Assembly (NCBI GenBank): GCA_012513815.1
Contig: JAAZBM010000007.1
Span: 22,153-86,152 of the forward strand
Length of the DNA stretch: 64,000 bases
From: Candidatus Sumerlaeota bacterium
GTDB taxonomy: Bacteria; Sumerlaeota; Sumerlaeia; Sumerlaeales; Sumerlaeaceae
Direction of reading: 5' to 3'
Part shown: positions 1-64,000 of the stretch, in pieces
How positions within the stretch are numbered: position 1 is the first letter of the stretch
Layout: each line of letters starts with the position of its first letter
Notes under the pieces: model-generated
Told to the model about the DNA's origin: nothing
What the model saw: only the letters and a program-made list of their open reading frames with translations
The model's database searches: none
Program-made: the position numbers and the translations under genes

Positions 1-719
1 CCCTGCACATGAAGAATTCCCAATTCTACGGCAGCGCTACTGTCACCGGCATTGGCGCCTTGCGCAAGTAGCGTCAAGCCACCGGTCGTGTCACCGGCAT
101 CATACTTCAGGCGTCCCAAATTCGACTTCGCACGAACACAACCGGCGGCAATCGCGCGTTCGAGCAACTCCTGCGCCCGAGAAGTATCCGTGGTCACTCC
201 CTCGCCTCGCATCAGCATTCCGCCAAGCGCGTTCATTGACAAACTATCCGAATCGGCAACACCCTTCTCGAAATACTTCGCGGCTTTGACGAAATCCGTC
301 CGCCCACCAATGCCATCGCTGTACGCTAGACCGACACAGTAGGCCAGTGCGCCATTACCGAATTCATCCGCCGAGTCACGAACACGCGACAACACTTCAG
401 AGGCACGGCGACGCGCCAGTGCATAGGTCGTCGTCTTATCTGCCAAACAGCCATAGAGCAACACTGCGGCCGGGTCGCCCATCGCCGCCGAAGATGCCAC
501 CAGTTCCAGAGATTTCACATCATCGATTTTCCCACTGTTGCCGGCGCGCCATGCTAAGCCCGTGCGCAATTGACTACGCGCTTCGGCGTCGTTGCTCGCG
601 ACAAGGTCGGCCAGAGAAACCTCGGCAGCAACACTGCCTGTCGTTTCCTGACTGCCAACAGGATTCGTCAATCCTGCAATAATCAGCAGTGAACCCAAAA
701 GTACACAAGAATAGTTCAT
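1..719 (-). CDS. Sel1-like repeat (SLR) secreted protein, partial (C-terminus lies beyond the window start)
   Basis: Manual minus-strand translation from the ATG at 719-717 gives MNYSCVLLGSLLIIAGLTNPVGSQ, which looks like a signal peptide. I translated the start region and part of the middle (321-359) codon by codon and read the rest by eye, seeing no stop down to nt 1. Sel1 signatures are GNGALAYCVGLAYSDGIGGRTDFVKAAKYFEKG and NALGGMLMRGEGVTTDTSRAQELLERA. It is missing from the ORF track because it has no stop in the window. The + ORFs 52..342 and 347..682 are its antisense shadows. Confidence 0.7.
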   Translation of the reverse strand, partial: MNYSCVLLGSLLIIAGLTNPVGSQETTGSVAAEVSLADLVASNDAEARSQLRTGLAWRAGNSGKIDDVKSLELVASSAAMGDPAAVLLYGCLADKTTTYALARRRASEVLSRVRDSADEFGNGALAYCVGLAYSDGIGGRTDFVKAAKYFEKGVADSDSLSMNALGGMLMRGEGVTTDTSRAQELLERAIAAGCVRAKSNLGRLKYDAGDTTGGLTLLAQGANAGDSSAAVELGILHVQ

Positions 720-747
720 ATCAGATTTTTCCTCTCCGATGAAAAAA

Positions 748-2475
748 CTACATTTGTTCCGGATGTGCAATCCCCAATAAATCCAAGCCAAGCGCTATTG
801 TCCGCGCCGTGGCAGCACATAGAGCCAGACGCGATTCACGTTGGGACGGCTCGCTGTTCAGCACCGGACATTGCTCATAAAACGAATTGTAGCGCTGAGA
901 CAAATCAAACAGATATGTGCAGAGAACGTGAGGTTTCAGTTCGCGAGAAAGCAATGCCAAAACATCGCCCAGACGCAACAACCCGATTGCTAACGAACGC
1001 TCTGTCGGAGTCGACAGCACCACGCGACCACGCAACGCATCGGCTAAGCTCACGCCGCCTTTGCGCAAGATGGAACACACACGGGCATGAGCGTATTGCA
1101 TATAGGGAGCCGTGTTGCCATCCATCGACAACATCTTGTCCCACGAAAATACATAATCGCCTAATCTGTCCATGCACAGGTCGCTGTACTTGACGGCGCC
1201 AATGCCGACGGCGACGGAAATCGCCCGCTTGTGCTCCTCTGTCATGTCGCCACTTTTCTGCGAAACCATTTCATAGGCGCGAGTCTCCGCCTCATCGAGC
1301 AAATCAGTCAGCTTGACGGTTTCGCCACTGCGCGTCTTGAACGGTTTGCGATCTTCGCCCAACATCGTGCCAAAAGGCGCGTGCTCCAACCGAGTGTCTT
1401 TGGCCCAACCGGCACGGCGGGCGGTGTCGAACACCATCGCGAAATGCTGTGCTTGCCGAGAATCGGTGCAGTAGATGCAGCGATTGGCGTGTAACTGCTC
1501 CGAGCGATAGCGAATAGCAGCCAAATCCGTCGTCGCGTACAAATAGCCGCCGCCTGTCTTGCGAATAATCAACGGCGTATCGTAACCGGGAACATTGACG
1601 ACGATTGCGCCTTCGCTCTCCGTCGCCAGCCCCTGCGCCAGCAAATCCGTGACTACGCTCTCAAGCATCGGATTATAGAACGATTCGCCGCACTCATCCT
1701 CGGGACGTAAGCTGACATTCAGTCGCTCGTACAAGGGTTGATAATGGCGACGTGATTCCGCGACGATGCGCCGCCATGCTGCCAAAACTTCCGGGTCACC
1801 CGCCTGCAAGCGAACAACCGTAGCCCGTGATTCTTCCTGAAAATCCTTATCCTCATCGAAACACTTTTTGGCTTCGCGATAGAAATGCTCAAGGTCAGCG
1901 ATGTGCGCCTCGCTGCCAATCGACGACCGACGCAACCACGAGATGAGCATCCCGAACTGTGTGCCCCAATCGCCAATGTGATTCTGACGAATGACATGAT
2001 GCCCCTCGAACTCCAGAACACGCGCAATCGCGTCGCCAATGATGGTCGAACGCAAATGCCCAACGTGCATCTGTTTGGCAACATTGGGGCTGCTGTAGTC
2101 GACCACAACGGTCTGCGATTCCGCCGCCACCGGCACACCCAGATGAGCGTCGTTATCCGCGGATTCGATGGCTTGTGACAACCATGATGAGGACAATTTG
2201 AAATTGATAAAGCCGGGACCGGCAATACTCACCTGCTCGATCATTTCATTAGGTTCGAGCATCGAGACAATTTTCTCCGCAATTTGACGAGGGTTGGCCT
2301 TGCTTCCCTGAGCGGCACTCACCGCCCCTGTCAAGCCCATAGCCGCATTGGCCTGATAATCGCCAAATCTCTCGTTGGTCGCCACCGTAACCACGGCATC
2401 CGCATCAATACCATAAGCCGACTTAATGCCGGCGCGAACATAAGCGTCAAGTTGTTGCAAAACGGGCAACATCAT
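748..2475 (-). CDS. argS: Arginine--tRNA ligase
   Basis: Class I aaRS HIGH region is PNVAKQMHVGHLRS, followed by DWGTQFGM. The C-terminal DALR anticodon-binding region is KPHVLCTYLFDLSQRYNSFYE. I moved the start to ATG 2475 (MMLPVLQQ, GGAGAA upstream) because 2496-2532 of the longer ORF holds the rpmB terminator hairpin. Confidence 0.95.
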   Translation of the reverse strand: MMLPVLQQLDAYVRAGIKSAYGIDADAVVTVATNERFGDYQANAAMGLTGAVSAAQGSKANPRQIAEKIVSMLEPNEMIEQVSIAGPGFINFKLSSSWLSQAIESADNDAHLGVPVAAESQTVVVDYSSPNVAKQMHVGHLRSTIIGDAIARVLEFEGHHVIRQNHIGDWGTQFGMLISWLRRSSIGSEAHIADLEHFYREAKKCFDEDKDFQEESRATVVRLQAGDPEVLAAWRRIVAESRRHYQPLYERLNVSLRPEDECGESFYNPMLESVVTDLLAQGLATESEGAIVVNVPGYDTPLIIRKTGGGYLYATTDLAAIRYRSEQLHANRCIYCTDSRQAQHFAMVFDTARRAGWAKDTRLEHAPFGTMLGEDRKPFKTRSGETVKLTDLLDEAETRAYEMVSQKSGDMTEEHKRAISVAVGIGAVKYSDLCMDRLGDYVFSWDKMLSMDGNTAPYMQYAHARVCSILRKGGVSLADALRGRVVLSTPTERSLAIGLLRLGDVLALLSRELKPHVLCTYLFDLSQRYNSFYEQCPVLNSEPSQRESRLALCAATARTIALGLDLLGIAHPEQM

Positions 2476-2495
2476 TTTCTCCAAGTTTAGATTGA

Positions 2496-2532
2496 TAAAA
2501 AAAACGCCGTCTGCAAACATGGCATGACGGCG
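2496..2532 (-). terminator. Rho-independent terminator downstream of rpmB
   Basis: On the minus strand, stem CGCCGTC/GACGGCG (2505-2511 / 2526-2532) is followed by a run of 9 T (the A-run 2496-2504 on plus). A second palindromic hairpin AAAAGCAT/ATGCTTTT sits at 2547-2569, directly after the rpmB stop. Confidence 0.65.
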
Positions 2533-2574
2533 CAATACTTTTATAGAAAAGCATCATAAGAATGCTTTTGTCAA

Positions 2575-2766
2575 TCAGACAGCCTTCTCAATGCGACCGC
2601 TCTTGATGCAGTTCGCGCAGACAACCTGACGGACTGTTCCGCCGTTGGCAGCCTTCACGCGAATTTTCTGAAGATTGGGCATGAAACGACGCTTTGTGCG
2701 ATTGTTCGAGTGACTGACATTGTTGCCAACCGTCGGGCCTTTGCCGCAGACTTCACACTTTGCCAT
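2575..2766 (-). CDS. rpmB: 50S ribosomal protein L28
   Basis: The 63-aa product [33 protein letters not shown] is the canonical L28 N-terminus. Confidence 0.95.
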
Positions 2767-2941
2767 TGTTCTAATTCCTCATTATTATTCTTTAATTGTC
2801 ATCTTGTGATAGCATCACGCGAACAAACGCGTCACACCTTATGCACAATGCTTCTCATATTGATAAGCATACATGCGACTTTATAAATAGGCAACAAGAA
2901 CCGTTCTTATTCAAAAGAACTTTTCACTTCCTGTCAATTCC

Positions 2942-3895
<954 letters not shown>

Positions 3896-3987
3896 TTATG
3901 AAGCACTCGTTTATCTGTGCATTAAGCAACATTTACAACTACAATGAGAAAAATCTTGACATTATATGAAAAAAGTGCATATTTATA

Positions 3988-4017
3988 TTGAATGTAAAAG
4001 TCATAAAATCGTAGTAT
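3988..4017 (+). promoter_or_regulatory. Candidate sigma70-type promoter for tRNA-Ser
   Basis: TTGAAT (3988-3993), an 18-nt spacer, then TAGTAT (4012-4017). This lies about 15 nt upstream of the tRNA 5' end in an AT-rich stretch. The call is sequence pattern only. Confidence 0.3.
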
Positions 4018-4031
4018 TTTTGGCAACTGAT

Positions 4032-4124
<93 letters not shown>

Positions 4125-4265
4125 CTGTTACTACTGTCATTTTTCCTTTTTCTCATGCACACCAAACCATTGTGTCTGTGTCATTGAGCGGAAGTGACAA
4201 ATGACATGCTGTTCGAATTTCGGGGGTGTCACGTGATTACGAATGGCGCATGCAGTACTTTGATT

Positions 4266-4327
4266 GGGAATGAAATTCTCCCACGGCTTCGACCGAAACC
4301 GCCATGTTTGTGGCTAATGAATTCTAC
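4266..4327 (+). ncRNA. Fluoride riboswitch (crcB motif)
   Basis: The sequence GGGAAUGAAAUUCUCCCA...AAACCGCCAUGUUUGUGGCUAAUGAAUUCUAC lines up with the recalled Thermotoga fluoride aptamer GGGCGAUGAGGCCCGCCCAAACUGCCCUGAAAAGGGCUGAUGGCCUCUAC. The self-complementary pseudoknot pair GAAUUC replaces GGCC. It sits directly upstream of crcB. Confidence 0.8.
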
Positions 4328-4357
4328 ATAACATTATTATTTTATGGAGTGTTTGTT

Positions 4358-4720
4358 ATGATAGAATGTTTATGCGTCGGTCTGGGCGGATTTATCGGGT
4401 CAGTCTGCCGATACCTGATGTACCTGATTCCGGTCACCAACAAAACCAATTTCCCATTTGTCACTTTGCTCATCAACGTCCTCGGGGCATTCGCGCTCGG
4501 GATGATTGTCGCTCTCACGCAGAACAAGAACATCGACCCACGCATCATGCTCATGCTGAAAATTGGGATTTGTGGCGGCTTCACGACTTTCTCGACATTT
4601 GCGTTCGAGACTTTCGACATGCTCCAAAGAGGCGAAGTCTTCAACACGCTTGCCTATGCCACAGGCAGCACTCTGTTTTGTGTTGGCGCCATCTTTGCGG
4701 CAAAAGCCATCGCCGGCTAA
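4358..4720 (+). CDS. crcB: Fluoride ion channel CrcB/FluC
   Basis: MIECLCVGLGGFIGSVCRYL and GICGGFTTFSTFAFE are CrcB signatures in a product of about 120 aa with 4 TM segments. GGAG sits 8 nt before ATG 4358. The ORF-track start at 4304 lies inside the riboswitch. Confidence 0.92.
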   Translation: MIECLCVGLGGFIGSVCRYLMYLIPVTNKTNFPFVTLLINVLGAFALGMIVALTQNKNIDPRIMLMLKIGICGGFTTFSTFAFETFDMLQRGEVFNTLAYATGSTLFCVGAIFAAKAIAG

Positions 4721-4786
4721 TCCACACACCGTTTTTTTTCGTTTTATACGCGACCATTGCTGTAATTATGTAATTGTGATAGACTT

Positions 4787-5971
4787 ATGGAACAGTTTGA
4801 TTTTACAACTTTGATTAATCGCGGGAATGCGGGCGCCGTCAAATGGCAACGCCGCACTCAGCAAGAAAAAGACGCACATATTATTGCTCTCTCAATAGCC
4901 GACATGGAACTTCCTGTCGCGCCATGTATTCGCGAAGCCATCATCAGAGCCGCCGATGGTGTCTATGGATACACGAACCCCGACGAACCTTATTTTGCGG
5001 CCGTTCGCGGATGGATGGAGCGGCGGCATCACTGGTCGGGAATCCAAAATGATTGGATTGTGTGCACCAACGGTGTTGTTCCTGCGCTCAATTTCGCTAT
5101 TCGCGCATTTACCAAACCCGGCGAAGGAGTCATGATTCAGCCGCCTGTCTATGGACCATTCGCCAAGAGTATTCTGACGAATGAGCGTCTGCTTGTCGAG
5201 AATTCACTCGTTTTTGATGACACGGGTTATCACATGGACTTTGATGACTTTGAGTCCAAAGCCGCCGACCCCAACACGAAGTTGTTTCTCCTGTGCAGTC
5301 CGCATAATCCTGTTGCGCGTATCTGGAAGCGCAATGAGTTGGAACGCATCGCGGAGATTTGCCTCAAGCATCATGTGCTGCTTGTCTCGGATGAAATCCA
5401 CGGGGATTTTGACTACGACGGCAAGCACATCACTATGGCGACAGTCTCGCCGGACATCGCGAACAACTGCATTATCTGCACCTCGACAGGCAAAACCTTT
5501 AACCTTGCAGGGCTACAGCTCTCCAACACGATCATTCCGAATCCTGTGTTGCGCGAACAGTTTCGCAACCAGATAAGCATCACCGGTTGTAGCAACATTC
5601 CTTACTTCGGGTACGCGGCAACCATCGCCGCCTACAACGACGGCGAACCATGGTTTGACGCACTCCTGAAGCACTTGCGTGACAACGCCGACTATCTCGA
5701 AGAATTCCTCACCGCTCACTTTCCGCAAGTGCGGTTGTTCCCCCTCGAAGGCACCTACCTCGCTTGGATGGATTGGCGCAGCTTAGGGTTATCGCCGGAG
5801 GAACTTGCGATTTTCATGCGCAAAAAAGCAGGACTCATCCTTGGCGAGGGCACGATGTTTGGCAAACAAGGCGCAGGATTCGAACGCATCAACCTCGCGG
5901 CGCCACGTGCCATTATCTGTGATGCTCTCGAACGTCTAAGGGTTGCCGCCAAAAGCGAAGGACTTATCTAA
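4787..5971 (+). CDS. PLP-dependent C-S lyase / aminotransferase class I-II (PatB/MalY family cystathionine beta-lyase-like)
   Basis: Motifs seen are SIADMELPVAP, CSPHNPVARIW, LVSDEIHGDF and STGKTFNLAGLQ (the PLP-lysine motif). Length is 394 aa. Confidence 0.85.
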   Translation: MEQFDFTTLINRGNAGAVKWQRRTQQEKDAHIIALSIADMELPVAPCIREAIIRAADGVYGYTNPDEPYFAAVRGWMERRHHWSGIQNDWIVCTNGVVPALNFAIRAFTKPGEGVMIQPPVYGPFAKSILTNERLLVENSLVFDDTGYHMDFDDFESKAADPNTKLFLLCSPHNPVARIWKRNELERIAEICLKHHVLLVSDEIHGDFDYDGKHITMATVSPDIANNCIICTSTGKTFNLAGLQLSNTIIPNPVLREQFRNQISITGCSNIPYFGYAATIAAYNDGEPWFDALLKHLRDNADYLEEFLTAHFPQVRLFPLEGTYLAWMDWRSLGLSPEELAIFMRKKAGLILGEGTMFGKQGAGFERINLAAPRAIICDALERLRVAAKSEGLI

Positions 5972-6480
5972 ATCCAGCGCTCGTCGCGGCTTTCTACGGC
6001 CCGACCTTCGCGCAAACTGGCAGGAACATCAATGACGCGCTGATTCTCGGAACCCATGAATCGCAAACCAAGATTGCGCCTCGCCATGATGAATTCGCCA
6101 TCAACGAGGACATCTGCCAACGACAGCAACGCATACCGGTCGCTTGTCGTGTCCGCGGCCAATTCCTCGAACACTGACCCGCTGTACAGCGCCAGTTCCA
6201 GCCCAAGTTCCTTGATGCTACGAGCAAACTCAAGCAGCGCGCCCGCCTGTTCAAATGGTTCGCCGCCGGAGATCGTCACGCCTCGCAGCAAGGGGTTGCC
6301 GCGAATCTCGGACAGCATGGCCGCAACATCCGCTTCGCGCCCGCCCGCCGGATCCCACGTCGACGGGTTATGACAGCCCTCGCAATGGCGATGACATCCC
6401 TGCACAAATACCGTATAGCGGTATCCCGGGCCATCCGTGATGGACTCCCCCACAACCCCGGCAATACGCAGAGACATCAT
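5968..6480 (-). CDS. nrdG: Anaerobic ribonucleoside-triphosphate reductase activating protein (radical SAM)
   Basis: DGPGYRYTVFVQGCHRHCEGCHNP contains the CxxxCxxC cluster. The start overlaps the nrdD stop (ATGATG/TGA at 6475-6480). Confidence 0.92.
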   Translation of the reverse strand: MMSLRIAGVVGESITDGPGYRYTVFVQGCHRHCEGCHNPSTWDPAGGREADVAAMLSEIRGNPLLRGVTISGGEPFEQAGALLEFARSIKELGLELALYSGSVFEELAADTTSDRYALLSLADVLVDGEFIMARRNLGLRFMGSENQRVIDVPASLREGRAVESRDERWI

Positions 6481-8801
6481 GACAATCCATGTTTTACGCG
6501 GTCGTGTTCTTCGGCACGCTTGGCATCGTTGAAACGGTCGAGTGTCCCAACCAAATAGCCTGTGATGCGCCGAATCCGGTCAAACTTTGCTTTGCCGTCA
6601 TCCTCGCGACGACCGCAGCCCGGGCAGGTCTCGTTGATAATCCCCGTGTAACCGCAAACCGGGTCGCGGTCAACCGGATGATTAATCGAGCCATACCCGA
6701 CATTCGCGTCATGCATCGCGCGAACAACAGACTCAAAGGCTTCCAGATTCTTCGACGGGTCGCCATCCATCTCGATGTAGGTGATGTGTCCGGCATTCGT
6801 CAGCGCGTGATAAGGGCCCTCGATTTTGATTTTCTCGTGCGCCGAAATGTCGTAGTAAACCGGAACATGGAAACTGTTGGTGTAGTATTTGCGGTCGGTG
6901 ACGCCGGGAATGCTGCCGTATTTTTTGCGATCCATCGCCACGAACCGTCCCGCCAAACCCTCGGCCGGAGTTGCCAGCAGCGTAAAGTTCATTTGTAACT
7001 CGCGGCTTTTTTTGTCGCAAAAATCACGCATGAAACGCACGATTTCCAACCCGAGATTTCGGGCCTGTTGCGTCTCGCCATGGTGGCTGCCAATGAGCGA
7101 CTTGAGTGTCTCGGCTAGGCCGATAAATCCAATCGACAGTGTGCCGTGGCGCAGCACCTCGCCAACCTCGTCGTTGATGCCAAGTTTGTCAGACCCCAAC
7201 CACAGCCCCTGCCCCATCAGGAACGGGAAGTTCCGCACACGCTTTTTGCTCTGGATATGGTAGCGATCCATCAGTTGTTTGGCGACAAGCTCAAGTTTGT
7301 TCTCGAGATCCGCGAAAAATCGATCCAGATTTCCGTGGGCGTTAATGGCGATGCGCGGCAGATTAATCGATGTGAAACTCAAGTTGCCGCGCCCGGTCAC
7401 AATTTCGTTGTCGCGGTCGTAAACATTGCCAATCACCCGTGTCCGGCAGCCCATATAGGCGACCTCGGTTTCGGGGTGTCCCTCGCGGTAGTACTGCAGA
7501 TTGAACGGCGCATCCATGAATGAGAAATTCGGGAAAAGGCGCTTGGCACTCACACGGCATGCCAATTTGAACAAATCATAGTTCGGCTCGCCCGTGTTGT
7601 AATTGATACCTTCTTTCACGCGGAAAATATGGATGGGGAATATGGCGGTCTCGCCGCATCCCAAACCGGCCTCAGTCGCCAACAACACATTCTTGGTCAC
7701 CATGCGCCCCTCGGGACTGCAATCCAGACCATAGTTGATTGACGAAAAAGGCACCTGTGCCCCGCAACGGCTGTGCATCGTGTTCAGATTATGAACCAGC
7801 GCTTCCATGGCCTGATACGTCGCCTTGTCGGTCTCGGCGGTTGCCTTCTCGACAGCGAACACCTGCACACGGCTCAGCACATTTTTGTCCGTGATAAAGT
7901 GGCTCAACACTTCCGCCTCGGCCTGCAGATAGTCATCGTTCGCGCCAAGCCGCGGAGACAGATTCGTCCGTTTATGGATATCGTCAGACAACTCCTTGAG
8001 TTTCTCGTGCGTCAACCCACTCTCGGGACACAGCAGCTCCACCGCACGGCTCAGCAACAGCAGATAGCGCTTGCGATAAGTCTTGGCGACACCAGGAGCG
8101 AGGCCATAATCAAATGAAGGAATGCTCTGGCCGCCATGTTGGTCGTTCTGGTTTGCCTGAATCGCGATACATGCCAGTGCCGCGTAACTCTGAATATCGT
8201 TTGGCTCGCGCAAATATCCATGGCCAGTCGAGAATCCATCCTTGAATAGCTTCAGGATGTCAATCTGACAACAGGTCGTCGTCAGGCCGTAGAAATCGAA
8301 GTCGTGAATATGAATATCGCCTTCCGAATGCGCTTTGTCTTGCTCCGGGGTCAACAAGCTACGCGAATAGTAATCCTTTGCGCCTTCCGAGCCATACTTG
8401 AGCATCATACCCATCGCCGTGTCGCCGTCGATGTTGGCGTTATCACGCTTCATGTCGCTCGACAGGGCATCCTTGAAGGTCAATTCGTCATAAATCTTCA
8501 TAAGTCGTGTGTTCTGAACACGAACCTTGGTACGCTCCGCCCGATACAAAATATAGGTCTTGGCGACTAGCGCAAAACCGTTTTCCATCAGGACAGTTTC
8601 CACGATGTCCTGAACTTGTTCCACGCCCGGGTCGGTGTCAGGGAACTGCGCAAACAGAGCTTCCTCCACTAATTTAGCAATCCGCACACTCTCTTCTTTG
8701 TCAGTACGCCCACAGGCAAACATGGCCTTGGCGATGGCATCCGCAATCTTCTCATTATGGTACGCCACAACACGTCCATCACGCTTGATAATGTTCTTCA
8801 T
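6477..8801 (-). CDS. nrdD: Anaerobic ribonucleoside-triphosphate reductase (class III)
   Basis: An N-terminal ATP-cone is present (MKNIIKRDGRVVAYHNEKIADAI). The C-terminus carries the Zn-ribbon CGYTG..CPGCG and the glycyl-radical motif RIRRITGYLVG. Length is 774 aa. Confidence 0.96.
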   Translation of the reverse strand: MKNIIKRDGRVVAYHNEKIADAIAKAMFACGRTDKEESVRIAKLVEEALFAQFPDTDPGVEQVQDIVETVLMENGFALVAKTYILYRAERTKVRVQNTRLMKIYDELTFKDALSSDMKRDNANIDGDTAMGMMLKYGSEGAKDYYSRSLLTPEQDKAHSEGDIHIHDFDFYGLTTTCCQIDILKLFKDGFSTGHGYLREPNDIQSYAALACIAIQANQNDQHGGQSIPSFDYGLAPGVAKTYRKRYLLLLSRAVELLCPESGLTHEKLKELSDDIHKRTNLSPRLGANDDYLQAEAEVLSHFITDKNVLSRVQVFAVEKATAETDKATYQAMEALVHNLNTMHSRCGAQVPFSSINYGLDCSPEGRMVTKNVLLATEAGLGCGETAIFPIHIFRVKEGINYNTGEPNYDLFKLACRVSAKRLFPNFSFMDAPFNLQYYREGHPETEVAYMGCRTRVIGNVYDRDNEIVTGRGNLSFTSINLPRIAINAHGNLDRFFADLENKLELVAKQLMDRYHIQSKKRVRNFPFLMGQGLWLGSDKLGINDEVGEVLRHGTLSIGFIGLAETLKSLIGSHHGETQQARNLGLEIVRFMRDFCDKKSRELQMNFTLLATPAEGLAGRFVAMDRKKYGSIPGVTDRKYYTNSFHVPVYYDISAHEKIKIEGPYHALTNAGHITYIEMDGDPSKNLEAFESVVRAMHDANVGYGSINHPVDRDPVCGYTGIINETCPGCGRREDDGKAKFDRIRRITGYLVGTLDRFNDAKRAEEHDRVKHGLS

Positions 8802-8982
8802 TATGAGTCTTCAGTCAGTTATTATTTTATCTTCCATCAATATATGGTATGTCTAACGACTAATAATTGCCATATCTTGAAGGTGGAATATATATAGCAT
8901 GAGCCCTGTCAAAAATTCTTCAGGTTTTTATGCGGAAATTATACGGGCGTTATCGCTGTGTATCGGTGTCGTTTTGGTGGGA

Positions 8983-11900
8983 TTATTCACGATTTCGGTC
9001 GAAGGGGCGGAACAGCTCCAAGACGGGTTCAAGGGCTATTGCGGAGACCTGCGGGTGTTCGAGCGAGCCAACGGCATGGAACGCCAAAATCCGGCTGAAT
9101 TGTTTGTCTAACTCGTCGGCAACACCGCCAACCACACCACCGGCAATCTTGGCAACTTGATCGAGGCCATACCCGACAAGGGGCACATTGGAGATTCCCG
9201 AATTGTCAATCAGCTCACGCCCATCGCCGACAAGTCCGGCAGCACGTAGCAGAGCGAGCCGGAAGACGACATCCAACGTCCAGTCGATATAGCTGCACGT
9301 ACCCGCGATGCTCATTTGCAGGTTATTCGCGCTCATCTGCACCGGAGGCATATCATAACGTCCAAGTTCACCAATCGGCTTGCCGATGGCGATAATTCCG
9401 TTGCGAATCGCGAATTTGGCGGGTTCCAGTGTGCTGAAGTTCAGATGCTCAAGGTCGAATCCCGCTAACTGCCCGATGCGTCCAAAGACACGGCTGCCGA
9501 GCATACGGAAGTCGCGAACGTTGACGATGCCGCCGCCGGAAACCGATTGCCTGTCCTCGCCGACCCCTTGGAACACGACCTCACCGGCGTCGAGTTCGCC
9601 GGTATATTTGTGTTCGGAGGCGCTGCCGAGGAAGAAGCGGCAAAGGTCACGGGCGTTGGCACGGGAGACCATCGCGGTGTGCTTCCACGAAGTGGGCACA
9701 CGCACGCCATCACTCGCGCGATCATTATCGACATTCATATAAAGACCGTAGTTGATGATGCCCCCATTGACCGGGTGGCACTGAGCGTCCGGCAATATCA
9801 ACTTCCATGAACGCACGTTGCCCGGTTCGGTCGTGTAATCATAAGTCAAATGACCGCTGAATTTGCCAAGATTGACGCCGCGCATCATGGTTTGATTGGC
9901 CGACAGATTGACAATGACAACGCCATGCCGCGTATAGGGGAAATCTCGGCCTTCGGGGATTTTGCCCTCTTCGCGGAAGCGCGTGACTCGTTTGCCCCAT
10001 CCCTCGTTCCACTGGTCAAGCGACGCCGTCCCCGGCACATTCAGGTTCAGTTCTATTGTCGGGAAAGTCCCCGGCCGCAGTATCACATTGCCGTAGAGTT
10101 TTCCGCGATCGCTACCGGGTAACGAGACGTCTAGCGCGGAACCTTGCGGAACGGAGAACCGGCAGAAAAGCTTCGTCGCTAGATTAGCGTATTCCTTATC
10201 CTTGGGCTTTGGTTCGAGCGCCCACAGAATCTTGCCGCGGATATTATTGATTGCGGCGTCATGGGGAATGTTGTTGCCGACCTTGTCCACATGATGTTCC
10301 GGCATTGAATAATGGGTGTAGTCAATGCCATTATCCTCGGGCGTCAGAGTCCCGGACGCTTCGAGGTATCCTTTTTCGCAAGCAGTGCGTAACGCAGGCC
10401 AAAAGTCCACAGTCACCCAGTCTGCCACTCGTGCCAAACCGGCGATTTGTTTCGAGTTTGGGCCGTTGCTACCGGTCAAAGCAGGCAACTGCGACGGAGG
10501 CAGAACGATTTTCCCGTCTAGAGTGACCTGACCGCTGACAGACTGCCATGGGGCGGCAGCAGGCATCGTCCGGAGAATCGAGTCGAGGTCAAGATGCTCG
10601 CCCCCTATTGTCAGTTCGAGTCCTTTTTGCGCGGTTATGGAGCCATCAAATATCAAGTTTGTGTTAGCGGCGGGTTGCACAACAACATCGGATAATCGGA
10701 GTGTATTGTTCGCGAAAATCGCTTTCCCGTTCGCGATATTGACTGTCGACTTGTAGCCGGGGGTGTCCACAGGAATCTTGAAGTTCTTGACATTGAGCGA
10801 CACGGTCGGAACCCACAAACCGACATCGAGAAGGGTTCCGTTGAGTTGTGTATCCAAGACAAATGTGCCCTCGGAGTCACGCACCCATTGGGGGAGTTTC
10901 TTTTTCTGCGTTGCGGGAACGAAACCGGTCACGTCGCCCACTGTGCCGCTGATTGTCGAATCGCTCAAGAATGAGGAATTCAGCCAGTCGCTCTGCGAGG
11001 ATTCGCGCGTGAGGACGCAGCTTGTCCTGAAATCCAGTCCCCCGATTTGTCCGCTGAAGTTGTCCGTCCGGATGACATTGTCGGACATCTGAACAAACAG
11101 ATTGACGTCGGAAACACTGGCAGGCAACTTGGAATGGATGGCGCTGAAGTCGTGAACTTGAATGATTCCATCAAGGTATGAGACTTCGCTTGCGGAGGTC
11201 AAATTGTCGTGGGCAAGGGGCAGTTCGCGTAATGTTCCTTTGCTCACAAGCCGCCCGGTAACCGTTGTTCCGGTTTTGTTTGATTCGCCCAACAGCTCCG
11301 CCATATCGATATTGATATCCCATTGCGCATCAAGAACGCCCGTTTTTTTGCGGAACCAATCCCCACGGGAATTCACGGTGACCGAGGCGGAGCTTTTGTT
11401 GTCCTTCGACACGAAACTCAGATTATCAACGTCGAACAAATCCGGTGCCATACGAACTTTGCCGGAGACATCGTGCAACGTGAAGGGCAACCGCGATGAA
11501 CTAATCGTCACACCGTCAAAGACCATCGTCCCCGTCAGCGAGTCCACGGTCGGCCACGACGCTCCACGCGCGACAAGGTCAGCGACAATCGAGCCATCGT
11601 CGCCGGGCATTTCCAGTGATATCGGAACAAAGCCGACGACCATGTTCTTCCAATCCCCCTGAACCTTGTGCAGATTCAGCCCGACATACCAAGGTTTGCC
11701 TTCCTTGTTTTCGATGGAACCGTTTAACCCGACATTGAGGTTGCGTGAATCAACGCCGAAATCTTTGAGATCGAAGCGCTCGTACTGTCTTTCTGTGTTA
11801 CGGCGTAAGGATAAAACGGCACTCGTATGGACATTGTAGTCGTTGATAGTTCGGTTTTTGCTCAGGTCATGCAGCGTCAGGACGGGGGCCTTTGCGTCGA

Positions 11901-12951
11901 ATGCGATGAGACGATTGCCGCCGTCATCCTCGGGCGCGAAGTTTGCCTGCAAATCCAAAGGAAGTGCCCGTAACTGTTGGTTCGGCGCAAACAACGGATA
12001 GGACAAACAGGCGTTGTCGCTTGTGAGATGCAGGGAGTTCATTTGCCATTCGCGGTTGAATGATGCCGTCACGATGAAAGGTAATTCGAAGGCGCTGTCG
12101 CTATGGGCGAACCCACGCGATGAAATTCCATAAACGGTTTCGTGGCGTGTGATGCCGACTTGCGTGTCCTCGAAACTGAACAACTGATGCTGAGCGCCGG
12201 ACGTCAATTCGATATCGACATTGAGCCCACTCATATCGAGCTGCCGGAGACGCCACCGCGTATTATCATCGGCATTGGCATCTCCCCTGAATTCAGCAAT
12301 ACTATGCTCGCGCCAATCGGAGGTATCCCGCGAGGGATTTAGCAGTGTGAGCGCAACCCACAACTGATTGAGCTTGGGCGGAAGAATAACACCCGAGCTG
12401 CCATACTCGTAACCCAGTTCGATTTTCGATGGATTGCTCACGACAACTTCGGCCGCGAATTCATACTCGGATATCAGTCGCCCGATGTCGAGCGACACAC
12501 CGACGCGGTCGACATGCAGCAGCAAATCATTCTCGTCTGAGGCAGAATCTTCGGGGTAAAAGTTGACATTGTAGAAGGTTACGCCCAAACTCCACGGGCG
12601 AATATTCGCATCGCTGTAAAGAATGCGCAAATGTGTTCTTTTCTCGAGTTGCGTCATGGCCTGTGAGACTATATGGTCAACCGCAACGGGCATACCCATC
12701 ATGACGAATAGAACCAAACAACAGGCGGCAAAGATGCCCCACGATGTCAGGCGCTTAACACGAAAGGACCAGCGACGAGAACGGCGAAACCAGACAGTAC
12801 TCATCTGACCGCTGCTTTTTTCGCTTTCATTCTCGGGAAGAATGTCTTTTTGATTAGGCGAATCGGTCGGCATGTGTTGTCGAGTAAATTTCCCCGCAGT
12901 CCTTTCTGCTATATAATCCACTTTGTCGCTTTCGACGGCAAAGCCAGACAA
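8983..12951 (-). CDS. AsmA/TamB-like large envelope protein with an N-terminal membrane anchor
   Basis: A 1,322-codon ORF with one N-terminal TM (WGIFAACCLVLFVMMGMPVAV) after an Arg-rich stretch, then a long Ser/Thr/Asn/Gly-rich region that is likely beta-rich. The C-terminal end resembles the AsmA family (..LSFHAVGSLEHPQVS..). Start is uncertain: 12951 is TTG, and the alternative ATGs are 12873 (MPTDS) and 12804 (MSTVWFRR). Confidence 0.6.
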   Translation of the reverse strand: MSGFAVESDKVDYIAERTAGKFTRQHMPTDSPNQKDILPENESEKSSGQMSTVWFRRSRRWSFRVKRLTSWGIFAACCLVLFVMMGMPVAVDHIVSQAMTQLEKRTHLRILYSDANIRPWSLGVTFYNVNFYPEDSASDENDLLLHVDRVGVSLDIGRLISEYEFAAEVVVSNPSKIELGYEYGSSGVILPPKLNQLWVALTLLNPSRDTSDWREHSIAEFRGDANADDNTRWRLRQLDMSGLNVDIELTSGAQHQLFSFEDTQVGITRHETVYGISSRGFAHSDSAFELPFIVTASFNREWQMNSLHLTSDNACLSYPLFAPNQQLRALPLDLQANFAPEDDGGNRLIAFDAKAPVLTLHDLSKNRTINDYNVHTSAVLSLRRNTERQYERFDLKDFGVDSRNLNVGLNGSIENKEGKPWYVGLNLHKVQGDWKNMVVGFVPISLEMPGDDGSIVADLVARGASWPTVDSLTGTMVFDGVTISSSRLPFTLHDVSGKVRMAPDLFDVDNLSFVSKDNKSSASVTVNSRGDWFRKKTGVLDAQWDINIDMAELLGESNKTGTTVTGRLVSKGTLRELPLAHDNLTSASEVSYLDGIIQVHDFSAIHSKLPASVSDVNLFVQMSDNVIRTDNFSGQIGGLDFRTSCVLTRESSQSDWLNSSFLSDSTISGTVGDVTGFVPATQKKKLPQWVRDSEGTFVLDTQLNGTLLDVGLWVPTVSLNVKNFKIPVDTPGYKSTVNIANGKAIFANNTLRLSDVVVQPAANTNLIFDGSITAQKGLELTIGGEHLDLDSILRTMPAAAPWQSVSGQVTLDGKIVLPPSQLPALTGSNGPNSKQIAGLARVADWVTVDFWPALRTACEKGYLEASGTLTPEDNGIDYTHYSMPEHHVDKVGNNIPHDAAINNIRGKILWALEPKPKDKEYANLATKLFCRFSVPQGSALDVSLPGSDRGKLYGNVILRPGTFPTIELNLNVPGTASLDQWNEGWGKRVTRFREEGKIPEGRDFPYTRHGVVIVNLSANQTMMRGVNLGKFSGHLTYDYTTEPGNVRSWKLILPDAQCHPVNGGIINYGLYMNVDNDRASDGVRVPTSWKHTAMVSRANARDLCRFFLGSASEHKYTGELDAGEVVFQGVGEDRQSVSGGGIVNVRDFRMLGSRVFGRIGQLAGFDLEHLNFSTLEPAKFAIRNGIIAIGKPIGELGRYDMPPVQMSANNLQMSIAGTCSYIDWTLDVVFRLALLRAAGLVGDGRELIDNSGISNVPLVGYGLDQVAKIAGGVVGGVADELDKQFSRILAFHAVGSLEHPQVSAIALEPVLELFRPFDRNRE

Positions 12952-13058
12952 ACTAAAGATTTTTTGTGCTTAGCATAGCTAAATGCAAAATGTTATTTAG
13001 TACATCATATATAATATAAGCAACACTAATAATCTGTTTAGAAAATTTGGAGTTTCTG

Positions 13059-13475
13059 ATGAGCAAACAATATAAAGTACTGGCAATCGATGATGAAGAA
13101 GATAACAGAATGCTGGTGAGAGCCGCTCTCGAGAGTGACGACTATCTTGTGGAAATAGGCATCAATGGCGAGGATGGTTTGAAAAAGGCAGAAACCTTTA
13201 TGCCCGACCTGATTATTTGCGATATGATGATGCCCGATATTGATGGTTTTGAAGTCCTCAAACGGCTTCGCGCGAAGGATTCGACTTTCGCTATCCCTGT
13301 TATTATGTTGACCGGCATTGATAGCCGCGATAAAGTCCGCCAAGCGTTGGATTCCGGCATCGACTATTATGTCACGAAACCATTTGAGATTGGTGACCTG
13401 CTAGCTAAGGTCGAAACAATTTTGAAGAATTCCCCATCGCCCACTGACGATAACGGAATTCCCGGACTTTTCTAA
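13059..13475 (+). CDS. Stand-alone response regulator receiver (CheY-like)
   Basis: KVLAIDDEEDNRMLV, the phospho-acceptor region PDLIICDMMMPDIDG, PVIMLTG and YVTKPF are all present. No output domain is attached. GGAG lies 6 nt before ATG 13059. Confidence 0.9.
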   Translation: MSKQYKVLAIDDEEDNRMLVRAALESDDYLVEIGINGEDGLKKAETFMPDLIICDMMMPDIDGFEVLKRLRAKDSTFAIPVIMLTGIDSRDKVRQALDSGIDYYVTKPFEIGDLLAKVETILKNSPSPTDDNGIPGLF

Positions 13476-13517
13476 ATCTTTATTTTTACATCTTCGAGTT
13501 AGGAGCTGCGAATTCTT

Positions 13518-14819
13518 ATGCCCATTGAACCAATGGATACCGTTGTTGCTGAGCAACAGAGTAAAGCCGATGCGTTTACGCTCGGAATGTTGCGCCTGTG
13601 GAAGTATCGCTTCTGGATTATTGGCGTGGCGGCATTCGCGACGATAGGCACATATTGCATACTGCGTTTCGCGTTCCCCGAGGAATTCAAGACCACAGCA
13701 CAGGTTTATAGCACACGCTTCAACGCCAGTGATGACGCACGTTATCCGGATGTCGTCGCGCAGATTGCCACATCGGAGTATCTGTTGGACAAGGTGCGTA
13801 TCGCTTATAAAAATAAGTATAATCCGCGGCGCGTTCCGTACATTGAAGATTTTGTCAAGCAGTTCCGGACGAAAACGGAAGTTGTTCAGGACACCGCAGT
13901 CAAGAAGGAATTCTCGCCAATCATTGAGCTGAGTGTACAGAGTACCGGACGCGAGCAGACGCAGTTCATCATGAACACATGGCTTAAGTTGCTCATCGAA
14001 GAACAGGGCAACTACGCAATCGACGAAGCACGGCTGAGACTCAAGGCCGCGCAGGAACATCTGGCAACGGTGGAAAAGGTTGCGTTGGACGCAGAACAAC
14101 GACAGGCGGAAACTGCCGCGCAACTTGTGTGGGCGGAGAAACTTCTGGCGGAGAAAATGAATCAGATGGCGCCGTCGAATCTCGTGCGGGCGCTGTTGCC
14201 GAAGACGCAATCGGTCAATGACTCGGCGGCACAGGCCGGCACAAATCAGATTACGCTGAATGTCGATCACTCTGTCCAGAATAGCACGGGAGACCCGACC
14301 GCGAACGCGTCGCATGGATTGCTGTATCGACTCGACGCCGCGAAAATGGATTTGGCAATTGCGCAATCAACGGGAAATACGGAAGAGATTCAGAAGAATG
14401 AAACGCTGATTCAATTGCTGAACAAGAACGTCGATGAGACGAGTAGTTCGGTCTCGCAATTGCAAAAGCGTGTGGCTGAACTGACGGCGCAAGTCAGCGC
14501 GGCGACCCGAGATGTTGAGGAAGCACGTGGAAGAATGAGAGAGATTCATTTCTTCGCGGACAGAATCGAAGCCATTGCGTCCAGTTACTATTTGGATACG
14601 ACGTCTGAATTGCCGGCGGCCGGTGATATCCGCGTTGTCGCGGGTTCGGTGGTGCCGGATTTGCGCGCGTGGCCCAAGAGAACGCTGATTTCAATTGGTG
14701 TCGGCGTCACCGTCACCATTTTCCATTGTCTCTGGTTGCTCTGCGCTTTGTGGCTGCAGATGGCGGGAACAGCTGTTTCTCGTTGGGAAGAAGACAAGAA
14801 GAAAAAGTTCAATCTGTAA
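13518..14819 (+). CDS. Polysaccharide co-polymerase (Wzz/GumC-like chain-length determinant) family protein
   Basis: The topology is an N-terminal TM (FWIIGVAAFATIGTYCIL), a long coiled-coil-rich periplasmic region, and a C-terminal TM (LISIGVGVTVTIFHCLWLLCALWL). That matches PCP proteins. No C-terminal tyrosine-kinase domain is present. Confidence 0.55.
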   Translation: MPIEPMDTVVAEQQSKADAFTLGMLRLWKYRFWIIGVAAFATIGTYCILRFAFPEEFKTTAQVYSTRFNASDDARYPDVVAQIATSEYLLDKVRIAYKNKYNPRRVPYIEDFVKQFRTKTEVVQDTAVKKEFSPIIELSVQSTGREQTQFIMNTWLKLLIEEQGNYAIDEARLRLKAAQEHLATVEKVALDAEQRQAETAAQLVWAEKLLAEKMNQMAPSNLVRALLPKTQSVNDSAAQAGTNQITLNVDHSVQNSTGDPTANASHGLLYRLDAAKMDLAIAQSTGNTEEIQKNETLIQLLNKNVDETSSSVSQLQKRVAELTAQVSAATRDVEEARGRMREIHFFADRIEAIASSYYLDTTSELPAAGDIRVVAGSVVPDLRAWPKRTLISIGVGVTVTIFHCLWLLCALWLQMAGTAVSRWEEDKKKKFNL

Positions 14820-14875
14820 GTGTTACGTAGGATGGAGCACCGCGCGCATCTATGCGTGGTGACGTGGGGAAATAC

Positions 14876-16144
14876 ATGACAAAAACTGGGAACAATCGAA
14901 CAACAAGAGCGGCCATTTCGTTGCCGTTTATGCTGTTGCTATTGGTGGGTTTGCTGTCAGGATTATGCCTGTGGAGCGTGTTGCATTTTGCGAAAATGTC
15001 GGATGATATCGCGCCGATTGCCATGGATGATGATGACAACAATTCCGTGGAGAACGATGTGGGAGCGACAACGCGCAATAAACTCGTGACGTCTCGCGGA
15101 CCATCGTCGGAGAAAACGACGCGGAGATTGAGCGCGAATGAGGCCGCGAAGAGGTATTACCCCAATGAGTTTGTCGTGCCGGATGCTGACGCCTCAACAA
15201 CATGCGCCGCGTTGTATCGAGAATCGAAGAATGAACTGGCGCAACCCGGAGCCAACATCGCTCAATCCAAACAGTTTGCCGAGCTTGTGCAAGCGCTGAA
15301 GAATGAACATAACATGGAGACGCGTACCGAAATGGAAATGATGATACGCGCGAATATCAAGGATTACATCAAAAAACAACGCACGAATAACGCCAACCCG
15401 TTCGCGGATATCATCGACATGATGAAGGAAGAACAGGACGTGTATATGCGTGACATTTACGCTCAGGCTCTGGCGGAGAACATCACCCCCGAAGAGGTGG
15501 CGGCGCTTTTGACTCAATGGGAAGCGGCGGCGCAATCGAACAACGAAGCCGAGATGGAGAGTATTGGGGCAATCATGGCAAAGTGTTCCGATGCCGGTCA
15601 GCTTGAACATATCACGAAGTTCATCGCGGAGAATCCGTCTGCCTTGCAGTATGTCGGGGCGGGGCCGGATGTCGATGGGTCAGCCCTCGGCGCAGGTGTT
15701 ATTCTGGACACGTTCGAGCATCTCACGCCGAATACGCCCGAGGCTGCCGAGTTTGCCGCGCAGCTTGATAAGTATCATGGCGCGCAGGCGGTCGTCTCGC
15801 TTGATGCCGTACTGAACATGCCACGTGACGAGGAGCAGCGTGTGTTGGCGGCGAATGTGCTGGCGGCAATAGGATCGCCGGATGCCGTATCGTCGCTCGG
15901 CGAGACGCTGTGCATGGCGCAGACGGAAGAGGAAATCGTGACGCTCATGGCGGCGCTGAGTTCGGTGAGTAGCGAGGGCGCAATCGGAACACTGCTGACG
16001 CTGAAAGCATCGGAGAACGCAACGCCGCAACTCATCGAGGCCTGCGACAAGGCACTCTCGCATTTTACGCAGGAACAAATTCAGAAGCATATGCCCTCCA
16101 CGACGACTGATGCCGGCGCAATGACAACCAGTGCCCCTCTCTAA
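14876..16144 (+). CDS. Membrane-anchored hypothetical protein with C-terminal HEAT-like repeats
   Basis: An N-terminal TM is present (AISLPFMLLLLVGLLSGLCLWSVL) and the body is helical and acidic. The C-terminal motifs AANVLAAIGSPDAVSSLGE and SSEGAIGTLLTLK resemble PBS-lyase HEAT repeats. ATG 14876 has GGGGA upstream, and ATG 14852 is an alternative start. Confidence 0.5.
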   Translation: MTKTGNNRTTRAAISLPFMLLLLVGLLSGLCLWSVLHFAKMSDDIAPIAMDDDDNNSVENDVGATTRNKLVTSRGPSSEKTTRRLSANEAAKRYYPNEFVVPDADASTTCAALYRESKNELAQPGANIAQSKQFAELVQALKNEHNMETRTEMEMMIRANIKDYIKKQRTNNANPFADIIDMMKEEQDVYMRDIYAQALAENITPEEVAALLTQWEAAAQSNNEAEMESIGAIMAKCSDAGQLEHITKFIAENPSALQYVGAGPDVDGSALGAGVILDTFEHLTPNTPEAAEFAAQLDKYHGAQAVVSLDAVLNMPRDEEQRVLAANVLAAIGSPDAVSSLGETLCMAQTEEEIVTLMAALSSVSSEGAIGTLLTLKASENATPQLIEACDKALSHFTQEQIQKHMPSTTTDAGAMTTSAPL

Positions 16145-16145
16145 G

Positions 16146-16988
16146 TTATGACTGCGCCAACGGGAACAGCGGATGCCCACTGTCGTCGGGATAGGTGCCT
16201 TCGGGTGGCTCGTCGCCATAGTACACATGGTACAGGAACAATCCCTGCGGGGGTAGTGTAACAGCCTCGACGGGGCGATGATAATCCTCCATCATCAGGG
16301 CAACTTCGGCGGGAGCCATTCGCCCGCGACCGACAGAGACCAGACAACCGGTCATGATGCGTACCATGTTTTGCAGAAAGGATCGCGCCATGTAATCGAC
16401 AGTGATGAGGCCGTCGGGGAAGCGCTGAATCCGCGGGCGGCGCATGGTCAACAGTGTGCGGACCGCCTGACAGTTGATGGAGCGGAAAGCACGAAAATCG
16501 TGGACACCCGCAAGCAAATCGCAGACCTGTTCCATGGCGTCGAAGTCGAGTTTGCCGTAGACATGTGTCAGATACTGACGCCCGGCAGTGGGGCGAATGC
16601 TACGGTTGAGCAGGAAAAACTTGTACCACCGCAGTGTCGCGTTGCAGCGAGCATTGAAGTCGAACGGAACATCATCAACCGAGACGATGGCGATGTCCTC
16701 GGGCAACCGGCGCAATGTCTGGACAAGGATTGCCCGCGTCGGCAAATGACTATTTGTGAAGAAATTGACCACTTGTCCTTTGGCGTGAACTCCGGCATCC
16801 GTGCGGCCCGCAGCGAGCACGCGAACGCTGTGCCCGAGGGCGGTGGCAAGAGCGGTTTCGAGAGTTTCCTGCACGGAAACGCCATTAATCTGGAACTGCC
16901 AACCAACATAATTTGTCCCATCATATTCAATCACCATACGGATATTGCGGGGATGAATGGCGGCATTGTTTGAACTTGTGTCTGTCAT
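16146..16988 (-). CDS. truA: tRNA pseudouridine(38-40) synthase
   Basis: IEYDGTNYVGWQFQ and the catalytic-Asp motif AAGRTDAGVHAKGQV are present. Confidence 0.95.
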   Translation of the reverse strand: MTDTSSNNAAIHPRNIRMVIEYDGTNYVGWQFQINGVSVQETLETALATALGHSVRVLAAGRTDAGVHAKGQVVNFFTNSHLPTRAILVQTLRRLPEDIAIVSVDDVPFDFNARCNATLRWYKFFLLNRSIRPTAGRQYLTHVYGKLDFDAMEQVCDLLAGVHDFRAFRSINCQAVRTLLTMRRPRIQRFPDGLITVDYMARSFLQNMVRIMTGCLVSVGRGRMAPAEVALMMEDYHRPVEAVTLPPQGLFLYHVYYGDEPPEGTYPDDSGHPLFPLAQS

Positions 16989-17047
16989 ATTTCTTTATAA
17001 TAGAATGAACTTCAAAATGTTATATAAATCTACCTAAAGAACAAATA

Positions 17048-17353
17048 ATGAATTTATCAAATACGAATATTGATGCGGAGTTTGACCTCGAGGCGCTCGA
17101 AAAAGAGCTTGACGGGGCCGGTGAGGGCTGGGCTGTTTATTTGCATAATGATGATGACCACGAGATGGTCGAAGTCACAAATCAACTCATGCTGGCGCTT
17201 GATTGCGACTCCACGCAAGCATGGCGTATTATGATGAAGGCGCACACAAATGGTGTCGCGCTTGTGATTATTACCGGCAAATCTGAGGCGGAAAAAATCG
17301 CCGATGTTTTGCGAGAAATTAAACTGAAAGTTGATGTAGAGTCTGTCGCATGA
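17048..17353 (+). CDS. clpS: ATP-dependent Clp protease adaptor ClpS
   Basis: The ClpS core is WAVYLHNDDDHEMVEVTNQLMLAL..STQAWRIMMKAHTNGVALV. Length is 101 aa. Confidence 0.9.
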   Translation: MNLSNTNIDAEFDLEALEKELDGAGEGWAVYLHNDDDHEMVEVTNQLMLALDCDSTQAWRIMMKAHTNGVALVIITGKSEAEKIADVLREIKLKVDVESVA

Positions 17354-17949
17354 AACACTTATTGTTTGCTCCGGCAGCCATTGGCTGCTTTCTTGCCATG
17401 ACGGCGCCTGCCGGTGTTGTGGCCCAGTATTTGTCCCCGGAGGTGGAAACCCAGATGAAGCTCCACAGCTGTCCGGAATACCCTGCGGGGCCTGTCACAG
17501 AGGCCGATGTTGCCGGTCTTATTCCTGATAATATGCCGGGACATGTCATGGTTAAGTGGAAGCTCGAGAGCCAAGAGAATACTTATGGCTTCAACATTTA
17601 TCGCTCGACGACGGGGCCTAATGGCAAGTATATCAAGGTGAACCCGTGGATGATTCCCGGCGATGGAACGACGAACGTTCCCAAGGTTTATTGCTTCAAT
17701 GACACGCCGACGACTCGCGGCATGACGCTGCATTATTATATTGAGGAAGTCACGATGGATGGCACAAGCGCTATTGTTGAGGGAACCATGGGGACGAAGG
17801 TGACGGTGAAGTCTGTTGCTAACGAACGCGCTTGGCTTCTGCGCAAAATCAATGGCGCGGCGGGGAATGCCGTGACGACCGGCACGGCAACGGCGGCCGC
17901 GGATAAGACCACGACGGCCGCGGACGGTGTGAGTTCGGCGACAAAGTAG
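17350..17949 (+). CDS. Secreted hypothetical protein (FN3-like core, Thr/Ala-rich tail)
   Basis: The signal peptide is MKHLLFAPAAIGCFLAMTAPAGVVAQ. The core carries VKWKLESQENTYGFNIYRS. The start overlaps the clpS stop (ATGA at 17350-17353). Confidence 0.6.
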   Translation: MKHLLFAPAAIGCFLAMTAPAGVVAQYLSPEVETQMKLHSCPEYPAGPVTEADVAGLIPDNMPGHVMVKWKLESQENTYGFNIYRSTTGPNGKYIKVNPWMIPGDGTTNVPKVYCFNDTPTTRGMTLHYYIEEVTMDGTSAIVEGTMGTKVTVKSVANERAWLLRKINGAAGNAVTTGTATAAADKTTTAADGVSSATK

Positions 17950-17976
17950 AAGTTTGGTTTTTGGTTAGAAAATGAG

Positions 17977-18015
17977 AATCCGCCTTGCTTTTGGCAGGGC
18001 GGATTTCTTTATTTT
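17977..18015 (+). terminator. Rho-independent terminator (convergent-gene junction)
   Basis: A stem of about 12 bp, AATCCGCCTTGC / GCAGGGCGGATT (17977-18005, with one G-U pair), is followed by TCTTTATTTT. A second GC hairpin GGGGCGG/CCGCCCC at about 18031-18051 lies just after the giant-gene stop on the other strand. Confidence 0.7.
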
Positions 18016-18073
18016 CAGGTGTTTCGGTTGGGGCGGTATTTAGCCGCCCCTTCCGTTTTCTGCGATGGGACTG

Positions 18074-21000
18074 TTAGAACAGTTCCCATGTGTCGACTGC
18101 GGAGTATCTTCTGTATACTCCCTCAACGAGTGTCGTCGTGCCGGCGGTTACCGATACCGTTTGAGGTATAGGCGCTGCCCAACGTTTCTCGTAGATTTCG
18201 CGGAATACGACACCGTATGTTCCGGGCTTGAGATCAGTGATCGTGGCTCCGGATGTATGCCATGTCAATCCGCTGTCGATGCTCCACGCTGCGCCATCCG
18301 CGACTGCATCCCCAGGCGAGATGCTGACGCTGATTGCTCCGAGGATCTGGGTGTAAGTTGCCTTGACCTCGTAGATTTGCACGTCGGTAGCGTCGACGGT
18401 CTTGTCTTCAGGTTTCGTCCAGCCTTCCACATCGTTGAACTTAACGGTGTATGTATTGCCGGAGTCGACTTTGATTGCCGTTCCGCTCTGGTACGATGTT
18501 GTGAAGTTGTCAATTGACCAGCGTGACTCTGCAGGTCCATTGATGTTCACGATGAGGGTTGCTTTGCTCTTTGTGTAGATTCCCGTGAGAATGAGTTTCT
18601 CGGACGAGGTTACATCGGCAAGCATATCCTCAGGCTTATCGTATCCGGCGACGCTCTTGAATGTTACCGTATATTGGTCAACGGGGACATTCTCTTCGAC
18701 TTCGCCAGACTTATGCCATTCGCCGGCAGCGGCCTTGTAAGGCGCACCCTTGACGAGCATCCATCCGGCTCCCTCGACAACGGCTTCAGGTTCGATGTTC
18801 ACCTGTACGGATCCAATGATTCTGGTATATGAATCATCGGCCAGTATGATTTCGGTGAGCTGGCTCTTGTCGCCGACGAATGAGAGCGGTGCGGGTGTGT
18901 TGTAACCCGTGACATCTTTGAATGTCACGAATGTTTCTTCGGAATCGAAGACTTCCGCTGTTGCATCATTGTCGAACCATGTTGTGCCGCCATCGACGCT
19001 CCACTGAGCACCTGCGGGGGCATTGCCAAGGTTGACCTTAACGAAGGCGATACGTTTGTAGACACCCATGTTACGGTCAGACGATACGCCGTACATCATG
19101 TCGCCAAGGTTGGCGTCTTTGATGACGACTGCGTCGTTGTAGAGTCCGGGGACGTTGGCAGCGGTCGTCAGTGTCTGGAGAAGCTCGCCTGTATCCGCAT
19201 TGTAGATGGACAGGCTTTGCTTTCCGCCACCGCCGCAACCGGATGCATGCGTCAGGGTGTTGTCGGCCTTGTTGTAGAAGAGACCGCCATTACCTGCTGC
19301 GCCGGCTGGGTTTGCGAACTCGCTGACGGTGACATTGCTGTAGTCGCTTGCGACGAAGGTCACCTTGTAGATGGTCTTGTATCCGTTTGCGAGGATAAAC
19401 AATGTATCGTTACCCTTTGCCGCGATGTCGCGAGCGTGATCGGCGACTCCATCAACTGTCAGGTTGAGCGTTTCGTCGTTCTTGACCAATCTAACAGACT
19501 TCTTGCTAGCCATGAAGAGTTGCGGCAAGACAACCGTTCCATCTTCAAGGACTGCGTTGCACTGGAGTCTGTCGACCGGACCAACGATGTACTTACCGCC
19601 GTCGCGCCATGTCGTATCGAGTGTACCGTCGGTCTTGAACTTCAGGGTTTCCTGAGGCGAACCGGCGCTACCATCGATTGTGACGACGACGCCACCATCG
19701 GTTGTCTGCGAGAGTCCGAGATAACCGTTTGTATTGGCACCCCAATCCGGTGTCTCGGTGTTACGGTTACGCGACGCAAGCAACGTTGCCTCTGTCGGGG
19801 CAATCTTGCCATTGGCTGCGAACTTGATAACAGCCGCAGTCTTCTGAGCATCGCCCAACGCGCCGTAGCCACCGATATAGAGGTTGTTTTCGCTATCGGC
19901 TGCGATGTGCGATGAGCTAACGGTCGCGTTGATGCCGTTCAGCGAGTAAGCACCATAGAGTTTCCATGGGACGAACTCTTCGATTTCCGTGTACTGTGCG
20001 GTCGTCTCGTAGCTGTCACCTTCGTCGATTGTGAAGTACTGAAGCGCAGGTGCTGCGTATCCGTTGACTCCCTTGAAGCTCAGGACGAAATCTCCTGCGT
20101 CAAGGTCTGTCACGGTCTGACCGCTCTCGTACCATGTTGTCCCACCATCGACTGACCACGCCGCGCCCGCAACGACTGCTTCTTCGGGTGACAAGGTCAC
20201 CTTCAGTGAGTCAATCTTCTTGTGGACGAATTGTGCTTCGATGGTGTGGTTTGCTCTGACGCGCTTGAACTCGTAGGAGGTCACTGCGCCCACAGACTCG
20301 CCATCGACAAGGACATCGGCAAGGTTGTAGCCTTCGGAGACAGCGATTGCGTATGTTTGCGACTCGTCATAAGCCAGTGTCTTTTCGCCCACAGGCTCGA
20401 TGGTGCCGCCAACATTATCTTTAACGCTTGCCGTCACTGTGTACTGTTTCATTCTGAGGAACGCCTCGACGGTATGAGTTGCTTGGACATCCTCAAATGT
20501 CACCGTAGTTGTCGGTGCGACTTCGACGCCATCGACCTTCAGGAGATAAACCTCATAAGGATCAATTGGGTTGTAAGCCGGGTCGACATCTTCGGTTGTC
20601 TTCGGTGTAATGACAACGGTGAAATCTGTGTCTTGCGGTACGTTCGTTGTCGGAGTGATTGTTGCCATATCTTCCGTGCAAGAGGTACTAACCTCGAAGC
20701 CGCGGAGGATACTCAGATTACTAATCTGAATCATGTCGGGTAGAGCAGAAGCACTGTCGGAACCCAATTTCATGTAGACGGAGCGGCCACTATACAACGG
20801 ATGTTGATTTGTGAACTCGACTCCCTGCGCTGCCAAGTCGGCAAAGGTCAGCGGCGTGACGCCATCGGCGGCAAACAACTGGTCTCCAATCTTCTTGGCG
20901 TTGAACGCGCTGTAGTCATTATCGGTATCTTCGACGAACTCGGTACCGTTCCAGATGTAGCCGACGCCGAACGAGTTAATCTCGTCAGCCTTCAGCGTTG

Positions 21001-24000
21001 CATAGTTCAGTTCCGCACCCTTTGCCGCTGTGAAGTTCTTCGCGGCGACGGGGATGATCATCGACTTATCAGCAGAGATAATAAGGAAGTTCGTGACAGG
21101 CCACATATCATCATGACCAGCGAAGATTTCCTCATTAATGTTGAATGAGAAGATACCGAAGTCGCTCAACTTGCACTCACTCAATCCCTTGTTGTAGATT
21201 CCGGCGGTTGCGCCGTCAAAATCAAGCAATAAGTTATGAGCGGTTGCGCTTTGAGCGCGAATTGAAGCGATGTGGTTCGCAACGACACTGGTTTCGGAAC
21301 TTATCCAATCACCGGCCATTGTCATGGCGTGGAAATCGGCAATCTTCACTGTCGGGTTCGTCACCTTCACCGTGGCGGGCAATGCTTCCGTAGTTGTCGG
21401 ACCACCAACCAGCACGATGTAGATTCCATAACCGGCCTTGCTAGCGCCACCGCCAACCGTGGGAGGATATTCACCCGCGGGCGGCGTTGCGATGGTCAGA
21501 TGACCGATGTCGGAGAGAACCAGACGAGCGGCAGTGGAGCCAGCTGCGTCACGAGTCATATAAGTACCGGCGTCGACACCGCGGAATTCGGGCGTCATCC
21601 AGCCGAGATTCCCGACTGTGCGTGGGCCAGCCTCGTAGACGAGGAAGTCGGCGTTCTGCAAGTCATAGAACCCGTTCATGGTATCATTGCTACCTTGATA
21701 GTACTTGTCGATGCTCAACAATGCGTAGTGTCCTTCGCCATCGGTGACCCAGACATTGAAGTATGTCTCATAGTCTGTAGTCGCTTCGGCTGTCCAGCTA
21801 ATCTCGAAGATATCGTTGAGTTTCATGCCGTTGAAGTCGCGAGACCCGAATCCAATCTTCTTGGTTCCGTAATCGGTGAATCCGGCGGTGATGCCATTTT
21901 CAATCAACTCGTAGCTATCGTCGCCCGAACCGGACGGACGGATGCAATGTCCGCCCCAGAATCCCGAAACAGGTGTCAGCGTTACGGTCTCCTCGACCAG
22001 TTCGCCGCTTGCGCCCTTGACGATGACAGGTTCGCCTGCCCAACCACTGATTGTGTCGTTGAAGGTGATAACCTGATCGACGTCGCAGAGTGCCTTAGCG
22101 GTCTGCCCACTTGCGTACCATGTTGTGCCGCCATCGAGGCTCCACTTGGCACCATTGACAGGTGCGTAGGCGGGTTCGAGGGTGACCTTGATGTCGCAGT
22201 AGATTGTCTTGTAGGCCGAGGCGGGGACCTCGTAGGTTGTGTTACCGTCAATTGTTACGTTGATCGGCGCAGGAACCTCGTAGCCCTCGACTGTCGAGAG
22301 TGTTACGGTCGCAATCGACTTATCGAAGACTTCCACCGATGCCATGCTGTCGTTCCAAGTTGTACCGCCATCGATGCTCCACTTTGCACCTTCGGGGCAC
22401 TGACTCAGGTCGACGGTCAGGGCTACGGTGTGTTTGTAGACGGCGATCTGCTTGTCAGAAGATACCGCATACATCATGTCTCCGTTGACTGCGTCTGGGA
22501 TGACCACCACATCATTGTAGGTAGCGGGAACTTCCGCACCGCTCAGTGACTGCACCAACTCGCCAGTTTCGGCGTTGTAGATGTTGATGCTCTGCTGACT
22601 GGAGGCTGCGCCCACTGTCGCATGAATGAGTGTGTTATCCAGTTCGTGGAAGTACAAGCCGCTGCGTGTGCCGGCGTTCGTGGGTTTCACGAATTCGGTC
22701 ACTGTCGCGTCTGCGAGTGTCGTTCCATTGAAGAGGACCTTGTAGATTGTTGTGTCGTTGTCGGCAAGGATGAACATTGTGTTCGACCCCATGACGACGG
22801 CGTCACGTGCGTAGTTGTTAATGTCGCCTTCGACAGCCATGTTGGTAATGACCACGTTGTCTCCGTCTTGTTCGACGAAGCGGATTGACTTGTTGTCGCC
22901 AATCATGAGGCGTGGAAGTGCCAGTGTGCCGTCTTCAAGGACTGCGTTAGCTTGGAAGCGTGGGGCTTCGGCGGTAACATCATAGATACCGTCTACGGCC
23001 CAGTCTGTGTCAACCTCGCCACCGTTCTTGAGCTTCAATGTGAAGGCAGGCGATGAAGCCGCGCCGTCCATTGTCGCGAAGATGCCGCCATCGGGTGTCT
23101 GGCTCAGGCCAAGGTAACCATTGGTCAGAGCTTCGCCCCATGCGCTGCGGACGCCGACCAGTTCGACTGTCTCGGGTGCTGTTGCGCCGTTGGCTGCGAA
23201 CTTCAGGAGTGCCGCGTCGGATTGCGAGGTGCCACCGTAGCCATAACCGCCGATGTAGATGTTCTTATCTGCGTCAGCAGTGATATGTTGCGTCGAGGCT
23301 GTCGCATTTGTCAAGCCAGCAAGTGAATAGGTTCCGAAGAGCTTCCACTGTGCGTAGTTGATGAGGCGTGTGTATTCTTTGTCGAATGTCTGGGGTTCGC
23401 CCACTACTACCGTTACCGGGAAGCTATCGGGCGCTTTGAATCCAGCCACGGACTTGAATACGATTAGATAGTCGTCAGGCAGCAAGTAGACTTTGTCTCC
23501 ACTGTTGTGCCATGGACCACTGAGCGATGTGCTCCACTGTCCTTGTGAGGTTCCGGTGATGTTGATTGTCACCGAGCCGGCTGCTGCGAATGTCACGCTA
23601 ATCTGGTGGTCAGCCTTTACCTCTGTGAAGGTGTATTCGGCCACCGCGCCGACGGACTCGCCGTCGACCGTGACATCGCTAATGATGTAGTCTTCATTCG
23701 CGGCAATCGCGAAGCTCTGGTCTTCGCCGTAGTTAACGGTGACGTCACCCGAAGGTGTAATCGTGCCGTTCTCACCGGCGCTTGCGGTAATCGTGAATGT
23801 ATCAATCGCGAACTCGACCGCAATCGTATGATCCGCTGCCACATCTTCAAATGTGTAGCTGTCAGCGACTGTGACTTCAGCTCCGTCAACGACCACCTTG
23901 GATACATGGTAACCGGTGTTGGCTGCGAAGTCGAAGGTCTGGTCGGCGCCGTAGTTAACGGTGACGTCACCCGAAGGTGTAATCGTGCCGTTCTCACCGG

Positions 24001-27000
24001 TGCTTGCGGTAATCGTGAATGTATCGATAGCGAACTCGACCGCAATCGTGTGATTTGCAACAACATCCGTGAATGTGTAACTGTCGGCGATTGTGACTTC
24101 CGCTCCGTCTACGACGACCTTGGCGATATGATAGCCGGTGTCTTTGGCGAACGCGAAGGTCTGGTCGGCGCCGTAGTTAACGGTGACTTCACCCGAAGGT
24201 GTAATCGTGCCGTTGCCACTGGCGCTTGCAGTAATCGTGAATGTATCAATCGCGAACTCGACCGCGATTGTGTGATCCGCAACCACATCTTCAAATGTGT
24301 AACTGTCGGCGATTGCGACTTCTGCTCCGTCTACGAGCACCTTGGCTACATGGTAACCGGTGTTAGCTGCGAAGTTGAAGGTCTGGTCGGCGCCGTAGTT
24401 AACAGTGACTTCACCCGAAGGTGTAATCGTGCCGTTCTCACCGGTGCTTGCGGTAATCGTGAATGTATCAATAGCGAACTCGACCGCAATCGTATGAGGC
24501 ACTGCCACATCTTCAAATGTGTAGCTGTCAGCGATTGTGACTTCCGTTCCGTCAACGAGCACCTTGGATACATGGTAACCGGTGCTGGGTGCAAAGTTGA
24601 AGGTCTGGGCTTCGCCATAAGCAACTTCGACTTCGCCAGCGGGCGTGATAGTGCCGTTTTCACCGGCGCTTGCGCTGATGACTGGGTTGTAAGATGCGGA
24701 GTGTTGCGATGTGCCATCCTTGGTGATGGCGACATCTTCGATTTCGTCAGGTGCGATCCAACCGTCAACATCCTTGAAGCTGATGGTGTACTCACCGCCA
24801 ACGGGCACCGTTGCCATTGCGGCACTGGCAAGCCAGCCACTGTCGAAGGCATCGCCACCAGCGATCTTCCACTGAGCGCCAGCTGTCACCGCTTCCGCAG
24901 GTTCAAGTGTCACGGTTTCAGTACCGGTGTAGTAACTGACGGTATCATCCGCGGGGACGACCTTTTGCTTCTCGGCACTCTTGGCAACATTCAGTGTGTA
25001 ACCGTTGAACGTACAACCTGTGTCAACCTTGACCGAGACATTTTCGCTCAATGCGTTAACACAGTATTTGCCATCAAGATCCACACCCTGAGAGAATACG
25101 CAATTCTTGATTCCCGCTGTGGCCGTACCGACCGCTGTGCCACCATTATTATCATAGACCATATTCAATCCGGTGTTTCCACCCGTAATGGTGCAGTCGT
25201 TCAAGAATGCGGTCGCATTGCCCGGGATTGTCGCCGATGCATAGTATCCACGAACCTCGAAACCTGTTTCGTTGTCGATGAATTGACAATTGTTGAAGGT
25301 TGCATAGGCACGAATACAATTGACCCAGCATTGAACGGTCGAAACGCGAGCGCCGAATGTGTTATTCGTGAATGTCGAGTTTTGGATAATCGGATTGCTG
25401 ATGCCATAAATGTCATTGACTTCAACACCGACTTCGAATCCATCAACCGAGTTGTTATCAAGCACAAGGTCGTCATTCTTACCAAGGGTCGTGAGGTACA
25501 AACCAACAACCGGCAATCTCGGGCTCGAGATATAGCGATATCCTTGTGTAAAGACATTGTCCTTGATGTTGAAGTGATATCCTGAGCCAGGACCGCCACA
25601 CGCTTCATTATACATCAGACCAACATGAACGTTGTTCGCGCTGTTGCCTGTGACGTTGCAATCGGTTATTGTCCCGGCTGGAGTCGCATTGGTATAGAAT
25701 TCGTAACGATAAGCGTATGTCGTATTCTCTGCCAAGTTGTCCACAATGTCAAGAACCACATTATTGTAAGCTAAGATTCCCATAAAGTTGTCGGTGAAGT
25801 AGTTCCCTTGAGCAAGGATGCCATTGGAACTATATTGTGCTTCGCCGGAGCCGGTATACTGGACAAGATATCCATAACAGGAGATGCCTTTGACAATGTT
25901 ATTCGTCAGATTGATGTTTGCATTGCCAATGTAAACACCCGGAGCGAAGGACACCTTTATGCCTACGCTGCCAACATCCAAGCCATCGAACGTAAAGCCG
26001 GAAATGGTAACATCACGGGTCGAGATACCAAATACGGATTCCTCTTCCGTTACACATGGCATGTTGTTAACCAACACAGCCTCGGCCGTGCGATCGGTAT
26101 TCGGGAAACTCTTGACTCCATTGCCGTCAACAGCATAAGCCGGAAGTGTCGCGTTCGGGCCAAGAATCGTGAGTGCCTTGTCAATACTCACTTCTTCATT
26201 AAAGATGTACTCACCGGCGGCCACGTGAATGATTTCGCCTTCGCGAGCACATTCAACCGCGAACGGAATCGTCGCAAACGGATTTGCTTCGCTACCGTCG
26301 CCGGTCTCGTCGCTACCTGTGGTCGCGACGTACCAGTCGAGGACACCGGCTGCAGGCGTGTATGTTGCAGTTGCTTCTGCCGTTTCACCCTCGTTGACTT
26401 CCACTTCTTGTTCAGAAGGTGCAATCCAACCATAGACAGGCTTGAACGTGACAGGATAGAAGCCGGCATCAACCTTTGCAATCTCACCGGACTTGTACCA
26501 TGTCGTACCGCCGTCGATGCTCCATGCGCCGTTGTATGTGGCACCTTGCGGCAACAATGTCACTTTGATTTGTGACTTTGCAACGTAAGTACCTGTCGCA
26601 GTGAATGTACCATCTTTGTCGATGTGCATGAATCGAGGAGCAGGAGTCGCGAAGAACTCGATATCCTTGTAGGTGATTGTGTAGTCACCGGCAGGAACCG
26701 CGAGTTGCTCGGCGCTGTTCTTCCAACCGCTGTCGTAGGCGTCGCCACCGGCGATCTTCCACTGAGCACCAGCCGTGATAGCTTCCTGAGGAGCAAGCGT
26801 CACGGTCAGGTCACCGGTGTAGTAAGTCACGGTCGTCGTATCATTCGGGATGACCTTCGCCACGGCCTTCGCCGGGTTCAAGAGCATGCCGTTAAACGTG
26901 CAACCTGTGTCAACCTTGACAGTCTGGTCGAGCGGACTTATGAGTGTTCCGCTTGTGCCAACTTCGACGCAAACTGTCTCGTCACCGACCTCGCCCTGCG

Positions 27001-30000
27001 TAAACGTGCAATCTTTAATCATGACCTTGGTCTTTATAGGTGCAGGTGAACGTGTGGAGCCAAGCGCGTCTTCGGTGTAGACATACAGACCCTTGTCACC
27101 GCCGGTGACCGTCAGACCAACCAGTTCGGCTGATGTCGAATAGGCTATAGTCGAGCGTTTCGCCTGAGGGCTTTGGACGTTGGCAACAACGATACCAAGG
27201 CCGCCATCAGGAACGGTAACAGTTCCACCTTCGATTCTGGCTGCGACGTCTCTATATGAATACTCATAGGGAGGACCCCAAGGTGAATAGTACTTGGTTC
27301 TGTCACTAATCAGAATACCGATATCATTATTAGTGAAGGTGTTGTTGAGCATCTTCGGGTATCCGTTGAAGATTTTGTATGAGTACATATCAACGCCACA
27401 TTCATTGTTTTCGACAACGTTATTCTCGAAGGTGACTCTGTCGCCATCCGCATATGACCAAACGGTGAGACCGCATGGAGTATGACTAATCGGGAACTGG
27501 CCTCTGCCTGTGATTGTGTTATTACTGATGATAAGTTCAGCAGCTTTCACACCACCACTGGGAAGCGAATGGTTGAAGCGAATACCAACGCCGCAATCCA
27601 CAATCGTGTTGCCATTGACATACTGTTTGTAGTCAACGGCCGTGCCGGTCGGGCTGCCGTTCAAGTTTTCGAACGCCATTGCCAACCAGCAGTTTTCGAA
27701 CTTATTGTCGATGGCATCGAACTCGCAGTTATTGGTAGAAATCGCGCCAATGTAAGCAATCTCGGAGAAGTAGTTATCCTTCACCAGAATGCCGTTAGCG
27801 GCGTCCGTAGCATTGCGTGTCGCGCAAAAGGCATACACACCGGCCGTGTTGAAGTTGGACAGACGGTTGTTCGTCAGAACGACATTCACATCCGCGTTGT
27901 CCAAACCTACGAAGTAAGGAACAAGACCGGCTGAAAGACCATCGTTCAAATCAGGATTAATCATCGGATCACTGTTCATGCCATTGAGGCTCAAACCGGA
28001 AACGGTGACATCACGAGAAAGGATGTCAATCATGTCGGCACCAGAGAAGTCTGGGAAGTTTGCGATGTCGGCCTTAATGACAGCTTCAGCACCACGATCT
28101 TCAGCATAACCCTTCTTGTCCGAGTTCGGACCAAGGAGAGACAATGGCTTGTCAATCTCGATTGTTTCACTGATAAGGTACTCGCCGGCAGCCACGTGAA
28201 CGATATCACCTTCACGGGCGCAAGCAATACCGAACTTAACGGTCGCGAACGGATTTGCTTCGCTACCGTCGCCGGTCTCGTCACTACCCGTTGTTGCCAC
28301 GTACCAGTCGAGAATACCGGCTGTCTTGACAAAGACACCGCTTGCTTCGGTAATAATACCGGAAACCAGTTCGACTGTCTCCGACGCAGGTGCTGTCCAA
28401 CCACGAGGCGGCGCCTGGAAGCTTAACGTATAAGTTCCCGCGTCGGCCTTTACGGAAGCGCCACTGGCGTTCCAAGTTGTGCCGCCATCGATAGACCACT
28501 TCGCGCCGGCGGCGGCGGCTTCGGCCGGAGTCAGCGTTACGTTAATCTGTGCTCTTTCGACATATTCGGCGGTTGCGGTTGACTCGCCATCCTTGACGAT
28601 TGTCACGGATTGCGTGGCGGGTGTCGCGTAGATGTCGATGTCCTTGAAGATCAACGTATAATCGCCGAACGGAGCCGCGAGTGTCGCGCCGCTGTTCTGC
28701 CAGCCACTGTCGTAGGCGTCGCCACCGGCGATCTTCCACTGAGCACCAAGAGCGACAGCTTCCGAGGGAGTCAGCGTCACGGTCAGGTTACCGGTGCAAT
28801 AGCTGACGGTATCGTCCGCCGGGATGACCTTCTCCGCGGCCTTCGCCGGGTTCAAGAGCATGCCGTTGAACGTGCAACCTGTGTCAACCTTGACACTGGT
28901 TGCTGTGGTAGCGTCGACGCAGTAAGTACCATCACCAATCTCACCTTGCGTGAAGGAGCAATCTTTGATGGAGGCTCTTGCCTGACAACCAAGACCTGTT
29001 GGATCGGTAACTTGAACCGCAAGACCCTTTGCACCGCCAGTAAACGTGCAGTTCTCAAGATTGAGGTTCGCGTTAAACTTGCCCCAAGTCGTGAAGGATG
29101 TGTTAATTGTTGTTGACATGGCATCAACAAGAACACCTGTACCACCTGCCGGAATAGTGAAGCTATTTCCGGTGATGGTTTGATTCATGTTGGAACCCCA
29201 AGTCTTACCATCAGGGCCGCCGGAGTAATCAATGACGGTCGCGAAGCGAATACCAACTTCGTTATCAATGAAGTTGTTATTTCTCAAGTTAAGAGTCTGA
29301 GCACCCCACAAGGTCGCACCATACTTTTGGTTCTTGAATGTGTTATTCTCAATCGTAATAACATTAGTTTTGGGAATCAACGCATACATCAGGATACCAC
29401 CTGGTGTTAACGTAGTCTCATTACCAAGTGCGGGGTTGTAACCATCGAACGTGTTGTTACGAAGGACAAACTCGCTTGTCCTAGACTGAGAAGGCCAGTT
29501 GTTGTAACGGAAGCCAATGAAGCAGTCAACAGTAAGGTTATTTTCGAAGTACTGCTTGTAATCGGCGGGAGTATCCTCGCACTGACCGATAGACTTTTCT
29601 AAAACAAGTCCAATACGGCAGAGTTCAGCCTTATTGTTACGGACATTCATATCCACATTTGCATCACTGACGAAGCCAAACCAAGCATTCGTCACGTAGT
29701 TACCAACAGCCTCAATACCATTAGCATGGTTCGCACCAGCATAGGATGGACTAAAGGAGTAAACACCGGCATCACCCATATTGCTGAATCTGTTATTCAA
29801 GATGTTGATATTGGCAGAGGGATGCTCGCCTGTCAAGTAGATCAAGAGACCATAAGCGATACCTGTATAGCCATCAAGGAAGTTGTCGTTCTGACCGTCG
29901 AGTTCGAAACCACTGAAGGTCACATCTTCAGAAGTAATTTCAACCATAACTCCTTCAAGCATGTCGGGCAGAGCCGGTTTCAACAACGCTTCAGCGCCGC

Positions 30001-33000
30001 GATCCTCGGCAAAGCCGGTCTTGTCCGCATTCGGACCAACAACCGTCAATGGCTTGTCGATGAACAACGTATCGGACAAGATATACTCACCAGCGGCCAC
30101 GTGAATGGTTTCGCCTTCGCGAGCACATTCAACCGCGAACGCAATCGTCGCTAACGGATTTGCTTCGCTACCGTCGCCGGTCTCGTCACTACCCGTTGTC
30201 GACACGTACCAGTCGAGAAGTTCGCCGGTCGCTGTGTAGACGCCACTAACCTGTGCGGTTTCGCCACGAACGACCGTAGCGGACGCATCGGCGGGAGTTA
30301 TCCAGCCACGTGGGAGATCCTTGAACATAATCAGATAGTCGCCTTCGTCAAGCTTGGCAATACCGCTGGTACGCCAAGTCTGGCCACCATCGAGACTCCA
30401 TCTTGCGCCAGCCGCGGCGGCTTCTGTCGGAAGCAACGTCACCTCCAACTGACCTTTTTCAACATAGGTTCCTGTGGCGGTCTTCGAATCGCCGACATTC
30501 ATATTAACCAAGCGCGACGAGGGAGTCGTGTAGAACGGAATGTCTTTGAAGCTCACTGTGTATCTGCCGAACGGCACCGAAAGTGCGACGCCGCTGTCAA
30601 GCCAGCCACTGTCGAAAGCATCGCCACCGGCGATCTTCCACTGAGCACCGGCCGCGATAGCTTCCGCGGGAACAATCGTCACGGTTTCGGTACCGGTCAT
30701 ATAACTGACTGTTGTCGCATCGTTCGGGATGACCTTCGCCGCGGCCTTCGCCGGGTTCAAGAGCATACCGTTAAACGTGCAACCTGTGTCAACCTTGACT
30801 TTTTGGTCAACAGCAGAAACAACTGTTCCACTCGTCATCACTTCGACGCAGACAGTACCATCACCGGTCGTACCTTGTGTGAAGGTGCAATTCTTGATTG
30901 TCACATCATTCGTGAGCGTCCAGCTTTGCGCAACACCACCATCTTCAGCATAGACAAGCAGTCCCTTGTCACCGCCGTTGACGGTAATGCCATCGAAGAC
31001 ACAATTGACACCGAGAGCATAGCCACTCGCTACGAGTTGGGAAATGGTCGAAACAACAATACCCTTGCCACCATCGGGGACGGTAATCGTGCCGCCCTCA
31101 ATGCTGAACTTAAAGTTCATATAAGTAAAGCCACCATAAATGTAACGAGTACTGGCAAGAATACCAATGTCGTTGTTCTCTAATGTGTTATTGCGAATCG
31201 TCGGCCACTTGGGACCTTCGTGGACATAATCGCTACCAGGATTATTGAATGGAGCTAGTCCAACTTCTTTGTTACGAATTATGTTATCCTCAATGATAAC
31301 AACATCGCCGGGACGGAATGCCCAAGTCGTGATACCAGCGTGTGTATAACCCCTTGTCACACCATTGGTAATGTTACTCTTGCCAAATATCGTATTCTCA
31401 GCGATATAAAGTGGATACTTGCGGTGAGTAAATGAGGAATGGTTGTAACGAACACCGGCATCACAATTCTTGATGGTGTTACCTTTGATATACTGAGCGT
31501 AGTCAATAGGCATACCGGTCGGAGCTTCTGCAACACTTTCAACTGCGACACCAAAGATGCAATTCTCGATGAAGTTATCGTATGCGTTTAAATCGCAGTT
31601 GTTAGTTGAAACTAAACCTATATATGCTATATTAGCAATATAGTTATCCTTCACCAAGATGCCGGTAGCAGCATGCGCAGCTGATGGTGCTGGAGTGCAG
31701 GTATAGACACCACCCGTGTTGAAGTTGATGACACGATTGTTCGTCAGAACGACATTCACATCCGCGTTGTCCAAACCTACGAAGTAAGGAACAAGACCGG
31801 CACAAAGACCATCGTTCAAATTAGGATTAATCAGCGGGTCACTATTCATACCATCAAGAGTCAAACCGGAAATGGTGACATCACGAGAAACGATGTCAAT
31901 CATGTCGGCATTAACGAAGTCTTGGAAGTTTGCGATGTCGGCCTTAATGACAGCTTCAGCACCACGATCTTCAGCATAACCCTTCTTGTCCGCGTTCGGG
32001 CCAAGGAGAGCCAATGGCTTGTCAATCTCGATTGTTTCACTGACAAGGTACTCGCCGGCGGCCACATAAACAATATCACCTGCACGGGCGCAGTCAATCG
32101 CGAACGCAATTGTCGCGAACGGATTTGTTTCGCTACCGTCGCCGGTCTCGTCACTACCTGTGGTCGCGACGTACCAGCTCAACGTGCTGGGGTCTTCCGT
32201 ATAGGTTGCAGACTCTTCGATTGTCGCATCAGTTGTAATAGTCACAGGAATAGCAGTAGGTGTCACCCAACCGTGAACAGATTTAAATGTCACAGTATAG
32301 GAGCCAGTATTTATGTTAATCGAACTTCCACCGGCATTCCATGTGGTTCCGCCATCAACGCTCCATGCGGATTTTGTCGGGCCTGTGATATTCACTTTCA
32401 ACGTGCCCATATCGCGAGCGAATGTAGCCGCGATGGTGTGGTCGGCGGTCACGTTCTCAAATGTATAGCTTGTGGCAGCCGTCACTGTTGTGCCGTCAAC
32501 CACTAGGCTTTCGATATGATAATTCGTCGCGGGCGTGATTGTGAAGGCAAGGTCATCGCCATAGTTCACAGTCTGTTCGCCATTCGGAGAAATAGTACCG
32601 TTTTCACCGGCGGTTGCTGTCACCGTAAATGTCTTAATCGCGAAGGTAGCTGCAACTGTGTGAGTTGCGGCGACGTTTGTGAAAGTATATGTTGCCGTAG
32701 GTTCAACCTCAACGCCGTCAACCGTCAGGCTGGCGATATTGTAGCTCTCAAGCGGCGTAATCGTAACCGTGTAGTCTTCGCCCTCGGGAGCGTTCGTGGT
32801 CGGCGTGATGCTGCCGCCCTCTCCGCAACTGGTCGTGATGGCGTAGCCGCGCTTGACACTCATATCAGTCGCCACAATCATATCGGGCATTGCGAGACCG
32901 ACACTCTGACCAAAGTCAATTGTAAAGCTTTGATTTGGATACCAAGGATGGTTGCTTGCAAACTCAACATCTTGCGCAATCAAATCACTAAAGGTTAAGG

Positions 33001-34426
33001 GTGTATCATCGTCAATATTAAACAACCTCTCGCTTTGACCAGCCATTTTCTTTGCGCCAATCGCGGAATAGTCATTAGTCGTGTTCTTGACATACTTACT
33101 CTGAGCTTCGTCCCAAATGAAGCTCGAGCCCCAGTTATAAACCTGTGTGTCGGCAAGAAGCTCCGCATAATTGAGCGACAGGCCTTCACGATTCAGGAAA
33201 TCCTGAGGCGAAATGGGAATAACGAGTTTCTTGTCTTTATCGGTAACGAACATTCGCATCGTAGGCCAAACATCATGATGCTCAGCAAACAAGTTTTTGT
33301 CAACGTTAAACGAGAACTTACCGAAGTCACTTATCTTCAGCCCGGCAAGACCCTTATTATATGCGGTCACCTTTGCGCCGTTGTAGTCAATCAAGACACT
33401 CAACCCATTGGCAGCCGTCGGACGAATCGAAGGAAGATGATTCGCGACATTAGTTTCGTTTTGAGCGAACCACTCACCGGCGGCAATCGACTCAGTGTAG
33501 TTATACTTCGTCACCGCGACATTCGCAATCTCAACTTCTTTCGGCGTAACACCACTTGCGCCTTGTCCACCGACGAGCACACAGTAAACACCGTAACCGG
33601 CTCTGCTAGCACCAGTGCCAACCGTCCCGGGATATCCACCCACAGGAGGAACATCAATCGTCAAATGAGAAATGTCAGCCATAACAAGCTTGCTTGTCCC
33701 GGCGGCATCACGTGTCATGTAGTAACCCGCGTCCGGAGCAACATTTACCCCGCGCATTTCCGGAGTCATCCAACCAAGATTCGCGACGCTGCGTTCCCCA
33801 GCCTCGTAAGCAATAAACGGACTGTTGAGGAATTCATAACGATCTGTCTCTGTTTCATCAGAACCAACCAGATACTTCGAGGCGCAAAGCAACGCGTAAT
33901 GACCGGAGCCATCAGTTACCCAAATGTTGTAGTAAACCTGATAAGTGCCAACCGTGCCCGGGCGTTCCCAATTAATGCCGGCAAACTCGCCGAGAGTCAT
34001 CCCGTTATAGTCACGCGTACCATAACCAATCTTCTTCGTACCGTTATCGATAAAGGTCGCCTTTACACCATTCGCGGTCTTCGTAAATTGACCATCACCA
34101 CGAATCGAATGCGCACCCCAATAACCCACAACAGGAGTTAAGGTCACGTTCTGAACTGACGTATCCGTAAGCTCCACAGCCTGATTTGCCGCAGTCCAGC
34201 CGCTATCGGCAGCGTTGAACTTGACGGTGTATGTGCCGGGATCCAACGTAGCCGTGTCGCCACTTGCATACCACGTTGTTCCATCGTCGACTGTCCACTT
34301 GGCGCCGTTCACAGGCGCGTAGGCAGGCTCAAGATTCACCGTCAACGAAGCCGCGTTCGCTGAACCACAACAACAAGTGACCAATAATGCCACCGCTACA
34401 ACTAAAGATTTGATATGTTTAAACAT
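18074..34426 (-). CDS. Giant secreted mosaic protein (5,450 aa): 4 right-handed beta-helix modules, 17 small beta-sandwich-like repeats, 9 InlB-B-like repeats, 2 unknown ~430-aa modules and 2 propeller-like modules
   Basis: The frame is open across 18074-34636. AGGAG plus ATG at 34426 gives the Sec signal MFKHIKSLVVAVALLVTCCCGSANA/AS. The motif WYV[AS]TTGSDETGDGSE[AT]NP[FL]AT[IV] (a beta-helix N-cap) occurs 4 times. The motif A.W[ST].DGGTTW..SG.....G.Y...FK...G[WY]..P occurs 17 times. GENGTITPSGEVTVNYG..Y.....VDG......SYTF..V..DHTI.V.FA occurs 9 times. Confidence 0.9.
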   Translation of the reverse strand: MFKHIKSLVVAVALLVTCCCGSANAASLTVNLEPAYAPVNGAKWTVDDGTTWYASGDTATLDPGTYTVKFNAADSGWTAANQAVELTDTSVQNVTLTPVVGYWGAHSIRGDGQFTKTANGVKATFIDNGTKKIGYGTRDYNGMTLGEFAGINWERPGTVGTYQVYYNIWVTDGSGHYALLCASKYLVGSDETETDRYEFLNSPFIAYEAGERSVANLGWMTPEMRGVNVAPDAGYYMTRDAAGTSKLVMADISHLTIDVPPVGGYPGTVGTGASRAGYGVYCVLVGGQGASGVTPKEVEIANVAVTKYNYTESIAAGEWFAQNETNVANHLPSIRPTAANGLSVLIDYNGAKVTAYNKGLAGLKISDFGKFSFNVDKNLFAEHHDVWPTMRMFVTDKDKKLVIPISPQDFLNREGLSLNYAELLADTQVYNWGSSFIWDEAQSKYVKNTTNDYSAIGAKKMAGQSERLFNIDDDTPLTFSDLIAQDVEFASNHPWYPNQSFTIDFGQSVGLAMPDMIVATDMSVKRGYAITTSCGEGGSITPTTNAPEGEDYTVTITPLESYNIASLTVDGVEVEPTATYTFTNVAATHTVAATFAIKTFTVTATAGENGTISPNGEQTVNYGDDLAFTITPATNYHIESLVVDGTTVTAATSYTFENVTADHTIAATFARDMGTLKVNITGPTKSAWSVDGGTTWNAGGSSININTGSYTVTFKSVHGWVTPTAIPVTITTDATIEESATYTEDPSTLSWYVATTGSDETGDGSETNPFATIAFAIDCARAGDIVYVAAGEYLVSETIEIDKPLALLGPNADKKGYAEDRGAEAVIKADIANFQDFVNADMIDIVSRDVTISGLTLDGMNSDPLINPNLNDGLCAGLVPYFVGLDNADVNVVLTNNRVINFNTGGVYTCTPAPSAAHAATGILVKDNYIANIAYIGLVSTNNCDLNAYDNFIENCIFGVAVESVAEAPTGMPIDYAQYIKGNTIKNCDAGVRYNHSSFTHRKYPLYIAENTIFGKSNITNGVTRGYTHAGITTWAFRPGDVVIIEDNIIRNKEVGLAPFNNPGSDYVHEGPKWPTIRNNTLENNDIGILASTRYIYGGFTYMNFKFSIEGGTITVPDGGKGIVVSTISQLVASGYALGVNCVFDGITVNGGDKGLLVYAEDGGVAQSWTLTNDVTIKNCTFTQGTTGDGTVCVEVMTSGTVVSAVDQKVKVDTGCTFNGMLLNPAKAAAKVIPNDATTVSYMTGTETVTIVPAEAIAAGAQWKIAGGDAFDSGWLDSGVALSVPFGRYTVSFKDIPFYTTPSSRLVNMNVGDSKTATGTYVEKGQLEVTLLPTEAAAAGARWSLDGGQTWRTSGIAKLDEGDYLIMFKDLPRGWITPADASATVVRGETAQVSGVYTATGELLDWYVSTTGSDETGDGSEANPLATIAFAVECAREGETIHVAAGEYILSDTLFIDKPLTVVGPNADKTGFAEDRGAEALLKPALPDMLEGVMVEITSEDVTFSGFELDGQNDNFLDGYTGIAYGLLIYLTGEHPSANINILNNRFSNMGDAGVYSFSPSYAGANHANGIEAVGNYVTNAWFGFVSDANVDMNVRNNKAELCRIGLVLEKSIGQCEDTPADYKQYFENNLTVDCFIGFRYNNWPSQSRTSEFVLRNNTFDGYNPALGNETTLTPGGILMYALIPKTNVITIENNTFKNQKYGATLWGAQTLNLRNNNFIDNEVGIRFATVIDYSGGPDGKTWGSNMNQTITGNSFTIPAGGTGVLVDAMSTTINTSFTTWGKFNANLNLENCTFTGGAKGLAVQVTDPTGLGCQARASIKDCSFTQGEIGDGTYCVDATTATSVKVDTGCTFNGMLLNPAKAAEKVIPADDTVSYCTGNLTVTLTPSEAVALGAQWKIAGGDAYDSGWQNSGATLAAPFGDYTLIFKDIDIYATPATQSVTIVKDGESTATAEYVERAQINVTLTPAEAAAAGAKWSIDGGTTWNASGASVKADAGTYTLSFQAPPRGWTAPASETVELVSGIITEASGVFVKTAGILDWYVATTGSDETGDGSEANPFATVKFGIACAREGDIVHVAAGEYLISETIEIDKPLSLLGPNSDKKGYAEDRGAEAVIKADIANFPDFSGADMIDILSRDVTVSGLSLNGMNSDPMINPDLNDGLSAGLVPYFVGLDNADVNVVLTNNRLSNFNTAGVYAFCATRNATDAANGILVKDNYFSEIAYIGAISTNNCEFDAIDNKFENCWLAMAFENLNGSPTGTAVDYKQYVNGNTIVDCGVGIRFNHSLPSGGVKAAELIISNNTITGRGQFPISHTPCGLTVWSYADGDRVTFENNVVENNECGVDMYSYKIFNGYPKMLNNTFTNNDIGILISDRTKYYSPWGPPYEYSYRDVAARIEGGTVTVPDGGLGIVVANVQSPQAKRSTIAYSTSAELVGLTVTGGDKGLYVYTEDALGSTRSPAPIKTKVMIKDCTFTQGEVGDETVCVEVGTSGTLISPLDQTVKVDTGCTFNGMLLNPAKAVAKVIPNDTTTVTYYTGDLTVTLAPQEAITAGAQWKIAGGDAYDSGWKNSAEQLAVPAGDYTITYKDIEFFATPAPRFMHIDKDGTFTATGTYVAKSQIKVTLLPQGATYNGAWSIDGGTTWYKSGEIAKVDAGFYPVTFKPVYGWIAPSEQEVEVNEGETAEATATYTPAAGVLDWYVATTGSDETGDGSEANPFATIPFAVECAREGEIIHVAAGEYIFNEEVSIDKALTILGPNATLPAYAVDGNGVKSFPNTDRTAEAVLVNNMPCVTEEESVFGISTRDVTISGFTFDGLDVGSVGIKVSFAPGVYIGNANINLTNNIVKGISCYGYLVQYTGSGEAQYSSNGILAQGNYFTDNFMGILAYNNVVLDIVDNLAENTTYAYRYEFYTNATPAGTITDCNVTGNSANNVHVGLMYNEACGGPGSGYHFNIKDNVFTQGYRYISSPRLPVVGLYLTTLGKNDDLVLDNNSVDGFEVGVEVNDIYGISNPIIQNSTFTNNTFGARVSTVQCWVNCIRAYATFNNCQFIDNETGFEVRGYYASATIPGNATAFLNDCTITGGNTGLNMVYDNNGGTAVGTATAGIKNCVFSQGVDLDGKYCVNALSENVSVKVDTGCTFNGYTLNVAKSAEKQKVVPADDTVSYYTGTETVTLEPAEAVTAGAQWKIAGGDAFDSGWLASAAMATVPVGGEYTISFKDVDGWIAPDEIEDVAITKDGTSQHSASYNPVISASAGENGTITPAGEVEVAYGEAQTFNFAPSTGYHVSKVLVDGTEVTIADSYTFEDVAVPHTIAVEFAIDTFTITASTGENGTITPSGEVTVNYGADQTFNFAANTGYHVAKVLVDGAEVAIADSYTFEDVVADHTIAVEFAIDTFTITASASGNGTITPSGEVTVNYGADQTFAFAKDTGYHIAKVVVDGAEVTIADSYTFTDVVANHTIAVEFAIDTFTITASTGENGTITPSGDVTVNYGADQTFDFAANTGYHVSKVVVDGAEVTVADSYTFEDVAADHTIAVEFAIDTFTITASAGENGTITPSGDVTVNYGEDQSFAIAANEDYIISDVTVDGESVGAVAEYTFTEVKADHQISVTFAAAGSVTINITGTSQGQWSTSLSGPWHNSGDKVYLLPDDYLIVFKSVAGFKAPDSFPVTVVVGEPQTFDKEYTRLINYAQWKLFGTYSLAGLTNATASTQHITADADKNIYIGGYGYGGTSQSDAALLKFAANGATAPETVELVGVRSAWGEALTNGYLGLSQTPDGGIFATMDGAASSPAFTLKLKNGGEVDTDWAVDGIYDVTAEAPRFQANAVLEDGTLALPRLMIGDNKSIRFVEQDGDNVVITNMAVEGDINNYARDAVVMGSNTMFILADNDTTIYKVLFNGTTLADATVTEFVKPTNAGTRSGLYFHELDNTLIHATVGAASSQQSINIYNAETGELVQSLSGAEVPATYNDVVVIPDAVNGDMMYAVSSDKQIAVYKHTVALTVDLSQCPEGAKWSIDGGTTWNDSMASVEVFDKSIATVTLSTVEGYEVPAPINVTIDGNTTYEVPASAYKTIYCDIKVTLEPAYAPVNGAKWSLDGGTTWYASGQTAKALCDVDQVITFNDTISGWAGEPVIVKGASGELVEETVTLTPVSGFWGGHCIRPSGSGDDSYELIENGITAGFTDYGTKKIGFGSRDFNGMKLNDIFEISWTAEATTDYETYFNVWVTDGEGHYALLSIDKYYQGSNDTMNGFYDLQNADFLVYEAGPRTVGNLGWMTPEFRGVDAGTYMTRDAAGSTAARLVLSDIGHLTIATPPAGEYPPTVGGGASKAGYGIYIVLVGGPTTTEALPATVKVTNPTVKIADFHAMTMAGDWISSETSVVANHIASIRAQSATAHNLLLDFDGATAGIYNKGLSECKLSDFGIFSFNINEEIFAGHDDMWPVTNFLIISADKSMIIPVAAKNFTAAKGAELNYATLKADEINSFGVGYIWNGTEFVEDTDNDYSAFNAKKIGDQLFAADGVTPLTFADLAAQGVEFTNQHPLYSGRSVYMKLGSDSASALPDMIQISNLSILRGFEVSTSCTEDMATITPTTNVPQDTDFTVVITPKTTEDVDPAYNPIDPYEVYLLKVDGVEVAPTTTVTFEDVQATHTVEAFLRMKQYTVTASVKDNVGGTIEPVGEKTLAYDESQTYAIAVSEGYNLADVLVDGESVGAVTSYEFKRVRANHTIEAQFVHKKIDSLKVTLSPEEAVVAGAAWSVDGGTTWYESGQTVTDLDAGDFVLSFKGVNGYAAPALQYFTIDEGDSYETTAQYTEIEEFVPWKLYGAYSLNGINATVSSSHIAADSENNLYIGGYGALGDAQKTAAVIKFAANGKIAPTEATLLASRNRNTETPDWGANTNGYLGLSQTTDGGVVVTIDGSAGSPQETLKFKTDGTLDTTWRDGGKYIVGPVDRLQCNAVLEDGTVVLPQLFMASKKSVRLVKNDETLNLTVDGVADHARDIAAKGNDTLFILANGYKTIYKVTFVASDYSNVTVSEFANPAGAAGNGGLFYNKADNTLTHASGCGGGGKQSLSIYNADTGELLQTLTTAANVPGLYNDAVVIKDANLGDMMYGVSSDRNMGVYKRIAFVKVNLGNAPAGAQWSVDGGTTWFDNDATAEVFDSEETFVTFKDVTGYNTPAPLSFVGDKSQLTEIILADDSYTRIIGSVQVNIEPEAVVEGAGWMLVKGAPYKAAAGEWHKSGEVEENVPVDQYTVTFKSVAGYDKPEDMLADVTSSEKLILTGIYTKSKATLIVNINGPAESRWSIDNFTTSYQSGTAIKVDSGNTYTVKFNDVEGWTKPEDKTVDATDVQIYEVKATYTQILGAISVSISPGDAVADGAAWSIDSGLTWHTSGATITDLKPGTYGVVFREIYEKRWAAPIPQTVSVTAGTTTLVEGVYRRYSAVDTWELF
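18077..19050 (-). repeat. Four C-terminal beta-sandwich-like repeats plus the terminal tail ..AVDTWELF
   Basis: The four repeat cores are GAQWSVDGGTTWF, GAGWMLVKG..GEWHKSG, ESRWSIDNFTTSYQSG and GAAWSIDSGLTWHTSG. The protein ends in YRRYSAVDTWELF and then stop. Confidence 0.7.
19055..19975 (-). repeat. Giant protein module P, copy 2
   Basis: It runs from FVPWKLYGAYSL through NLYIGGYGALG, AAVIKFAANG, GYLGLSQTTDGGVV and LKFKTDGTLDTTW to MMYGVSSDRNMGVYKR. Confidence 0.55.
20700..21975 (-). repeat. Giant protein module A, copy 2
   Basis: It runs from TPVSGFWGGHCIRPSG through YFNVWVTDGEGHYALL, NLGWMTPEFRG and GYGIYIVLVGG to ISNLSILRGF. It is collinear with copy 1, and I estimate roughly half the residues are identical by eye. 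Confidence 0.6.
22430..23360 (-). repeat. Giant protein module P, copy 1 (propeller-like, ~310 aa)
   Basis: It runs from YAQWKLFGTYSL through NIYIGGYGYGG, AALLKFAANG, GYLGLSQTPDGGIF and LKLKNGGEVDTDW to MMYAVSSDKQIAVYKH. The copy at 19055-19975 is collinear with it. Confidence 0.55.
23585..24685 (-). repeat. Five tandem 222-bp coding repeats (74-aa InlB-B-like domains)
   Basis: The landmark AGTTAAC recurs at 23731, 23953, 24175 and 24397, an exact 222-bp period. The protein units read DTFTITAS[TA]GENGTITPSGEVTVNYGADQTF.FA..TGYHV.KV.VDGAEV..ADSYTFEDV.ADHTIAVEFAI. Confidence 0.9.
24690..32180 (-). repeat. Array of four beta-helix super-repeats (~1.9 kb each: beta-helix plus 1-2 beta-sandwich domains)
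   Basis: The N-cap motifs map to about 32175, 30215, 28310 and 26340. Each helix ends with VKVDTGCTFNG[MY].LN.AK, at about 30750, 28860, 26880 and 24990. Modules 1 and 3 share DNA tracts of more than 60 bp that are identical (e.g. 31735-31801 vs 27866-27931). Confidence 0.8.
32850..34140 (-). repeat. Giant protein module A, copy 1 (unknown ~430-aa two-part module)
   Basis: It runs from TPVVGYWGAHSIRGDG through YYNIWVTDGSGHYALL, NLGWMTPEMRG and GYGVYCVLVGG to DMSVKRGY. A collinear copy lies at 20700-21975. Confidence 0.6.
34352..34426 (-). other. Sec signal peptide of the giant protein (25 aa, predicted cleavage after ANA)
   Basis: MFKHIKSLVVAVALLVTCCCGSANA has a basic n-region, a hydrophobic core and an AxA site. 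Confidence 0.7.
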
Positions 34427-34595
34427 GGGACTTTTCTCCTTTTGACCCTGTAATTTTACTGATTTCGTAATTAAATTTGAATGAATAGAAGCGTCGCAAA
34501 GCCGCAGTACATCAGGCTCTGCGCACCGTCGCTTTATCGAAGGCAAGTTTTCTGTATTCGGATTTAGAAAAAGCAAATTAAAACCTTCATCAAGT

Positions 34596-34636
34596 ATCAT
34601 AATGCACATATAGCAGATTTGCCACAATTTTGTCAA
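34596..34636 (-). promoter_or_regulatory. Candidate sigma70-type promoter and A-tract UP element for the giant gene
   Basis: On the minus strand a perfect TTGACA (34631-34636) is followed after 18 nt by TATATG (34607-34612). An alternative TATGAT lies at 34596-34601. A8-A9 tracts sit directly upstream (about 34640-34668). This implies a leader of about 170 nt before ATG 34426. Confidence 0.35.
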
Positions 34637-34890
34637 GTCTTTTTTTTAGAAAATCATTTTTTTTTGAGGGTCGCTTTTTTCAGGTTATGACGCTCAATAG
34701 GTGAAATTTCGACGCCTGAAAGATTGAAAATATTCTTGTTTATACTATGATTTACAAAGCATTAATATTTATATATTATATGTCATATGCATCTTTTTAC
34801 CCCGTTTCGACATTTTTACAAGGGGCGAAATGCCATCAGAAAACCAAAATTTAGCCTCGGTTTTGAGAAACTCGCAGACGTCTTTTTCGG

Positions 34891-37692
34891 CTATTTTTCT
34901 TCGCAAGCAAGTCGTCTTAACAGCAACGGAATGACATCCGCGTACCAAATAACGGTTCCTTTGGCACCACTTTTGCCAACAATATTCATCTGATTGATGA
35001 GTTCATCCGCGCTAAGTTTTTCGGCATTAAGGGCAAAACACACCCGACCAAATTTGTCTCCTACCAGTTTCTGCGTCTCTGCCATTGTGCCTACGAAATC
35101 CATATAAGCGCCGACCACCAGATAGTCAATCAAATCTCTTTGCAGCCACAAATCCCAACTCTGGGCGACGGTATCCATTTCTGATGGCCATGTCGCGTAG
35201 GACGACATCGGCATCTCCGGTTTTTCGGCGCGCAACGCCTCACGCAAAATCTTGACTCCGGCCGCGTTCTTCTCTCGTTTCCACGCAAGAAACTCAGCCG
35301 CGTTTGTTGCGCTCGTGAGTGGTTTCCCGGTTTCTGTCTCGAACGTTTGTCGGCAGTAATCACAGTAGCATCGTGTCTGATTCGCGTACTTCAGGCGGTC
35401 GAACTGGACTTCATCGACGGGGTATTTTCGGACAACTTCGAGCATGATTTCGGAAAGGAGTTTGTAGCTTGCGGGATTGGATGGACAAAGCGTGTAGAAG
35501 ACGCCGAAGTTTCGCACGTTGTTGTCGGGGTTGCCCTTTGCGTCGAGGGAAATCAGGTCCTTATGCTTGTTCATGAATTCCTGTCTTGCCTGTCCCTCGG
35601 CGCCGCCCTTCGCGTCGTGTCCGACGAAGAGTCCGTACTCGAACCACGCCACGCATTTCATTCCACGGTCGTGAATCGCCTTGACGGCATCGCCGTAGGC
35701 ATCGGCGCGACCGGTTGCCGCAATGGCAGGGTCAAACGGCGCGAGGGCGCTATCGGGGTAGGACACAAGTCCGCGATACCACGCGTCGAGCATGACGGTG
35801 TTGATACATGACTGCTTGAGCATATTGAGTTTTCGGGCGAAAGCCTCGGGTGATTCCTGCAAGCTTTTCCCCACAATCCATGTACCTCGGAGTTCGTCCG
35901 GGCGTGGTAAGTCGACCTTGGTCAAGGTTGCGCTGTTGGCTCTGTTGGTTCCGGCAGGCGCGGCATTGACGGTGTTGCCCAACATCGCTTGGACTTCGGG
36001 CGTGATGAGTTCAGCTTGGAAGAACTGATAACCCTTAAGCTGGTATCGCCGAACATTCATAATCTGTCGGGCGTATTCGGCCGGTGTGACCGTATAGGCA
36101 TCGTCGTGTTTGCCGACGCCATAGAGCAGATGTTCGCGCAAGAGCGAGCTTTGTTTCGCGAGCTTCGCGATGCCCTGCGCGTTTTCCTTGAAGTAACTCA
36201 TTGGGCAAACCCAGTCGACAAGCCCCATGCCAATCCACTTTTCGAGCGGCAGTGAAATGGTGGTTTCCTCCCTGTCATTAAAGAACACCGCAATATCCAC
36301 TCTTGGCGCGGAAGTCTTGGGGTCATCGGGCATGACACGCGCATCGAGTGCGGCGCGCAATTCGGTGAGGAGCTCCTCCGAACCCGCATACAGTTCCTCA
36401 TTTTGGCGCTGTGGGTTCATGGGGATTTCTGCCAGATGTTCCTTGCAGTAATCGCAACGGCAAAATCCCTGCGACTCGGTCAGATTCTCCACATAGTTGT
36501 AGAGGTAATCCATTGCGAGACATGTGGCGTTCGATGAGTTGACCATTTCGATATAGGATTTCACAAGCATCTCGCGCACTTCGGGACGGCGCAGGCACAG
36601 CCATTCGCTTTTCTTACCTAGCTCCGTGCTGCCCGCCGCAGTGCGCATCAGCCATTCCGGCTTAGCGAACTCGGCAGGGAGTTTGCCCTTGCTGAGGAAT
36701 CCGTTTTGCACCCAAAGCCACAGATTCATTCCGTAGTCGTTGCCCAAGTTTGCGTAGGAAGAAATGGGCATGACGATTTGGTCGGAGGGCTGGCTGTTCC
36801 ACAATCCCTGATTTGTTTGGGGGTTGATGCTGCCTCCCCACCGGAAGGCTTCGAGGATGATTGTGTTGAACCCGGCCTTGAGCAGTCGCTGAATTCGGGT
36901 TTTCACAGCGGACTCGGACTTCTCGGACGACCGCACGAGGACGGCGCGGATTTCGTTTTCGGGCAGTGCGTCCTTGCCAAGCAGCAGCAATTCACCGGCG
37001 ATGACTTCTTCCTCGACGCGCGCTCGCAATTCCTGAATCTGTTTGAGCGTCGGATTCTTCTGTTGTGCCGTGTCGATTTCATCGTTGATTGCGTCCAGTC
37101 GTTCGAGCGTCTTACGCATAAACTCCTGCGCCGCCGTCGTGGTTTCTTTGGTGGTCGTTGTTTCATTTTTGAGACGTTGTCGCAAATCATTCAGTGGCAC
37201 TTTTAGCTCGGAGAAACGATACGCCAAATCCGGTTTGTGAACAAACCATTTTTTGTTTGGCATAAGTTGCAATTCATCATTGCGGCTGATGCGATCCGGT
37301 TTGACGTCGAGTTGCCGCACACCACGCGCGATGACAAGGAATCCGTCCGCCGGAATTTTGGTTGGCGCAAAGCCGAGTTCGGTGACTCGACCATTGGAGA
37401 CACTTATGCAAAAGACAGAATCGGGATACCGGAGCAATGTCTCGGAGACGGTTGTCACGGGTGCGCCGGACGGCGTCCACAGTACTAATGACCCGGGATG
37501 CGGAAACTCGTCAATCGCATCGATAAAGATTGCGCCTGCCGGAATTTTCTTCGCCTCGGCGATTTCGCTCGCGGAAGGAGTCACGTCGCGCAACAACCAG
37601 AACTCATATAACACCACCCCAAGCAAAATGCCCATAGCAATGTACAGCGTGCGCTTGAGCAGAGTCAATAACAAACCGCGAAAATCTTTCAT
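34891..37692 (-). CDS. Membrane-anchored protein with two GH42/GHL-like TIM-barrel halves, each carrying a C...CxCxxC (Cys4 zinc-type) motif
   Basis: The N-terminal TM is LYIAMGILLGVVLYEFWLL. Half 1 reads LCLRRPEVREML...GFCRCDYCKEHL (about 36445-36466). Half 2 reads LCPSNPASYKLL...DEVQFDRLKY..TRCYCDYCRQTF (about 35344-35370). The pattern resembles the GH42 Zn site, CxCxxC followed by F. AAGGAA precedes ATG 37692. Confidence 0.65.
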   Translation of the reverse strand: MKDFRGLLLTLLKRTLYIAMGILLGVVLYEFWLLRDVTPSASEIAEAKKIPAGAIFIDAIDEFPHPGSLVLWTPSGAPVTTVSETLLRYPDSVFCISVSNGRVTELGFAPTKIPADGFLVIARGVRQLDVKPDRISRNDELQLMPNKKWFVHKPDLAYRFSELKVPLNDLRQRLKNETTTTKETTTAAQEFMRKTLERLDAINDEIDTAQQKNPTLKQIQELRARVEEEVIAGELLLLGKDALPENEIRAVLVRSSEKSESAVKTRIQRLLKAGFNTIILEAFRWGGSINPQTNQGLWNSQPSDQIVMPISSYANLGNDYGMNLWLWVQNGFLSKGKLPAEFAKPEWLMRTAAGSTELGKKSEWLCLRRPEVREMLVKSYIEMVNSSNATCLAMDYLYNYVENLTESQGFCRCDYCKEHLAEIPMNPQRQNEELYAGSEELLTELRAALDARVMPDDPKTSAPRVDIAVFFNDREETTISLPLEKWIGMGLVDWVCPMSYFKENAQGIAKLAKQSSLLREHLLYGVGKHDDAYTVTPAEYARQIMNVRRYQLKGYQFFQAELITPEVQAMLGNTVNAAPAGTNRANSATLTKVDLPRPDELRGTWIVGKSLQESPEAFARKLNMLKQSCINTVMLDAWYRGLVSYPDSALAPFDPAIAATGRADAYGDAVKAIHDRGMKCVAWFEYGLFVGHDAKGGAEGQARQEFMNKHKDLISLDAKGNPDNNVRNFGVFYTLCPSNPASYKLLSEIMLEVVRKYPVDEVQFDRLKYANQTRCYCDYCRQTFETETGKPLTSATNAAEFLAWKREKNAAGVKILREALRAEKPEMPMSSYATWPSEMDTVAQSWDLWLQRDLIDYLVVGAYMDFVGTMAETQKLVGDKFGRVCFALNAEKLSADELINQMNIVGKSGAKGTVIWYADVIPLLLRRLACEEK

Positions 37693-37739
37693 ACGAGCAC
37701 ATTCCTTTTACTGTTCACATTTTCAACAACATCCACCCG

Positions 37740-38285
37740 CTAATTGCGGCGCAAATGTTCGCTCTGACGCCAGACCAAATCCCCCTTACTGAAGACGCCA
37801 TTCGTCGGGTCATAGGGTGTTCCGGCCTGATCCCACTTTTGGTCGGGACCACTCGATGCCATCATCCAGAAACCAAACCACCCACGCTTCTGAGCTTGCA
37901 CGGGGGTATCCTCCTGCCACTCAAAATACTTGTAAGAAGCGCCAATCGGAGTGCGGGGTTCGGGGTAAGGGTCGATGGGCAAAGAGGATATGTACGCAAT
38001 CGGCGTCGTCAGATCATGGGGCAGATAATATTTGTCGGTGAAGACATGCCACGAACCTTTTGGGTAACGCCCCATATCAAGGCGATACATTTCGAGACAA
38101 CCGGCCAAGGTACGATGCTCGGCTTTAACACGGGCACAAACCGCGCGTGAGCGTGCCTCGCTGAAATTCGCGAGGGCCATCGCGGACAAAAGACCAAGAA
38201 TCGCAACAACACACAAAAGCTCGATAAGCGTGAATCCATCAGCACGACAAGGCTTCTGTTTCGTTCGAAAAGGATACATCATCAT
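37740..38285 (-). CDS. Type II secretion pseudopilin-like protein (GspG-like, prepilin N-terminal cleavage/methylation domain)
   Basis: The leader is MMMYPFRTKQKPCRADG/FTLIELLCVVAILGLLSAMALANF, with G-1, F+1 and E+5. The segment RVKAEHRTLAGCLEMYRLDMGRYP resembles GspG. AAGGAGG lies 5 nt before the ATG. Confidence 0.85.
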   Translation of the reverse strand: MMMYPFRTKQKPCRADGFTLIELLCVVAILGLLSAMALANFSEARSRAVCARVKAEHRTLAGCLEMYRLDMGRYPKGSWHVFTDKYYLPHDLTTPIAYISSLPIDPYPEPRTPIGASYKYFEWQEDTPVQAQKRGWFGFWMMASSGPDQKWDQAGTPYDPTNGVFSKGDLVWRQSEHLRRN

Positions 38286-38412
38286 ACAGACCTCCTTTTG
38301 ACTTTGTCTATGTTATAGAATAGCAAAAGTTTTATGTCTAATTCCATAAAATTGCTTGAAAAAAAAGTAAAGCACAACGCCGAAAACCGTAAGCGAGAAG
38401 GCTTAGTCCGCA

Positions 38413-38444
38413 CAAAAAAAGAAACCCTTGATTTCTCAAGGGTT
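38413..38444 (-). terminator. Rho-independent terminator after tRNA-Ala
   Basis: An 8-bp stem AACCCTTG/CAAGGGTT (38423-38430 / 38437-38444) is followed on the minus strand by TTCTTTTTTT. Confidence 0.75.
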
Positions 38445-38450
38445 AAAACA

Positions 38451-38526
38451 TGGTGGAGTGAAGGGGGTTCGAACCCCTGACCTCAGGCTTGCAAAGCCCG
38501 CGCTCTCCCAGCTGAGCTACCACCCC
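38451..38526 (-). tRNA. tRNA-Ala (anticodon TGC), CCA encoded
   Basis: The reverse complement is GGGGTGGTAGCTCAGCTGGGAGAGCGCGGGCTTTGCAAGCCTGAGGTCAGGGGTTCGAACCCCCTTCACTCCACCA. The G3:U70 identity pair is present and the anticodon loop is TTTGCAA. Confidence 0.95.
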
Positions 38527-38597
38527 ATGCGGGAATGATATACGCCTAAGTTTGTTGTGAATTCATGACATGAGACGATTTTTCGATTGCCAAAAGC

Positions 38598-40448
38598 CTA
38601 ATCTTTGATTTCTTCTTCCGGCGTTTTTGTTTGCATATACTTGATGGCCGCATAGCGATGCGAGCAAGTCGTTGTCAAGTCGCCAAGACCCTCAATTTTC
38701 TGCAGCTTTTCCAAATCTTTTTTCGCGAGCGCATTGTTGGGCAAAAAGTTGCTGTGCTTCGTGCTCGGATACCATCCCTCATCGATGGCGAGCCGTTGCG
38801 CTCCTTGGAACGCGGTGTCGTCCCATGGTAAATCGATATACCAGAATATCGGTTGTCCCTGTCGAATAAGCGTATGCTGCAATTCGCGAAGCAGTTTTTT
38901 GTCGGCGCGAATTTCCTCGGGCGTTTTGTTAATCTTGACCGCCATCGCGGCGACCGTTCCGGCGGCTTCGCCGATTTCCCATTCAACCGGATGCAGCCGT
39001 GTACTGCCGTTGGAGAGATGCGTCACACCAATGTTTTTCTGACCCGCGAGGACATTGCTTCCGCCTTGAGGAATGAGCGCTCCGAGCGGAATCTGGAACG
39101 GTTTGGTGGCTTTACTTCCGGGATGCTTGGGCTTGAGTGGACGCTTGGCATCGCCGACGCACGAGTGAATATCGATGGAGAAATAAAGTCCGGTGGCAAC
39201 AGCGTCATCATAGAGTTTCGCGCGCACGGTCGGCTGCGAGGTAATGTCGTTTTGCTTGATTGTGGTGAGCGCTTTGATGCGGCGTGATTCGCGAATGTAG
39301 GGTTCCATCGCCAGCCCATCGCTTGTCCCCAACAAATCAGTGCGCAGTTTCAACTCGGGATAACCTTTACCGCCGCCATCCTCGGGATCGCGTGGACATT
39401 CGGTCTGGAGCCAGTAGAGGAAACCAAGAGACATCTGTTTTCCCTCGTTGCGAATCTCTTCGCGTTCGGCAGGCGTGGCGCTGATAAGGTCACGTTCGGC
39501 ATAATCATTGCTGCCCCAGTTGATGATGGCCAAATCGTTTTTGATGAGCGGGTCATCAAACTGCGCAGCAGCGAGACAACGGCGATACTGCCAAAAGCCA
39601 TTCATTTTTTCCGGTGTCGTGTGCCTGAAAGGATAGCCATTGAGTGAATAGTGCTTTTTGAAGTGATCATAGAGCGGTGGCTTGGCAATTGTGTTGTTGG
39701 TGTTCGGGCAATATTCCACGATATAGCAGAAGGTGAAGCACTGATTTCCCTTGGGGTCGGGGTCGCCGGGATAGGCGGCCGGTTCGCCGGTTTGCGCATG
39801 CGACTCGATTCCTACCGAAAAAGGAACACCGGCGAGTTCGAGGAAGTCACCCAACAGCGTCGCCTCGACGATATACTTTGGCGCGTAGACCGTTGTGACT
39901 GTCGTTCCGGACTCGTCCACAGTCTCGGCAGTGACCGTCGCCACGCGTTTGCCATCGTCAGTCTTCGTCACGGTAGTCGCGCGCGTGTTCGGGACAATCT
40001 TCAGCCGCCCCGTATCGACGACGGGTTTCAGCAATTGAACCAGAGCGATGCGTGCGGACTCGGGCGTATGGGTGAGGCGGCTGACCCACGAATTACCGGG
40101 GTCAAAAACTTTATGATAACTGTAAGAGGATTTCGAGCGTTTGTAAGCGCTCAGAAACTGATTGCGGACGAGGGTACGGAAGAAGGAAAAGCTCCGCGAC
40201 GCGGTGTTTTCAATGTATCCGTGTTCGTCGGACGCAGGCAGACCTTGCGAAGTGAACTGCCCGCCAATCCACGGAGTCTCTTCGATGAGCACCGTCTGCG
40301 CGCCGTTCTGCGCTGCTGCCATGGCTGCCGTCACGCCGCCGGTGCCGCCACCGACAACAAGGACATCAACGGGAACAACCGTTGCGGATAAACACGCGGC
40401 GCTCGATATCAACGATAGTATTCCGGTATTAATGAGTTTTTTTTTCAT
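38598..40448 (-). CDS. Secreted/lipoprotein-like FAD-dependent oxidoreductase (FAD_oxidored-type)
   Basis: The signal is MKKKLINTGILSLISSAACLSA, followed by the Rossmann motif VDVLVVGGGTGGVTAAMAAAQNGAQTVLIEE. GGAG precedes ATG 40448. The gene sits 20 nt downstream of the preceding GHL10 gene. Confidence 0.8.
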   Translation of the reverse strand: MKKKLINTGILSLISSAACLSATVVPVDVLVVGGGTGGVTAAMAAAQNGAQTVLIEETPWIGGQFTSQGLPASDEHGYIENTASRSFSFFRTLVRNQFLSAYKRSKSSYSYHKVFDPGNSWVSRLTHTPESARIALVQLLKPVVDTGRLKIVPNTRATTVTKTDDGKRVATVTAETVDESGTTVTTVYAPKYIVEATLLGDFLELAGVPFSVGIESHAQTGEPAAYPGDPDPKGNQCFTFCYIVEYCPNTNNTIAKPPLYDHFKKHYSLNGYPFRHTTPEKMNGFWQYRRCLAAAQFDDPLIKNDLAIINWGSNDYAERDLISATPAEREEIRNEGKQMSLGFLYWLQTECPRDPEDGGGKGYPELKLRTDLLGTSDGLAMEPYIRESRRIKALTTIKQNDITSQPTVRAKLYDDAVATGLYFSIDIHSCVGDAKRPLKPKHPGSKATKPFQIPLGALIPQGGSNVLAGQKNIGVTHLSNGSTRLHPVEWEIGEAAGTVAAMAVKINKTPEEIRADKKLLRELQHTLIRQGQPIFWYIDLPWDDTAFQGAQRLAIDEGWYPSTKHSNFLPNNALAKKDLEKLQKIEGLGDLTTTCSHRYAAIKYMQTKTPEEEIKD

Positions 40449-40468
40449 ATCATTTCTCCTGTTTAGAT

Positions 40469-42496
40469 TTAAAATCCATACTCTACCCATTCGCCGACTT
40501 TTGCCTTGGGAACGGGTTCAAACTTAACGGCATCCATGCTCATTCGACCTTTGACATTGGACGAATTTGGATTGGTATTGGTCAGACGAACGCAAGTGTA
40601 GCTACCACGCGGCAAAGAGACCGGCCCTGCAAGCTTGTACCATTTGTTGACAACCGCCGCATTTGTATAGGACAAATCGACAGTGCCGCTCGTCAGTGAA
40701 GTTTTGTCGGTAACAACATCCCAGACGACGCCCGGGGAAACATTGTTGCTACCACTCGAAAGTGTGACGTAAATATTGTAATTGCCGGCCGCGGTCAGAC
40801 GAGGACGGAAGACGCCGCTTGCGCCCTGTCCCCCCGTGCCGATGTAGCGAGCGCCGCTACCGATCAAGCCGGGCGCCGTGCTCTTGGCGACGGTGCGACC
40901 AAAGTACTGAGAACTGGTGGTCAATTCTTCGGAGTAGTTCGTGTTCAAAACGCCCGCGGAATCATAAGTCTCAATGATGATTTCTTCGGGGTCTTCCGTC
41001 GGTTCGGGAACAACGTTGGTGAACTGCGCGTCAATGTTTGTGACTTTTCCGACACGCACAATCACGCCCTTTTCCACGACGGAAGCTTTGCCCCATTTGG
41101 AAAAGGTCAGCGTGTGAGTTGTCCCGGCGGGCACATTCAGAATCGCGTAAAAACCATCGGCGCCCGTCAGGTGATTGTATGGCGCAGTACCGCTCGCATT
41201 TTTCAGTGTATCATCAGCGAGAACAACACACGCATCCGTCAGAGGATTTCCCTCGGCGTCACGCACAGTGCCGGTGAGGATGCCGCAAGTCGGCGAGGTC
41301 TTCCAAGGCATCGAGGGAACCGGCGCCGGAGCGGCGAACTGTTGTTTGATGGCATCGAGATAAGTGCCAATGCTGCTGTATGAATAAACGCTCCATCCCG
41401 AGGCACCTTGCGAGCGCATGTTGCGATACTCCCATAACAGCTCTTCGATGGGGACAGTGGCGGAATCGGTCGCGCTGCCCGCAACAATCGGGCGATGAGC
41501 ATCCGTGCGTTCCAACCAGTCAGCCAAGAGATTTTGGAAATTGACACCGGTATAGTATATCTGCGGCACAACAAAATCGAGGCAACCTTCCTTGACCCAG
41601 CGGTAGCCATCCTGATAACAGTAGCGATACGCATTGCCATAACCCTGATGATGCGATGTTTCATCCGTTAGTAGCGCACCCAGAGGCGTGGCGCTCATCT
41701 TGCACTTAGGCCGCGTCATGGCAATCTGGCCATAGATGCGGCGCAAGTCGTCAGTTATCTGGCGGCGCATAAAGTCGCCCCAGCCCACGCCATCGGGGTT
41801 TCCTTCGCCATAAAAACGCCGGACTGTAACCGGGTCATGGGAGTAGGTGTCGTTGTACGAAGTCGGTGTGCGCACGCGATCCAGATGCACACCATCAACG
41901 GTGTAGTTATTGACGACATACAGAATCTGTCGGCGTGTCCAGAGGCTAGCCTCGGGATGACCGGGACTCATCCAGAGATATCCGCTCGACGGTTGTTTGA
42001 CCGGGTTGCCGTCCCTGTCATGAATCAGCCAGCAGTCGTCACCTTTCGCGTTGGGCCCGTGAAGGTTATACAGATGCTGTGGTGTGGTCTCGGCGGGCGG
42101 CGTGATGCGGCTCATCACGTGCGTGTTGATGTAAGCGTGGAACTCCAGACCATTCTTGTGAGCGGCTTCGAGCGCATACTGCAACGGATTCCACCCGGGA
42201 TTTTTCCATTGATAAGTGGTCGCCCATGGTTCATCCGGCGAAGGATAATGAACATCGCACTGGCCGCGTACCTGAAACAGCACAGCGTTAAAGTTATTCG
42301 CGGCAAGCGACGACATGCAGTTGTCGATGTAAGTTTTTGCCTTTGTCTGGTCGGCGTTCGGCCACTCTAGGCGAGTCACCCATGCCATTCGGTATTCTTC
42401 GTTTGTGTTCTGCGCATACAATTCGCGCGGGCTTGCGAAGTCGGCACAAATCATGCACAGTAATAGCAGGTAGCGAATGAACCCGTGGCTTGGCAT
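40469..42496 (-). CDS. GHL10 (DUF187-like) TIM-barrel putative glycoside hydrolase with CarboxypepD_reg-like and golvesin/CBM-like C-terminal domains
   Basis: The GHL10 core shows YRMAWVTRLEWP, NFNAVLFQVRGQCDVHYPSPDEPW and GLEFHAYINTHVM. A GILTGTVRDAEGNPLTDACVVL domain follows. The C-terminus reads ..GRMSMDAVKFEP.. and ends in GEWVEYGF. A signal peptide is present. Confidence 0.8.
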   Translation of the reverse strand: MPSHGFIRYLLLLCMICADFASPRELYAQNTNEEYRMAWVTRLEWPNADQTKAKTYIDNCMSSLAANNFNAVLFQVRGQCDVHYPSPDEPWATTYQWKNPGWNPLQYALEAAHKNGLEFHAYINTHVMSRITPPAETTPQHLYNLHGPNAKGDDCWLIHDRDGNPVKQPSSGYLWMSPGHPEASLWTRRQILYVVNNYTVDGVHLDRVRTPTSYNDTYSHDPVTVRRFYGEGNPDGVGWGDFMRRQITDDLRRIYGQIAMTRPKCKMSATPLGALLTDETSHHQGYGNAYRYCYQDGYRWVKEGCLDFVVPQIYYTGVNFQNLLADWLERTDAHRPIVAGSATDSATVPIEELLWEYRNMRSQGASGWSVYSYSSIGTYLDAIKQQFAAPAPVPSMPWKTSPTCGILTGTVRDAEGNPLTDACVVLADDTLKNASGTAPYNHLTGADGFYAILNVPAGTTHTLTFSKWGKASVVEKGVIVRVGKVTNIDAQFTNVVPEPTEDPEEIIIETYDSAGVLNTNYSEELTTSSQYFGRTVAKSTAPGLIGSGARYIGTGGQGASGVFRPRLTAAGNYNIYVTLSSGSNNVSPGVVWDVVTDKTSLTSGTVDLSYTNAAVVNKWYKLAGPVSLPRGSYTCVRLTNTNPNSSNVKGRMSMDAVKFEPVPKAKVGEWVEYGF

Positions 42497-42499
42497 TCT

Positions 42500-44506
42500 T
42501 TAGAACATCTCCCAATACTCGACGGACGCGGGATAGTCGGGTTCGAATTTGGCGGAATCCATCACAAAGCGGCCACGTGTGCCTGCAGAACTCTGGTTGT
42601 TGTTTGTGACCTTGAGTGTGGTGTGGCGGCCTTTGGGAAGCTGAATAGATGTCAGTTTGTACCACTTGTTGACGATGTTGGCGTTAGTGTATGAGAGGTC
42701 GATTGTGCCGGAGGCTTTGACGACGCTGTCGACGAGAATCTGCCAAGTAGCGCCGGGCGAAACGTTGTTCGTGCCGTTTGAGAGGGTGAGGTAAACGTTG
42801 TAGTTTGCGTCGCCTGTCAGGTTGGGCGTGAAGGAGCCGGAGGCACCAACGCCGTAGTCTCCAATATAACGTCCGCCAGTGCCCACGAGACCGGCAGCGG
42901 TGCTCTTCGCGGTTGTGTTGGCGAAGGAATAGCCTGCTGTTGAATTTGTTTCTGCGTATCCGCCGGCCAATTCTCCGGACGCGACGCGGCATTCGACAAT
43001 GATTTGTGTCGCGGGGTCGGGGTCGGGAACGGCGCTACTGAATTGGCAATCAACTTGAGTCACTTTGCCTGCGGTAACAGCCACGGCCGTCTTGGTTACG
43101 GACACTTTGCCGTTCTTGCTAAAGGTCAGTTTGTGTGCCGCGCTCACGGGAACATTGAGAATCGCGTAGAAGCCATCTGCGCCCGTCAGATGATTATAGG
43201 GAGCAGTTCCGGAAGCATTCAACAGCGGGTCATTTTCAAGCACGATACGCGCATCCGTCAGCGGATTGCCGTCCGCGTCAGTCACATATCCCGTGATGAT
43301 TCCTTTGGTGGGTGTGGCCTTCCATGGCATGACAGGAACGCTCGCCTTGCTTGCGAAACGATTTATTCTGAGCGCATTCCAGTAATCTCCCATGCTGCTA
43401 TACGAGAAGATACACCATCCGGCCGCGCCCTGTGTACGGGTTTCCTGCTGCTCGGCCAGTGTCTGTTCGACAGTGCGATTTCCTCCGTTGGTTGTGCTTC
43501 CTCCGACGACAAAGCGCTCGCCACCACTGTGCGAGAGCCAATCAGCCAACAGTTTCTCGTAGGGATGCGAGCTGCCAACCGTCCAGTAAATCTGCGGAAC
43601 CATGAAGTCGACAACGCCTTCTTGCAGCCAACGGAAACCGTCTTGGAACCAGTTCCATTTCGCCTGATTCCCTGTCCCCTGATATTGTGTGGTGCTGTCG
43701 ACAAGAATGATGCCTCCGGGCGCGGCGCTGACCTTACACTTGGGGCGTACCATGGCGATTTGGCCATAGATACGGCGGAGGTCATCCGTGATTTGCCGAC
43801 GCATGAAGTCGCCCCAACTAACGCCGTCGGGGTTTCCCTCGCCGTTGAATCGCGCGACACTGACAGGGTCATGCGAGTAGGTCTTCGACGGGCAACGAAT
43901 GCGATCAAAATGCACACCGTCAACCGCATAGTTTTTGACAAGATACATAACTTGTTGACGTGTCCAAAGGGAGGCCTGCGGGTGTCCGGGGCTAATCCAC
44001 AGATATTCGTCTGAGTCGTAGACGGGATTGCCATTTTCGTCGTGAATGAGCCAGCAGTCTTCGCCGGCGGCCGTCGGGCCGTGGAGGTTGCAGATGTGTT
44101 CGGGCGTGGTGGAACGCGTGAGGACTGAGCCGCTGATGACGTGAGTGTTAATGTACGCATGGAACTCAAGCCCTTTGTTGTGGGCTGCCGTCAGGGCATA
44201 TTGGAGCGGGTCCCAACCGGGGTTTGTGTAGTTATAGTTCGAGGACCATGGCTCGTAAGGCGATGGATAGTGAACATCGCACTGCCCGCGTACCTGAAAT
44301 AGCACGGCGTTGAAGTTGTTGGCAGCCAACGTATTCATCACGTTGTCGATGTTGTTTTTTCCCTTTGTCGCGTTGGCGTTCGGCCACTCAAACCGGCTCA
44401 CCCACATCATCCGATATTCTTGCGCGCAAATAACTGTGGACAACAAACTCAGACTGATAAACGCGACGAGCACGAGCAAAACTCTCGCAAACGGATTTCT
44501 TTTCAC
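42500..44506 (-). CDS. GHL10 (DUF187-like) paralog with CarboxypepD_reg-like and CBM-like C-terminal domains
   Basis: YRMMWVSRFEWP, NFNAVLFQVRGQCDVHYPSPYEPW and GLEFHAYINTHVI define the core. The protein ends in ..RFVMDSAKFEPDYPASVEYWEMF. Its stop lies 3 nt before the next gene's ATG. I chose the GTG at 44506 (AAGAGG 9 nt upstream, MKRNPFARVLLVLVAF). The ORF-track TTG at 44515 is an alternative. Confidence 0.8.
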   Translation of the reverse strand: MKRNPFARVLLVLVAFISLSLLSTVICAQEYRMMWVSRFEWPNANATKGKNNIDNVMNTLAANNFNAVLFQVRGQCDVHYPSPYEPWSSNYNYTNPGWDPLQYALTAAHNKGLEFHAYINTHVISGSVLTRSTTPEHICNLHGPTAAGEDCWLIHDENGNPVYDSDEYLWISPGHPQASLWTRQQVMYLVKNYAVDGVHFDRIRCPSKTYSHDPVSVARFNGEGNPDGVSWGDFMRRQITDDLRRIYGQIAMVRPKCKVSAAPGGIILVDSTTQYQGTGNQAKWNWFQDGFRWLQEGVVDFMVPQIYWTVGSSHPYEKLLADWLSHSGGERFVVGGSTTNGGNRTVEQTLAEQQETRTQGAAGWCIFSYSSMGDYWNALRINRFASKASVPVMPWKATPTKGIITGYVTDADGNPLTDARIVLENDPLLNASGTAPYNHLTGADGFYAILNVPVSAAHKLTFSKNGKVSVTKTAVAVTAGKVTQVDCQFSSAVPDPDPATQIIVECRVASGELAGGYAETNSTAGYSFANTTAKSTAAGLVGTGGRYIGDYGVGASGSFTPNLTGDANYNVYLTLSNGTNNVSPGATWQILVDSVVKASGTIDLSYTNANIVNKWYKLTSIQLPKGRHTTLKVTNNNQSSAGTRGRFVMDSAKFEPDYPASVEYWEMF
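43503..43642 (-). repeat. 140-bp near-identical tract shared with 60765-60904 (GHL10 paralogs)
   Basis: Direct comparison gives 137/140 identical bases, CCGACGACAAAGCG[C/T]TCGCCACCACTGTGCGAGAGCCAATCAGCC...GGAAACCGTC. Flanking paralog DNA is visibly more diverged. Confidence 0.85.
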
Positions 44507-44610
44507 TACTGTCAACCTCTTTTATGCTAATAATGACAATAATAAACCGCCGAAATTATTCGGAAAGTATAGCGAAGTTTGTCGCTTTATTTATCGACGC
44601 ACTCTCGGCG

Positions 44611-45138
44611 CTAATTCATCAGCCCACGCAACTTGGACGACAGCGACGACACGACTCCTGTTCGGGCCTTGACTGTCCCGGCCGGATTGCCAATAAAAAG
44701 CTGCGCCCAGTAGTTTTTGCCCGACGCGTCGCGGGCCAACCCCATCTCCTCAAAGTTGGGGTTGAGGATGTTGTGCCGATGTCCGCGCGACTTCATCCAA
44801 GCGGAGAAAACCTCCGACACTGACTCCTGCCCCATGGCGATATTCTCGGCACCTGTCGTATAGCGCACACCTGCTTTGTCCATCAAATTGAAGGGTGTTC
44901 CTAATTTGCGCGAATAGTGGCTGAAGTAGCCTCGTGCCGCCATATCGTTCGCCTTGGTTTTGCATAGCCGTGTCAGCGTCGCGTTGAGCTTGAGCGGACG
45001 CAAACCGGCCTCGGAGCGAGCTTTGTTGACAAGCGTCAGAACACTCGCGGCATCCTTGTCTGCCTCCGAGGTTTCCGAGGCCGCCATGACCTGTACCACT
45101 GCCAGCAAGCAAATAACAATCAACACAAAACGAAACAT
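44611..45138 (-). CDS. Secreted CAP/SCP (PR-1/YkwD-like) domain protein
   Basis: The signal is MFRFVLIVICLLAVVQVMAAS. CAP motifs are GYFSHYS, GAENIAMG and WMKSRGHRHNILNPNFEEMG. An alternative start at ATG 45156 (MREESRMF..) abuts the ispE stop. Confidence 0.8.
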   Translation of the reverse strand: MFRFVLIVICLLAVVQVMAASETSEADKDAASVLTLVNKARSEAGLRPLKLNATLTRLCKTKANDMAARGYFSHYSRKLGTPFNLMDKAGVRYTTGAENIAMGQESVSEVFSAWMKSRGHRHNILNPNFEEMGLARDASGKNYWAQLFIGNPAGTVKARTGVVSSLSSKLRGLMN

Positions 45139-45157
45139 CCGCGACTCTTCTCTCATC

Positions 45158-45985
45158 CTAACTCGGCAGTGTGTAGGCATCGGCAACAGCGTTTCTCTCT
45201 GCCAAGGCGAAAAGGGTGCTGCCGCTACCGCACAGCATGGGTCGACGACCACCGCGAACCGTCAGCGCATGGCAGGCGTTCACATACCATGGAACATCCT
45301 TGACCACAGCCTCAAAATCATTGTACATAGAGGCGGTCAGTTCATCGATTGTTGACGCTGGATTCTGCAAACATGTCTCAAATTCTCGCACCCGAATCGG
45401 CGACGACGAACGCATCTCCCCCAGTAAATCCAACGCCTTGTAGGCCAACGCTGTCGAAACACGCTCGGATGGGAATTCCAACAGTAGCGGACGCGAAGGC
45501 ACACCCTCGATAGGCGTCAGAATCTCGCCGCGACCGGTTGCCATCGCGCAATGACCGAGCAAAAAGAACGGGCAATCGCTGCCAAGACGAGCCGCGTAAG
45601 TGACGAGTTCGCCACGGCTCAGGCGCAAATCGAACAAATCGTTGACCGCGCGTAGGGTCTCGGCGGCGTTGCTGCTACCGCCTCCCATGCCACCCTCGAG
45701 TGGTATGCGCTTGTCGACATGAACATGAATGGGGCGCACACGCTCGTCGCCACATTCGCGCCGAAGCAAATCCCATGCCTGCCAAATCAAGTTCTCGTGC
45801 ATAGGGACATTGGGCATTCCATCAACGATTGTGGTCTCGCCGCCGGTCACTTCAAATTCGAGCGTGTCGCTCAGGTCGATCATCTGAAAGACAGTCACTA
45901 TGTCATGAAAGCCATCGTCTCGCGGCGGTGTTTTCACCTCAAGATACCAGTTAATTTTGGCATATGATTGCAGCGTCAGTTTCAT
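45158..45985 (-). CDS. ispE: 4-(cytidine 5'-diphospho)-2-C-methyl-D-erythritol kinase
   Basis: The N-terminus shows AKINWYLEV. The GHMP-kinase motif is IPLEGGMGGGSSNAAETL. Length is 275 aa. Confidence 0.92.
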   Translation of the reverse strand: MKLTLQSYAKINWYLEVKTPPRDDGFHDIVTVFQMIDLSDTLEFEVTGGETTIVDGMPNVPMHENLIWQAWDLLRRECGDERVRPIHVHVDKRIPLEGGMGGGSSNAAETLRAVNDLFDLRLSRGELVTYAARLGSDCPFFLLGHCAMATGRGEILTPIEGVPSRPLLLEFPSERVSTALAYKALDLLGEMRSSSPIRVREFETCLQNPASTIDELTASMYNDFEAVVKDVPWYVNACHALTVRGGRRPMLCGSGSTLFALAERNAVADAYTLPS

Positions 45986-46155
45986 AATAATATATTACCA
46001 TCAGCCGGACGGTTTTCGTTTGTGGAGTTTTTCATAGATATAAAATCGCACGAACGAATATCTATCTTTGATATGATACAAGGGCATTTGTGATTAGAAC
46101 CGTAGCCGCCCAACTTCTTGAACAAATTCATTTTAAGAAAATAATAACCACTTTT

Positions 46156-48063
46156 ATGGACACAAAATCTACCGGGTCACAACCATCTGGAACAAGTCTG
46201 CGAAAACAAGCTTTTGGAGTTTTGGCACTTGGCGCTCTTGGTGTTGTTTTCGGCGACATCGGCACTAGTCCACTCTACGCTTTCAAAGATTGTTTCAGTG
46301 GACATTACAGTCTTCCTATGACCCGTGAAAACATTATTGGCATTCTCTCACTCATCACGTGGTCACTCTTCATGGTCATTACCTTCAAGTACATCTGCTT
46401 TGTACTGAGAGCGGACAACAACGGACAGGGCGGAACGTTCGCCATGCTCGCGCTGTTGCGCAAGACCATCAAGGACCCCAAGAAGGCCGGAATCATCGGA
46501 ACGCTGGCAATTATGGGCGCGGCACCACTCTACGCCGAGAGCATCATCACGCCCGCCATCTCCGTTCTATCGGCCATGGAAGGTATCAGCGTTTACACCG
46601 ACAAACTCAACCACTTTATCATTCCCAGTACACTGGTGATTCTTTTCCTATTATTCATGATGCAATCGCGCGGGACAGCCAAACTTGGCAAGGCATTCGG
46701 GCCGGTCATGCTGACATGGTTCATCGTTATCGCCACACTCGGCATGATTCAAGTCTTCAAGAATCCTCACGTGCTCATTGCTCTTAACCCCGTCCACGCC
46801 GCCACATTTTTCGCGCACAACGGCATCCTCGGATTTTGCATTCTTGGGTCCGTTGTTCTAGTCATCACGGGTGGCGAGGCGCTCTATGCGGACATGGGGC
46901 ACTTCGGGGCAAAACCGATTCGCTGCGTGTGGTTGTGCTTGGTTTTCCCGGCGTTGCTGATGAACTACTATGGTCAGGGCGCACTGATACTCACCTCTCC
47001 CGAGGCCATCGCCAACCCCTTCTTCCGGCTTGTCCCGGCACATCTGACACTACCCATGGTGGTCCTTGCGACCATGTCGACCGTCATCGCCAGTCAGGCA
47101 ATGATTTCCGGCATTTTCTCCATCACGCAACAGGCAATTCAGCTGGGCTATCTGCCAAGAATGCACATCATCCACACGAGCGCCAGTGCCAGTGGACAAA
47201 TCTATGTGCCGTTCATCAACAAGCTCCTCATGTGCGGGTGTCTGGTGTTGGTGGTCATGTTTGAGACGTCGTCAAATCTGGCCGCCGCCTACGGTATTGC
47301 CGTCACCGCGGCCATGTGCATGACAAGCCTTCTGTTCTATCGCGTCGCGACACAGCTTTGGGGCTGGCCCCGACACATCGCACTGCCACTCGTATGCGTC
47401 TTCCTTTGCTTCGATCTGCCGTTCTTCCTGTCGAACTTGCTCAAAGTTTCGCACGGCGGCTGGGTCACTATCCTCGGTGGTCTGATTGTCGGATACATCA
47501 TGGTCGTTTGGCGTAATGGCCGTGCCAAGTTGTCGACCGCCGTCAAAAAGTTGACGCCGACTGTGGACGATTTTATCCACGACATCGAGGAAAGAAAAGT
47601 TGTCCGCGTACCCGGCACCGTCGTCGTGATGGGTGGGCACAACGACACCGTCCCCATGGCGCTCTCGGCTTATGTCAAACGCAGCGGGTCGCTCCATGAG
47701 CAGGTCATCCTTATCACGATGGACACTCGAACCGAACCGACCGTCGATGAGGAAGAGTGCGTCAGTGTGCGCAAACTCGACAGCGGTTTTGTCCGCATAA
47801 CGGGATCATTTGGATTTATGCAAACGCCTGACGTTCGCGTCGTCAGTAAACAGGCAAAAGTGCAGTACAAGGTCAATGTCGACTATGACCATAGCACCTT
47901 CTTCCTTGGTCGCGAGTCACTGGTCATGAGCGAACAACCCAAGATGCTGCGCATGAGCCGGGCAGTCTTCGCGTTCATGTCGCGCAATTCGTGGAACGCG
48001 GCGGACTTCTTCCATCTGCCCCCCACGCACACAATCGAAATCGGCGTGCGCCTCGAGTTGTAG
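46156..48063 (+). CDS. kup: KUP/HAK/KT family potassium transporter
   Basis: LGALGVVFGDIGTSPLYAFKDCF and NGQGGTFAML are present in a polytopic membrane body with a C-terminal cytoplasmic domain. ATG 46156 (MDTKSTG) is preferred over the GTG at 46090. Confidence 0.93.
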   Translation: MDTKSTGSQPSGTSLRKQAFGVLALGALGVVFGDIGTSPLYAFKDCFSGHYSLPMTRENIIGILSLITWSLFMVITFKYICFVLRADNNGQGGTFAMLALLRKTIKDPKKAGIIGTLAIMGAAPLYAESIITPAISVLSAMEGISVYTDKLNHFIIPSTLVILFLLFMMQSRGTAKLGKAFGPVMLTWFIVIATLGMIQVFKNPHVLIALNPVHAATFFAHNGILGFCILGSVVLVITGGEALYADMGHFGAKPIRCVWLCLVFPALLMNYYGQGALILTSPEAIANPFFRLVPAHLTLPMVVLATMSTVIASQAMISGIFSITQQAIQLGYLPRMHIIHTSASASGQIYVPFINKLLMCGCLVLVVMFETSSNLAAAYGIAVTAAMCMTSLLFYRVATQLWGWPRHIALPLVCVFLCFDLPFFLSNLLKVSHGGWVTILGGLIVGYIMVVWRNGRAKLSTAVKKLTPTVDDFIHDIEERKVVRVPGTVVVMGGHNDTVPMALSAYVKRSGSLHEQVILITMDTRTEPTVDEEECVSVRKLDSGFVRITGSFGFMQTPDVRVVSKQAKVQYKVNVDYDHSTFFLGRESLVMSEQPKMLRMSRAVFAFMSRNSWNAADFFHLPPTHTIEIGVRLEL

Positions 48064-48102
48064 CGCAACATCCCACAAGCGACACCATCGCACGGATATA
48101 AT

Positions 48103-48146
48103 AAAGCTCCGCGTCGGTCATCACATCACGACCGGCGCGGAGCTTT
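48103..48146. terminator. Bidirectional hairpin terminator between convergent kup and the GH3 gene
   Basis: An 11-bp outer stem AAAGCTCCGCG/CGCGGAGCTTT encloses a further inner pairing. T-rich flanks are present when read on the minus strand (AGCTTTATTATAT). Confidence 0.6.
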
Positions 48147-48170
48147 CAATTACTCTGTGTTGGAATCGCC

Positions 48171-50624
48171 TTAGAGCGTCACAGCCGCTTTGAGCGGAAG
48201 CTGTGCCGAGGACGGCCCAACCAAGATTTCGAACTCACCGGGTTCGACGACAAAGTCATGAACGCTGATGTCGTAGTAGGCAAACGCTTCTTTGTCAAGC
48301 TCGAGGGTAATGGTCTTGCTCTCGCCCTTCTTCAGCATCACCTTCTCATAGCCCTTCAGTTCCTTCAGCGGGCGTGGCTCGCTGCTCTCGACGTCGTGGA
48401 CATAGACTTGCGCGACTTCGGCGGCGTCCATATCGCCCGTGTTCTTAAGCGTGAAGCTCACCTTCACCTTGTTGGTGTCAATCTTCTCGACGGCGAGGTC
48501 GCCATACTCAAAGGTGCTGTAGGACAAACCAAACCCGAACGGATAGAAGGGTTTCTTGCCTGTGCGGTCGTAGCCGCGATAGCCGTAGAAGACGCCTTCG
48601 CTGTAGAGAATGCGTTTGTAGTCCGACGACTGATTTTCATAGTAGCTGTCGAAAACAGGGTTGTCTTCCCATTTGCTCTCGATGGAGATGGGGAGTTTGC
48701 CGCTGGGCGATACTGCGCCGGTCAGAATCTCAGCGAGCGCGATGCCGCCTTCCTGCCCGGGATACCACGCCATAATGATGGACTGCGCCTTGTCAGCCCA
48801 TGCGCTGAAGTCGATGCCACCACCGGCATTGACAACAATCACCGTGTTCTTGCCGAGCTTCGCGACGGCGTCAATCAGATTGCGCTGCAGCTCGGGCAGT
48901 TCAAACGGACGGTCAAAGCCTTCGCCTTCGCTTGCCGAGTTAAGTCCAAGCGACAGCACGACATTGTCCACACCCGCCAATGCCTCGTTGAGCACAGCTT
49001 CATTCAGGCAGTCGGTCGCGTCAAAGTTGACACGTGCGTCGCCCTTCTCCTCGAAGTACTCGATGCGCATTTTGTAGGTCTTGCCGGCTTCGACTTTGAG
49101 GTTCTTATCGGCGCTCGTGAAGGAGTGCGTCCCCCAATCGCCCATGAAGAATTTGTCGTCGATATACAGACGGAAACCGTCGTCGGCACCCAAGACGATG
49201 CGGATATTGCCATCATTCTTCGGGCAGTAAAAGCCTGTCCAACGAGCCGAGAAACCGTTCTCGGGGAAGTCGGCAAATGGCGCGTCTTCGCCCCAGTTGA
49301 AGCCGATTTTCTGGTCAATCTGCGTCTTGTCCGGCGTGCCTTCAAGCTTGGTGTTCTTGTAATATTCCGCGCTGAAGCCCGGTGTTTTACGTGCTTCATC
49401 CGTGAAGAACTCGGCATTCTTGTAAATTTGCGTATTCGGCAGGAACACAAACTCGTCCTTGAGCGCGTTCTTCATGCCCTGCGCCAACGTGACCGATGTA
49501 ATCGGGTGGACAAAGCCGCTGCCGCCACCCGTAACAATCTGGTCGGCGTTCGGCCCAAGCAGAGCCGTCTTGCCCTTGAGCGGCAAAGAGCCACCCTCGT
49601 TCTTGAGCAGCACAACGCCTTCGCGGGCGATGTCAAGCGCCACCTGTTTCGATGCCGGATCATCCTTCGTGATTTCCTTGGGCGCTTCGGCCTTCTTGTC
49701 CAGAAGCCCAAACGCGCTCAGCGTTTGCAGAATATGCTGACACTTCAAATCGATATTCTTCACCGGAACAACGCCACTCTTGATAAGCGGCATCAGTTTT
49801 TCTTCGTTCATCCAAACGCCACTGGGCATCTCGAGATCCAGTCCGCCGTTGGCTGCGCCTTCCGCCGAATAAACCGAAGTCCAATCCGACATCAGAACGC
49901 CCTTGAAGCCCCAACGCTCGCGAAGCGTGACGATGTTGAGCCACGGATTCTCGGACGCGTGAACGCCATTGAGCATATTATAGCTGTTCATCACGGCACC
50001 AACATGCGCCTCCTGCACGGCCTTGCGGAATGCCGCAAAATAAACCTCGTTCAGTGTACGCTCGTCAACATCGGAACTCGTGTGATGACGATCCCACTCC
50101 TGATTGTTTGCCGCGAAATGCTTGATGGTCGCAATCACGCCTTCGTCCTGCATACCGAGAATATAATACTTCGCGGTCTCGCCGGTCAGATAGGGGTCCT
50201 CGCCAAAATACTCGAAGCTACGCCCGGACAATGGCGCCCGGTAGATGTTGACGCCGGGGCCAAGCATGAAGCCGACACCACGCGCCGCCGCGTCACGACC
50301 AATGCCATGACCTAACTTCTGATTCAAATCGCGATTCCATGTAGCCGCCGACAAAATACCGGACGGATACAAGGTGCTGTGCGTCTTGTTGCGGACGCCC
50401 TGCGGACCATCCGCCATACGAACCTCGGGCAACCCGAGCCGTTTATTCTCTATTACCGAAAACGCGTCATAACCGGAAATGTAACGAAGCTTCTCTTGCA
50501 AAGTCATCTGCGAAACGATTTCCTTCGCTCTGGCTTCGTCTTTTTCCGTAATCTGTACCGGTGCCGCTGTCGCGCTCAAACACACGGTTGCACTCATGAT
50601 ACCCATAATGATCCTATCTCTCAT
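48171..50624 (-). CDS. Glycoside hydrolase family 3 beta-glucosidase with an inserted PA14 domain
   Basis: GH3 motifs are KHFAANNQEWDRH and GFKGVLMSDW (the nucleophile Asp). The PA14-like insert reads FSARWTGFYCPKNDGNIRIVLGADDGFRLYIDDKFF. The signal peptide is MRDRIIMGIMSATVCLSATAAP, starting at ATG 50624. Confidence 0.9.
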   Translation of the reverse strand: MRDRIIMGIMSATVCLSATAAPVQITEKDEARAKEIVSQMTLQEKLRYISGYDAFSVIENKRLGLPEVRMADGPQGVRNKTHSTLYPSGILSAATWNRDLNQKLGHGIGRDAAARGVGFMLGPGVNIYRAPLSGRSFEYFGEDPYLTGETAKYYILGMQDEGVIATIKHFAANNQEWDRHHTSSDVDERTLNEVYFAAFRKAVQEAHVGAVMNSYNMLNGVHASENPWLNIVTLRERWGFKGVLMSDWTSVYSAEGAANGGLDLEMPSGVWMNEEKLMPLIKSGVVPVKNIDLKCQHILQTLSAFGLLDKKAEAPKEITKDDPASKQVALDIAREGVVLLKNEGGSLPLKGKTALLGPNADQIVTGGGSGFVHPITSVTLAQGMKNALKDEFVFLPNTQIYKNAEFFTDEARKTPGFSAEYYKNTKLEGTPDKTQIDQKIGFNWGEDAPFADFPENGFSARWTGFYCPKNDGNIRIVLGADDGFRLYIDDKFFMGDWGTHSFTSADKNLKVEAGKTYKMRIEYFEEKGDARVNFDATDCLNEAVLNEALAGVDNVVLSLGLNSASEGEGFDRPFELPELQRNLIDAVAKLGKNTVIVVNAGGGIDFSAWADKAQSIIMAWYPGQEGGIALAEILTGAVSPSGKLPISIESKWEDNPVFDSYYENQSSDYKRILYSEGVFYGYRGYDRTGKKPFYPFGFGLSYSTFEYGDLAVEKIDTNKVKVSFTLKNTGDMDAAEVAQVYVHDVESSEPRPLKELKGYEKVMLKKGESKTITLELDKEAFAYYDISVHDFVVEPGEFEILVGPSSAQLPLKAAVTL

Positions 50625-50916
50625 CAATTTTTCTCGCAATAAATGGGAATTATTCAAGCAGAAATAAAACTCGAACTATTACTTAGGATATAACACAAGG
50701 CTTGAATCATTTTGAATTTTGTGTTTTCCAAATAAACCCATCGCCTACTAATCATAATAACCCTGAAAGAGACTTTATATCAAAGGCAAAGAGTCTCAAA
50801 TCTTCCAAAAGAGCATATGTGTTATTATTAGCTTAAGTTCACATTTCTCACATTGACATTCATCTATCTGTTGTATAGTACATCACATAGACAGTCATCT
50901 ATATGAGGTACTTAAT

Positions 50917-51204
50917 GTGAACACGATTGATGTGGCTCTGATTTGCAAGGCTTTGGGTGATTCCAATCGACTGCAAATTGTTCAGATGCTATCAGATGGA
51001 GAGAAATGCGCCTGTAAGTTGCAAGAGCAGTTTGCAATAACGCAGCCGACTTTATCCCATCACATGAGAATTCTTTGCGAAAGCGGGCTTGTGAATGTTC
51101 GAAAAGAGGGAAAGTGGAGTCACTATTCGCTCAACTGCGAAACATTGGTCGCATTTCAGCAATTTATCGCTAGTGTTTCCTGTGGTAAAAAGAAAGGCAG
51201 GTGA
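50917..51204 (+). CDS. ArsR/SmtB family transcriptional regulator
   Basis: ICKALGDSNRLQIVQMLSDGEKCACKLQEQFAITQPTLSHHMRILCESGLV is the wHTH with a CxC site. The start is GTG with GAGGT 7 nt upstream. Confidence 0.9.
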   Translation: MNTIDVALICKALGDSNRLQIVQMLSDGEKCACKLQEQFAITQPTLSHHMRILCESGLVNVRKEGKWSHYSLNCETLVAFQQFIASVSCGKKKGR

Positions 51205-51209
51205 TACTC

Positions 51210-52205
51210 ATGTGGGGATTCATTCAAAATCAGCTACTTGGGATGGAATGGTTGAACGATCTTATCGGCGAATGTCTGTCGTTTACGGGCCTTGACCTCT
51301 CAACACGCATCGGTGGCAGTATTCACTTCTTTTTGTATGATGTGCTGAAAATTACGATACTGCTATGTTTTTTGATATTTGTGATTTCATATATTCAGAG
51401 CTATTTTCCTCCGGAACGTAGCAAGAATATCTTAGGACGCTTCCGTGGAATTGGTGCCAATTACATCGCCGCATTGCTCGGGACAGTTACACCTTTTTGC
51501 TCCTGCTCATCGATTCCCCTATTCATTGGGTTTTCTAGTGCGGGATTACCCCTAGGGGTGACATTCTCGTTTCTGATTTCATCTCCTATGGTTGACCTTG
51601 GGAGCCTTATACTGCTCATGAGCATATTCGGAACAAAGGTTGCCATTGTATATGTACTATTTGGTTTAGTGATTGCAGTGATTGGTGGGACACTGATTGA
51701 GCGGTTACATATGGAGCCGTATGTTGAGGACTTCATTAAGAATGTGAGTGCTGTCGATATTGACTCACCTGCACTGACACAGAAGGAACGGCTCGATTAC
51801 GCTAAAGACCAAATGCTTTCCACTTTTATGAAGGTCATACCATATATACTTATCGGTGTCGGCATCGGGGCAATAATCCATAACTGGATACCCGAAAGTT
51901 GGGTTCAAACGGTACTTGGCACCCATAACCCTTTTGGCGTTATGATTGCGACCATTATCGGGATTCCAATGTATGCAGACATTTTTGGAACAATTCCCAT
52001 AGCGGAGGCTTTGCTTGCAAAGGGCGCACAACTTGGCACGATACTTTCCTTTATCATGGCAGTGACCACCCTGTCTTTGCCATCGATGATTATGCTTCGC
52101 AAAGCGATAAAACCACAGTTATTAGGACTATTCATCAGCATTTGCACCATCGGCATTATCCTCGTTGGCTACCTGTTTAACGTATTGCAGTTTATGCTGA
52201 TATAG
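51210..52205 (+). CDS. Permease (COG0701/UPF0718-type, ArsP-like)
   Basis: The motif TPFCSCSSIPLFIGF is present in a product with about 8-10 TM segments. It abuts the arsR stop. ATG 51210 is preferred over the overlapping GTG at 51201. Confidence 0.85.
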   Translation: MWGFIQNQLLGMEWLNDLIGECLSFTGLDLSTRIGGSIHFFLYDVLKITILLCFLIFVISYIQSYFPPERSKNILGRFRGIGANYIAALLGTVTPFCSCSSIPLFIGFSSAGLPLGVTFSFLISSPMVDLGSLILLMSIFGTKVAIVYVLFGLVIAVIGGTLIERLHMEPYVEDFIKNVSAVDIDSPALTQKERLDYAKDQMLSTFMKVIPYILIGVGIGAIIHNWIPESWVQTVLGTHNPFGVMIATIIGIPMYADIFGTIPIAEALLAKGAQLGTILSFIMAVTTLSLPSMIMLRKAIKPQLLGLFISICTIGIILVGYLFNVLQFMLI

Positions 52206-52306
52206 GTAAAGAGATACACTAATGAACACAAAAGCAAAATCACCTTGTCCTTGACAGAATACTATCAGGATTAAGACACATAATCTATAATAAGGAGCAT
52301 GAAACA

Positions 52307-52651
52307 ATGGGACTGTTCAACAAAAAAGACAATAAGAATAAGTGCTGTTGTAGCGCTGATTACAACTCAGAAAAAATGGAACAAGCCGAAGCCACTAAGG
52401 CAACGCCCGGAATTAAAGTACTTGGCTCCGGTTGCGCCAAATGCAACGCACTTGAAGCCGCCGCAAAAGAAGCCCTTGCCGAACTTAACATGGACACGTG
52501 CATCGACCACGTGACCGACTATGCGCAAATTGCCGCTTATGGCGTAATGAGTACGCCGGCACTTGTCGTCGACGGCAAAGTGGTATCAGTTGGTAAAATT
52601 TTGAAAAAGAACGAGATTATTGCCATACTAAACAAGAGTGGAAATAAGTAA
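52307..52651 (+). CDS. Thioredoxin-fold protein (redox-active disulfide protein 2 / Thioredoxin_3) with a Cys-rich N-terminal extension
   Basis: The core is IKVLGSGCAKCNALE...YGVMSTPALVVDGKVVSVGKI. The N-terminal extension is MGLFNKKDNKNKCCCSADY. AAGGAG lies 9 nt before the ATG. Confidence 0.85.
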   Translation: MGLFNKKDNKNKCCCSADYNSEKMEQAEATKATPGIKVLGSGCAKCNALEAAAKEALAELNMDTCIDHVTDYAQIAAYGVMSTPALVVDGKVVSVGKILKKNEIIAILNKSGNK

Positions 52652-52702
52652 GAAAATAAAGCCCGCAATATATCTGAAATACAGGTGTAATGCGGGCTAA
52701 AG

Positions 52703-52779
52703 TGGTACGCCCGGCGGGAGTCGAACCCACGACATCCAGATTAGAAGTCTGGCGCTCTATCCAGCTGAGCTACGGGCGC
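52703..52779 (-). tRNA. tRNA-Arg (anticodon TCT), CCA encoded
   Basis: The reverse complement is GCGCCCGTAGCTCAGCTGGATAGAGCGCCAGACTTCTAATCTGGATGTCGTGGGTTCGACTCCCGCCGGGCGTACCA. The anticodon loop is CTTCTAA. Confidence 0.95.
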
Positions 52780-52836
52780 ATATGCCTTTTTATCTACCGT
52801 CTGTGACAGGAAACTTTCATTTTCTTCTAGAGAAAA

Positions 52837-55572
52837 CTATTCTCCCGTCGCAACGGGTTCTTTCTGAGGCAAATTCTCATCCGGATTCGTCGCGGACTTT
52901 TCTGATTCGGGAAGTGGACGAATCTCGAACTTGAGCGCCAACTCGCTCTCGGGATTTGTCTCCGCATCAATCGAAACGAGTGAGCCGGGAGGAACTTTGC
53001 CCTCAAGAATATACTGCGAGAGCGGGTCCTCGATGTGTTTCTGGATTGCCCGGCGCATGGGTCGCGCGCCAAACTCGGGAGCATATCCATCCACGCACAG
53101 ACGCTTGATAGCCTGCGGTGTCAGCTCAATCTTAATCTCGCGAGAGAGCAAGCGTTCGTTGACACGGCCAACCATGATGCCGACGATGGCCTCGATGTCG
53201 CTCATGCTCAGCGGACTGAAGATGAGTGTCTCGTCTAGTCTGTTCAAGAACTCCGGCGAGAAAGTCGTCTTGATGGCAGCCTTGACTTTTGTCTCGATGA
53301 ACGTCTTGTCGACGGCGGGACGTGAGTCGCTGAACCCGAGTGAGTTCTTCTGCAAGTCGCGTGTTCCCGCGTTCGATGTCATGATGATAATCGTGTTGCG
53401 GAAGTCAACGGTGTTTCCGGTGGCGTCGGTCAGGCGACCATCGTCGAGAACCTGCAACAACAAGTTAAAGACTTCCGGACATGCCTTCTCGATTTCGTCG
53501 AACAAGACAACCGAATAGGGGTGCGTGCGCACCTTCTCGGTCAACTGCCCGGGGCCATCGTGTCCGACATATCCCGGAGGAGCACCAATCAGGCGGGTCA
53601 GCGAAATCCGCTCGTTGTACTCGCTCATGTCGATGCGCACCATCGACTCGTCGGAACCAAACATGAATTCCGCCAATGCCTTGGCAAGTTCTGTCTTGCC
53701 GACACCGGTCGGGCCAAGGAACAGGAACGACGCCATCGGGCGGTTGGGGTCCTTGAGTCCCGCGCGCGAACGACGGATGGCACGGCCAAGCGCGTTCAAT
53801 GCGTCCTTCTGGCTGACCACACGTTGCGCAATTGTCTTCTCGAGCGCAAGCAGTCGGCGGCTCTCATCAGCGGCAACCTTCGTGACGGGAATATGCGTCC
53901 TCTTGCTGACAAGCTCGGCAATATCCTCGCCAGTAATCACGGAAGCCTTCTTCGTCGCTTCCCATTGCTCCATCTTTGAGCGCAAATCTTCCTCCATCTG
54001 CTCACGCTGCTTCTTCAGGTCGTTGCAGACTTCGTACTCTTCAAGCTTGCCGTGCTCGTCGATTTGATTATTGAACTCCTTGATTTGCTTTTGCAGCGCA
54101 TCAATCTCCGCCGGACGTACCGAGGACTTGAGCTTCGCGCTCGCTCCGGCCTCGTCCAACAAATCAATCGCTTTGTCGGGCAACTGCCGATCCGTGATGT
54201 AACGAGAACTCAGCTCGACGGCATTCACAATTGCCTCGTGCGAGTAACTGACATTGTGATGCTCCTCATAGTACTTCTTCAGCGCTTCCATTATCTCAAT
54301 CGCCATCGGCACAGACGGAGCTTCGACATCAATCGGCTGGAACCGCCGTGTGAAGGCCGTGTCTTTGCGCATAAACTTGCGGTACTCTTCCGCTGTTGTC
54401 GCGCCAATGCACCGCAGCTCGCCACGCGCCAGAGCCGGCTTAATAATCGACGACGCGTCGAGCGAACCTTCGGCGTGTCCTGTGCCGAGCATCGTGTGCA
54501 ATTCGTCGATGAACAAAATGATGTTCGGTTCGCGGCGCAGCTCTCGCAAAATTCCATCCAAACGCTCTTCAAACTCACCGCGGAACTTGGTGCCCGCGAC
54601 AAGCGCGCCCAAATCCAGAGAGTAAATCTTGCAATCACTCAGCAAATCGGGAACCTTGCCTTCGACGATGAAATTCGCCAGACCTTCGACGATGGCCGTC
54701 TTGCCAACACCGGCTTCGCCAAGCAAAACCGGATTGTTCTTACGGCGGCGACACAAAACCTGCATCATCCGCTGAATCTCGTCATCGCGACCAACAACCG
54801 GGTCGATTTTTCCATCGGCCGCCAGCTTCGTCAAATCACGGGAAAACTGCGACAACAGCTTCTTGTTGCGCCGAGCGCCCTCCATACGAGGCGGACGCCC
54901 CAAGCGACGTGCTCTTGGATCGCTCGCGTCTTCGTTCTCCCCTTGCTCCGAAGAATTGTCAGCATTCGAATTCTCGTTATCCGATTCCTCGTCGGAATCC
55001 TCGTTCTCATTCTCACCAACTTTGTGCAAATTCTCGCGAATCGCGTCGCGCAAAACATTATTCAGCACATCAAACGGATCCTGATTCTTCGGCTCGCTCG
55101 AGTCTTGCTGTGGCTTGGCCTTGAAACGATTCTTGCTACTGTCAACGACGGCTTCAATCCTGTCGTAATCAATCTTATACTCGGCCAGTATCTCATTCAG
55201 GCCCGTATTGGGTTCCTTAATCATCGCCAGAAGCAGATGTTCCGTGCCGATGTGGTTCTCATTGCGGTCCAAGCAAAGCTGGCGCGCAGATTCCATAATG
55301 CGGCGTGATTCCTCGCTCGGAATATAGAGCGAATTCTTCTCGAGACTCGAGCTTTTCTCACGCGCAAGGTCAATCAAACTTTTCAGCAGGGCTTGAACAT
55401 CAACTTCACAAGCCTTTAGTGCCGAAAGCGCAAGGCCATTCCCTCTGCGCAACATCGCAATCAAATAGTGCTCAGGATTAATAAAGTCCGACCCAAATTC
55501 AGACGCCGCAACCTTGGCACCGTACAAAACGTATCTGTACCCGGGAGTGGGATTGGGTTGTTTTTGTGGCAT
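52837..55572 (-). CDS. clpC: ClpA/ClpC-type AAA+ chaperone-ATPase (two AAA modules, Clp_N domain, long acidic linker)
   Basis: The two Walker A motifs are GEAGVGKTA and GPTGVGKTE. The Clp_N repeat shows [11 protein letters not shown] short coiled-coil lies between the AAA modules and an LGF loop is present. AGGAGG sits 9 nt before the ATG. The ClpC-versus-ClpA assignment is not certain. Confidence 0.88.
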
Positions 55573-55770
55573 AGTCTGATACCTCCTATAGTATCACATA
55601 CATTCACATTTGTTATTTCTTTTCAACGTTAACTCGTTATATAGCGGACATTATTGGGGATAATATTACGTATATCAATAAATTAATCAGTCTCATAGTA
55701 CTTCTTGGCGCCCTCCGTTTTCAATTGTACAACTAAATAGCATCATTTATCAACAACAATCTTTTGAATT

Positions 55771-57114
55771 GTGTATTTATTTGCGGGAATTAGATTTTTG
55801 AACAAGCCTAACCACATCCAGAGTTTTGAAGAGTCTACGGCCACTTATTCCAGAGGCACAGAAGGGATAGGGGTCGTTGAACTGCATTCTGTTGACTTGT
55901 TGCCGCAAGGGCTCAAACTCGAGAGTGGCAAGACGCTGGCCGGGCCGATAACGGTTGCCTATGAGATTTATGGGACGCTCACGCCGGAGAAGGACAACGC
56001 GATTTTGATTTGCCACGCGCTTTCGGGGGACGCTCACGCCGCCGGATGGCACGAGGGCGACCGCAAACCGGGCTGGTGGGATGGGATGATTGGCCCCGGA
56101 CGAGCCTTTGATACGGACAAATATTTCGTCATCTGTAGCAATTTGCTTGGGTCATGTTATGGGACAACCGGGCCGCAAAGCATCAACCCGCAAACGGGGA
56201 AGGCCTATGGCTGTGACTTCCCTATTATTACTATTGACGATATGGTCAACGTGGAAGTCGAGCTGATTAGGCATCTTGGTATCACCAAACTTCTTGCCGT
56301 CGCCGGTGGTTCGATGGGCGGGATGCAGGCATTGCAATGGGCGGTTCATTATCCACAACTCATCGAGTCGGTAATCTGTGTGGCATCTACATACCGACAT
56401 TCGCCGCAGCAAATCGCCTTTAATTTTGTGGCACGAGAAGCCATCGAGTCTGACCCGAAGTGGCAGGCCGGGCACTATTACGAGACAGAAAACACCCCGG
56501 ACCATGGTCTGGCTGTGGCACGCATGGTCGGACACATCACTTATCTGAGTGAGAAATCCATGGAGGCAAAGTTTTCGCGGGCGCTTGGACCCAAGGGAGC
56601 CACAACGGACAAGGGTCTGCAGTATCAGATTGATGATGATTTTTCGGTCGAGAAGTATCTGGAGTATCAGGGCGGAGCCTTTGTGGAGCGCTTTGACGCG
56701 AACTCCATGCTGTACATCACGAAGGCTCTTGACTATTTTGATTTGTCGGGGCATCATGGTGGATGGATGCGTGCCGCTCTCGTTGGCGAAGAAGTCGAAC
56801 ATCAAGCACTGAACGAGACATTTGCCAAGTCGGAGATTCCGTCGTTGCATTTTCTGTTGATGAGTTTCACGAGCGACTGGCTGTATCCGCCTGCGCACTT
56901 GCAACGCGTCGCGAGTGGACTGCGTGGATACGGCATGGACGTCAGTTACTTCAACTTCGATTGCCCGGGCGGCCACGATTCGTTCCTCCTGTCGGACGGC
57001 ATCGAACGGCAAACGCGAGTCGTTATTCCCTTCCTGAAAACGCAGCTTGAGCGGGTACGCGGCATCGGCATCACGCAGAAAATCAAATCGCAACCGGCGC
57101 CCGCAGGTTTTTAG
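55771..57114 (+). CDS. metX: Homoserine O-acetyltransferase
   Basis: LESGKTL..ITVAYEIYGTL, NAILICHALSGDAHAAGW, PGWWDGMIGPG and the nucleophile elbow GGSMGGMQALQW are present. The start is uncertain. There is no ATG before the conserved core, so the candidates are GTG 55771 and TTG 55798. Confidence 0.88.
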   Translation: MYLFAGIRFLNKPNHIQSFEESTATYSRGTEGIGVVELHSVDLLPQGLKLESGKTLAGPITVAYEIYGTLTPEKDNAILICHALSGDAHAAGWHEGDRKPGWWDGMIGPGRAFDTDKYFVICSNLLGSCYGTTGPQSINPQTGKAYGCDFPIITIDDMVNVEVELIRHLGITKLLAVAGGSMGGMQALQWAVHYPQLIESVICVASTYRHSPQQIAFNFVAREAIESDPKWQAGHYYETENTPDHGLAVARMVGHITYLSEKSMEAKFSRALGPKGATTDKGLQYQIDDDFSVEKYLEYQGGAFVERFDANSMLYITKALDYFDLSGHHGGWMRAALVGEEVEHQALNETFAKSEIPSLHFLLMSFTSDWLYPPAHLQRVASGLRGYGMDVSYFNFDCPGGHDSFLLSDGIERQTRVVIPFLKTQLERVRGIGITQKIKSQPAPAGF

Positions 57115-57122
57115 CCTGTCGC

Positions 57123-58133
57123 CTACCGCTTGTAGTATTCCGCCACTGCATCAAAGAAGGCGTTGATGTTGGTCATCGGCGCATCGGGTGGAATGTCGCA
57201 TCCGGACGAGATAACGAAGTTTTTGTGTCCCCCGCACTCGCACAGGACACGCAAAGTATCCGTGCGGATTGTCTCGGGAGTGCCATTACGGAAAAGCCCG
57301 CTGGCGTCAACGTTCCCCATCACAAGGGCGTCCTCCGGCATGAGCGGCAGCATCTCCGACATTTGAACAGCATTGCCGAAATGATAGCCGTCGGCGCCAA
57401 GTGTCGCAATGGACTCCGCTTGCCGCTTTATCGCGTTGCCGCAATTATGATAAATGAACGCGAATTCGTCTGTTCGCGTCGCGCCGATTATCCGGCGAAT
57501 GGCCGTGGCGGAAAACTCCTCGGCCATGTCGGGAGACAAAACACCCGCCAGTGGTTCGGCCATCAGAACGCCGTTTGCGCCTGTCGCGCGAAATGCCTGA
57601 ATGTAGTCGGTGAGAAAGGTTGTGCATTTTTCCAATAAAGACTGAAGCAGTTCGGGGTCGTCATAGCAACTCATCATCGCCTCGCTCACGCCCATCAAAC
57701 GCCCGACTAGCGTAAACGGACCAACCACACCGGCAAATACAGGTCTATCTTGGATGAGTGTGACAGCATTGGCAACGGCCGCGAGCGCAAGACCGGTGCG
57801 ACCGGCGCCCACCTTGGGAACAGACAGGGATTCTATCGATGATTCATCGGTGAGGAATTCACCGATAATGGTCGGCACCTCATTGTCAAACTGGCGCACC
57901 TGAGCGCCAAAAGCCTCGGCCTCGAGAGACAAATCCATCAGACTGACGGAGGCAGCCGTGTCGAATCGCTCGGCGAGCAGTGCCATCGCCTTGGCCTGAC
58001 TGTCGCTGTTCGATATCATTTTCCGAACGCTGATACCCATCAGTTGTATCGCCGGATACGACAGAATCGGCAGGGCTTTTTTACAGGGATTGGCAATGGT
58101 ATCCGCCACCCATGTTTTCATATTCATACTCAT
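57123..58133 (-). CDS. Uroporphyrinogen decarboxylase (URO-D) family protein, MtaA/CmuA-like methyltransferase type
   Basis: The N-terminus is MSMNMKTWVADTIANPCKKALPILSYPAIQLMG. Also present are DLSLEAEAFGAQV, ADPLAG-like MAEPLAGVLSP, and YHNCGN. GGAG precedes ATG 58133. Confidence 0.75.
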   Translation of the reverse strand: MSMNMKTWVADTIANPCKKALPILSYPAIQLMGISVRKMISNSDSQAKAMALLAERFDTAASVSLMDLSLEAEAFGAQVRQFDNEVPTIIGEFLTDESSIESLSVPKVGAGRTGLALAAVANAVTLIQDRPVFAGVVGPFTLVGRLMGVSEAMMSCYDDPELLQSLLEKCTTFLTDYIQAFRATGANGVLMAEPLAGVLSPDMAEEFSATAIRRIIGATRTDEFAFIYHNCGNAIKRQAESIATLGADGYHFGNAVQMSEMLPLMPEDALVMGNVDASGLFRNGTPETIRTDTLRVLCECGGHKNFVISSGCDIPPDAPMTNINAFFDAVAEYYKR

Positions 58134-58223
58134 CGTCAAATTCTCCTGTTTGAGAAATACAATCGCGGCGACAATGATTGTGTAAACCATTGCCGCCGTG
58201 ATTTTGCGTTTTTGTATTGCAAG

Positions 58224-59702
58224 TTATTTGTCTGCGCGGTCGGAGAGAACAACATTCACCTGTGTGACGTTGCCCGCCTTGACCACGATATCTTTTTTCT
58301 CTGCGGTTTTCTTGCCTTTCTTCGTAAAGGTCAGATGATGTTCCGAGCCAACGGGAACATTCAGAATCGCAAAGAAGCCATCGCCTGCGCTCAGATGGTT
58401 GTACGGAGCAGTGCCCGCCGCGTTTTTCAGGGGGTCATTCTCCAGCACAATCCGTGTATCCGTGATGGGTTTGCCGTCGCCGCTCTTGACATATCCTGTG
58501 ATAATGCCCTTAGTCGGGTTGGTCTTCCATGGCATCTCAGGAATCGGCGCCTTCTCGGCAAACTGATGTTCCTTGAATGCGTCCCAATGCTTTTTCATTC
58601 CACGGAACGAGAAAACACACCAGCCCGCGGCATGTTGTTTGCGTGTCTCTTCTTCTTGAGCAATCAAGTCTGCCGACGCGCAACGACTCACAGTGCTGCC
58701 AGCCACGACGAACCGCTCGCCGCCACTGTGCGAGAGCCAGTCCGCAAGCAACTTCTCAAATGGATGCGAGCTGCCTACTTTCCAGTAAATCTGTGGAACC
58801 ATAAAGTCAACGACACCATCTTGCAGCCAGCGGAAACCGTCTTGGAACCACTGGTGGGTCGCCTGTGTTCCCGACCCCTGATACTGGGTTGTCTCGTCCT
58901 TGTACATAATACCAAAGGGCGCCGCGCTAATCTTGACCGATGGACGCACCATCGCGGCCTGACCATAAATCCGACGCAAGTCATCCGTTATCTGACGGCA
59001 CATGAACTCGGACCACTGGAGCTTGTCCGGGTTGCCTTCGCCCTCGAATCGCGCTTGAGAAACGGGGTCATGGGAGAACTCCGGCCCCGGGCAGCGGATG
59101 CGGTCGAAGTGAATGCCATCGACAGGATATTTGCCGATGAAGTGCATGATGCACTTGCGTGTCCATGCGCTTGCGTCGGGATGTCCTGGGCTCATCCAGA
59201 CATAGCCGTCAGTTTTAGTGACAGGTTTGCCATCCTTACCGTGAATTACCCAGCTGTCCGCGCCTTTGGCGTCAACACCATGCAGAAACTGTACATGCTT
59301 CGGCAAAACGTCATCCGGCGGCACAGACCTCGCACCAGTCATCACATGGGTATTGATATAGGCGTGGAATTCCAGACCTTTCTCATGCGCCTTCTTCAGT
59401 GCGTAGGCCGTCGGATCCCAACCTGGATCCTTCCAGCCATAATCCGCCGTCCATGGCTCGTAGGGCGAGGGATAGTGGACATCACACTGGCCACGCACCT
59501 GAAACAACACAGTGTTAAAGTTGTTTTTGGCAATCGTGTCCATGATGTTATCAATGTTTGCCGTCGCCGATGTCTGATTGGCACTTGGCCACTCAAATCG
59601 ACTGACCCACACGGCACGATACTCCGGTGATGCGGCCGCGGCAGCGTCCATGGCAACAAGACCACAGCTCAAAGCGAGACCGTACTGCAATATTTTGTTC
59701 AT
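58224..59702 (-). CDS. GHL10 (DUF187-like) paralog, short form (TIM barrel plus CarboxypepD_reg-like domain, no CBM-like tail)
   Basis: YRAVWVSRFEWP, NFNTVLFQVRGQCDVHYPSPYEPW and GLEFHAYINTHVM define the core. The protein ends in ..VNVVLSDRADK. The N-terminus LALSCG resembles a lipobox. Confidence 0.8.
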   Translation of the reverse strand: MNKILQYGLALSCGLVAMDAAAAASPEYRAVWVSRFEWPSANQTSATANIDNIMDTIAKNNFNTVLFQVRGQCDVHYPSPYEPWTADYGWKDPGWDPTAYALKKAHEKGLEFHAYINTHVMTGARSVPPDDVLPKHVQFLHGVDAKGADSWVIHGKDGKPVTKTDGYVWMSPGHPDASAWTRKCIMHFIGKYPVDGIHFDRIRCPGPEFSHDPVSQARFEGEGNPDKLQWSEFMCRQITDDLRRIYGQAAMVRPSVKISAAPFGIMYKDETTQYQGSGTQATHQWFQDGFRWLQDGVVDFMVPQIYWKVGSSHPFEKLLADWLSHSGGERFVVAGSTVSRCASADLIAQEEETRKQHAAGWCVFSFRGMKKHWDAFKEHQFAEKAPIPEMPWKTNPTKGIITGYVKSGDGKPITDTRIVLENDPLKNAAGTAPYNHLSAGDGFFAILNVPVGSEHHLTFTKKGKKTAEKKDIVVKAGNVTQVNVVLSDRADK

Positions 59703-59734
59703 AAATAATTCCCTTTCAAAAGAATTGTTATCAT

Positions 59735-61768
59735 CTACTCAAGTGAAAAATCTGACATGCTTACGGGAACCGAGCCAACAGCTTCGAACTTAACAGCCGA
59801 CAACGTAAAGCGGTCGTTTTGTCCCACCGCGCTGTCATTGCGTGTGAAGGTCAGTGTTGTGTTGGTTCCGGCCGGCAAACGGACCTCGCTTGTGACCGTG
59901 CCCCATTTGTTAACAAAAGGAGCTGATTCCGGTGTACCCACAAATGCCACAGTACCCGATGCTAAAACAGTTTCGGTCGCTTGGGCTTGCGCGAGGCCAT
60001 TGGTCGACGGTGTCGTCACGCTCAAAGTCCAGTTTGTGTTCGGACAATCAATTGCCGTACCATATGGGATTGTGGCATAAACATTGTAGATTCCCTCGGC
60101 AGCTAGTATTGGCTTGAAGCTCACGGACGCATGCGCATTATCTATCGTTGCGTTGGAACAATAGCGACTACTGATCGGTGCTCCCTCCGCTGTGCTTGCC
60201 GCAGTTGTGTTGCCCCAATTGCCAAGAATTTCCGTGTATATTCCCGCCGTCGCATCTGTGTCGCGCGTGCCAATCACACGGGTGACAGGCGTCGCATTGG
60301 AGAACTGCGCGTTGACTTGCGTCACATGTCCGGCACTCACCGCAACAGCCGTCTTGATGATGTTCATCTTGCCAGTCTTGCTAAAAGTCAATTTGTGTGT
60401 TGCTCCCACAGGAACATTCAGAATCGCGAAGAATCCGTCCGCGCCTGTCAGATGATTATAGGACGCTGTCCCGGCTGCGTTCTTGAGTGGGTCATTTTCC
60501 AAAACGACACGGGCATCGGTCAACGGTTTGCCATCCGCATCCGTCACAAAACCGGTGATAATGCCTTTGGTTGGCGCCGATTTCCACGGCATGGTTGGAA
60601 GCGCCACTTTGTTCACAAAACGGTTTGTCTTGAGCGAATCCCAATAGTTGGTCATCGATTGATAGGAGAAACAGCACCATCCGGCGGCGCTCTGCGTGCG
60701 GGTTTCCTGCTGCTCGGCAAGCAGTTGTTCGACTGTACGACTCCCACTATTTGTCGTGCTTCCGCCGACGACAAAGCGTTCGCCACCACTGTGCGAGAGC
60801 CAATCAGCCAACAGTTTCTCGTAGGGATGCGAGCTGCCAACCGTCCAGTAAATCTGCGGAACCATAAAGTCGACAACGCCTTCTTGCAGCCAGCGGAAAC
60901 CGTCCTGATACCACACTTTTTGCGCTTGTGTTCCGGTCCCCTGATACTGTGTGGTGGAGTCCTTGTACATAATACCAAAGGGCGCAGCGCTTATCTTGGT
61001 GGCAGGACGAATCATCGCAGCCTGACCATAGATACGGCGCAGATCATCCGTGATTTGTCGACGCATGAAGTCGTCCCAACCAACATTATCCGGATTGCCT
61101 TCGCCCTCGAAACGCGCCTGCGTCACAGGGTCGTGCGAGTAGGTGTTGCCCGGTGTACGAATACGGTCAAAATGCAAACCATCGACGGCGTAGTTTTGCA
61201 GCAGATACATGATTTGCTGACGAGTCCACAGGCTCGCCTCGGGGTGTCCGGGGCTCATCCATGCGTAACCGTCCGCATCCGAGACAGGGGCGCCGTTCTC
61301 GTCGTGAATCAGCCAGTTGTCATTGCCGGTCGCCGTGGGTCCATGCAAATTATAGATATGCTCCGGCGAAGTGGATTTGCCCGGACCTGTTCCGCTACAC
61401 ATCACGTGTGTGTTGATGTAGGCGTGGAACTCAAGCCCCTTTTCGTGTGCCTTATCCAGCGCATATTGAAGCGGATTCCAGCCCGGACTCGCGTAGCCAT
61501 ATGTGGAAGGCCATGGTTCATTGGGCGATGGATAATAGGTTTCGCATTGACCACGCACCTGAAAAAAGACGGTATTGAAATTGTTATTAGCAAGAGTCGA
61601 CATGATTTCGTCGATTTTGCTCTTGGATGTTGTCTGGTTGCTCACAGCCCAACCGTCAAAGCGGCTGACCCACATCGAGCGAACTTCCTCACCCGTGGCA
61701 CTTGTGGAGTCAGCAAAAAGCCCGACACATAGTGCAAGCAAACTCAAAGACAAAAAAGGTTTCGTCAT
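59735..61768 (-). CDS. GHL10 (DUF187-like) paralog with CarboxypepD_reg-like and CBM-like C-terminal domains
   Basis: VRSMWVSRFDGW, NFNTVFFQVRGQCETYYPSPNEPW and GLEFHAYINTHVM define the core. The C-terminus reads ..RFTLSAVKFEAVGSVPVSMSDFSLE. A signal peptide is present. Confidence 0.8.
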   Translation of the reverse strand: MTKPFLSLSLLALCVGLFADSTSATGEEVRSMWVSRFDGWAVSNQTTSKSKIDEIMSTLANNNFNTVFFQVRGQCETYYPSPNEPWPSTYGYASPGWNPLQYALDKAHEKGLEFHAYINTHVMCSGTGPGKSTSPEHIYNLHGPTATGNDNWLIHDENGAPVSDADGYAWMSPGHPEASLWTRQQIMYLLQNYAVDGLHFDRIRTPGNTYSHDPVTQARFEGEGNPDNVGWDDFMRRQITDDLRRIYGQAAMIRPATKISAAPFGIMYKDSTTQYQGTGTQAQKVWYQDGFRWLQEGVVDFMVPQIYWTVGSSHPYEKLLADWLSHSGGERFVVGGSTTNSGSRTVEQLLAEQQETRTQSAAGWCCFSYQSMTNYWDSLKTNRFVNKVALPTMPWKSAPTKGIITGFVTDADGKPLTDARVVLENDPLKNAAGTASYNHLTGADGFFAILNVPVGATHKLTFSKTGKMNIIKTAVAVSAGHVTQVNAQFSNATPVTRVIGTRDTDATAGIYTEILGNWGNTTAASTAEGAPISSRYCSNATIDNAHASVSFKPILAAEGIYNVYATIPYGTAIDCPNTNWTLSVTTPSTNGLAQAQATETVLASGTVAFVGTPESAPFVNKWGTVTSEVRLPAGTNTTLTFTRNDSAVGQNDRFTLSAVKFEAVGSVPVSMSDFSLE
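60765..60904 (-). repeat. 140-bp near-identical tract shared with 43503-43642 (GHL10 paralogs)
   Basis: This is the partner of the 43503-43642 tract. The three mismatches fall at C/T, G/A and A/G positions. Confidence 0.85.
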
Positions 61769-61806
61769 TTGTTGCTTTCCTGATAATTTTTGTAATTTAT
61801 GTATCC

Positions 61807-61835
61807 ATTAAACCATAAATTGCACAGGATTGCAA
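61807..61835 (-). promoter_or_regulatory. Candidate sigma70-type promoter for the GHL10 gene pair
   Basis: On the minus strand TTGCAA (61830-61835) is followed after 17 nt by TTTAAT (61807-61812). It lies about 40 nt upstream of ATG 61768. The call is pattern only. Confidence 0.3.
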
Positions 61836-61878
61836 GAGTTATTTTTCTGTCCGTCGCGCTCTTTTGGGGAAAGGCAGA

Positions 61879-63024
61879 TTACTTATTCAGCAACGACTGA
61901 TAAACGTTCAGGTTGCCTGCTGTCATCGAATCCACCGTAAAATCGTGGTCGAAAATGTGTTTGGATTCGTCAATCATGCGCTGTCTTTCTTCGGGTTGCG
62001 TCAGCATTCGTATGATGCACTCCGCCATACTATCCGGGTCAGCCGGTTTAGACAGCAAGCCGTTTTTCTCGTGTTGGATGATTTCCGGAATGCCATCAAT
62101 CCCCGTCGCGACAACAGGCAGACCAGACGCAATAGCTTCGATGATGGAACCGGCAATCCCCTCGCTCATCGTCGAAAGCACAAACAAGTCACCCTGCGCG
62201 AGCAAGCAAGGAATGTCCGAGACAAAACCTGCGAAATAGACGAGGCCGCCCAATCCGAGGTCATCGCGCAATTTCTCCCACTCGCCGCGCATATTACCCT
62301 CACCGGCGTTGATGAACTTGAAGTCCAAATCAGGCATACGGCGGCGCACAATCGCAAGAGCATAGAGCAACGTGGGAATGTCTTTGAGCAATGACAGCGC
62401 GCAAGAACTGACAATCACCTTGGTGTTGAGACTGACGCCTGCATCCTGTAAAATCTTTGCCACCTCGGGCGATGGTTTGCCGTGGACATTATTAAAGCGG
62501 CTCAAGTCGGTGCCGCTGTGGACGACATGGACTTGTTGCGCGGGGACACCGTAGCGAACAAGCGATTGCTTGACAGCCTCGGAAACGGCCACATAGCTGA
62601 GTGAGGGCGACAGATATTTGCGATGGCTGAACCACCCTGTTTTGAGCGGGAAGTTCACTCGGCGACTGACAACAACGGGAATGTCGCGACCAAGAAACAG
62701 CTTGGCGATGCGATTTGTCAGTAGCGCAATCGAATGCGCATGCCCCGTGTGCGCGTGGAATATGTCAGGATTAAAGGAACGAATATGCTTGAGCAAGCAA
62801 AGCGCCGAAATGAAATCCAACTCTCCGCGCATATTGACAATCATGACCATCTTTTTCTCGCCGAAGTACTCGTGCAACGCGGAATTGCGCCGGCATACAA
62901 TCATGGACTGGTGCCCCAGTGACGCCAGATGCTCGACTAAACCGCAAACCTGTTGTTCGCCTCCGCGCCACCCCATCTCCGTATCAAAATGCATGATACG
63001 CAGTGAGCGTTTATCTTCCGACAT
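61879..63024 (-). CDS. Glycosyltransferase family 4 (GT-B, LPS/cell-envelope type)
   Basis: The N-terminus reads LRIMHFDTEMGWRGGEQQV. The C-terminal E-x7-E region is LSTMSEGIAGSIIEAIASGLPVVAT. ATG 63024 (MSEDKRS) lies 5 nt after the GT9 stop. Confidence 0.85.
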   Translation of the reverse strand: MSEDKRSLRIMHFDTEMGWRGGEQQVCGLVEHLASLGHQSMIVCRRNSALHEYFGEKKMVMIVNMRGELDFISALCLLKHIRSFNPDIFHAHTGHAHSIALLTNRIAKLFLGRDIPVVVSRRVNFPLKTGWFSHRKYLSPSLSYVAVSEAVKQSLVRYGVPAQQVHVVHSGTDLSRFNNVHGKPSPEVAKILQDAGVSLNTKVIVSSCALSLLKDIPTLLYALAIVRRRMPDLDFKFINAGEGNMRGEWEKLRDDLGLGGLVYFAGFVSDIPCLLAQGDLFVLSTMSEGIAGSIIEAIASGLPVVATGIDGIPEIIQHEKNGLLSKPADPDSMAECIIRMLTQPEERQRMIDESKHIFDHDFTVDSMTAGNLNVYQSLLNK

Positions 63025-63028
63025 TGCC

Positions 63029-64000
63029 TTATCCCTTCCTCGGCGGACGAATGCGTGTCTTGGCCCCTGCCTCAGAATCGAGAGAGAACAGGAATCGCCC
63101 TGTTTCGCCGGTGCTCTCGCGGTTGAGCATACGGCGCGCGCTATCATAGACGGTCTCAACGGAAATCTTTGTCATGCAACGATGATCAATGGGACAAATG
63201 CGATTCAGGCATGGAGCGCAAGGCGTCGACACACGAACAATCTCGGCCAACTTCGTCCAAGGATAAGTCACATTCCAGTCCGTGGGGCCAAACACGCCAA
63301 CAATCGGCACCTGCCGTGCCGCCGCGATGTGCATCGAACCGCTGTCGTTGGTGACGTAAAGCGAAAGTCTGTCTATCAGCGCGATGATACCGGGCAAATC
63401 CAGCGACTCACCCAAACGATACAGCGGCACAAAGTCCATGGCTCGCTCCAGTTGTTCGGCCGCGGCCGCCTCGGGCTTGATCGCCGTGCTCACAAAAGCC
63501 GCGTCAGGATACTCGCCCGCAAGCTGACGGACAAGCGCCGCCTGCTGCTCGTTGGGCCAGCACTTGGCAGTGCCACCGACAGCCGCCGGGCAAATACCAA
63601 TCAACCGGCGTTCGGTTAGATGATGGTCGATGAGTAACTGTTCGACCTGCTTGCGTCCTTCGGGAGCAATGGGCAGAATCAGATTCGGGACGCCTCGGGA
63701 GTTGCACAGCGGCATCCGAGCGTCTTCTTTGCCCAGTGCCTTGGCGGTCGCCTCGGCAAGATTCATGTAGTAGCGCACCATGTGATGCGGCGGACGCTCC
63801 GCCGGCCACTGGGTCGACTTGTTGCGCACAATCGAGCGCGAACTGCGTTTTTCCAGAACCGGAGTACGCCACTCGAACGGGTCGTAGGGCAAGCCGTGGG
63901 TCAGCAGAATGCCACGCCAGTTACGGCTGTAGCCAACACGTATCGGAATCCCAAGTCTCTTGGCAAACCACGCGGCGCGAATGCTGTTCGGCAAAAGACA
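63029..64000 (-). CDS. Glycosyltransferase family 9 (ADP-heptose:LPS heptosyltransferase-like), partial (N-terminus beyond the window end)
   Basis: YVTNDSGSMHIAAARQVPIVGVFGPTD and PCAPC..C.. are present. The frame stays open through nt 64000 (..CLLPNSIRAAWFAKRLGIP). Confidence 0.85.
   Translation of the reverse strand, partial: CLLPNSIRAAWFAKRLGIPIRVGYSRNWRGILLTHGLPYDPFEWRTPVLEKRSSRSIVRNKSTQWPAERPPHHMVRYYMNLAEATAKALGKEDARMPLCNSRGVPNLILPIAPEGRKQVEQLLIDHHLTERRLIGICPAAVGGTAKCWPNEQQAALVRQLAGEYPDAAFVSTAIKPEAAAAEQLERAMDFVPLYRLGESLDLPGIIALIDRLSLYVTNDSGSMHIAAARQVPIVGVFGPTDWNVTYPWTKLAEIVRVSTPCAPCLNRICPIDHRCMTKISVETVYDSARRMLNRESTGETGRFLFSLDSEAGAKTRIRPPRKG

Follow-up and report, generated by a model that had tools for sequence, protein, structure and literature searches.

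Planctomycetota and their relatives commonly encode very large secreted proteins, none of which is known to have a tested function. Planctomycetota often have very large genes (bioRxiv 10.1101/2023.11.21.568195), and in the Candidatus Menyafoubacter/PUNC01 clade of the PVC group an extracellular Sec/SPI protein of ~6,000 aa, with tandem CASH and internalin domains, has been predicted (PMC12057145). We analysed a stretch of 64 kb (hereafter the window) that contains a gene for a protein of 5,450 aa. This protein resembles the PUNC01 protein in size class, in several tandem CASH-type beta-helices and in internalin-type domains; the PUNC01 lineage occurs in anoxic digesters and, as in our case, the function of its protein is known by prediction only. 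PL6, RHS-toxin-like, TSP3, CglD-adhesin and disaggregase regions, as well as close orthologues in related MAGs, belong to the PUNC01 protein alone. Our protein has instead the modules termed here A, P and bS, and an exhaustive profile search with A returned no other protein that carries this module in full. This kind of protein has thus already been predicted in PVC bacteria (PMC12057145). The statement of the initial annotation that four beta-helices in one chain are unusual was overstated in view of this precedent.

Other described proteins share single traits with the one studied here. Giant Omnitrophota proteins (bioRxiv 10.1101/2023.11.21.568195) are likewise very large, repetitive, predicted to be at the surface and from the PVC group, but with at least 30,000 aa they are 6-15 times larger and contain many transmembrane segments together with SecA-like and antiparallel beta-helix parts. 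The threshold of West-Roberts et al. for "giant" (at least 30,000 aa) is not reached by our protein, whose 5,450 aa place it in the common class of 5,000-10,000 aa. Proteins with DUF1565, such as LIC10774 and LIC10365 of Leptospira and the GH120 xylosidase XylC (3vst), resemble its beta-helix modules in the cap and first turns, a part that matches DUF1565 above threshold in each module, yet these are proteins of 350-640 aa with a single beta-helix and not four. Finally, Listeria InlB B-repeat (Flg_new_2) proteins share the repeat type of its nine ~73-aa B units; unlike Listeria InlB, it is devoid of LRR, GW and LPXTG, its B units are probably spacers and its host has a Gram-negative-type envelope.

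Integrity of the gene and its predicted export signal

The minus-strand frame 18074-34636 is free of stop codons over 5,520 codons. The complete coding sequence including the stop codon (18074..34426; all features below are on the minus strand unless stated otherwise) encodes 5,450 aa with a mass of 579 kDa and pI 4.3, identical to database protein P0006. A ribosome-binding site AGGAG can be read at 34436..34440, with a spacer of 9 nt to ATG 34426. Frame, start and length are all as initially annotated. Chance alone cannot produce 5,450 codons without a stop.

Since the gene is repetitive, we considered whether it might be a chimera created by repeat collapse, or else a decaying pseudogene. 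In assembly ERZ795066, a patch of 18 SNPs in the third beta-helix module is an exact copy from the first one and adjoins a 69-nt exact repeat, so local short-read ambiguity does exist. However, this patch is in frame, the 5,450 codons are interrupted by neither frameshift nor stop, and the internal repeats are well diverged, with amino acid identity of 25-83% and a longest exact DNA repeat of 69 nt. Furthermore, the gene is 99.8-100% identical, with zero indels, across at least six metagenome assemblies (JGI 3300009671 and 3300009647; ENA ERZ795066, ERZ764778, ERZ27268616 and ERZ27268626; Logan SRR5007707), two of them complete over the gene and the rest spanning either 9.9 kb at its 3' side or a portion of its 5' side; some may be the same reads re-assembled. 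The other assemblies, coming from several samples and assemblers, agree in sequence and length. This recurrence without indels argues against an assembly artefact, and we consider both artefact and decay extremely unlikely.

Origin from a prophage or another mobile element was rejected, given a GC content like that of the neighbours and housekeeping genes on the flanks. Long antisense ORFs inside the gene were dismissed as genes because they have no significant family match; their single listing, zf-CCCH_12, scored 19.7 bits, below the cut-off of 27.

Upstream of the gene, an AT-rich gap of 465 nt contains a promoter-like TTGACA-18 nt-TATATG (34607..34636), a reading from the sequence that our promoter scan did not list because its rule demands T at the last position. 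Because this gap and promoter-like site lie between them, co-regulation of the gene with its glycan-related neighbours is not implied. At the other end, two GC-rich hairpins (17976..18050, without strand assignment) occupy the gap common to the large gene and the convergent gene 17350..17949; this is likely a terminator region serving both directions.

From ATG 34426 the N-terminus reads MFKHIKSLVVAVALLVTCCCGSANA followed by AS, that is, a basic start, then a hydrophobic core and then an A-x-A site. Translation and hydropathy delimit a signal peptide of aa 1-25 (34352..34426) with predicted cleavage between ANA and AS. This is the sole Kyte-Doolittle window above 1.6 in the 5,450-aa protein, which by the same measure contains no transmembrane segment besides it. 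The product therefore looks Sec-exported, as the initial annotation had proposed, and its signal peptide is probably cleaved. A lipoprotein reading was dropped, LVTC not being a canonical lipobox because of T at -1.

Small repeats and beta-helix modules

Internal HMMs, derived from the protein's own sequence, detected 17 bS, nine B, four beta-helix (bH), two A and two P modules and recovered exactly the order stated in the initial annotation. The same HMMs found no copy of any of the five module types in other ORFs of the window. The whole protein can be seen as a string of ~35 domains.

The most frequent unit, bS, is an unannotated, beta-sandwich-like repeat of ~78 aa with an Asp-box. Its copies were located by the internal HMM: bS1, the first of 17 of these small Asp-box-type repeats (34112..34351), bS2 (32177..32401), the pairs bS3-bS4 (30212..30685), bS5-bS6 (28307..28786) and bS7-bS8 (26336..26809), then bS9 (24683..24916), bS10 (23357..23575), bS11-bS12 (21962..22420), bS13 (19979..20206) and bS14-bS17 (18104..19042). 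Neither a profile scan of viral contigs nor a comparison with PDB sequences gave any significant bS match. The B units (~73 aa) are InlB B-repeats, as initially suggested, matching Flg_new_2 (PF18998) with 38.5 bits against a gathering cut-off of 23.6. They form three groups: B1-B2 (32402..32845; Pfam and internal HMM), B3-B7, five in tandem whose neighbouring blocks are 75-83% identical (23576..24682), and B8-B9 (20207..20698; internal HMM). Word-index searches with aa 1-750, with bH1 plus two bS and with P' plus four bS returned matches to B repeats or the bH cap, or none; these negatives are weak because the protein itself was never returned.

The motif WYV[AS]TTGSD, present at aa 751, 1406, 2041 and 2698, opens the four modules bH1 (aa 751-1247, 30686..32176), bH2 (aa 1406-1880, 28787..30211), bH3 (aa 2041-2539, 26810..28306) and bH4 (aa 2698-3170, 24917..26335), the last being the most diverged copy. 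DUF1565 (PF07602) matches all four at the N-terminal cap above its gathering cut-off of 20.3 bits, with 34.3 bits for bH1, 37.6 for bH2 and 29.3 for bH4; bH3 also holds the gene-conversion-like patch of ERZ795066. Beta_helix (PF13229) is found in bH2 only (35.0 bits against 25.9), and NosD (PF05048) stays just under its cut-off there (23.4 against 23.6 bits). bH1, bH3 and bH4 are homologous to bH2 over their full length. With DUF1565 above its cut-off in all four copies, the assignment of these modules to the DUF1565/right-handed parallel beta-helix type is supported at sequence level, in line with the beta-helix reading of the initial annotation. Self-comparison of bH gave weak internal repeats that are not significant (E 0.018-0.27).

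Comparison of the four copies revealed an uneven pattern of conservation. The centres of the modules are 25-50% identical, as against 65-85% for the module ends, and the N-terminal third of bH3 is ~80% identical to that of bH1, with identical codons. This codon identity means that the conserved ends are explained by gene conversion and do not point to an active site. The diverged centres between conserved ends suggest four different binding surfaces.

Homology of bH to outside proteins is confined to the N-terminal cap and ends after ~110-200 residues. Among PDB sequences the best match of the cap is the GH120 xylosidase 3vst (XylC; E 0.0033), followed by the phage tailspike 8fqc (E 0.0044), while the PL6 lyase AlyGC is not significant (E 0.14). 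The cap has a weak partial match to NF047854 (33-45 bits, cut-off 380), and bH2 gave one match in phage genomes, again at cap level.

These data bear on one side of the alternative put forward initially, a multi-enzyme. In the form considered here, each of the four beta-helices would be an active lyase or hydrolase of its own specificity, with A and P binding the substrate, and one chain would thus break down a complex glycan. Lyases and hydrolases often have the beta-helix (CASH) fold; for characterised GH120 enzymes Pfam lists only DUF1565 and Beta_helix (PMC12229491), and it is the XylC cap that is the best PDB match. The diverged centres could mean different substrates, three acidic residues of the helix body (E210, E219 and D231 in bH1 segment numbering, i.e. 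positions in aligned aa 745-1250) are invariant, and GHL10 and GH3 genes are located nearby. On the other hand, none of the catalytic beta-helix families PL1, PL6, PL9, GH28 and CE8 matches bH even at E up to 1, and Pect-lyase_RHGA_epim, which appears in that search, is below threshold. The GH120 catalytic region gives no significant alignment with bH, the PDB matches being restricted to the cap, and outside homology stops at ~110 residues. Invariant residues of the helix body are mostly Asn and Gly, i.e. structural ladder residues, and conservation of the ends, being explained by gene conversion, is no pointer to an active site. We therefore regard a multi-enzyme of this kind as rather unlikely.

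The A and P modules

Module A, deemed unassignable at first, turned out to be a tandem pair of one ~210-aa beta-sandwich domain, whose family is itself undescribed and is seen in PEP-CTERM proteins. The first half, A-N (aa 106-317, 33476..34111), was modelled by AlphaFold2 as an all-beta sandwich (pLDDT 82, pTM 0.84), and the second, A-C (aa 318-527, 32846..33475), is its diverged copy (hhalign 93.7%, E 1.9e-7). The second double-domain module, A' (aa 4156-4576, 20699..21961; internal HMM), is built in the same way and is 48% identical to A. Whole A, modelled from a two-sequence alignment, reached a pLDDT of 32.

An exhaustive search with the A+A' profile yielded 51 other clusters (E 2.7e-13 to 8.6e-4), all at profile positions 1-212; no protein with a complete A module and no outside match to the A-C half was found in it. 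The family has invariant K31, G35, N66, W68 and G171 and the signature GxKxGYGT ... PYxNxWVTDG ... GTGAPxxGxGFNxIFGDT. About 27-35 of the 51 clusters consist of a signal peptide, the domain and a PEP-CTERM-like anchor, by which sequence traits they are predicted surface proteins sorted by exosortase. These small proteins (P0007-P0057) share the ~200-aa domain and its signature with our protein, but they have 240-270 aa, one domain copy and a PEP-CTERM anchor, whereas our protein has four copies in two tandem pairs, with very diverged second halves, and no PEP-CTERM. In P0034 and P0053 the domain is fused to a beta-helix, and in P0054 to a dockerin and an SGL/NHL propeller, apparently the same domain partnerships as in our protein. 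With module A as query, a scan of genome contigs gave no relative and a search of PDB sequences nothing significant. Foldseek comparison of the A-N model with PDB and BFVD found weak neighbours only (TM 0.3-0.36, E at least ~1e-3), namely jelly-roll glycanases, carbohydrate-binding modules and lectins.

The propeller-like character initially ascribed to the P modules is only weakly indicated. SBBP (PF06739) matches one repeat per module, and only in P' (aa 4817-5128, 19043..19978, 50% identical to P) does it reach threshold (20.8 bits, cut-off 20.5); in P (aa 3691-4002, 22421..23356) it scores 15.9 bits, under the cut-off. WD40-like blade matches of P among PDB sequences are not significant (E at least 0.2), and self-comparison detected no significant internal repeat within P. 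A beta-propeller is thus a possible fold for these modules.

Surface attachment and proposed role

The C-terminal tail SAVDTWELF (18077..18103) contains neither a transmembrane segment nor a known sorting motif. PEP-CTERM is absent: PF07589 and TIGR02595 do not match and the C-terminus has no hydrophobic segment. An outer-membrane beta-signal was also considered and dropped, the alternating hydrophobic pattern being missing. Pfam and NCBIfam gave no signature of RTX, T1SS, autotransporter, LPXTG or T9SS, and neither a GGxGxD nor an LPxTG string is present. The initial remark that giant-adhesin hallmarks are lacking therefore holds, and the family scan by HMMs proposed with it matched no classical adhesin family. 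At curated thresholds, none of the modules falls into a characterised family of carbohydrate-binding or carbohydrate-active proteins.

As to the genomic setting, the window contains five GHL10 glycosidase-like genes and one GH3 gene, and the presence of NrdD/NrdG indicates that the organism, an uncultured one and probably a member of Planctomycetota, is an anaerobe. One neighbouring GHL10 enzyme ends in ...EYWEMF and another in ...EWVEYGF. In anaerobic, Phycisphaerae-like planctomycetes, the large protein could be the central part of a so far undescribed machinery that processes glycans outside the cell, combining on one chain four catalytically distinct bH depolymerases, A as a new carbohydrate-binding module and a C-terminal tag. 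A would then be a new carbohydrate-binding family common to exosortase-sorted surface proteins; the aromatic-acidic tail ...DTWELF could be a new recognition or sorting tag, and this tag could gather the protein and the GHL10 enzymes with the above endings at the cell surface. Taken as a whole, we hold this proposal to be decidedly unlikely.

Another possibility is a role in contact with other microbes, be it in adhesion to cells and their surfaces or as a weapon, with glycan metabolism uninvolved. Giant PVC proteins have been read as surface structures that serve predation or target cell walls (bioRxiv 10.1101/2023.11.21.568195; PMC12057145), the bH cap resembles that of the phage tailspike 8fqc, surface proteins of pathogens carry InlB-type repeats and DUF1565, and Cwp19, one characterised member of GHL10, acts on peptidoglycan as a lytic transglycosylase (PMC6016235). 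The occurrence of DUF1565 in Leptospira surface proteins would also count against a glycan reading. However, Pfam and NCBIfam detected no toxin, RHS, peptidase, lysozyme or membrane-insertion domain in the protein, a transmembrane anchor is missing and the window shows no sign of a predatory lifestyle, which makes such a role unlikely.

On balance, we think it probable that the gene encodes a Sec-exported, acidic and anchorless beads-on-a-string protein, an extended adhesin or scaffold, extracellular or loosely attached, with many sites for glycans or particulate organic matter. Of the two options offered in the initial annotation, this favours the adhesin scaffold; the multi-enzyme lacks direct support, no catalytic family having been matched. 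In this scaffold, 26 small beta-sandwich repeats (17 bS and nine InlB-B) would serve as spacers between eight larger globular modules, namely four right-handed beta-helices, two double A modules and the two P modules as possible propellers. The many sites would bind complex polysaccharides or particulate organic matter, and some bH modules may also cut the bound ligand. The gene presumably grew through segmental duplication inside itself, and its module ends may still be homogenised by gene conversion.

Should the bH modules prove catalytic, they would add new activities for polysaccharide degradation from anaerobic digesters; otherwise, the protein would be one more large bacterial adhesin. 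In either case it offers a clean study case, being complete, reproducibly assembled, of a size that allows expression one module at a time and composed of modules that can be separately cloned. The unnamed A domain, present in small PEP-CTERM proteins, gives easy access to the question of which ligands such proteins have, and the intragenic gene conversion seen here shows how repeat proteins get reshaped.

The giant gene and its recovery from other assemblies

The gene lies in a minus-strand frame that is open for 5,520 codons (18074-34636). An AGGAG at 34440-34436 is followed, after 9 nt, by ATG 34426, and translation from this codon gives the N-terminus MFKHIKSLVVAVALLVTCCCGSANA|AS, a textbook Sec signal by prediction; nowhere else in the protein does the Kyte-Doolittle mean over 19 residues exceed 1.6. 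Gene callers applied to other assemblies chose in-frame upstream starts (5,508 or 5,511 aa), and that of one other assembly also picked ATG 34426. We prefer the latter because the upstream starts put the signal peptide about 60 residues inside the product. The resulting protein has 5,450 aa, 579 kDa and a pI of 4.3, with Thr, Ala, Gly, Val, Asp and Asn abundant. A 465-nt AT-rich gap containing a TTGACA-18-TATATG site precedes the gene, and two hairpins at its 3' end are common to a convergent gene.

Look-up of two neighbouring proteins located the locus in samples from JGI (3300009671, 3300009647), ENA (ERZ795066, ERZ764778, ERZ27268616, ERZ27268626) and Logan (SRR5007707). Some of these assemblies may have been built again from shared reads, but the set spans several samples and assemblers. 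Taken together, the sequences retrieved span the entire gene at 99.8-100% identity to the window with zero indels, so that the single giant gene proposed in the initial annotation is not an assembly artefact. The longest exact DNA repeat within it measures 69 nt. There is one local exception to the cross-assembly identity: ERZ795066 carries 18 substitutions inside the third beta-helix module (bH3, window 27932-28053), at a site that adjoins the 69-nt repeat, and within this patch it matches the corresponding part of bH1 exactly. The patch arose by gene conversion in the sampled population or else from short reads that were locally mis-threaded; in both cases the reading frame is kept.

Three long ORFs run antisense within the gene, all on the plus strand, at 23606-25585 (659 aa), 21272-22549 (425 aa) and 33035-34141 (368 aa). 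None has a significant family match (the 659-aa ORF reached 19.7 bits with zf-CCCH_12 against a cut-off of 27, the other two matched nothing), and we regard them as probable shadow frames, produced by the codon composition of the giant gene, rather than as genes.

Module architecture

Module HMMs built from single-copy seeds and iterated on the giant protein itself recognized 17 small sandwich-like repeats (bS), nine InlB B-repeats (B), four beta-helix modules (bH) and two copies each of modules A and P. Their order, SP, bS, A, 2B, bS, [bH, bS, bS]x3, bH, bS, 5B, bS, P, bS, bS, A', 2B, bS, P', 4bS and a 9-residue tail, agrees exactly with that first read from the translation. Chunked self-BLAST revealed two large segmental duplications inside the protein, pairing aa 28-744 with aa 4079-4814 (40-51% identity) and aa 3506-4122 with aa 4624-5256 (41-49%).

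The assignment of A is the principal new result. When 1.84 billion cluster representatives were searched exhaustively with HMMER, the A/A' profile was matched over its full length only by the giant protein itself (P0006, an identical database entry). Profile positions 1-212 matched 51 clusters (P0007-P0057), mostly of 240-270 aa proteins, about 27-35 of which consist of a signal peptide, the domain and a PEP-CTERM-like anchor. The family shares the signature GxKxGYGT, PYxNxWVTDG, GTGAPxxGxGFNxIFGDT; in the window, the domain (about 200 aa) occupies 33476-34111 and 21329-21973. In a few proteins it is joined with a beta-helix (P0034, P0053) or with a dockerin and an SGL/NHL propeller (P0054). 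The second half of A had zero outside matches in the same search; it aligns to the A-family profile with a probability of 93.7% (E 1.9e-7), so that each A module consists of two tandem copies of a single domain. AlphaFold2, given a 39-sequence alignment, models the first half of A as an all-beta sandwich (pLDDT 82, pTM 0.84). Foldseek found no close structural relative of this model; its weak matches (TM 0.3-0.36) were jelly-roll glycanases, carbohydrate-binding modules, lectins and phage tail proteins. Neither Pfam nor NCBIfam has a model for the domain. A had initially been called unassignable; the module now resolves into a pair of beta-sandwich domains.

All four bH copies match DUF1565 above threshold. 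Additional matches of bH2 are Beta_helix and, approximately at its threshold, NosD, and precomputed annotations of the locus also assign Pel9A-like_beta_helix. Against the PDB, the four-copy profile matched through the cap only: GH120 xylosidase XylC (3vst, E 0.0033), phage tailspike gp124 (8fqc, E 0.0044) and PL6 AlyGC (E 0.14). Aligned by profile to its best database relatives, bH likewise loses similarity after about 110 residues, and no catalytic beta-helix family matched bH, even with E up to 1. Because outside matches stop at the cap and no catalytic family was found, bH is best described as a predicted beta-helix module whose cap is standard and whose remaining body is an orphan. It is possible that these modules are catalytic, given that GH120 enzymes are indistinguishable from them to Pfam (PMC12229491), although the present analysis yielded no evidence of catalysis.

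Aligned bH copies are 65-85% identical at their ends and 25-50% at their centres. Of 136 residues shared by bH1 and bH3 over their first 180 columns, 121 also have the same codon; among shared residues, the proportion is 76-89% in the last 60 columns of bH1-3 and about 42% in the centre. Conservation of the ends is thus due to gene conversion at least as much as to selection; codon-level identity supports their concerted evolution, while the centres are free to diverge.

B is a divergent InlB B-repeat (Flg_new_2). bS belongs to no Pfam family; a BNR/Asp-box match below threshold is seen in eight of the 17 copies, a perfect SxDxGx[TS]W motif in nine, and single copies faintly match PKD, CarboxypepD_reg or SpaA, which fits, as a tentative assignment, a small Ig-like or prealbumin-like sandwich. 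For P, described at first as propeller-like, one SBBP repeat scores 20.8 bits in P', at the threshold of 20.5, and falls short of it in P; neither the WD40-like 'SLSIYNAETGEL' blade motif nor any internal repeat in P is significant, and a propeller is a guess.

Genomic setting

The window is chromosomal, with flanking genes including ArgRS, malate/lactate dehydrogenase, NrdD/NrdG, TruA, ClpS, Kup and ClpB; the presence of NrdD/NrdG indicates an anaerobe. ArgRS is nearest to Tepidisphaeraceae/Tepidisphaerales MAGs (54-60% identity), followed by other Planctomycetota. Judged by ArgRS alone, we place the source, with moderate confidence, in Planctomycetota, probably Phycisphaerae.

Five GHL10 (PF02638) paralogues, all on the minus strand (34891-37692, 40469-42496, 42500-44515, 58224-59702, 59735-61768), and one GH3 gene are found in these 64 kb. 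A CarboxypepD_reg domain is present in four of the five, and the 933-aa GHL10 protein has a 600-residue N-terminal part without family. Characterized GHL10 substrates are peptidoglycan for Cwp19 (PMC6016235) and starch for DogH (PMC9967864). The giant protein terminates in ...SAVDTWELF (window 18077-18103), and two paralogues in ...ASVEYWEMF (42500-44515) and ...GEWVEYGF (40469-42496). The six frames of the window contain 236 stop-to-stop ORFs with a length of 80 aa or more, and of these only the giant protein and the ...EYWEMF paralogue have a [WYF][ED]x0-2F ending; their ...WELF/...WEMF ends, seen within the window, may be a common C-terminal tag.

Upstream of the giant gene, between an FAD oxidoreductase gene and the 933-aa GHL10 gene, a GspG-like prepilin-type protein with an N-terminal methylation motif is encoded (37740-38285, minus strand); a tRNA-Ala gene lies at 38451-38526. 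Shortly after tRNA-Ser (4032-4124) comes a fluoride riboswitch (RF01734, 4257-4333, plus strand; 36.9 bits, gathering score 34). A 1,322-aa ORF (8983-12951, minus strand) matches no Pfam family and is only faintly GspN-like; it adjoins the genes for a response regulator (13059-13475) and two further proteins, one of 433 aa that is weakly Wzz-like and one of 430 aa that has no assigned family.

Novelty and proposed function

Published work on Candidatus Menyafoubacter describes a Sec/SPI protein of about 6,000 aa with tandem CASH and internalin domains (PMC12057145), and very large genes are frequent in Planctomycetota (bioRxiv 10.1101/2023.11.21.568195); the general kind of protein is therefore known, by prediction only. 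New, as far as sequence comparison tells, is the specific mosaic: a complete A module was found in no other protein. That the giant protein is an orphan is supported by the exhaustive A/A' search only: word-index homologue searches never listed the giant protein itself, though P0006 is in the representative library, and their negatives need caution. Also new are the unnamed A domain family and its tandem use, the bS repeat, and the signs of ongoing intragenic conversion.

Larger PVC proteins have been suggested to act in cell-cell contact or predation, and the giant protein could conceivably do so too. The interpretation we favour is that it is exported and extended and has many predicted binding sites. 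This view is based on the predicted CASH-type fold of bH, the tie of the A family to surface proteins, the recurrence of A-type domains beside beta-helix, dockerin and propeller domains elsewhere, and the glycan-degrading nature of the organism. As spacers, the 26 small sandwich domains would separate eight larger modules, which would bind polysaccharide or particulate substrate, and the four diverged beta-helix centres would provide different specificities.

Follow-up and report, generated by a model that had tools for sequence, protein, structure and literature searches.

The closest described counterparts of the locus analysed here are two GHL10 enzymes that cut the glycan strands of peptidoglycan, Cwp19 and DigH (PMC6016235, PMC12288456); GHL10 is thus no longer an orphan family, and an initial annotation of this DNA, which gave the family no established substrate, was out of date on that point. 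Cwp19 (Clostridioides difficile; PDB 5oq2/5oq3) is an exported TIM-barrel protein anchored in the Gram-positive S-layer by CWB2 repeats, and its catalytic assignment is itself tentative (PMC5765458). DigH (YddW) of E. coli is a divisome-localised hydrolase of denuded peptidoglycan glycans, i.e., a single-domain lipoprotein of 439 aa encoded by a single-copy gene. One further GHL10 protein, DogH, is reported to act on starch (PMC9967864). Other points of comparison are GspG, the major pseudopilin of type II secretion, and the adhesin-like giant proteins that contain DUF1565 and are built of beta-helix and Ig-like repeats. The FAD-dependent oxidoreductases of PF12831, finally, form a very large family (7611 matches among 8000 candidates scored), for which our literature search (PF12831 or FAD_oxidored) found nothing functional; in agreement with the initial annotation, we found no member with a known substrate, and we also found none with a solved structure.

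The window, i.e., the whole 64,000-nucleotide stretch of DNA that we analysed, belongs to a Candidatus Sumerlaeales (BRC1) genome from an uncultured Sumerlaeota bacterium. Its central 27 kb had been proposed to encode a single surface-glycan machine, and as claimed this machine does not stand. Our main reading, to which we assign a probability of roughly 0.55, is that at least four units, each independent of the others, make up the region as a mosaic, with a GHL10 pair predicted to be exported and to cut peptidoglycan, and a flavoenzyme, as its conserved core. The features on which this reading draws are the following (coordinates are those of the window):

45158..45985, minus strand: ispE (4-diphosphocytidyl-2-C-methyl-D-erythritol kinase), a housekeeping gene in the same co-directional run as the CAP gene
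44611..45138, minus strand: CAP/SCP protein of 175 aa (bacterial YkwD type; PF00188, 80 bits), predicted to be exported
42500..44515, minus strand: GHL10-A, of the 670-aa class, with GHL10, CarboxypepD_reg and a weak Golvesin_C match (Pfam); the public annotation starts it at 44506 (668 aa)
40469..42496, minus strand: GHL10-B, a paralog of GHL10-A (58% identity) with the same architecture and a tail ending in GEWVEYGF
38598..40448, minus strand: PF12831 FAD-dependent oxidoreductase, 616 aa, with a predicted Sec-type signal peptide, 20 nt after GHL10-B
38451..38526, minus strand: tRNA-Ala(UGC), anticodon tgc, which also trails the FAD gene in the related locus L001 and at which conserved synteny ends
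38423..38444, minus strand: terminator-like hairpin directly after tRNA-Ala, a 9-pair stem and then a T-run (TCTTTTTTTG), from a consensus scan only
37740..38285, minus strand: GspG-like pseudopilin of 181 aa, an orphan, that bears a prepilin leader and a GFTLIEL motif (N_methyl/T2SSG)
34891..37692, minus strand: 933-aa protein with an N-terminal transmembrane anchor, an N-domain of about 200 aa with a coiled coil, and then two GHL10 domains
34427..34890, minus strand: AT-rich intergenic region of 464 nt upstream of the giant gene
18074..34426, minus strand: giant protein, 5450 aa when counted from the first ATG, predicted to be exported (signal peptide MFKHIKSLVVAVALLVTCCCGSANA), with a tail ending in AVDTWELF
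58224..59702 and 59735..61768, minus strand: another two paralogs that combine GHL10 with CarboxypepD_reg (492 aa and 677 aa, respectively)
61879..64000, minus strand: GT4 and GT9 (heptosyltransferase-type) glycosyltransferases upstream of these GHL10 paralogs, with GT9 truncated by the window end

The layout first described for the region was confirmed: every listed gene lies on the minus strand, the stated gaps (3, 20, 47 and 464 nt) are correct to the nucleotide, and Pfam searches bore out the domain calls (CAP, GHL10, PF12831, N_methyl/T2SSG and DUF1565). The co-directional run given as 18074–45138 likewise exists, except that its upper limit is too low, since the run extends through ispE to 45985. 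It is in itself nothing unusual for seven protein genes to share a strand, even with a 16-kb gene among them. A GH3 gene is also present inside the window.

Export was called solely from N-termini read by eye, and transcription units solely from spacing and the consensus hairpin. On this footing, the first unit would be ispE-CAP: the CAP gene lies 19 nt from ispE and 95 nt from GHL10-A, and it is probably co-transcribed with ispE and not with the GHL10 genes. The ispE product matches TIGR00154 (194 bits against a cut-off of 138.7), with an additional match to GHMP_kinases_N. CAP scores under the cut-offs of both the YkwD model TIGR02909 (135 vs. 171 bits) and the DalA model NF052539 (61 vs. 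200 bits); that DalA attaches to septal peptidoglycan (PMC10470522) is, for the window's CAP protein, a lead only. The second unit would comprise GHL10-A, GHL10-B, the FAD oxidoreductase and tRNA-Ala, with the hairpin at 38423..38444 probably ending the transcript. The pseudopilin and the membrane-anchored tandem-GHL10 protein would constitute the third unit, and the giant surface protein, which is rich in repeats and has a long upstream region to itself, the fourth. We also considered a genomic island at tRNA-Ala and rejected it (no integrase found, G+C not distinct).

All five GHL10 proteins of the window score 100–121 bits against PF02638 (gathering cut-off 27.9), and their GHL10 domains number six across the window and four within the 27-kb region. 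GHL10-A, which is identical (100%) to the Candidatus Sumerlaeales protein P0121, consists of a signal peptide, a GHL10 TIM barrel (approximately aa 30–400), a CarboxypepD_reg beta-sandwich (404–490), a Golvesin_C-like beta-sandwich (505–660) and a disordered tail ending in VEYWEMF; its structural model has a pLDDT of 91.7, with the C-terminal tail below 50. GHL10-B is also about 670 aa long and matches Golvesin_C at E=7.7e-6, a domain described as CBM6/35/36-like (PMC9166713). Cwp19 belongs to the same Pfam family, has the same TIM-barrel fold and, as predicted for GHL10-A and GHL10-B, is exported with a C-terminal wall- or glycan-binding module. It matches GHL10-A in sequence searches (E=3e-31) and in profile comparison (E=6e-57), and Foldseek superposes the GHL10-A model on it with a TM score of 0.85 (normalised to Cwp19), an rmsd of 2.5–2.9 A and 22% identity; the next structural neighbour is PgaB, a PNAG hydrolase. 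The catalytic domain of DigH is homologous as well (BLASTP E=2e-26, hhalign probability 99.9%).

The window proteins nonetheless differ from both enzymes. Where Cwp19 carries CWB2 repeats, they carry CarboxypepD_reg, a Golvesin_C-like domain and a short tail, and whereas DigH is a single-domain, single-copy lipoprotein, the window encodes four GHL10 paralogs that are predicted to be secreted and have two extra domains, in addition to the tandem version anchored in the membrane. We also compared the active-site residues proposed for Cwp19 (Asp196/Tyr197, Arg132, Gln77 and Trp36). The equivalent of Cwp19 Asp195 is retained in all six GHL10 domains, but the FDDY motif of Cwp19 reads FDRIR in the window enzymes: Asp196, the proposed catalytic residue, aligns to an Arg that is invariant in this clade, and Tyr197 to Ile. 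Given that Asp196 is replaced by Arg, the chemistry or the substrate of these GHL10 enzymes may differ from that of Cwp19.

The GHL10 proteins are best read as exported hydrolases of peptidoglycan glycan strands that bear a CBM-like domain, Golvesin_C, and that have the PF12831 flavoenzyme as a partner in this lineage. Predicted to be exported by Sec, they would cleave the glycan backbone as muramidases or lytic transglycosylases in the manner of Cwp19 and DigH, with C-terminal Golvesin_C holding them on the polymer, and the target may be either the sacculus of the cell itself, during remodelling or division, or scavenged wall debris of foreign origin. The initial suggestion had been a dietary or host-derived glycan or the cell's own envelope polymer, and it is the envelope option that comes close to peptidoglycan.

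An alternative is that the GHL10-FAD module serves in foraging on some exogenous polysaccharide that is not peptidoglycan (e.g., a chitin-like polymer, PNAG, EPS or an alpha-glucan). Such foraging would be consistent with the life as scavengers predicted for Sumerlaeota, which have been predicted to degrade chitin and cellulose (PMC8092238), and it is in keeping with the several secreted paralogs that carry a CBM6/35/36-like domain (PMC9166713), the replacement of Cwp19 Asp196 in the window clade, PgaB as the second-best fold match, the GH3 gene, and the starch activity reported for DogH (PMC9967864). We nevertheless consider it unlikely, as the closest characterised relatives by sequence and by fold are both peptidoglycan-active, and fusion partners and neighbours of GHL10 are peptidoglycan-specific. 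Specifically, GHL10 homologs occur fused to VanY (PF02557) and to beta-lactamase-like PF13354/PF00144, and in 10 Phycisphaerae/Planctomycetota loci GHL10 adjoins a roughly 1030-aa protein that combines Golvesin_C and fn3 with an Amidase_3-like region (23 bits, under the Pfam cut-off of 27). Three of these 10 loci additionally encode a MurQ-like SIS protein along with an SSF transporter, and one locus of this group, L066, has an amidohydrolase gene in addition. In L001, moreover, the neighbourhood consists of ftsZ and envelope glycosyltransferases and not of genes for sugar transport or catabolism.

Synteny was assessed in fetched loci (a contig scan with GHL10-A alone gave no match, whereas an alignment-based one did), among which L001 is the sole relative at a useful distance (about 70% identity; FAD protein 71%, GHL10-A 70%, GT9 70%). 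Its order is ftsZ-GT2-GT9-GT4-GHL10(660)-GHL10(490)-GHL10(665)-FAD-tRNA-Ala, followed by unrelated genes; the GHL10 block thus sits just downstream of ftsZ, a likeness to the divisome-localised DigH. The first two GHL10 genes of this contiguous block are orthologs of the 677-aa and 492-aa paralogs, whose block in the window, GT9-GT4-677-492, lies at 58–64 kb, 14 kb upstream of GHL10-A/B-FAD, and GHL10-B has no separate ortholog in L001. In the main reading, an ancestral envelope block with the order GT9-GT4-GHL10-GHL10-GHL10-FAD-tRNA-Ala has been split in the window genome by about 14 kb of housekeeping genes, and the second unit is its downstream half. The tight GHL10-GHL10-FAD unit described at the outset is kept in this second species, including the 20-nt spacing before the FAD gene and the trailing tRNA-Ala. 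GHL10-FAD-tRNA-Ala is, however, all that the window region shares with L001: the flanks differ, the CAP gene does not adjoin GHL10 there, and the pseudopilin, 933-aa and giant genes sit beyond the synteny break at tRNA-Ala.

Searching all window proteins against 85 loci with tblastn, we found FAD next to GHL10 in L001 and L002 only, CAP homologs in two planctomycete loci only, and no homolog of the giant protein. There were 77 GHL10 loci that lacked the FAD gene, and the 79 GHL10 loci included two with CAP and none with the giant gene. The 933-aa protein gave nine matches in GHL10 loci, all confined to its C-terminal GHL10 domain; neither the pseudopilin nor the tandem-GHL10 or giant protein was linked to GHL10 in any of 79 other loci, and across 76 GHL10 loci no partner was conserved. 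In HGW-BRC1-1, the contig with the FAD ortholog is not one that carries GHL10 genes. Conservation of the 27-kb unit in relatives, which the initial annotation had named as a check of its proposal, hence largely fails, the gene set not being kept together, although, as the comparison covered loci rather than whole genomes, relatives could have the pseudopilin, 933-aa and giant genes linked at some other place.

The FAD protein matches PF12831 over its full length at 293 bits (profile positions 1–416) and has the GxGxxG FAD-binding fold, and its model (pLDDT 91.8) is that of a two-domain flavoprotein, with no PDB relative above a TM score of 0.31 and generic flavoprotein matches only in sequence and fold searches. 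FAD enzymes exported by Sec are unusual. Within PF12831 the signal peptide is limited to the closest relatives of the window protein, while most members look cytoplasmic; signal peptides and the GHL10 neighbour thus set this sub-branch apart from the family. Other homologs carry F5/8-type-C or SLH domains, and in L069 PF12831 is fused to Golvesin_C and to the same C-terminal tail as the GHL10 proteins. With less confidence than for the GHL10 enzymes, we suggest that the flavoenzyme may act on the same polymer or on its products. The adjacency of the FAD and GHL10 genes could also be a lineage-specific accident, i.e., ordinary juxtaposition around a tandemly duplicated autolysin family, as FAD homologs at 45–54% identity have unrelated neighbours, the 77 GHL10 loci lack the gene, and signal peptides are absent from most family members. 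We hold this to be improbable, since the 20-nt spacing and the trailing tRNA are kept across two species of about 70% identity, the closest FAD relatives have gained signal peptides, and L069 joins PF12831 to a GHL10-type Golvesin_C and tail.

A short, disordered C-terminal W-x-L-F tail is common to the GHL10 proteins and the giant protein. It was found in 29 of 77 long GHL10 homologs, in 0 of 43 short ones and in 0 of 120 FAD homologs, and also in secreted Sumerlaeota ORFs without GHL10. The W-x-[LM]-F tail may tentatively be seen as a shared sorting or retention tag, carried by the giant protein too, and the shared CBM-like domain and tail give some basis for common targeting. A more ambitious formulation, which we regard as speculative and probably wrong, is that GHL10 and PF12831 form a new hydrolase-oxidoreductase system on peptidoglycan or another amino-sugar polymer, that Golvesin_C targets both as well as the amidase-like protein, and that a W-x-[LIM]-[FY] tail is a new surface-sorting or retention signal of Sumerlaeota/Planctomycetota, the giant included.

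If the main reading of a conserved GHL10-flavoenzyme core is correct, the GHL10 + CarboxypepD_reg + Golvesin_C architecture, widespread as well as expanded in Sumerlaeota/Planctomycetota, would gain peptidoglycan glycan strands as its substrate, and the very large orphan flavoenzyme family PF12831 its first testable context, while a candidate C-terminal sorting tag is flagged in phyla with poorly known protein export. It would be a useful lead, though not a surprise, for understanding how uncultured lineages turn over cell walls and recycle necromass.

Beyond the tRNA, the pseudopilin resembles GspG in its prepilin leader, GFTLIEL methylation motif and size, but it scores 50.3 bits against the GspG equivalog TIGR01710 (cut-off 88.85) and has no GspD/E/F-type or pilus assembly genes within the window; genes with a prepilin motif are common in these genomes (about 5–8 per Mb of fetched loci). 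The 933-aa protein had been described as a double TIM-barrel of GH42/GHL-like type. Its halves do align colinearly (E=5e-4), and the double TIM-barrel holds, but the GH42 label finds no PF02449 match in the protein and only weak ones in 4 of 40 distant relatives. We assign the N-terminal half to GHL10 because 39 of those 40 distant relatives are PF02638 proteins and not by direct match, a direct profile comparison with the GHL10 alignment being non-significant (probability 3%). Each of the two GHL10 domains contains a CxCxxC motif, which may resemble the zinc site of GH42. The architecture is very rare: there is one other full-length relative, on a 2.9-kb contig, and scans of metagenomes with the protein gave no match.

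The giant protein is composed in part of 17 small repeats that are Ig-like and about 65 aa each, and of four beta-helix modules of DUF1565, about 500 aa each; Flg_new_2 repeats occur in tandem, and large stretches are duplicated internally, with two modules of 600 aa and two of 325 aa. Together with the signal peptide, these features liken it to the DUF1565-containing giant surface proteins, from which it differs in having no specific family match: Pfam finds DUF1565, Flg_new_2 and NosD, with the C-terminal half unmatched, and the beta-helix modules score significantly for DUF1565 only and for no lyase or hydrolase family. In the 464-nt region upstream, an Rfam scan found no known RNA family, a c-di-GMP-type leader was rejected as Rfam found no riboswitch, and a promoter scan did no better than on shuffled sequence (13 sites vs. 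9.2 expected). That the CAP-to-giant genes form one extracellular glycan-binding or glycan-processing machine with the giant beta-helix protein as scaffold is highly improbable: against co-directional genes with apparently exported products, the GHL10 domains (four in the region, six in the window), a W-E-[LM]-F tail common to the giant and GHL10-A/B, and a gene order identical in all assemblies of the same species stand the retention of only GHL10-FAD-tRNA-Ala between other flanks in L001, a giant or CAP homolog near GHL10 in 0 of 77 other loci, the greater proximity of CAP to ispE than to GHL10-A, the hairpin and the 464-nt gap that divide the run, and beta-helix modules that match DUF1565 alone. 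Public assemblies break within the giant gene, and the contigs that carry the 933-aa protein (14 of 14) all belong to the same species and all end inside it.

The minus-strand stretch at 18074-45138, which the initial annotation had proposed to be one glycan-processing machine with the giant protein as its scaffold, was accurately described, but that unifying interpretation is not supported. An ORF map, a tRNA scan and translations reproduced all of its coordinates, Pfam upheld the domain assignments, and the genes are co-directional as listed; the description needs amending on two points, as the run extends upstream through ispE and the window has two additional GHL10 paralogs. The features discussed here are as follows:

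58224-59702 and 59735-61768: extra GHL10 + CarboxypepD_reg paralogs, with GT4 and GT9 glycosyltransferase genes upstream
45158-45985, minus: ispE (TIGR00154, 194 bits)
44611-45138, minus: CAP protein
42500-44515, minus: GHL10-A
40469-42496, minus: GHL10-B, after a 3-nt gap
38598-40448, minus: PF12831 FAD oxidoreductase, after a 20-nt gap
38451-38526, minus: tRNA-Ala(UGC)
37740-38285, minus: pseudopilin
34891-37692, minus: 933-aa membrane protein, after a 47-nt gap
between the 933-aa gene and the giant gene: AT-rich spacer, 464 nt
18074-34426, minus: giant gene (5450 aa counted from the first ATG, clear signal peptide)

A public protein 100% identical to GHL10-A is named 'family 10 glycosylhydrolase' (Candidatus Sumerlaeales bacterium). 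A 14.4-kb contig of GCA_028703265.1 and one ENA contig carry the identical gene order; both are from the same species as the window, and both end within the repetitive giant gene.

Only one relative (GCA_040364295.1, locus L001) lay at an informative distance, with identities to the window of 71% for the FAD gene, 70% for GHL10-A and 70% for GT9. Its unbroken run comprises ftsZ, GT2, GT9, GT4, three GHL10 genes (660, 490 and 665 aa), the FAD oxidoreductase and tRNA-Ala(UGC), followed by an opposite-strand poly(A)-polymerase-family gene and then unrelated genes. Reciprocal identities identified the orthologs of the three GHL10 genes as the window's 677-aa, 492-aa and GHL10-A genes, with GHL10-B as an additional paralog. 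Because they are orthologous to contiguous genes, the two GHL10 clusters of the window are, judging by sequence, a single ancestral block that is now divided by a segment of about 14 kb (URO-D, alpha/beta hydrolase, clpB, tRNA-Arg, permease, GH3, kup, ispE and CAP). The CAP gene, 19 nt from ispE versus 95 nt from GHL10-A, is part of this intervening housekeeping segment and lies outside the GHL10 block.

Synteny between the two Sumerlaeales genomes stops exactly at tRNA-Ala(UGC) (L001 11912-11987), directly 3' of which lies a good hairpin with a T-run; neither an integrase nor a compositional shift was found beside the break. Beyond it in the window are the pseudopilin, 933-aa and giant genes. 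Every window protein also served as a query against 79 further GHL10 loci, drawn from genomes of Sumerlaeota and Planctomycetota/Phycisphaerae. Among the fetched loci, an FAD ortholog adjoined GHL10 only in L001 and L002, a contig of the same species; the giant protein matched nowhere, CAP matched in two planctomycete loci, and the 933-aa protein matched via its C-terminal GHL10 domain only. When about 990 ORFs were clustered all against all, no partner proved to be kept across the 76 GHL10 loci. Loss of synteny, set beforehand as the refuting outcome for a single 27-kb unit, was largely what we found. What is real here is that exported GHL10 enzymes have expanded in this lineage: the 64-kb window holds six GHL10 domains, and more than one copy occurred in only 4 of 81 GHL10-bearing loci.

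The view of GHL10 as a family without a substrate is outdated, as the homologous Cwp19 and DigH both act on peptidoglycan glycans. The GHL10-A catalytic domain matched C. difficile Cwp19, a peptidoglycan lytic transglycosylase (PMC6016235), in the PDB at E=3e-31 (profile E=6e-57), and its model (pLDDT 91.7) superposed on Cwp19 with a TM-score of 0.85 and an rmsd of about 2.5 A; the next fold neighbour was the PNAG hydrolase PgaB (TM about 0.7). E. coli DigH (b1491, K-12 record), a division-site enzyme that breaks down denuded peptidoglycan glycans (PMC12288456), matched GHL10-A at E=2e-26 and the family alignment with 99.9% probability. Alongside this homology, an independent pointer to peptidoglycan comes from domain fusions and neighbours: many GHL10 homologs carry a fused VanY (PF02557) or beta-lactamase-like (PF13354, PF00144) domain, and in ten Phycisphaerae/Planctomycetota loci GHL10 neighbours a protein of ~1030 aa with Golvesin_C, a sub-threshold Amidase_3-like region and fn3, three of the ten also having a MurQ-like SIS gene and an SSF transporter upstream. 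Peptidoglycan glycan strands are most likely what the window's GHL10 enzymes cut. Starch activity is reported for one GHL10 protein (PMC9967864). The residue aligned with Asp196 of Cwp19, where the catalytic assignment is tentative (PMC5765458), is an invariant Arg in the window's clade (FDRIR), whereas the Asp neighbouring that position is retained in all six window domains. The Phycisphaerae arrangement (L066 6922-19986; also L073 and L084) runs MurQ-like SIS, SSF transporter, GHL10, GHL10 + CarboxypepD_reg and the Golvesin_C protein (here ~1040 aa), with an amidohydrolase (Amidohydro_1) further downstream in L066, and looks like a locus for peptidoglycan/MurNAc salvage or catabolism.

The GHL10 barrel is followed by two beta-sandwiches, first CarboxypepD_reg and then a divergent Golvesin_C (E from 1e-3 to 8e-6 in the window proteins, strong in homologs), a domain type of the CBM6/35/36-like class (PMC9166713). 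Golvesin_C was found joined to GHL10, to the amidase-like protein and to PF12831, a distribution that fits a common target polymer.

The FAD oxidoreductase has a full-length PF12831 match (293 bits) and a model of pLDDT 91.8. That this family lacks an established substrate was borne out: a literature search on PF12831 found nothing functional, and PDB neighbours were generic two-domain flavoproteins only (TM <=0.31). The bulk of the family looks cytoplasmic, with signal peptides confined to the enzyme's closest relatives and to a subgroup of lipoproteins. Neighbours of more distant homologs are unrelated, and in HGW-BRC1-1 the ortholog (54% identity) does not share a contig with the GHL10 genes. 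A real link to GHL10 is argued for by the 20-nt spacing and trailing tRNA kept in two species, by homologs that carry fused F5/8-type-C or SLH domains, and by a Sumerlaeia gene (L069 20073-21515, minus, clipped by the locus end), ~8.5 kb from a GHL10 gene, that joins a PF12831 C-terminal part, a strong Golvesin_C match (96 bits) and a W-x-V-Y tail of the type that also ends GHL10 proteins. In the window's lineage, the GHL10 enzymes appear to be partnered with an orphan flavoenzyme whose family carries the same CBM-like module elsewhere. The FAD homolog of HGW-BRC1-1 adjoins a type I restriction-modification system (HsdM, HsdS, HsdR-like; L003 11930-18762) that encloses a DarT-Macro (DarTG-like) pair.

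The 933-aa protein is anchored in the membrane at its N-terminus and contains two GHL10 domains. Its reading as a tandem TIM-barrel is supported, as its halves (35893-37005, 34894-35895) align colinearly (E=5e-4) and the N-terminal half has 40 distant relatives of which 39 are PF02638 proteins; among 1.84 billion representatives, a single further protein shows the full architecture. Each half carries CxCxxC after the beta-4 Asp (GFCRCDYC and TRCYCDYC), a possible metal site that is kept in the sole full-length relative (P0242). The pseudopilin is GspG-like, scoring under the equivalog cut-off, with no assembly genes nearby; across the fetched loci, each Mb has about 5-8 genes with a prepilin motif. 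CAP belongs to the YkwD-type bacterial CAP proteins and has a sub-threshold match to DalA, a lipoprotein binding septal peptidoglycan (PMC10470522), which we treat as a lead only.

The giant protein is an assembly of internally duplicated modules (17 small Ig-like repeats, four DUF1565 beta-helix modules with 34-59% mutual identity, two modules of 600 aa, two of 325 aa and tandem Flg_new_2 repeats), matches no enzymatic family at significance, and looks like an adhesin or surface-layer protein. Just downstream of its gene region are envelope genes (8983-12951, minus; 13518-16144, plus) for a 1322-aa ORF without a Pfam family (faint DUF748 match only), a weakly Wzz-like membrane protein and a 430-aa membrane protein.

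The only evidence tying the giant protein to the enzymes is a W-x C-terminal tail, which ends the following window proteins:

42500-42523: GHL10-A, W-E-M-F
40469-40492: GHL10-B, E-W-V-E-Y-G-F
18074-18097: giant protein, D-T-W-E-L-F

Scored as W-x-[LIMFVA]-[FYHEDW] ending at the C-terminus or one residue short of it, the tail was present in 29/77 long GHL10 homologs (Sumerlaeota and Planctomycetota), 0/43 short ones, 1/144 other GHL10 representatives and 0/120 FAD homologs. It has no TM helix, is predicted to be disordered and comes after a linker of 10-20 aa; in the GHL10-A model the last ~11 residues have no secondary structure, with confidence <50 for the final five. Secreted Sumerlaeota ORFs without a Pfam domain carry it too, and further tail ORFs are L010 13344-14198, L080 3826-5283, L041 1474-5253 and the L069 gene. 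The tail may act as a sorting or retention signal not described before.

Elsewhere in the window, a fluoride riboswitch (RF01734; 4257-4333, plus; 36.9 bits, gathering score 34) directly precedes a CrcB-like fluoride channel ORF (4304-4720, plus; GGF..GFTTFSTF motifs), an ordinary arrangement.
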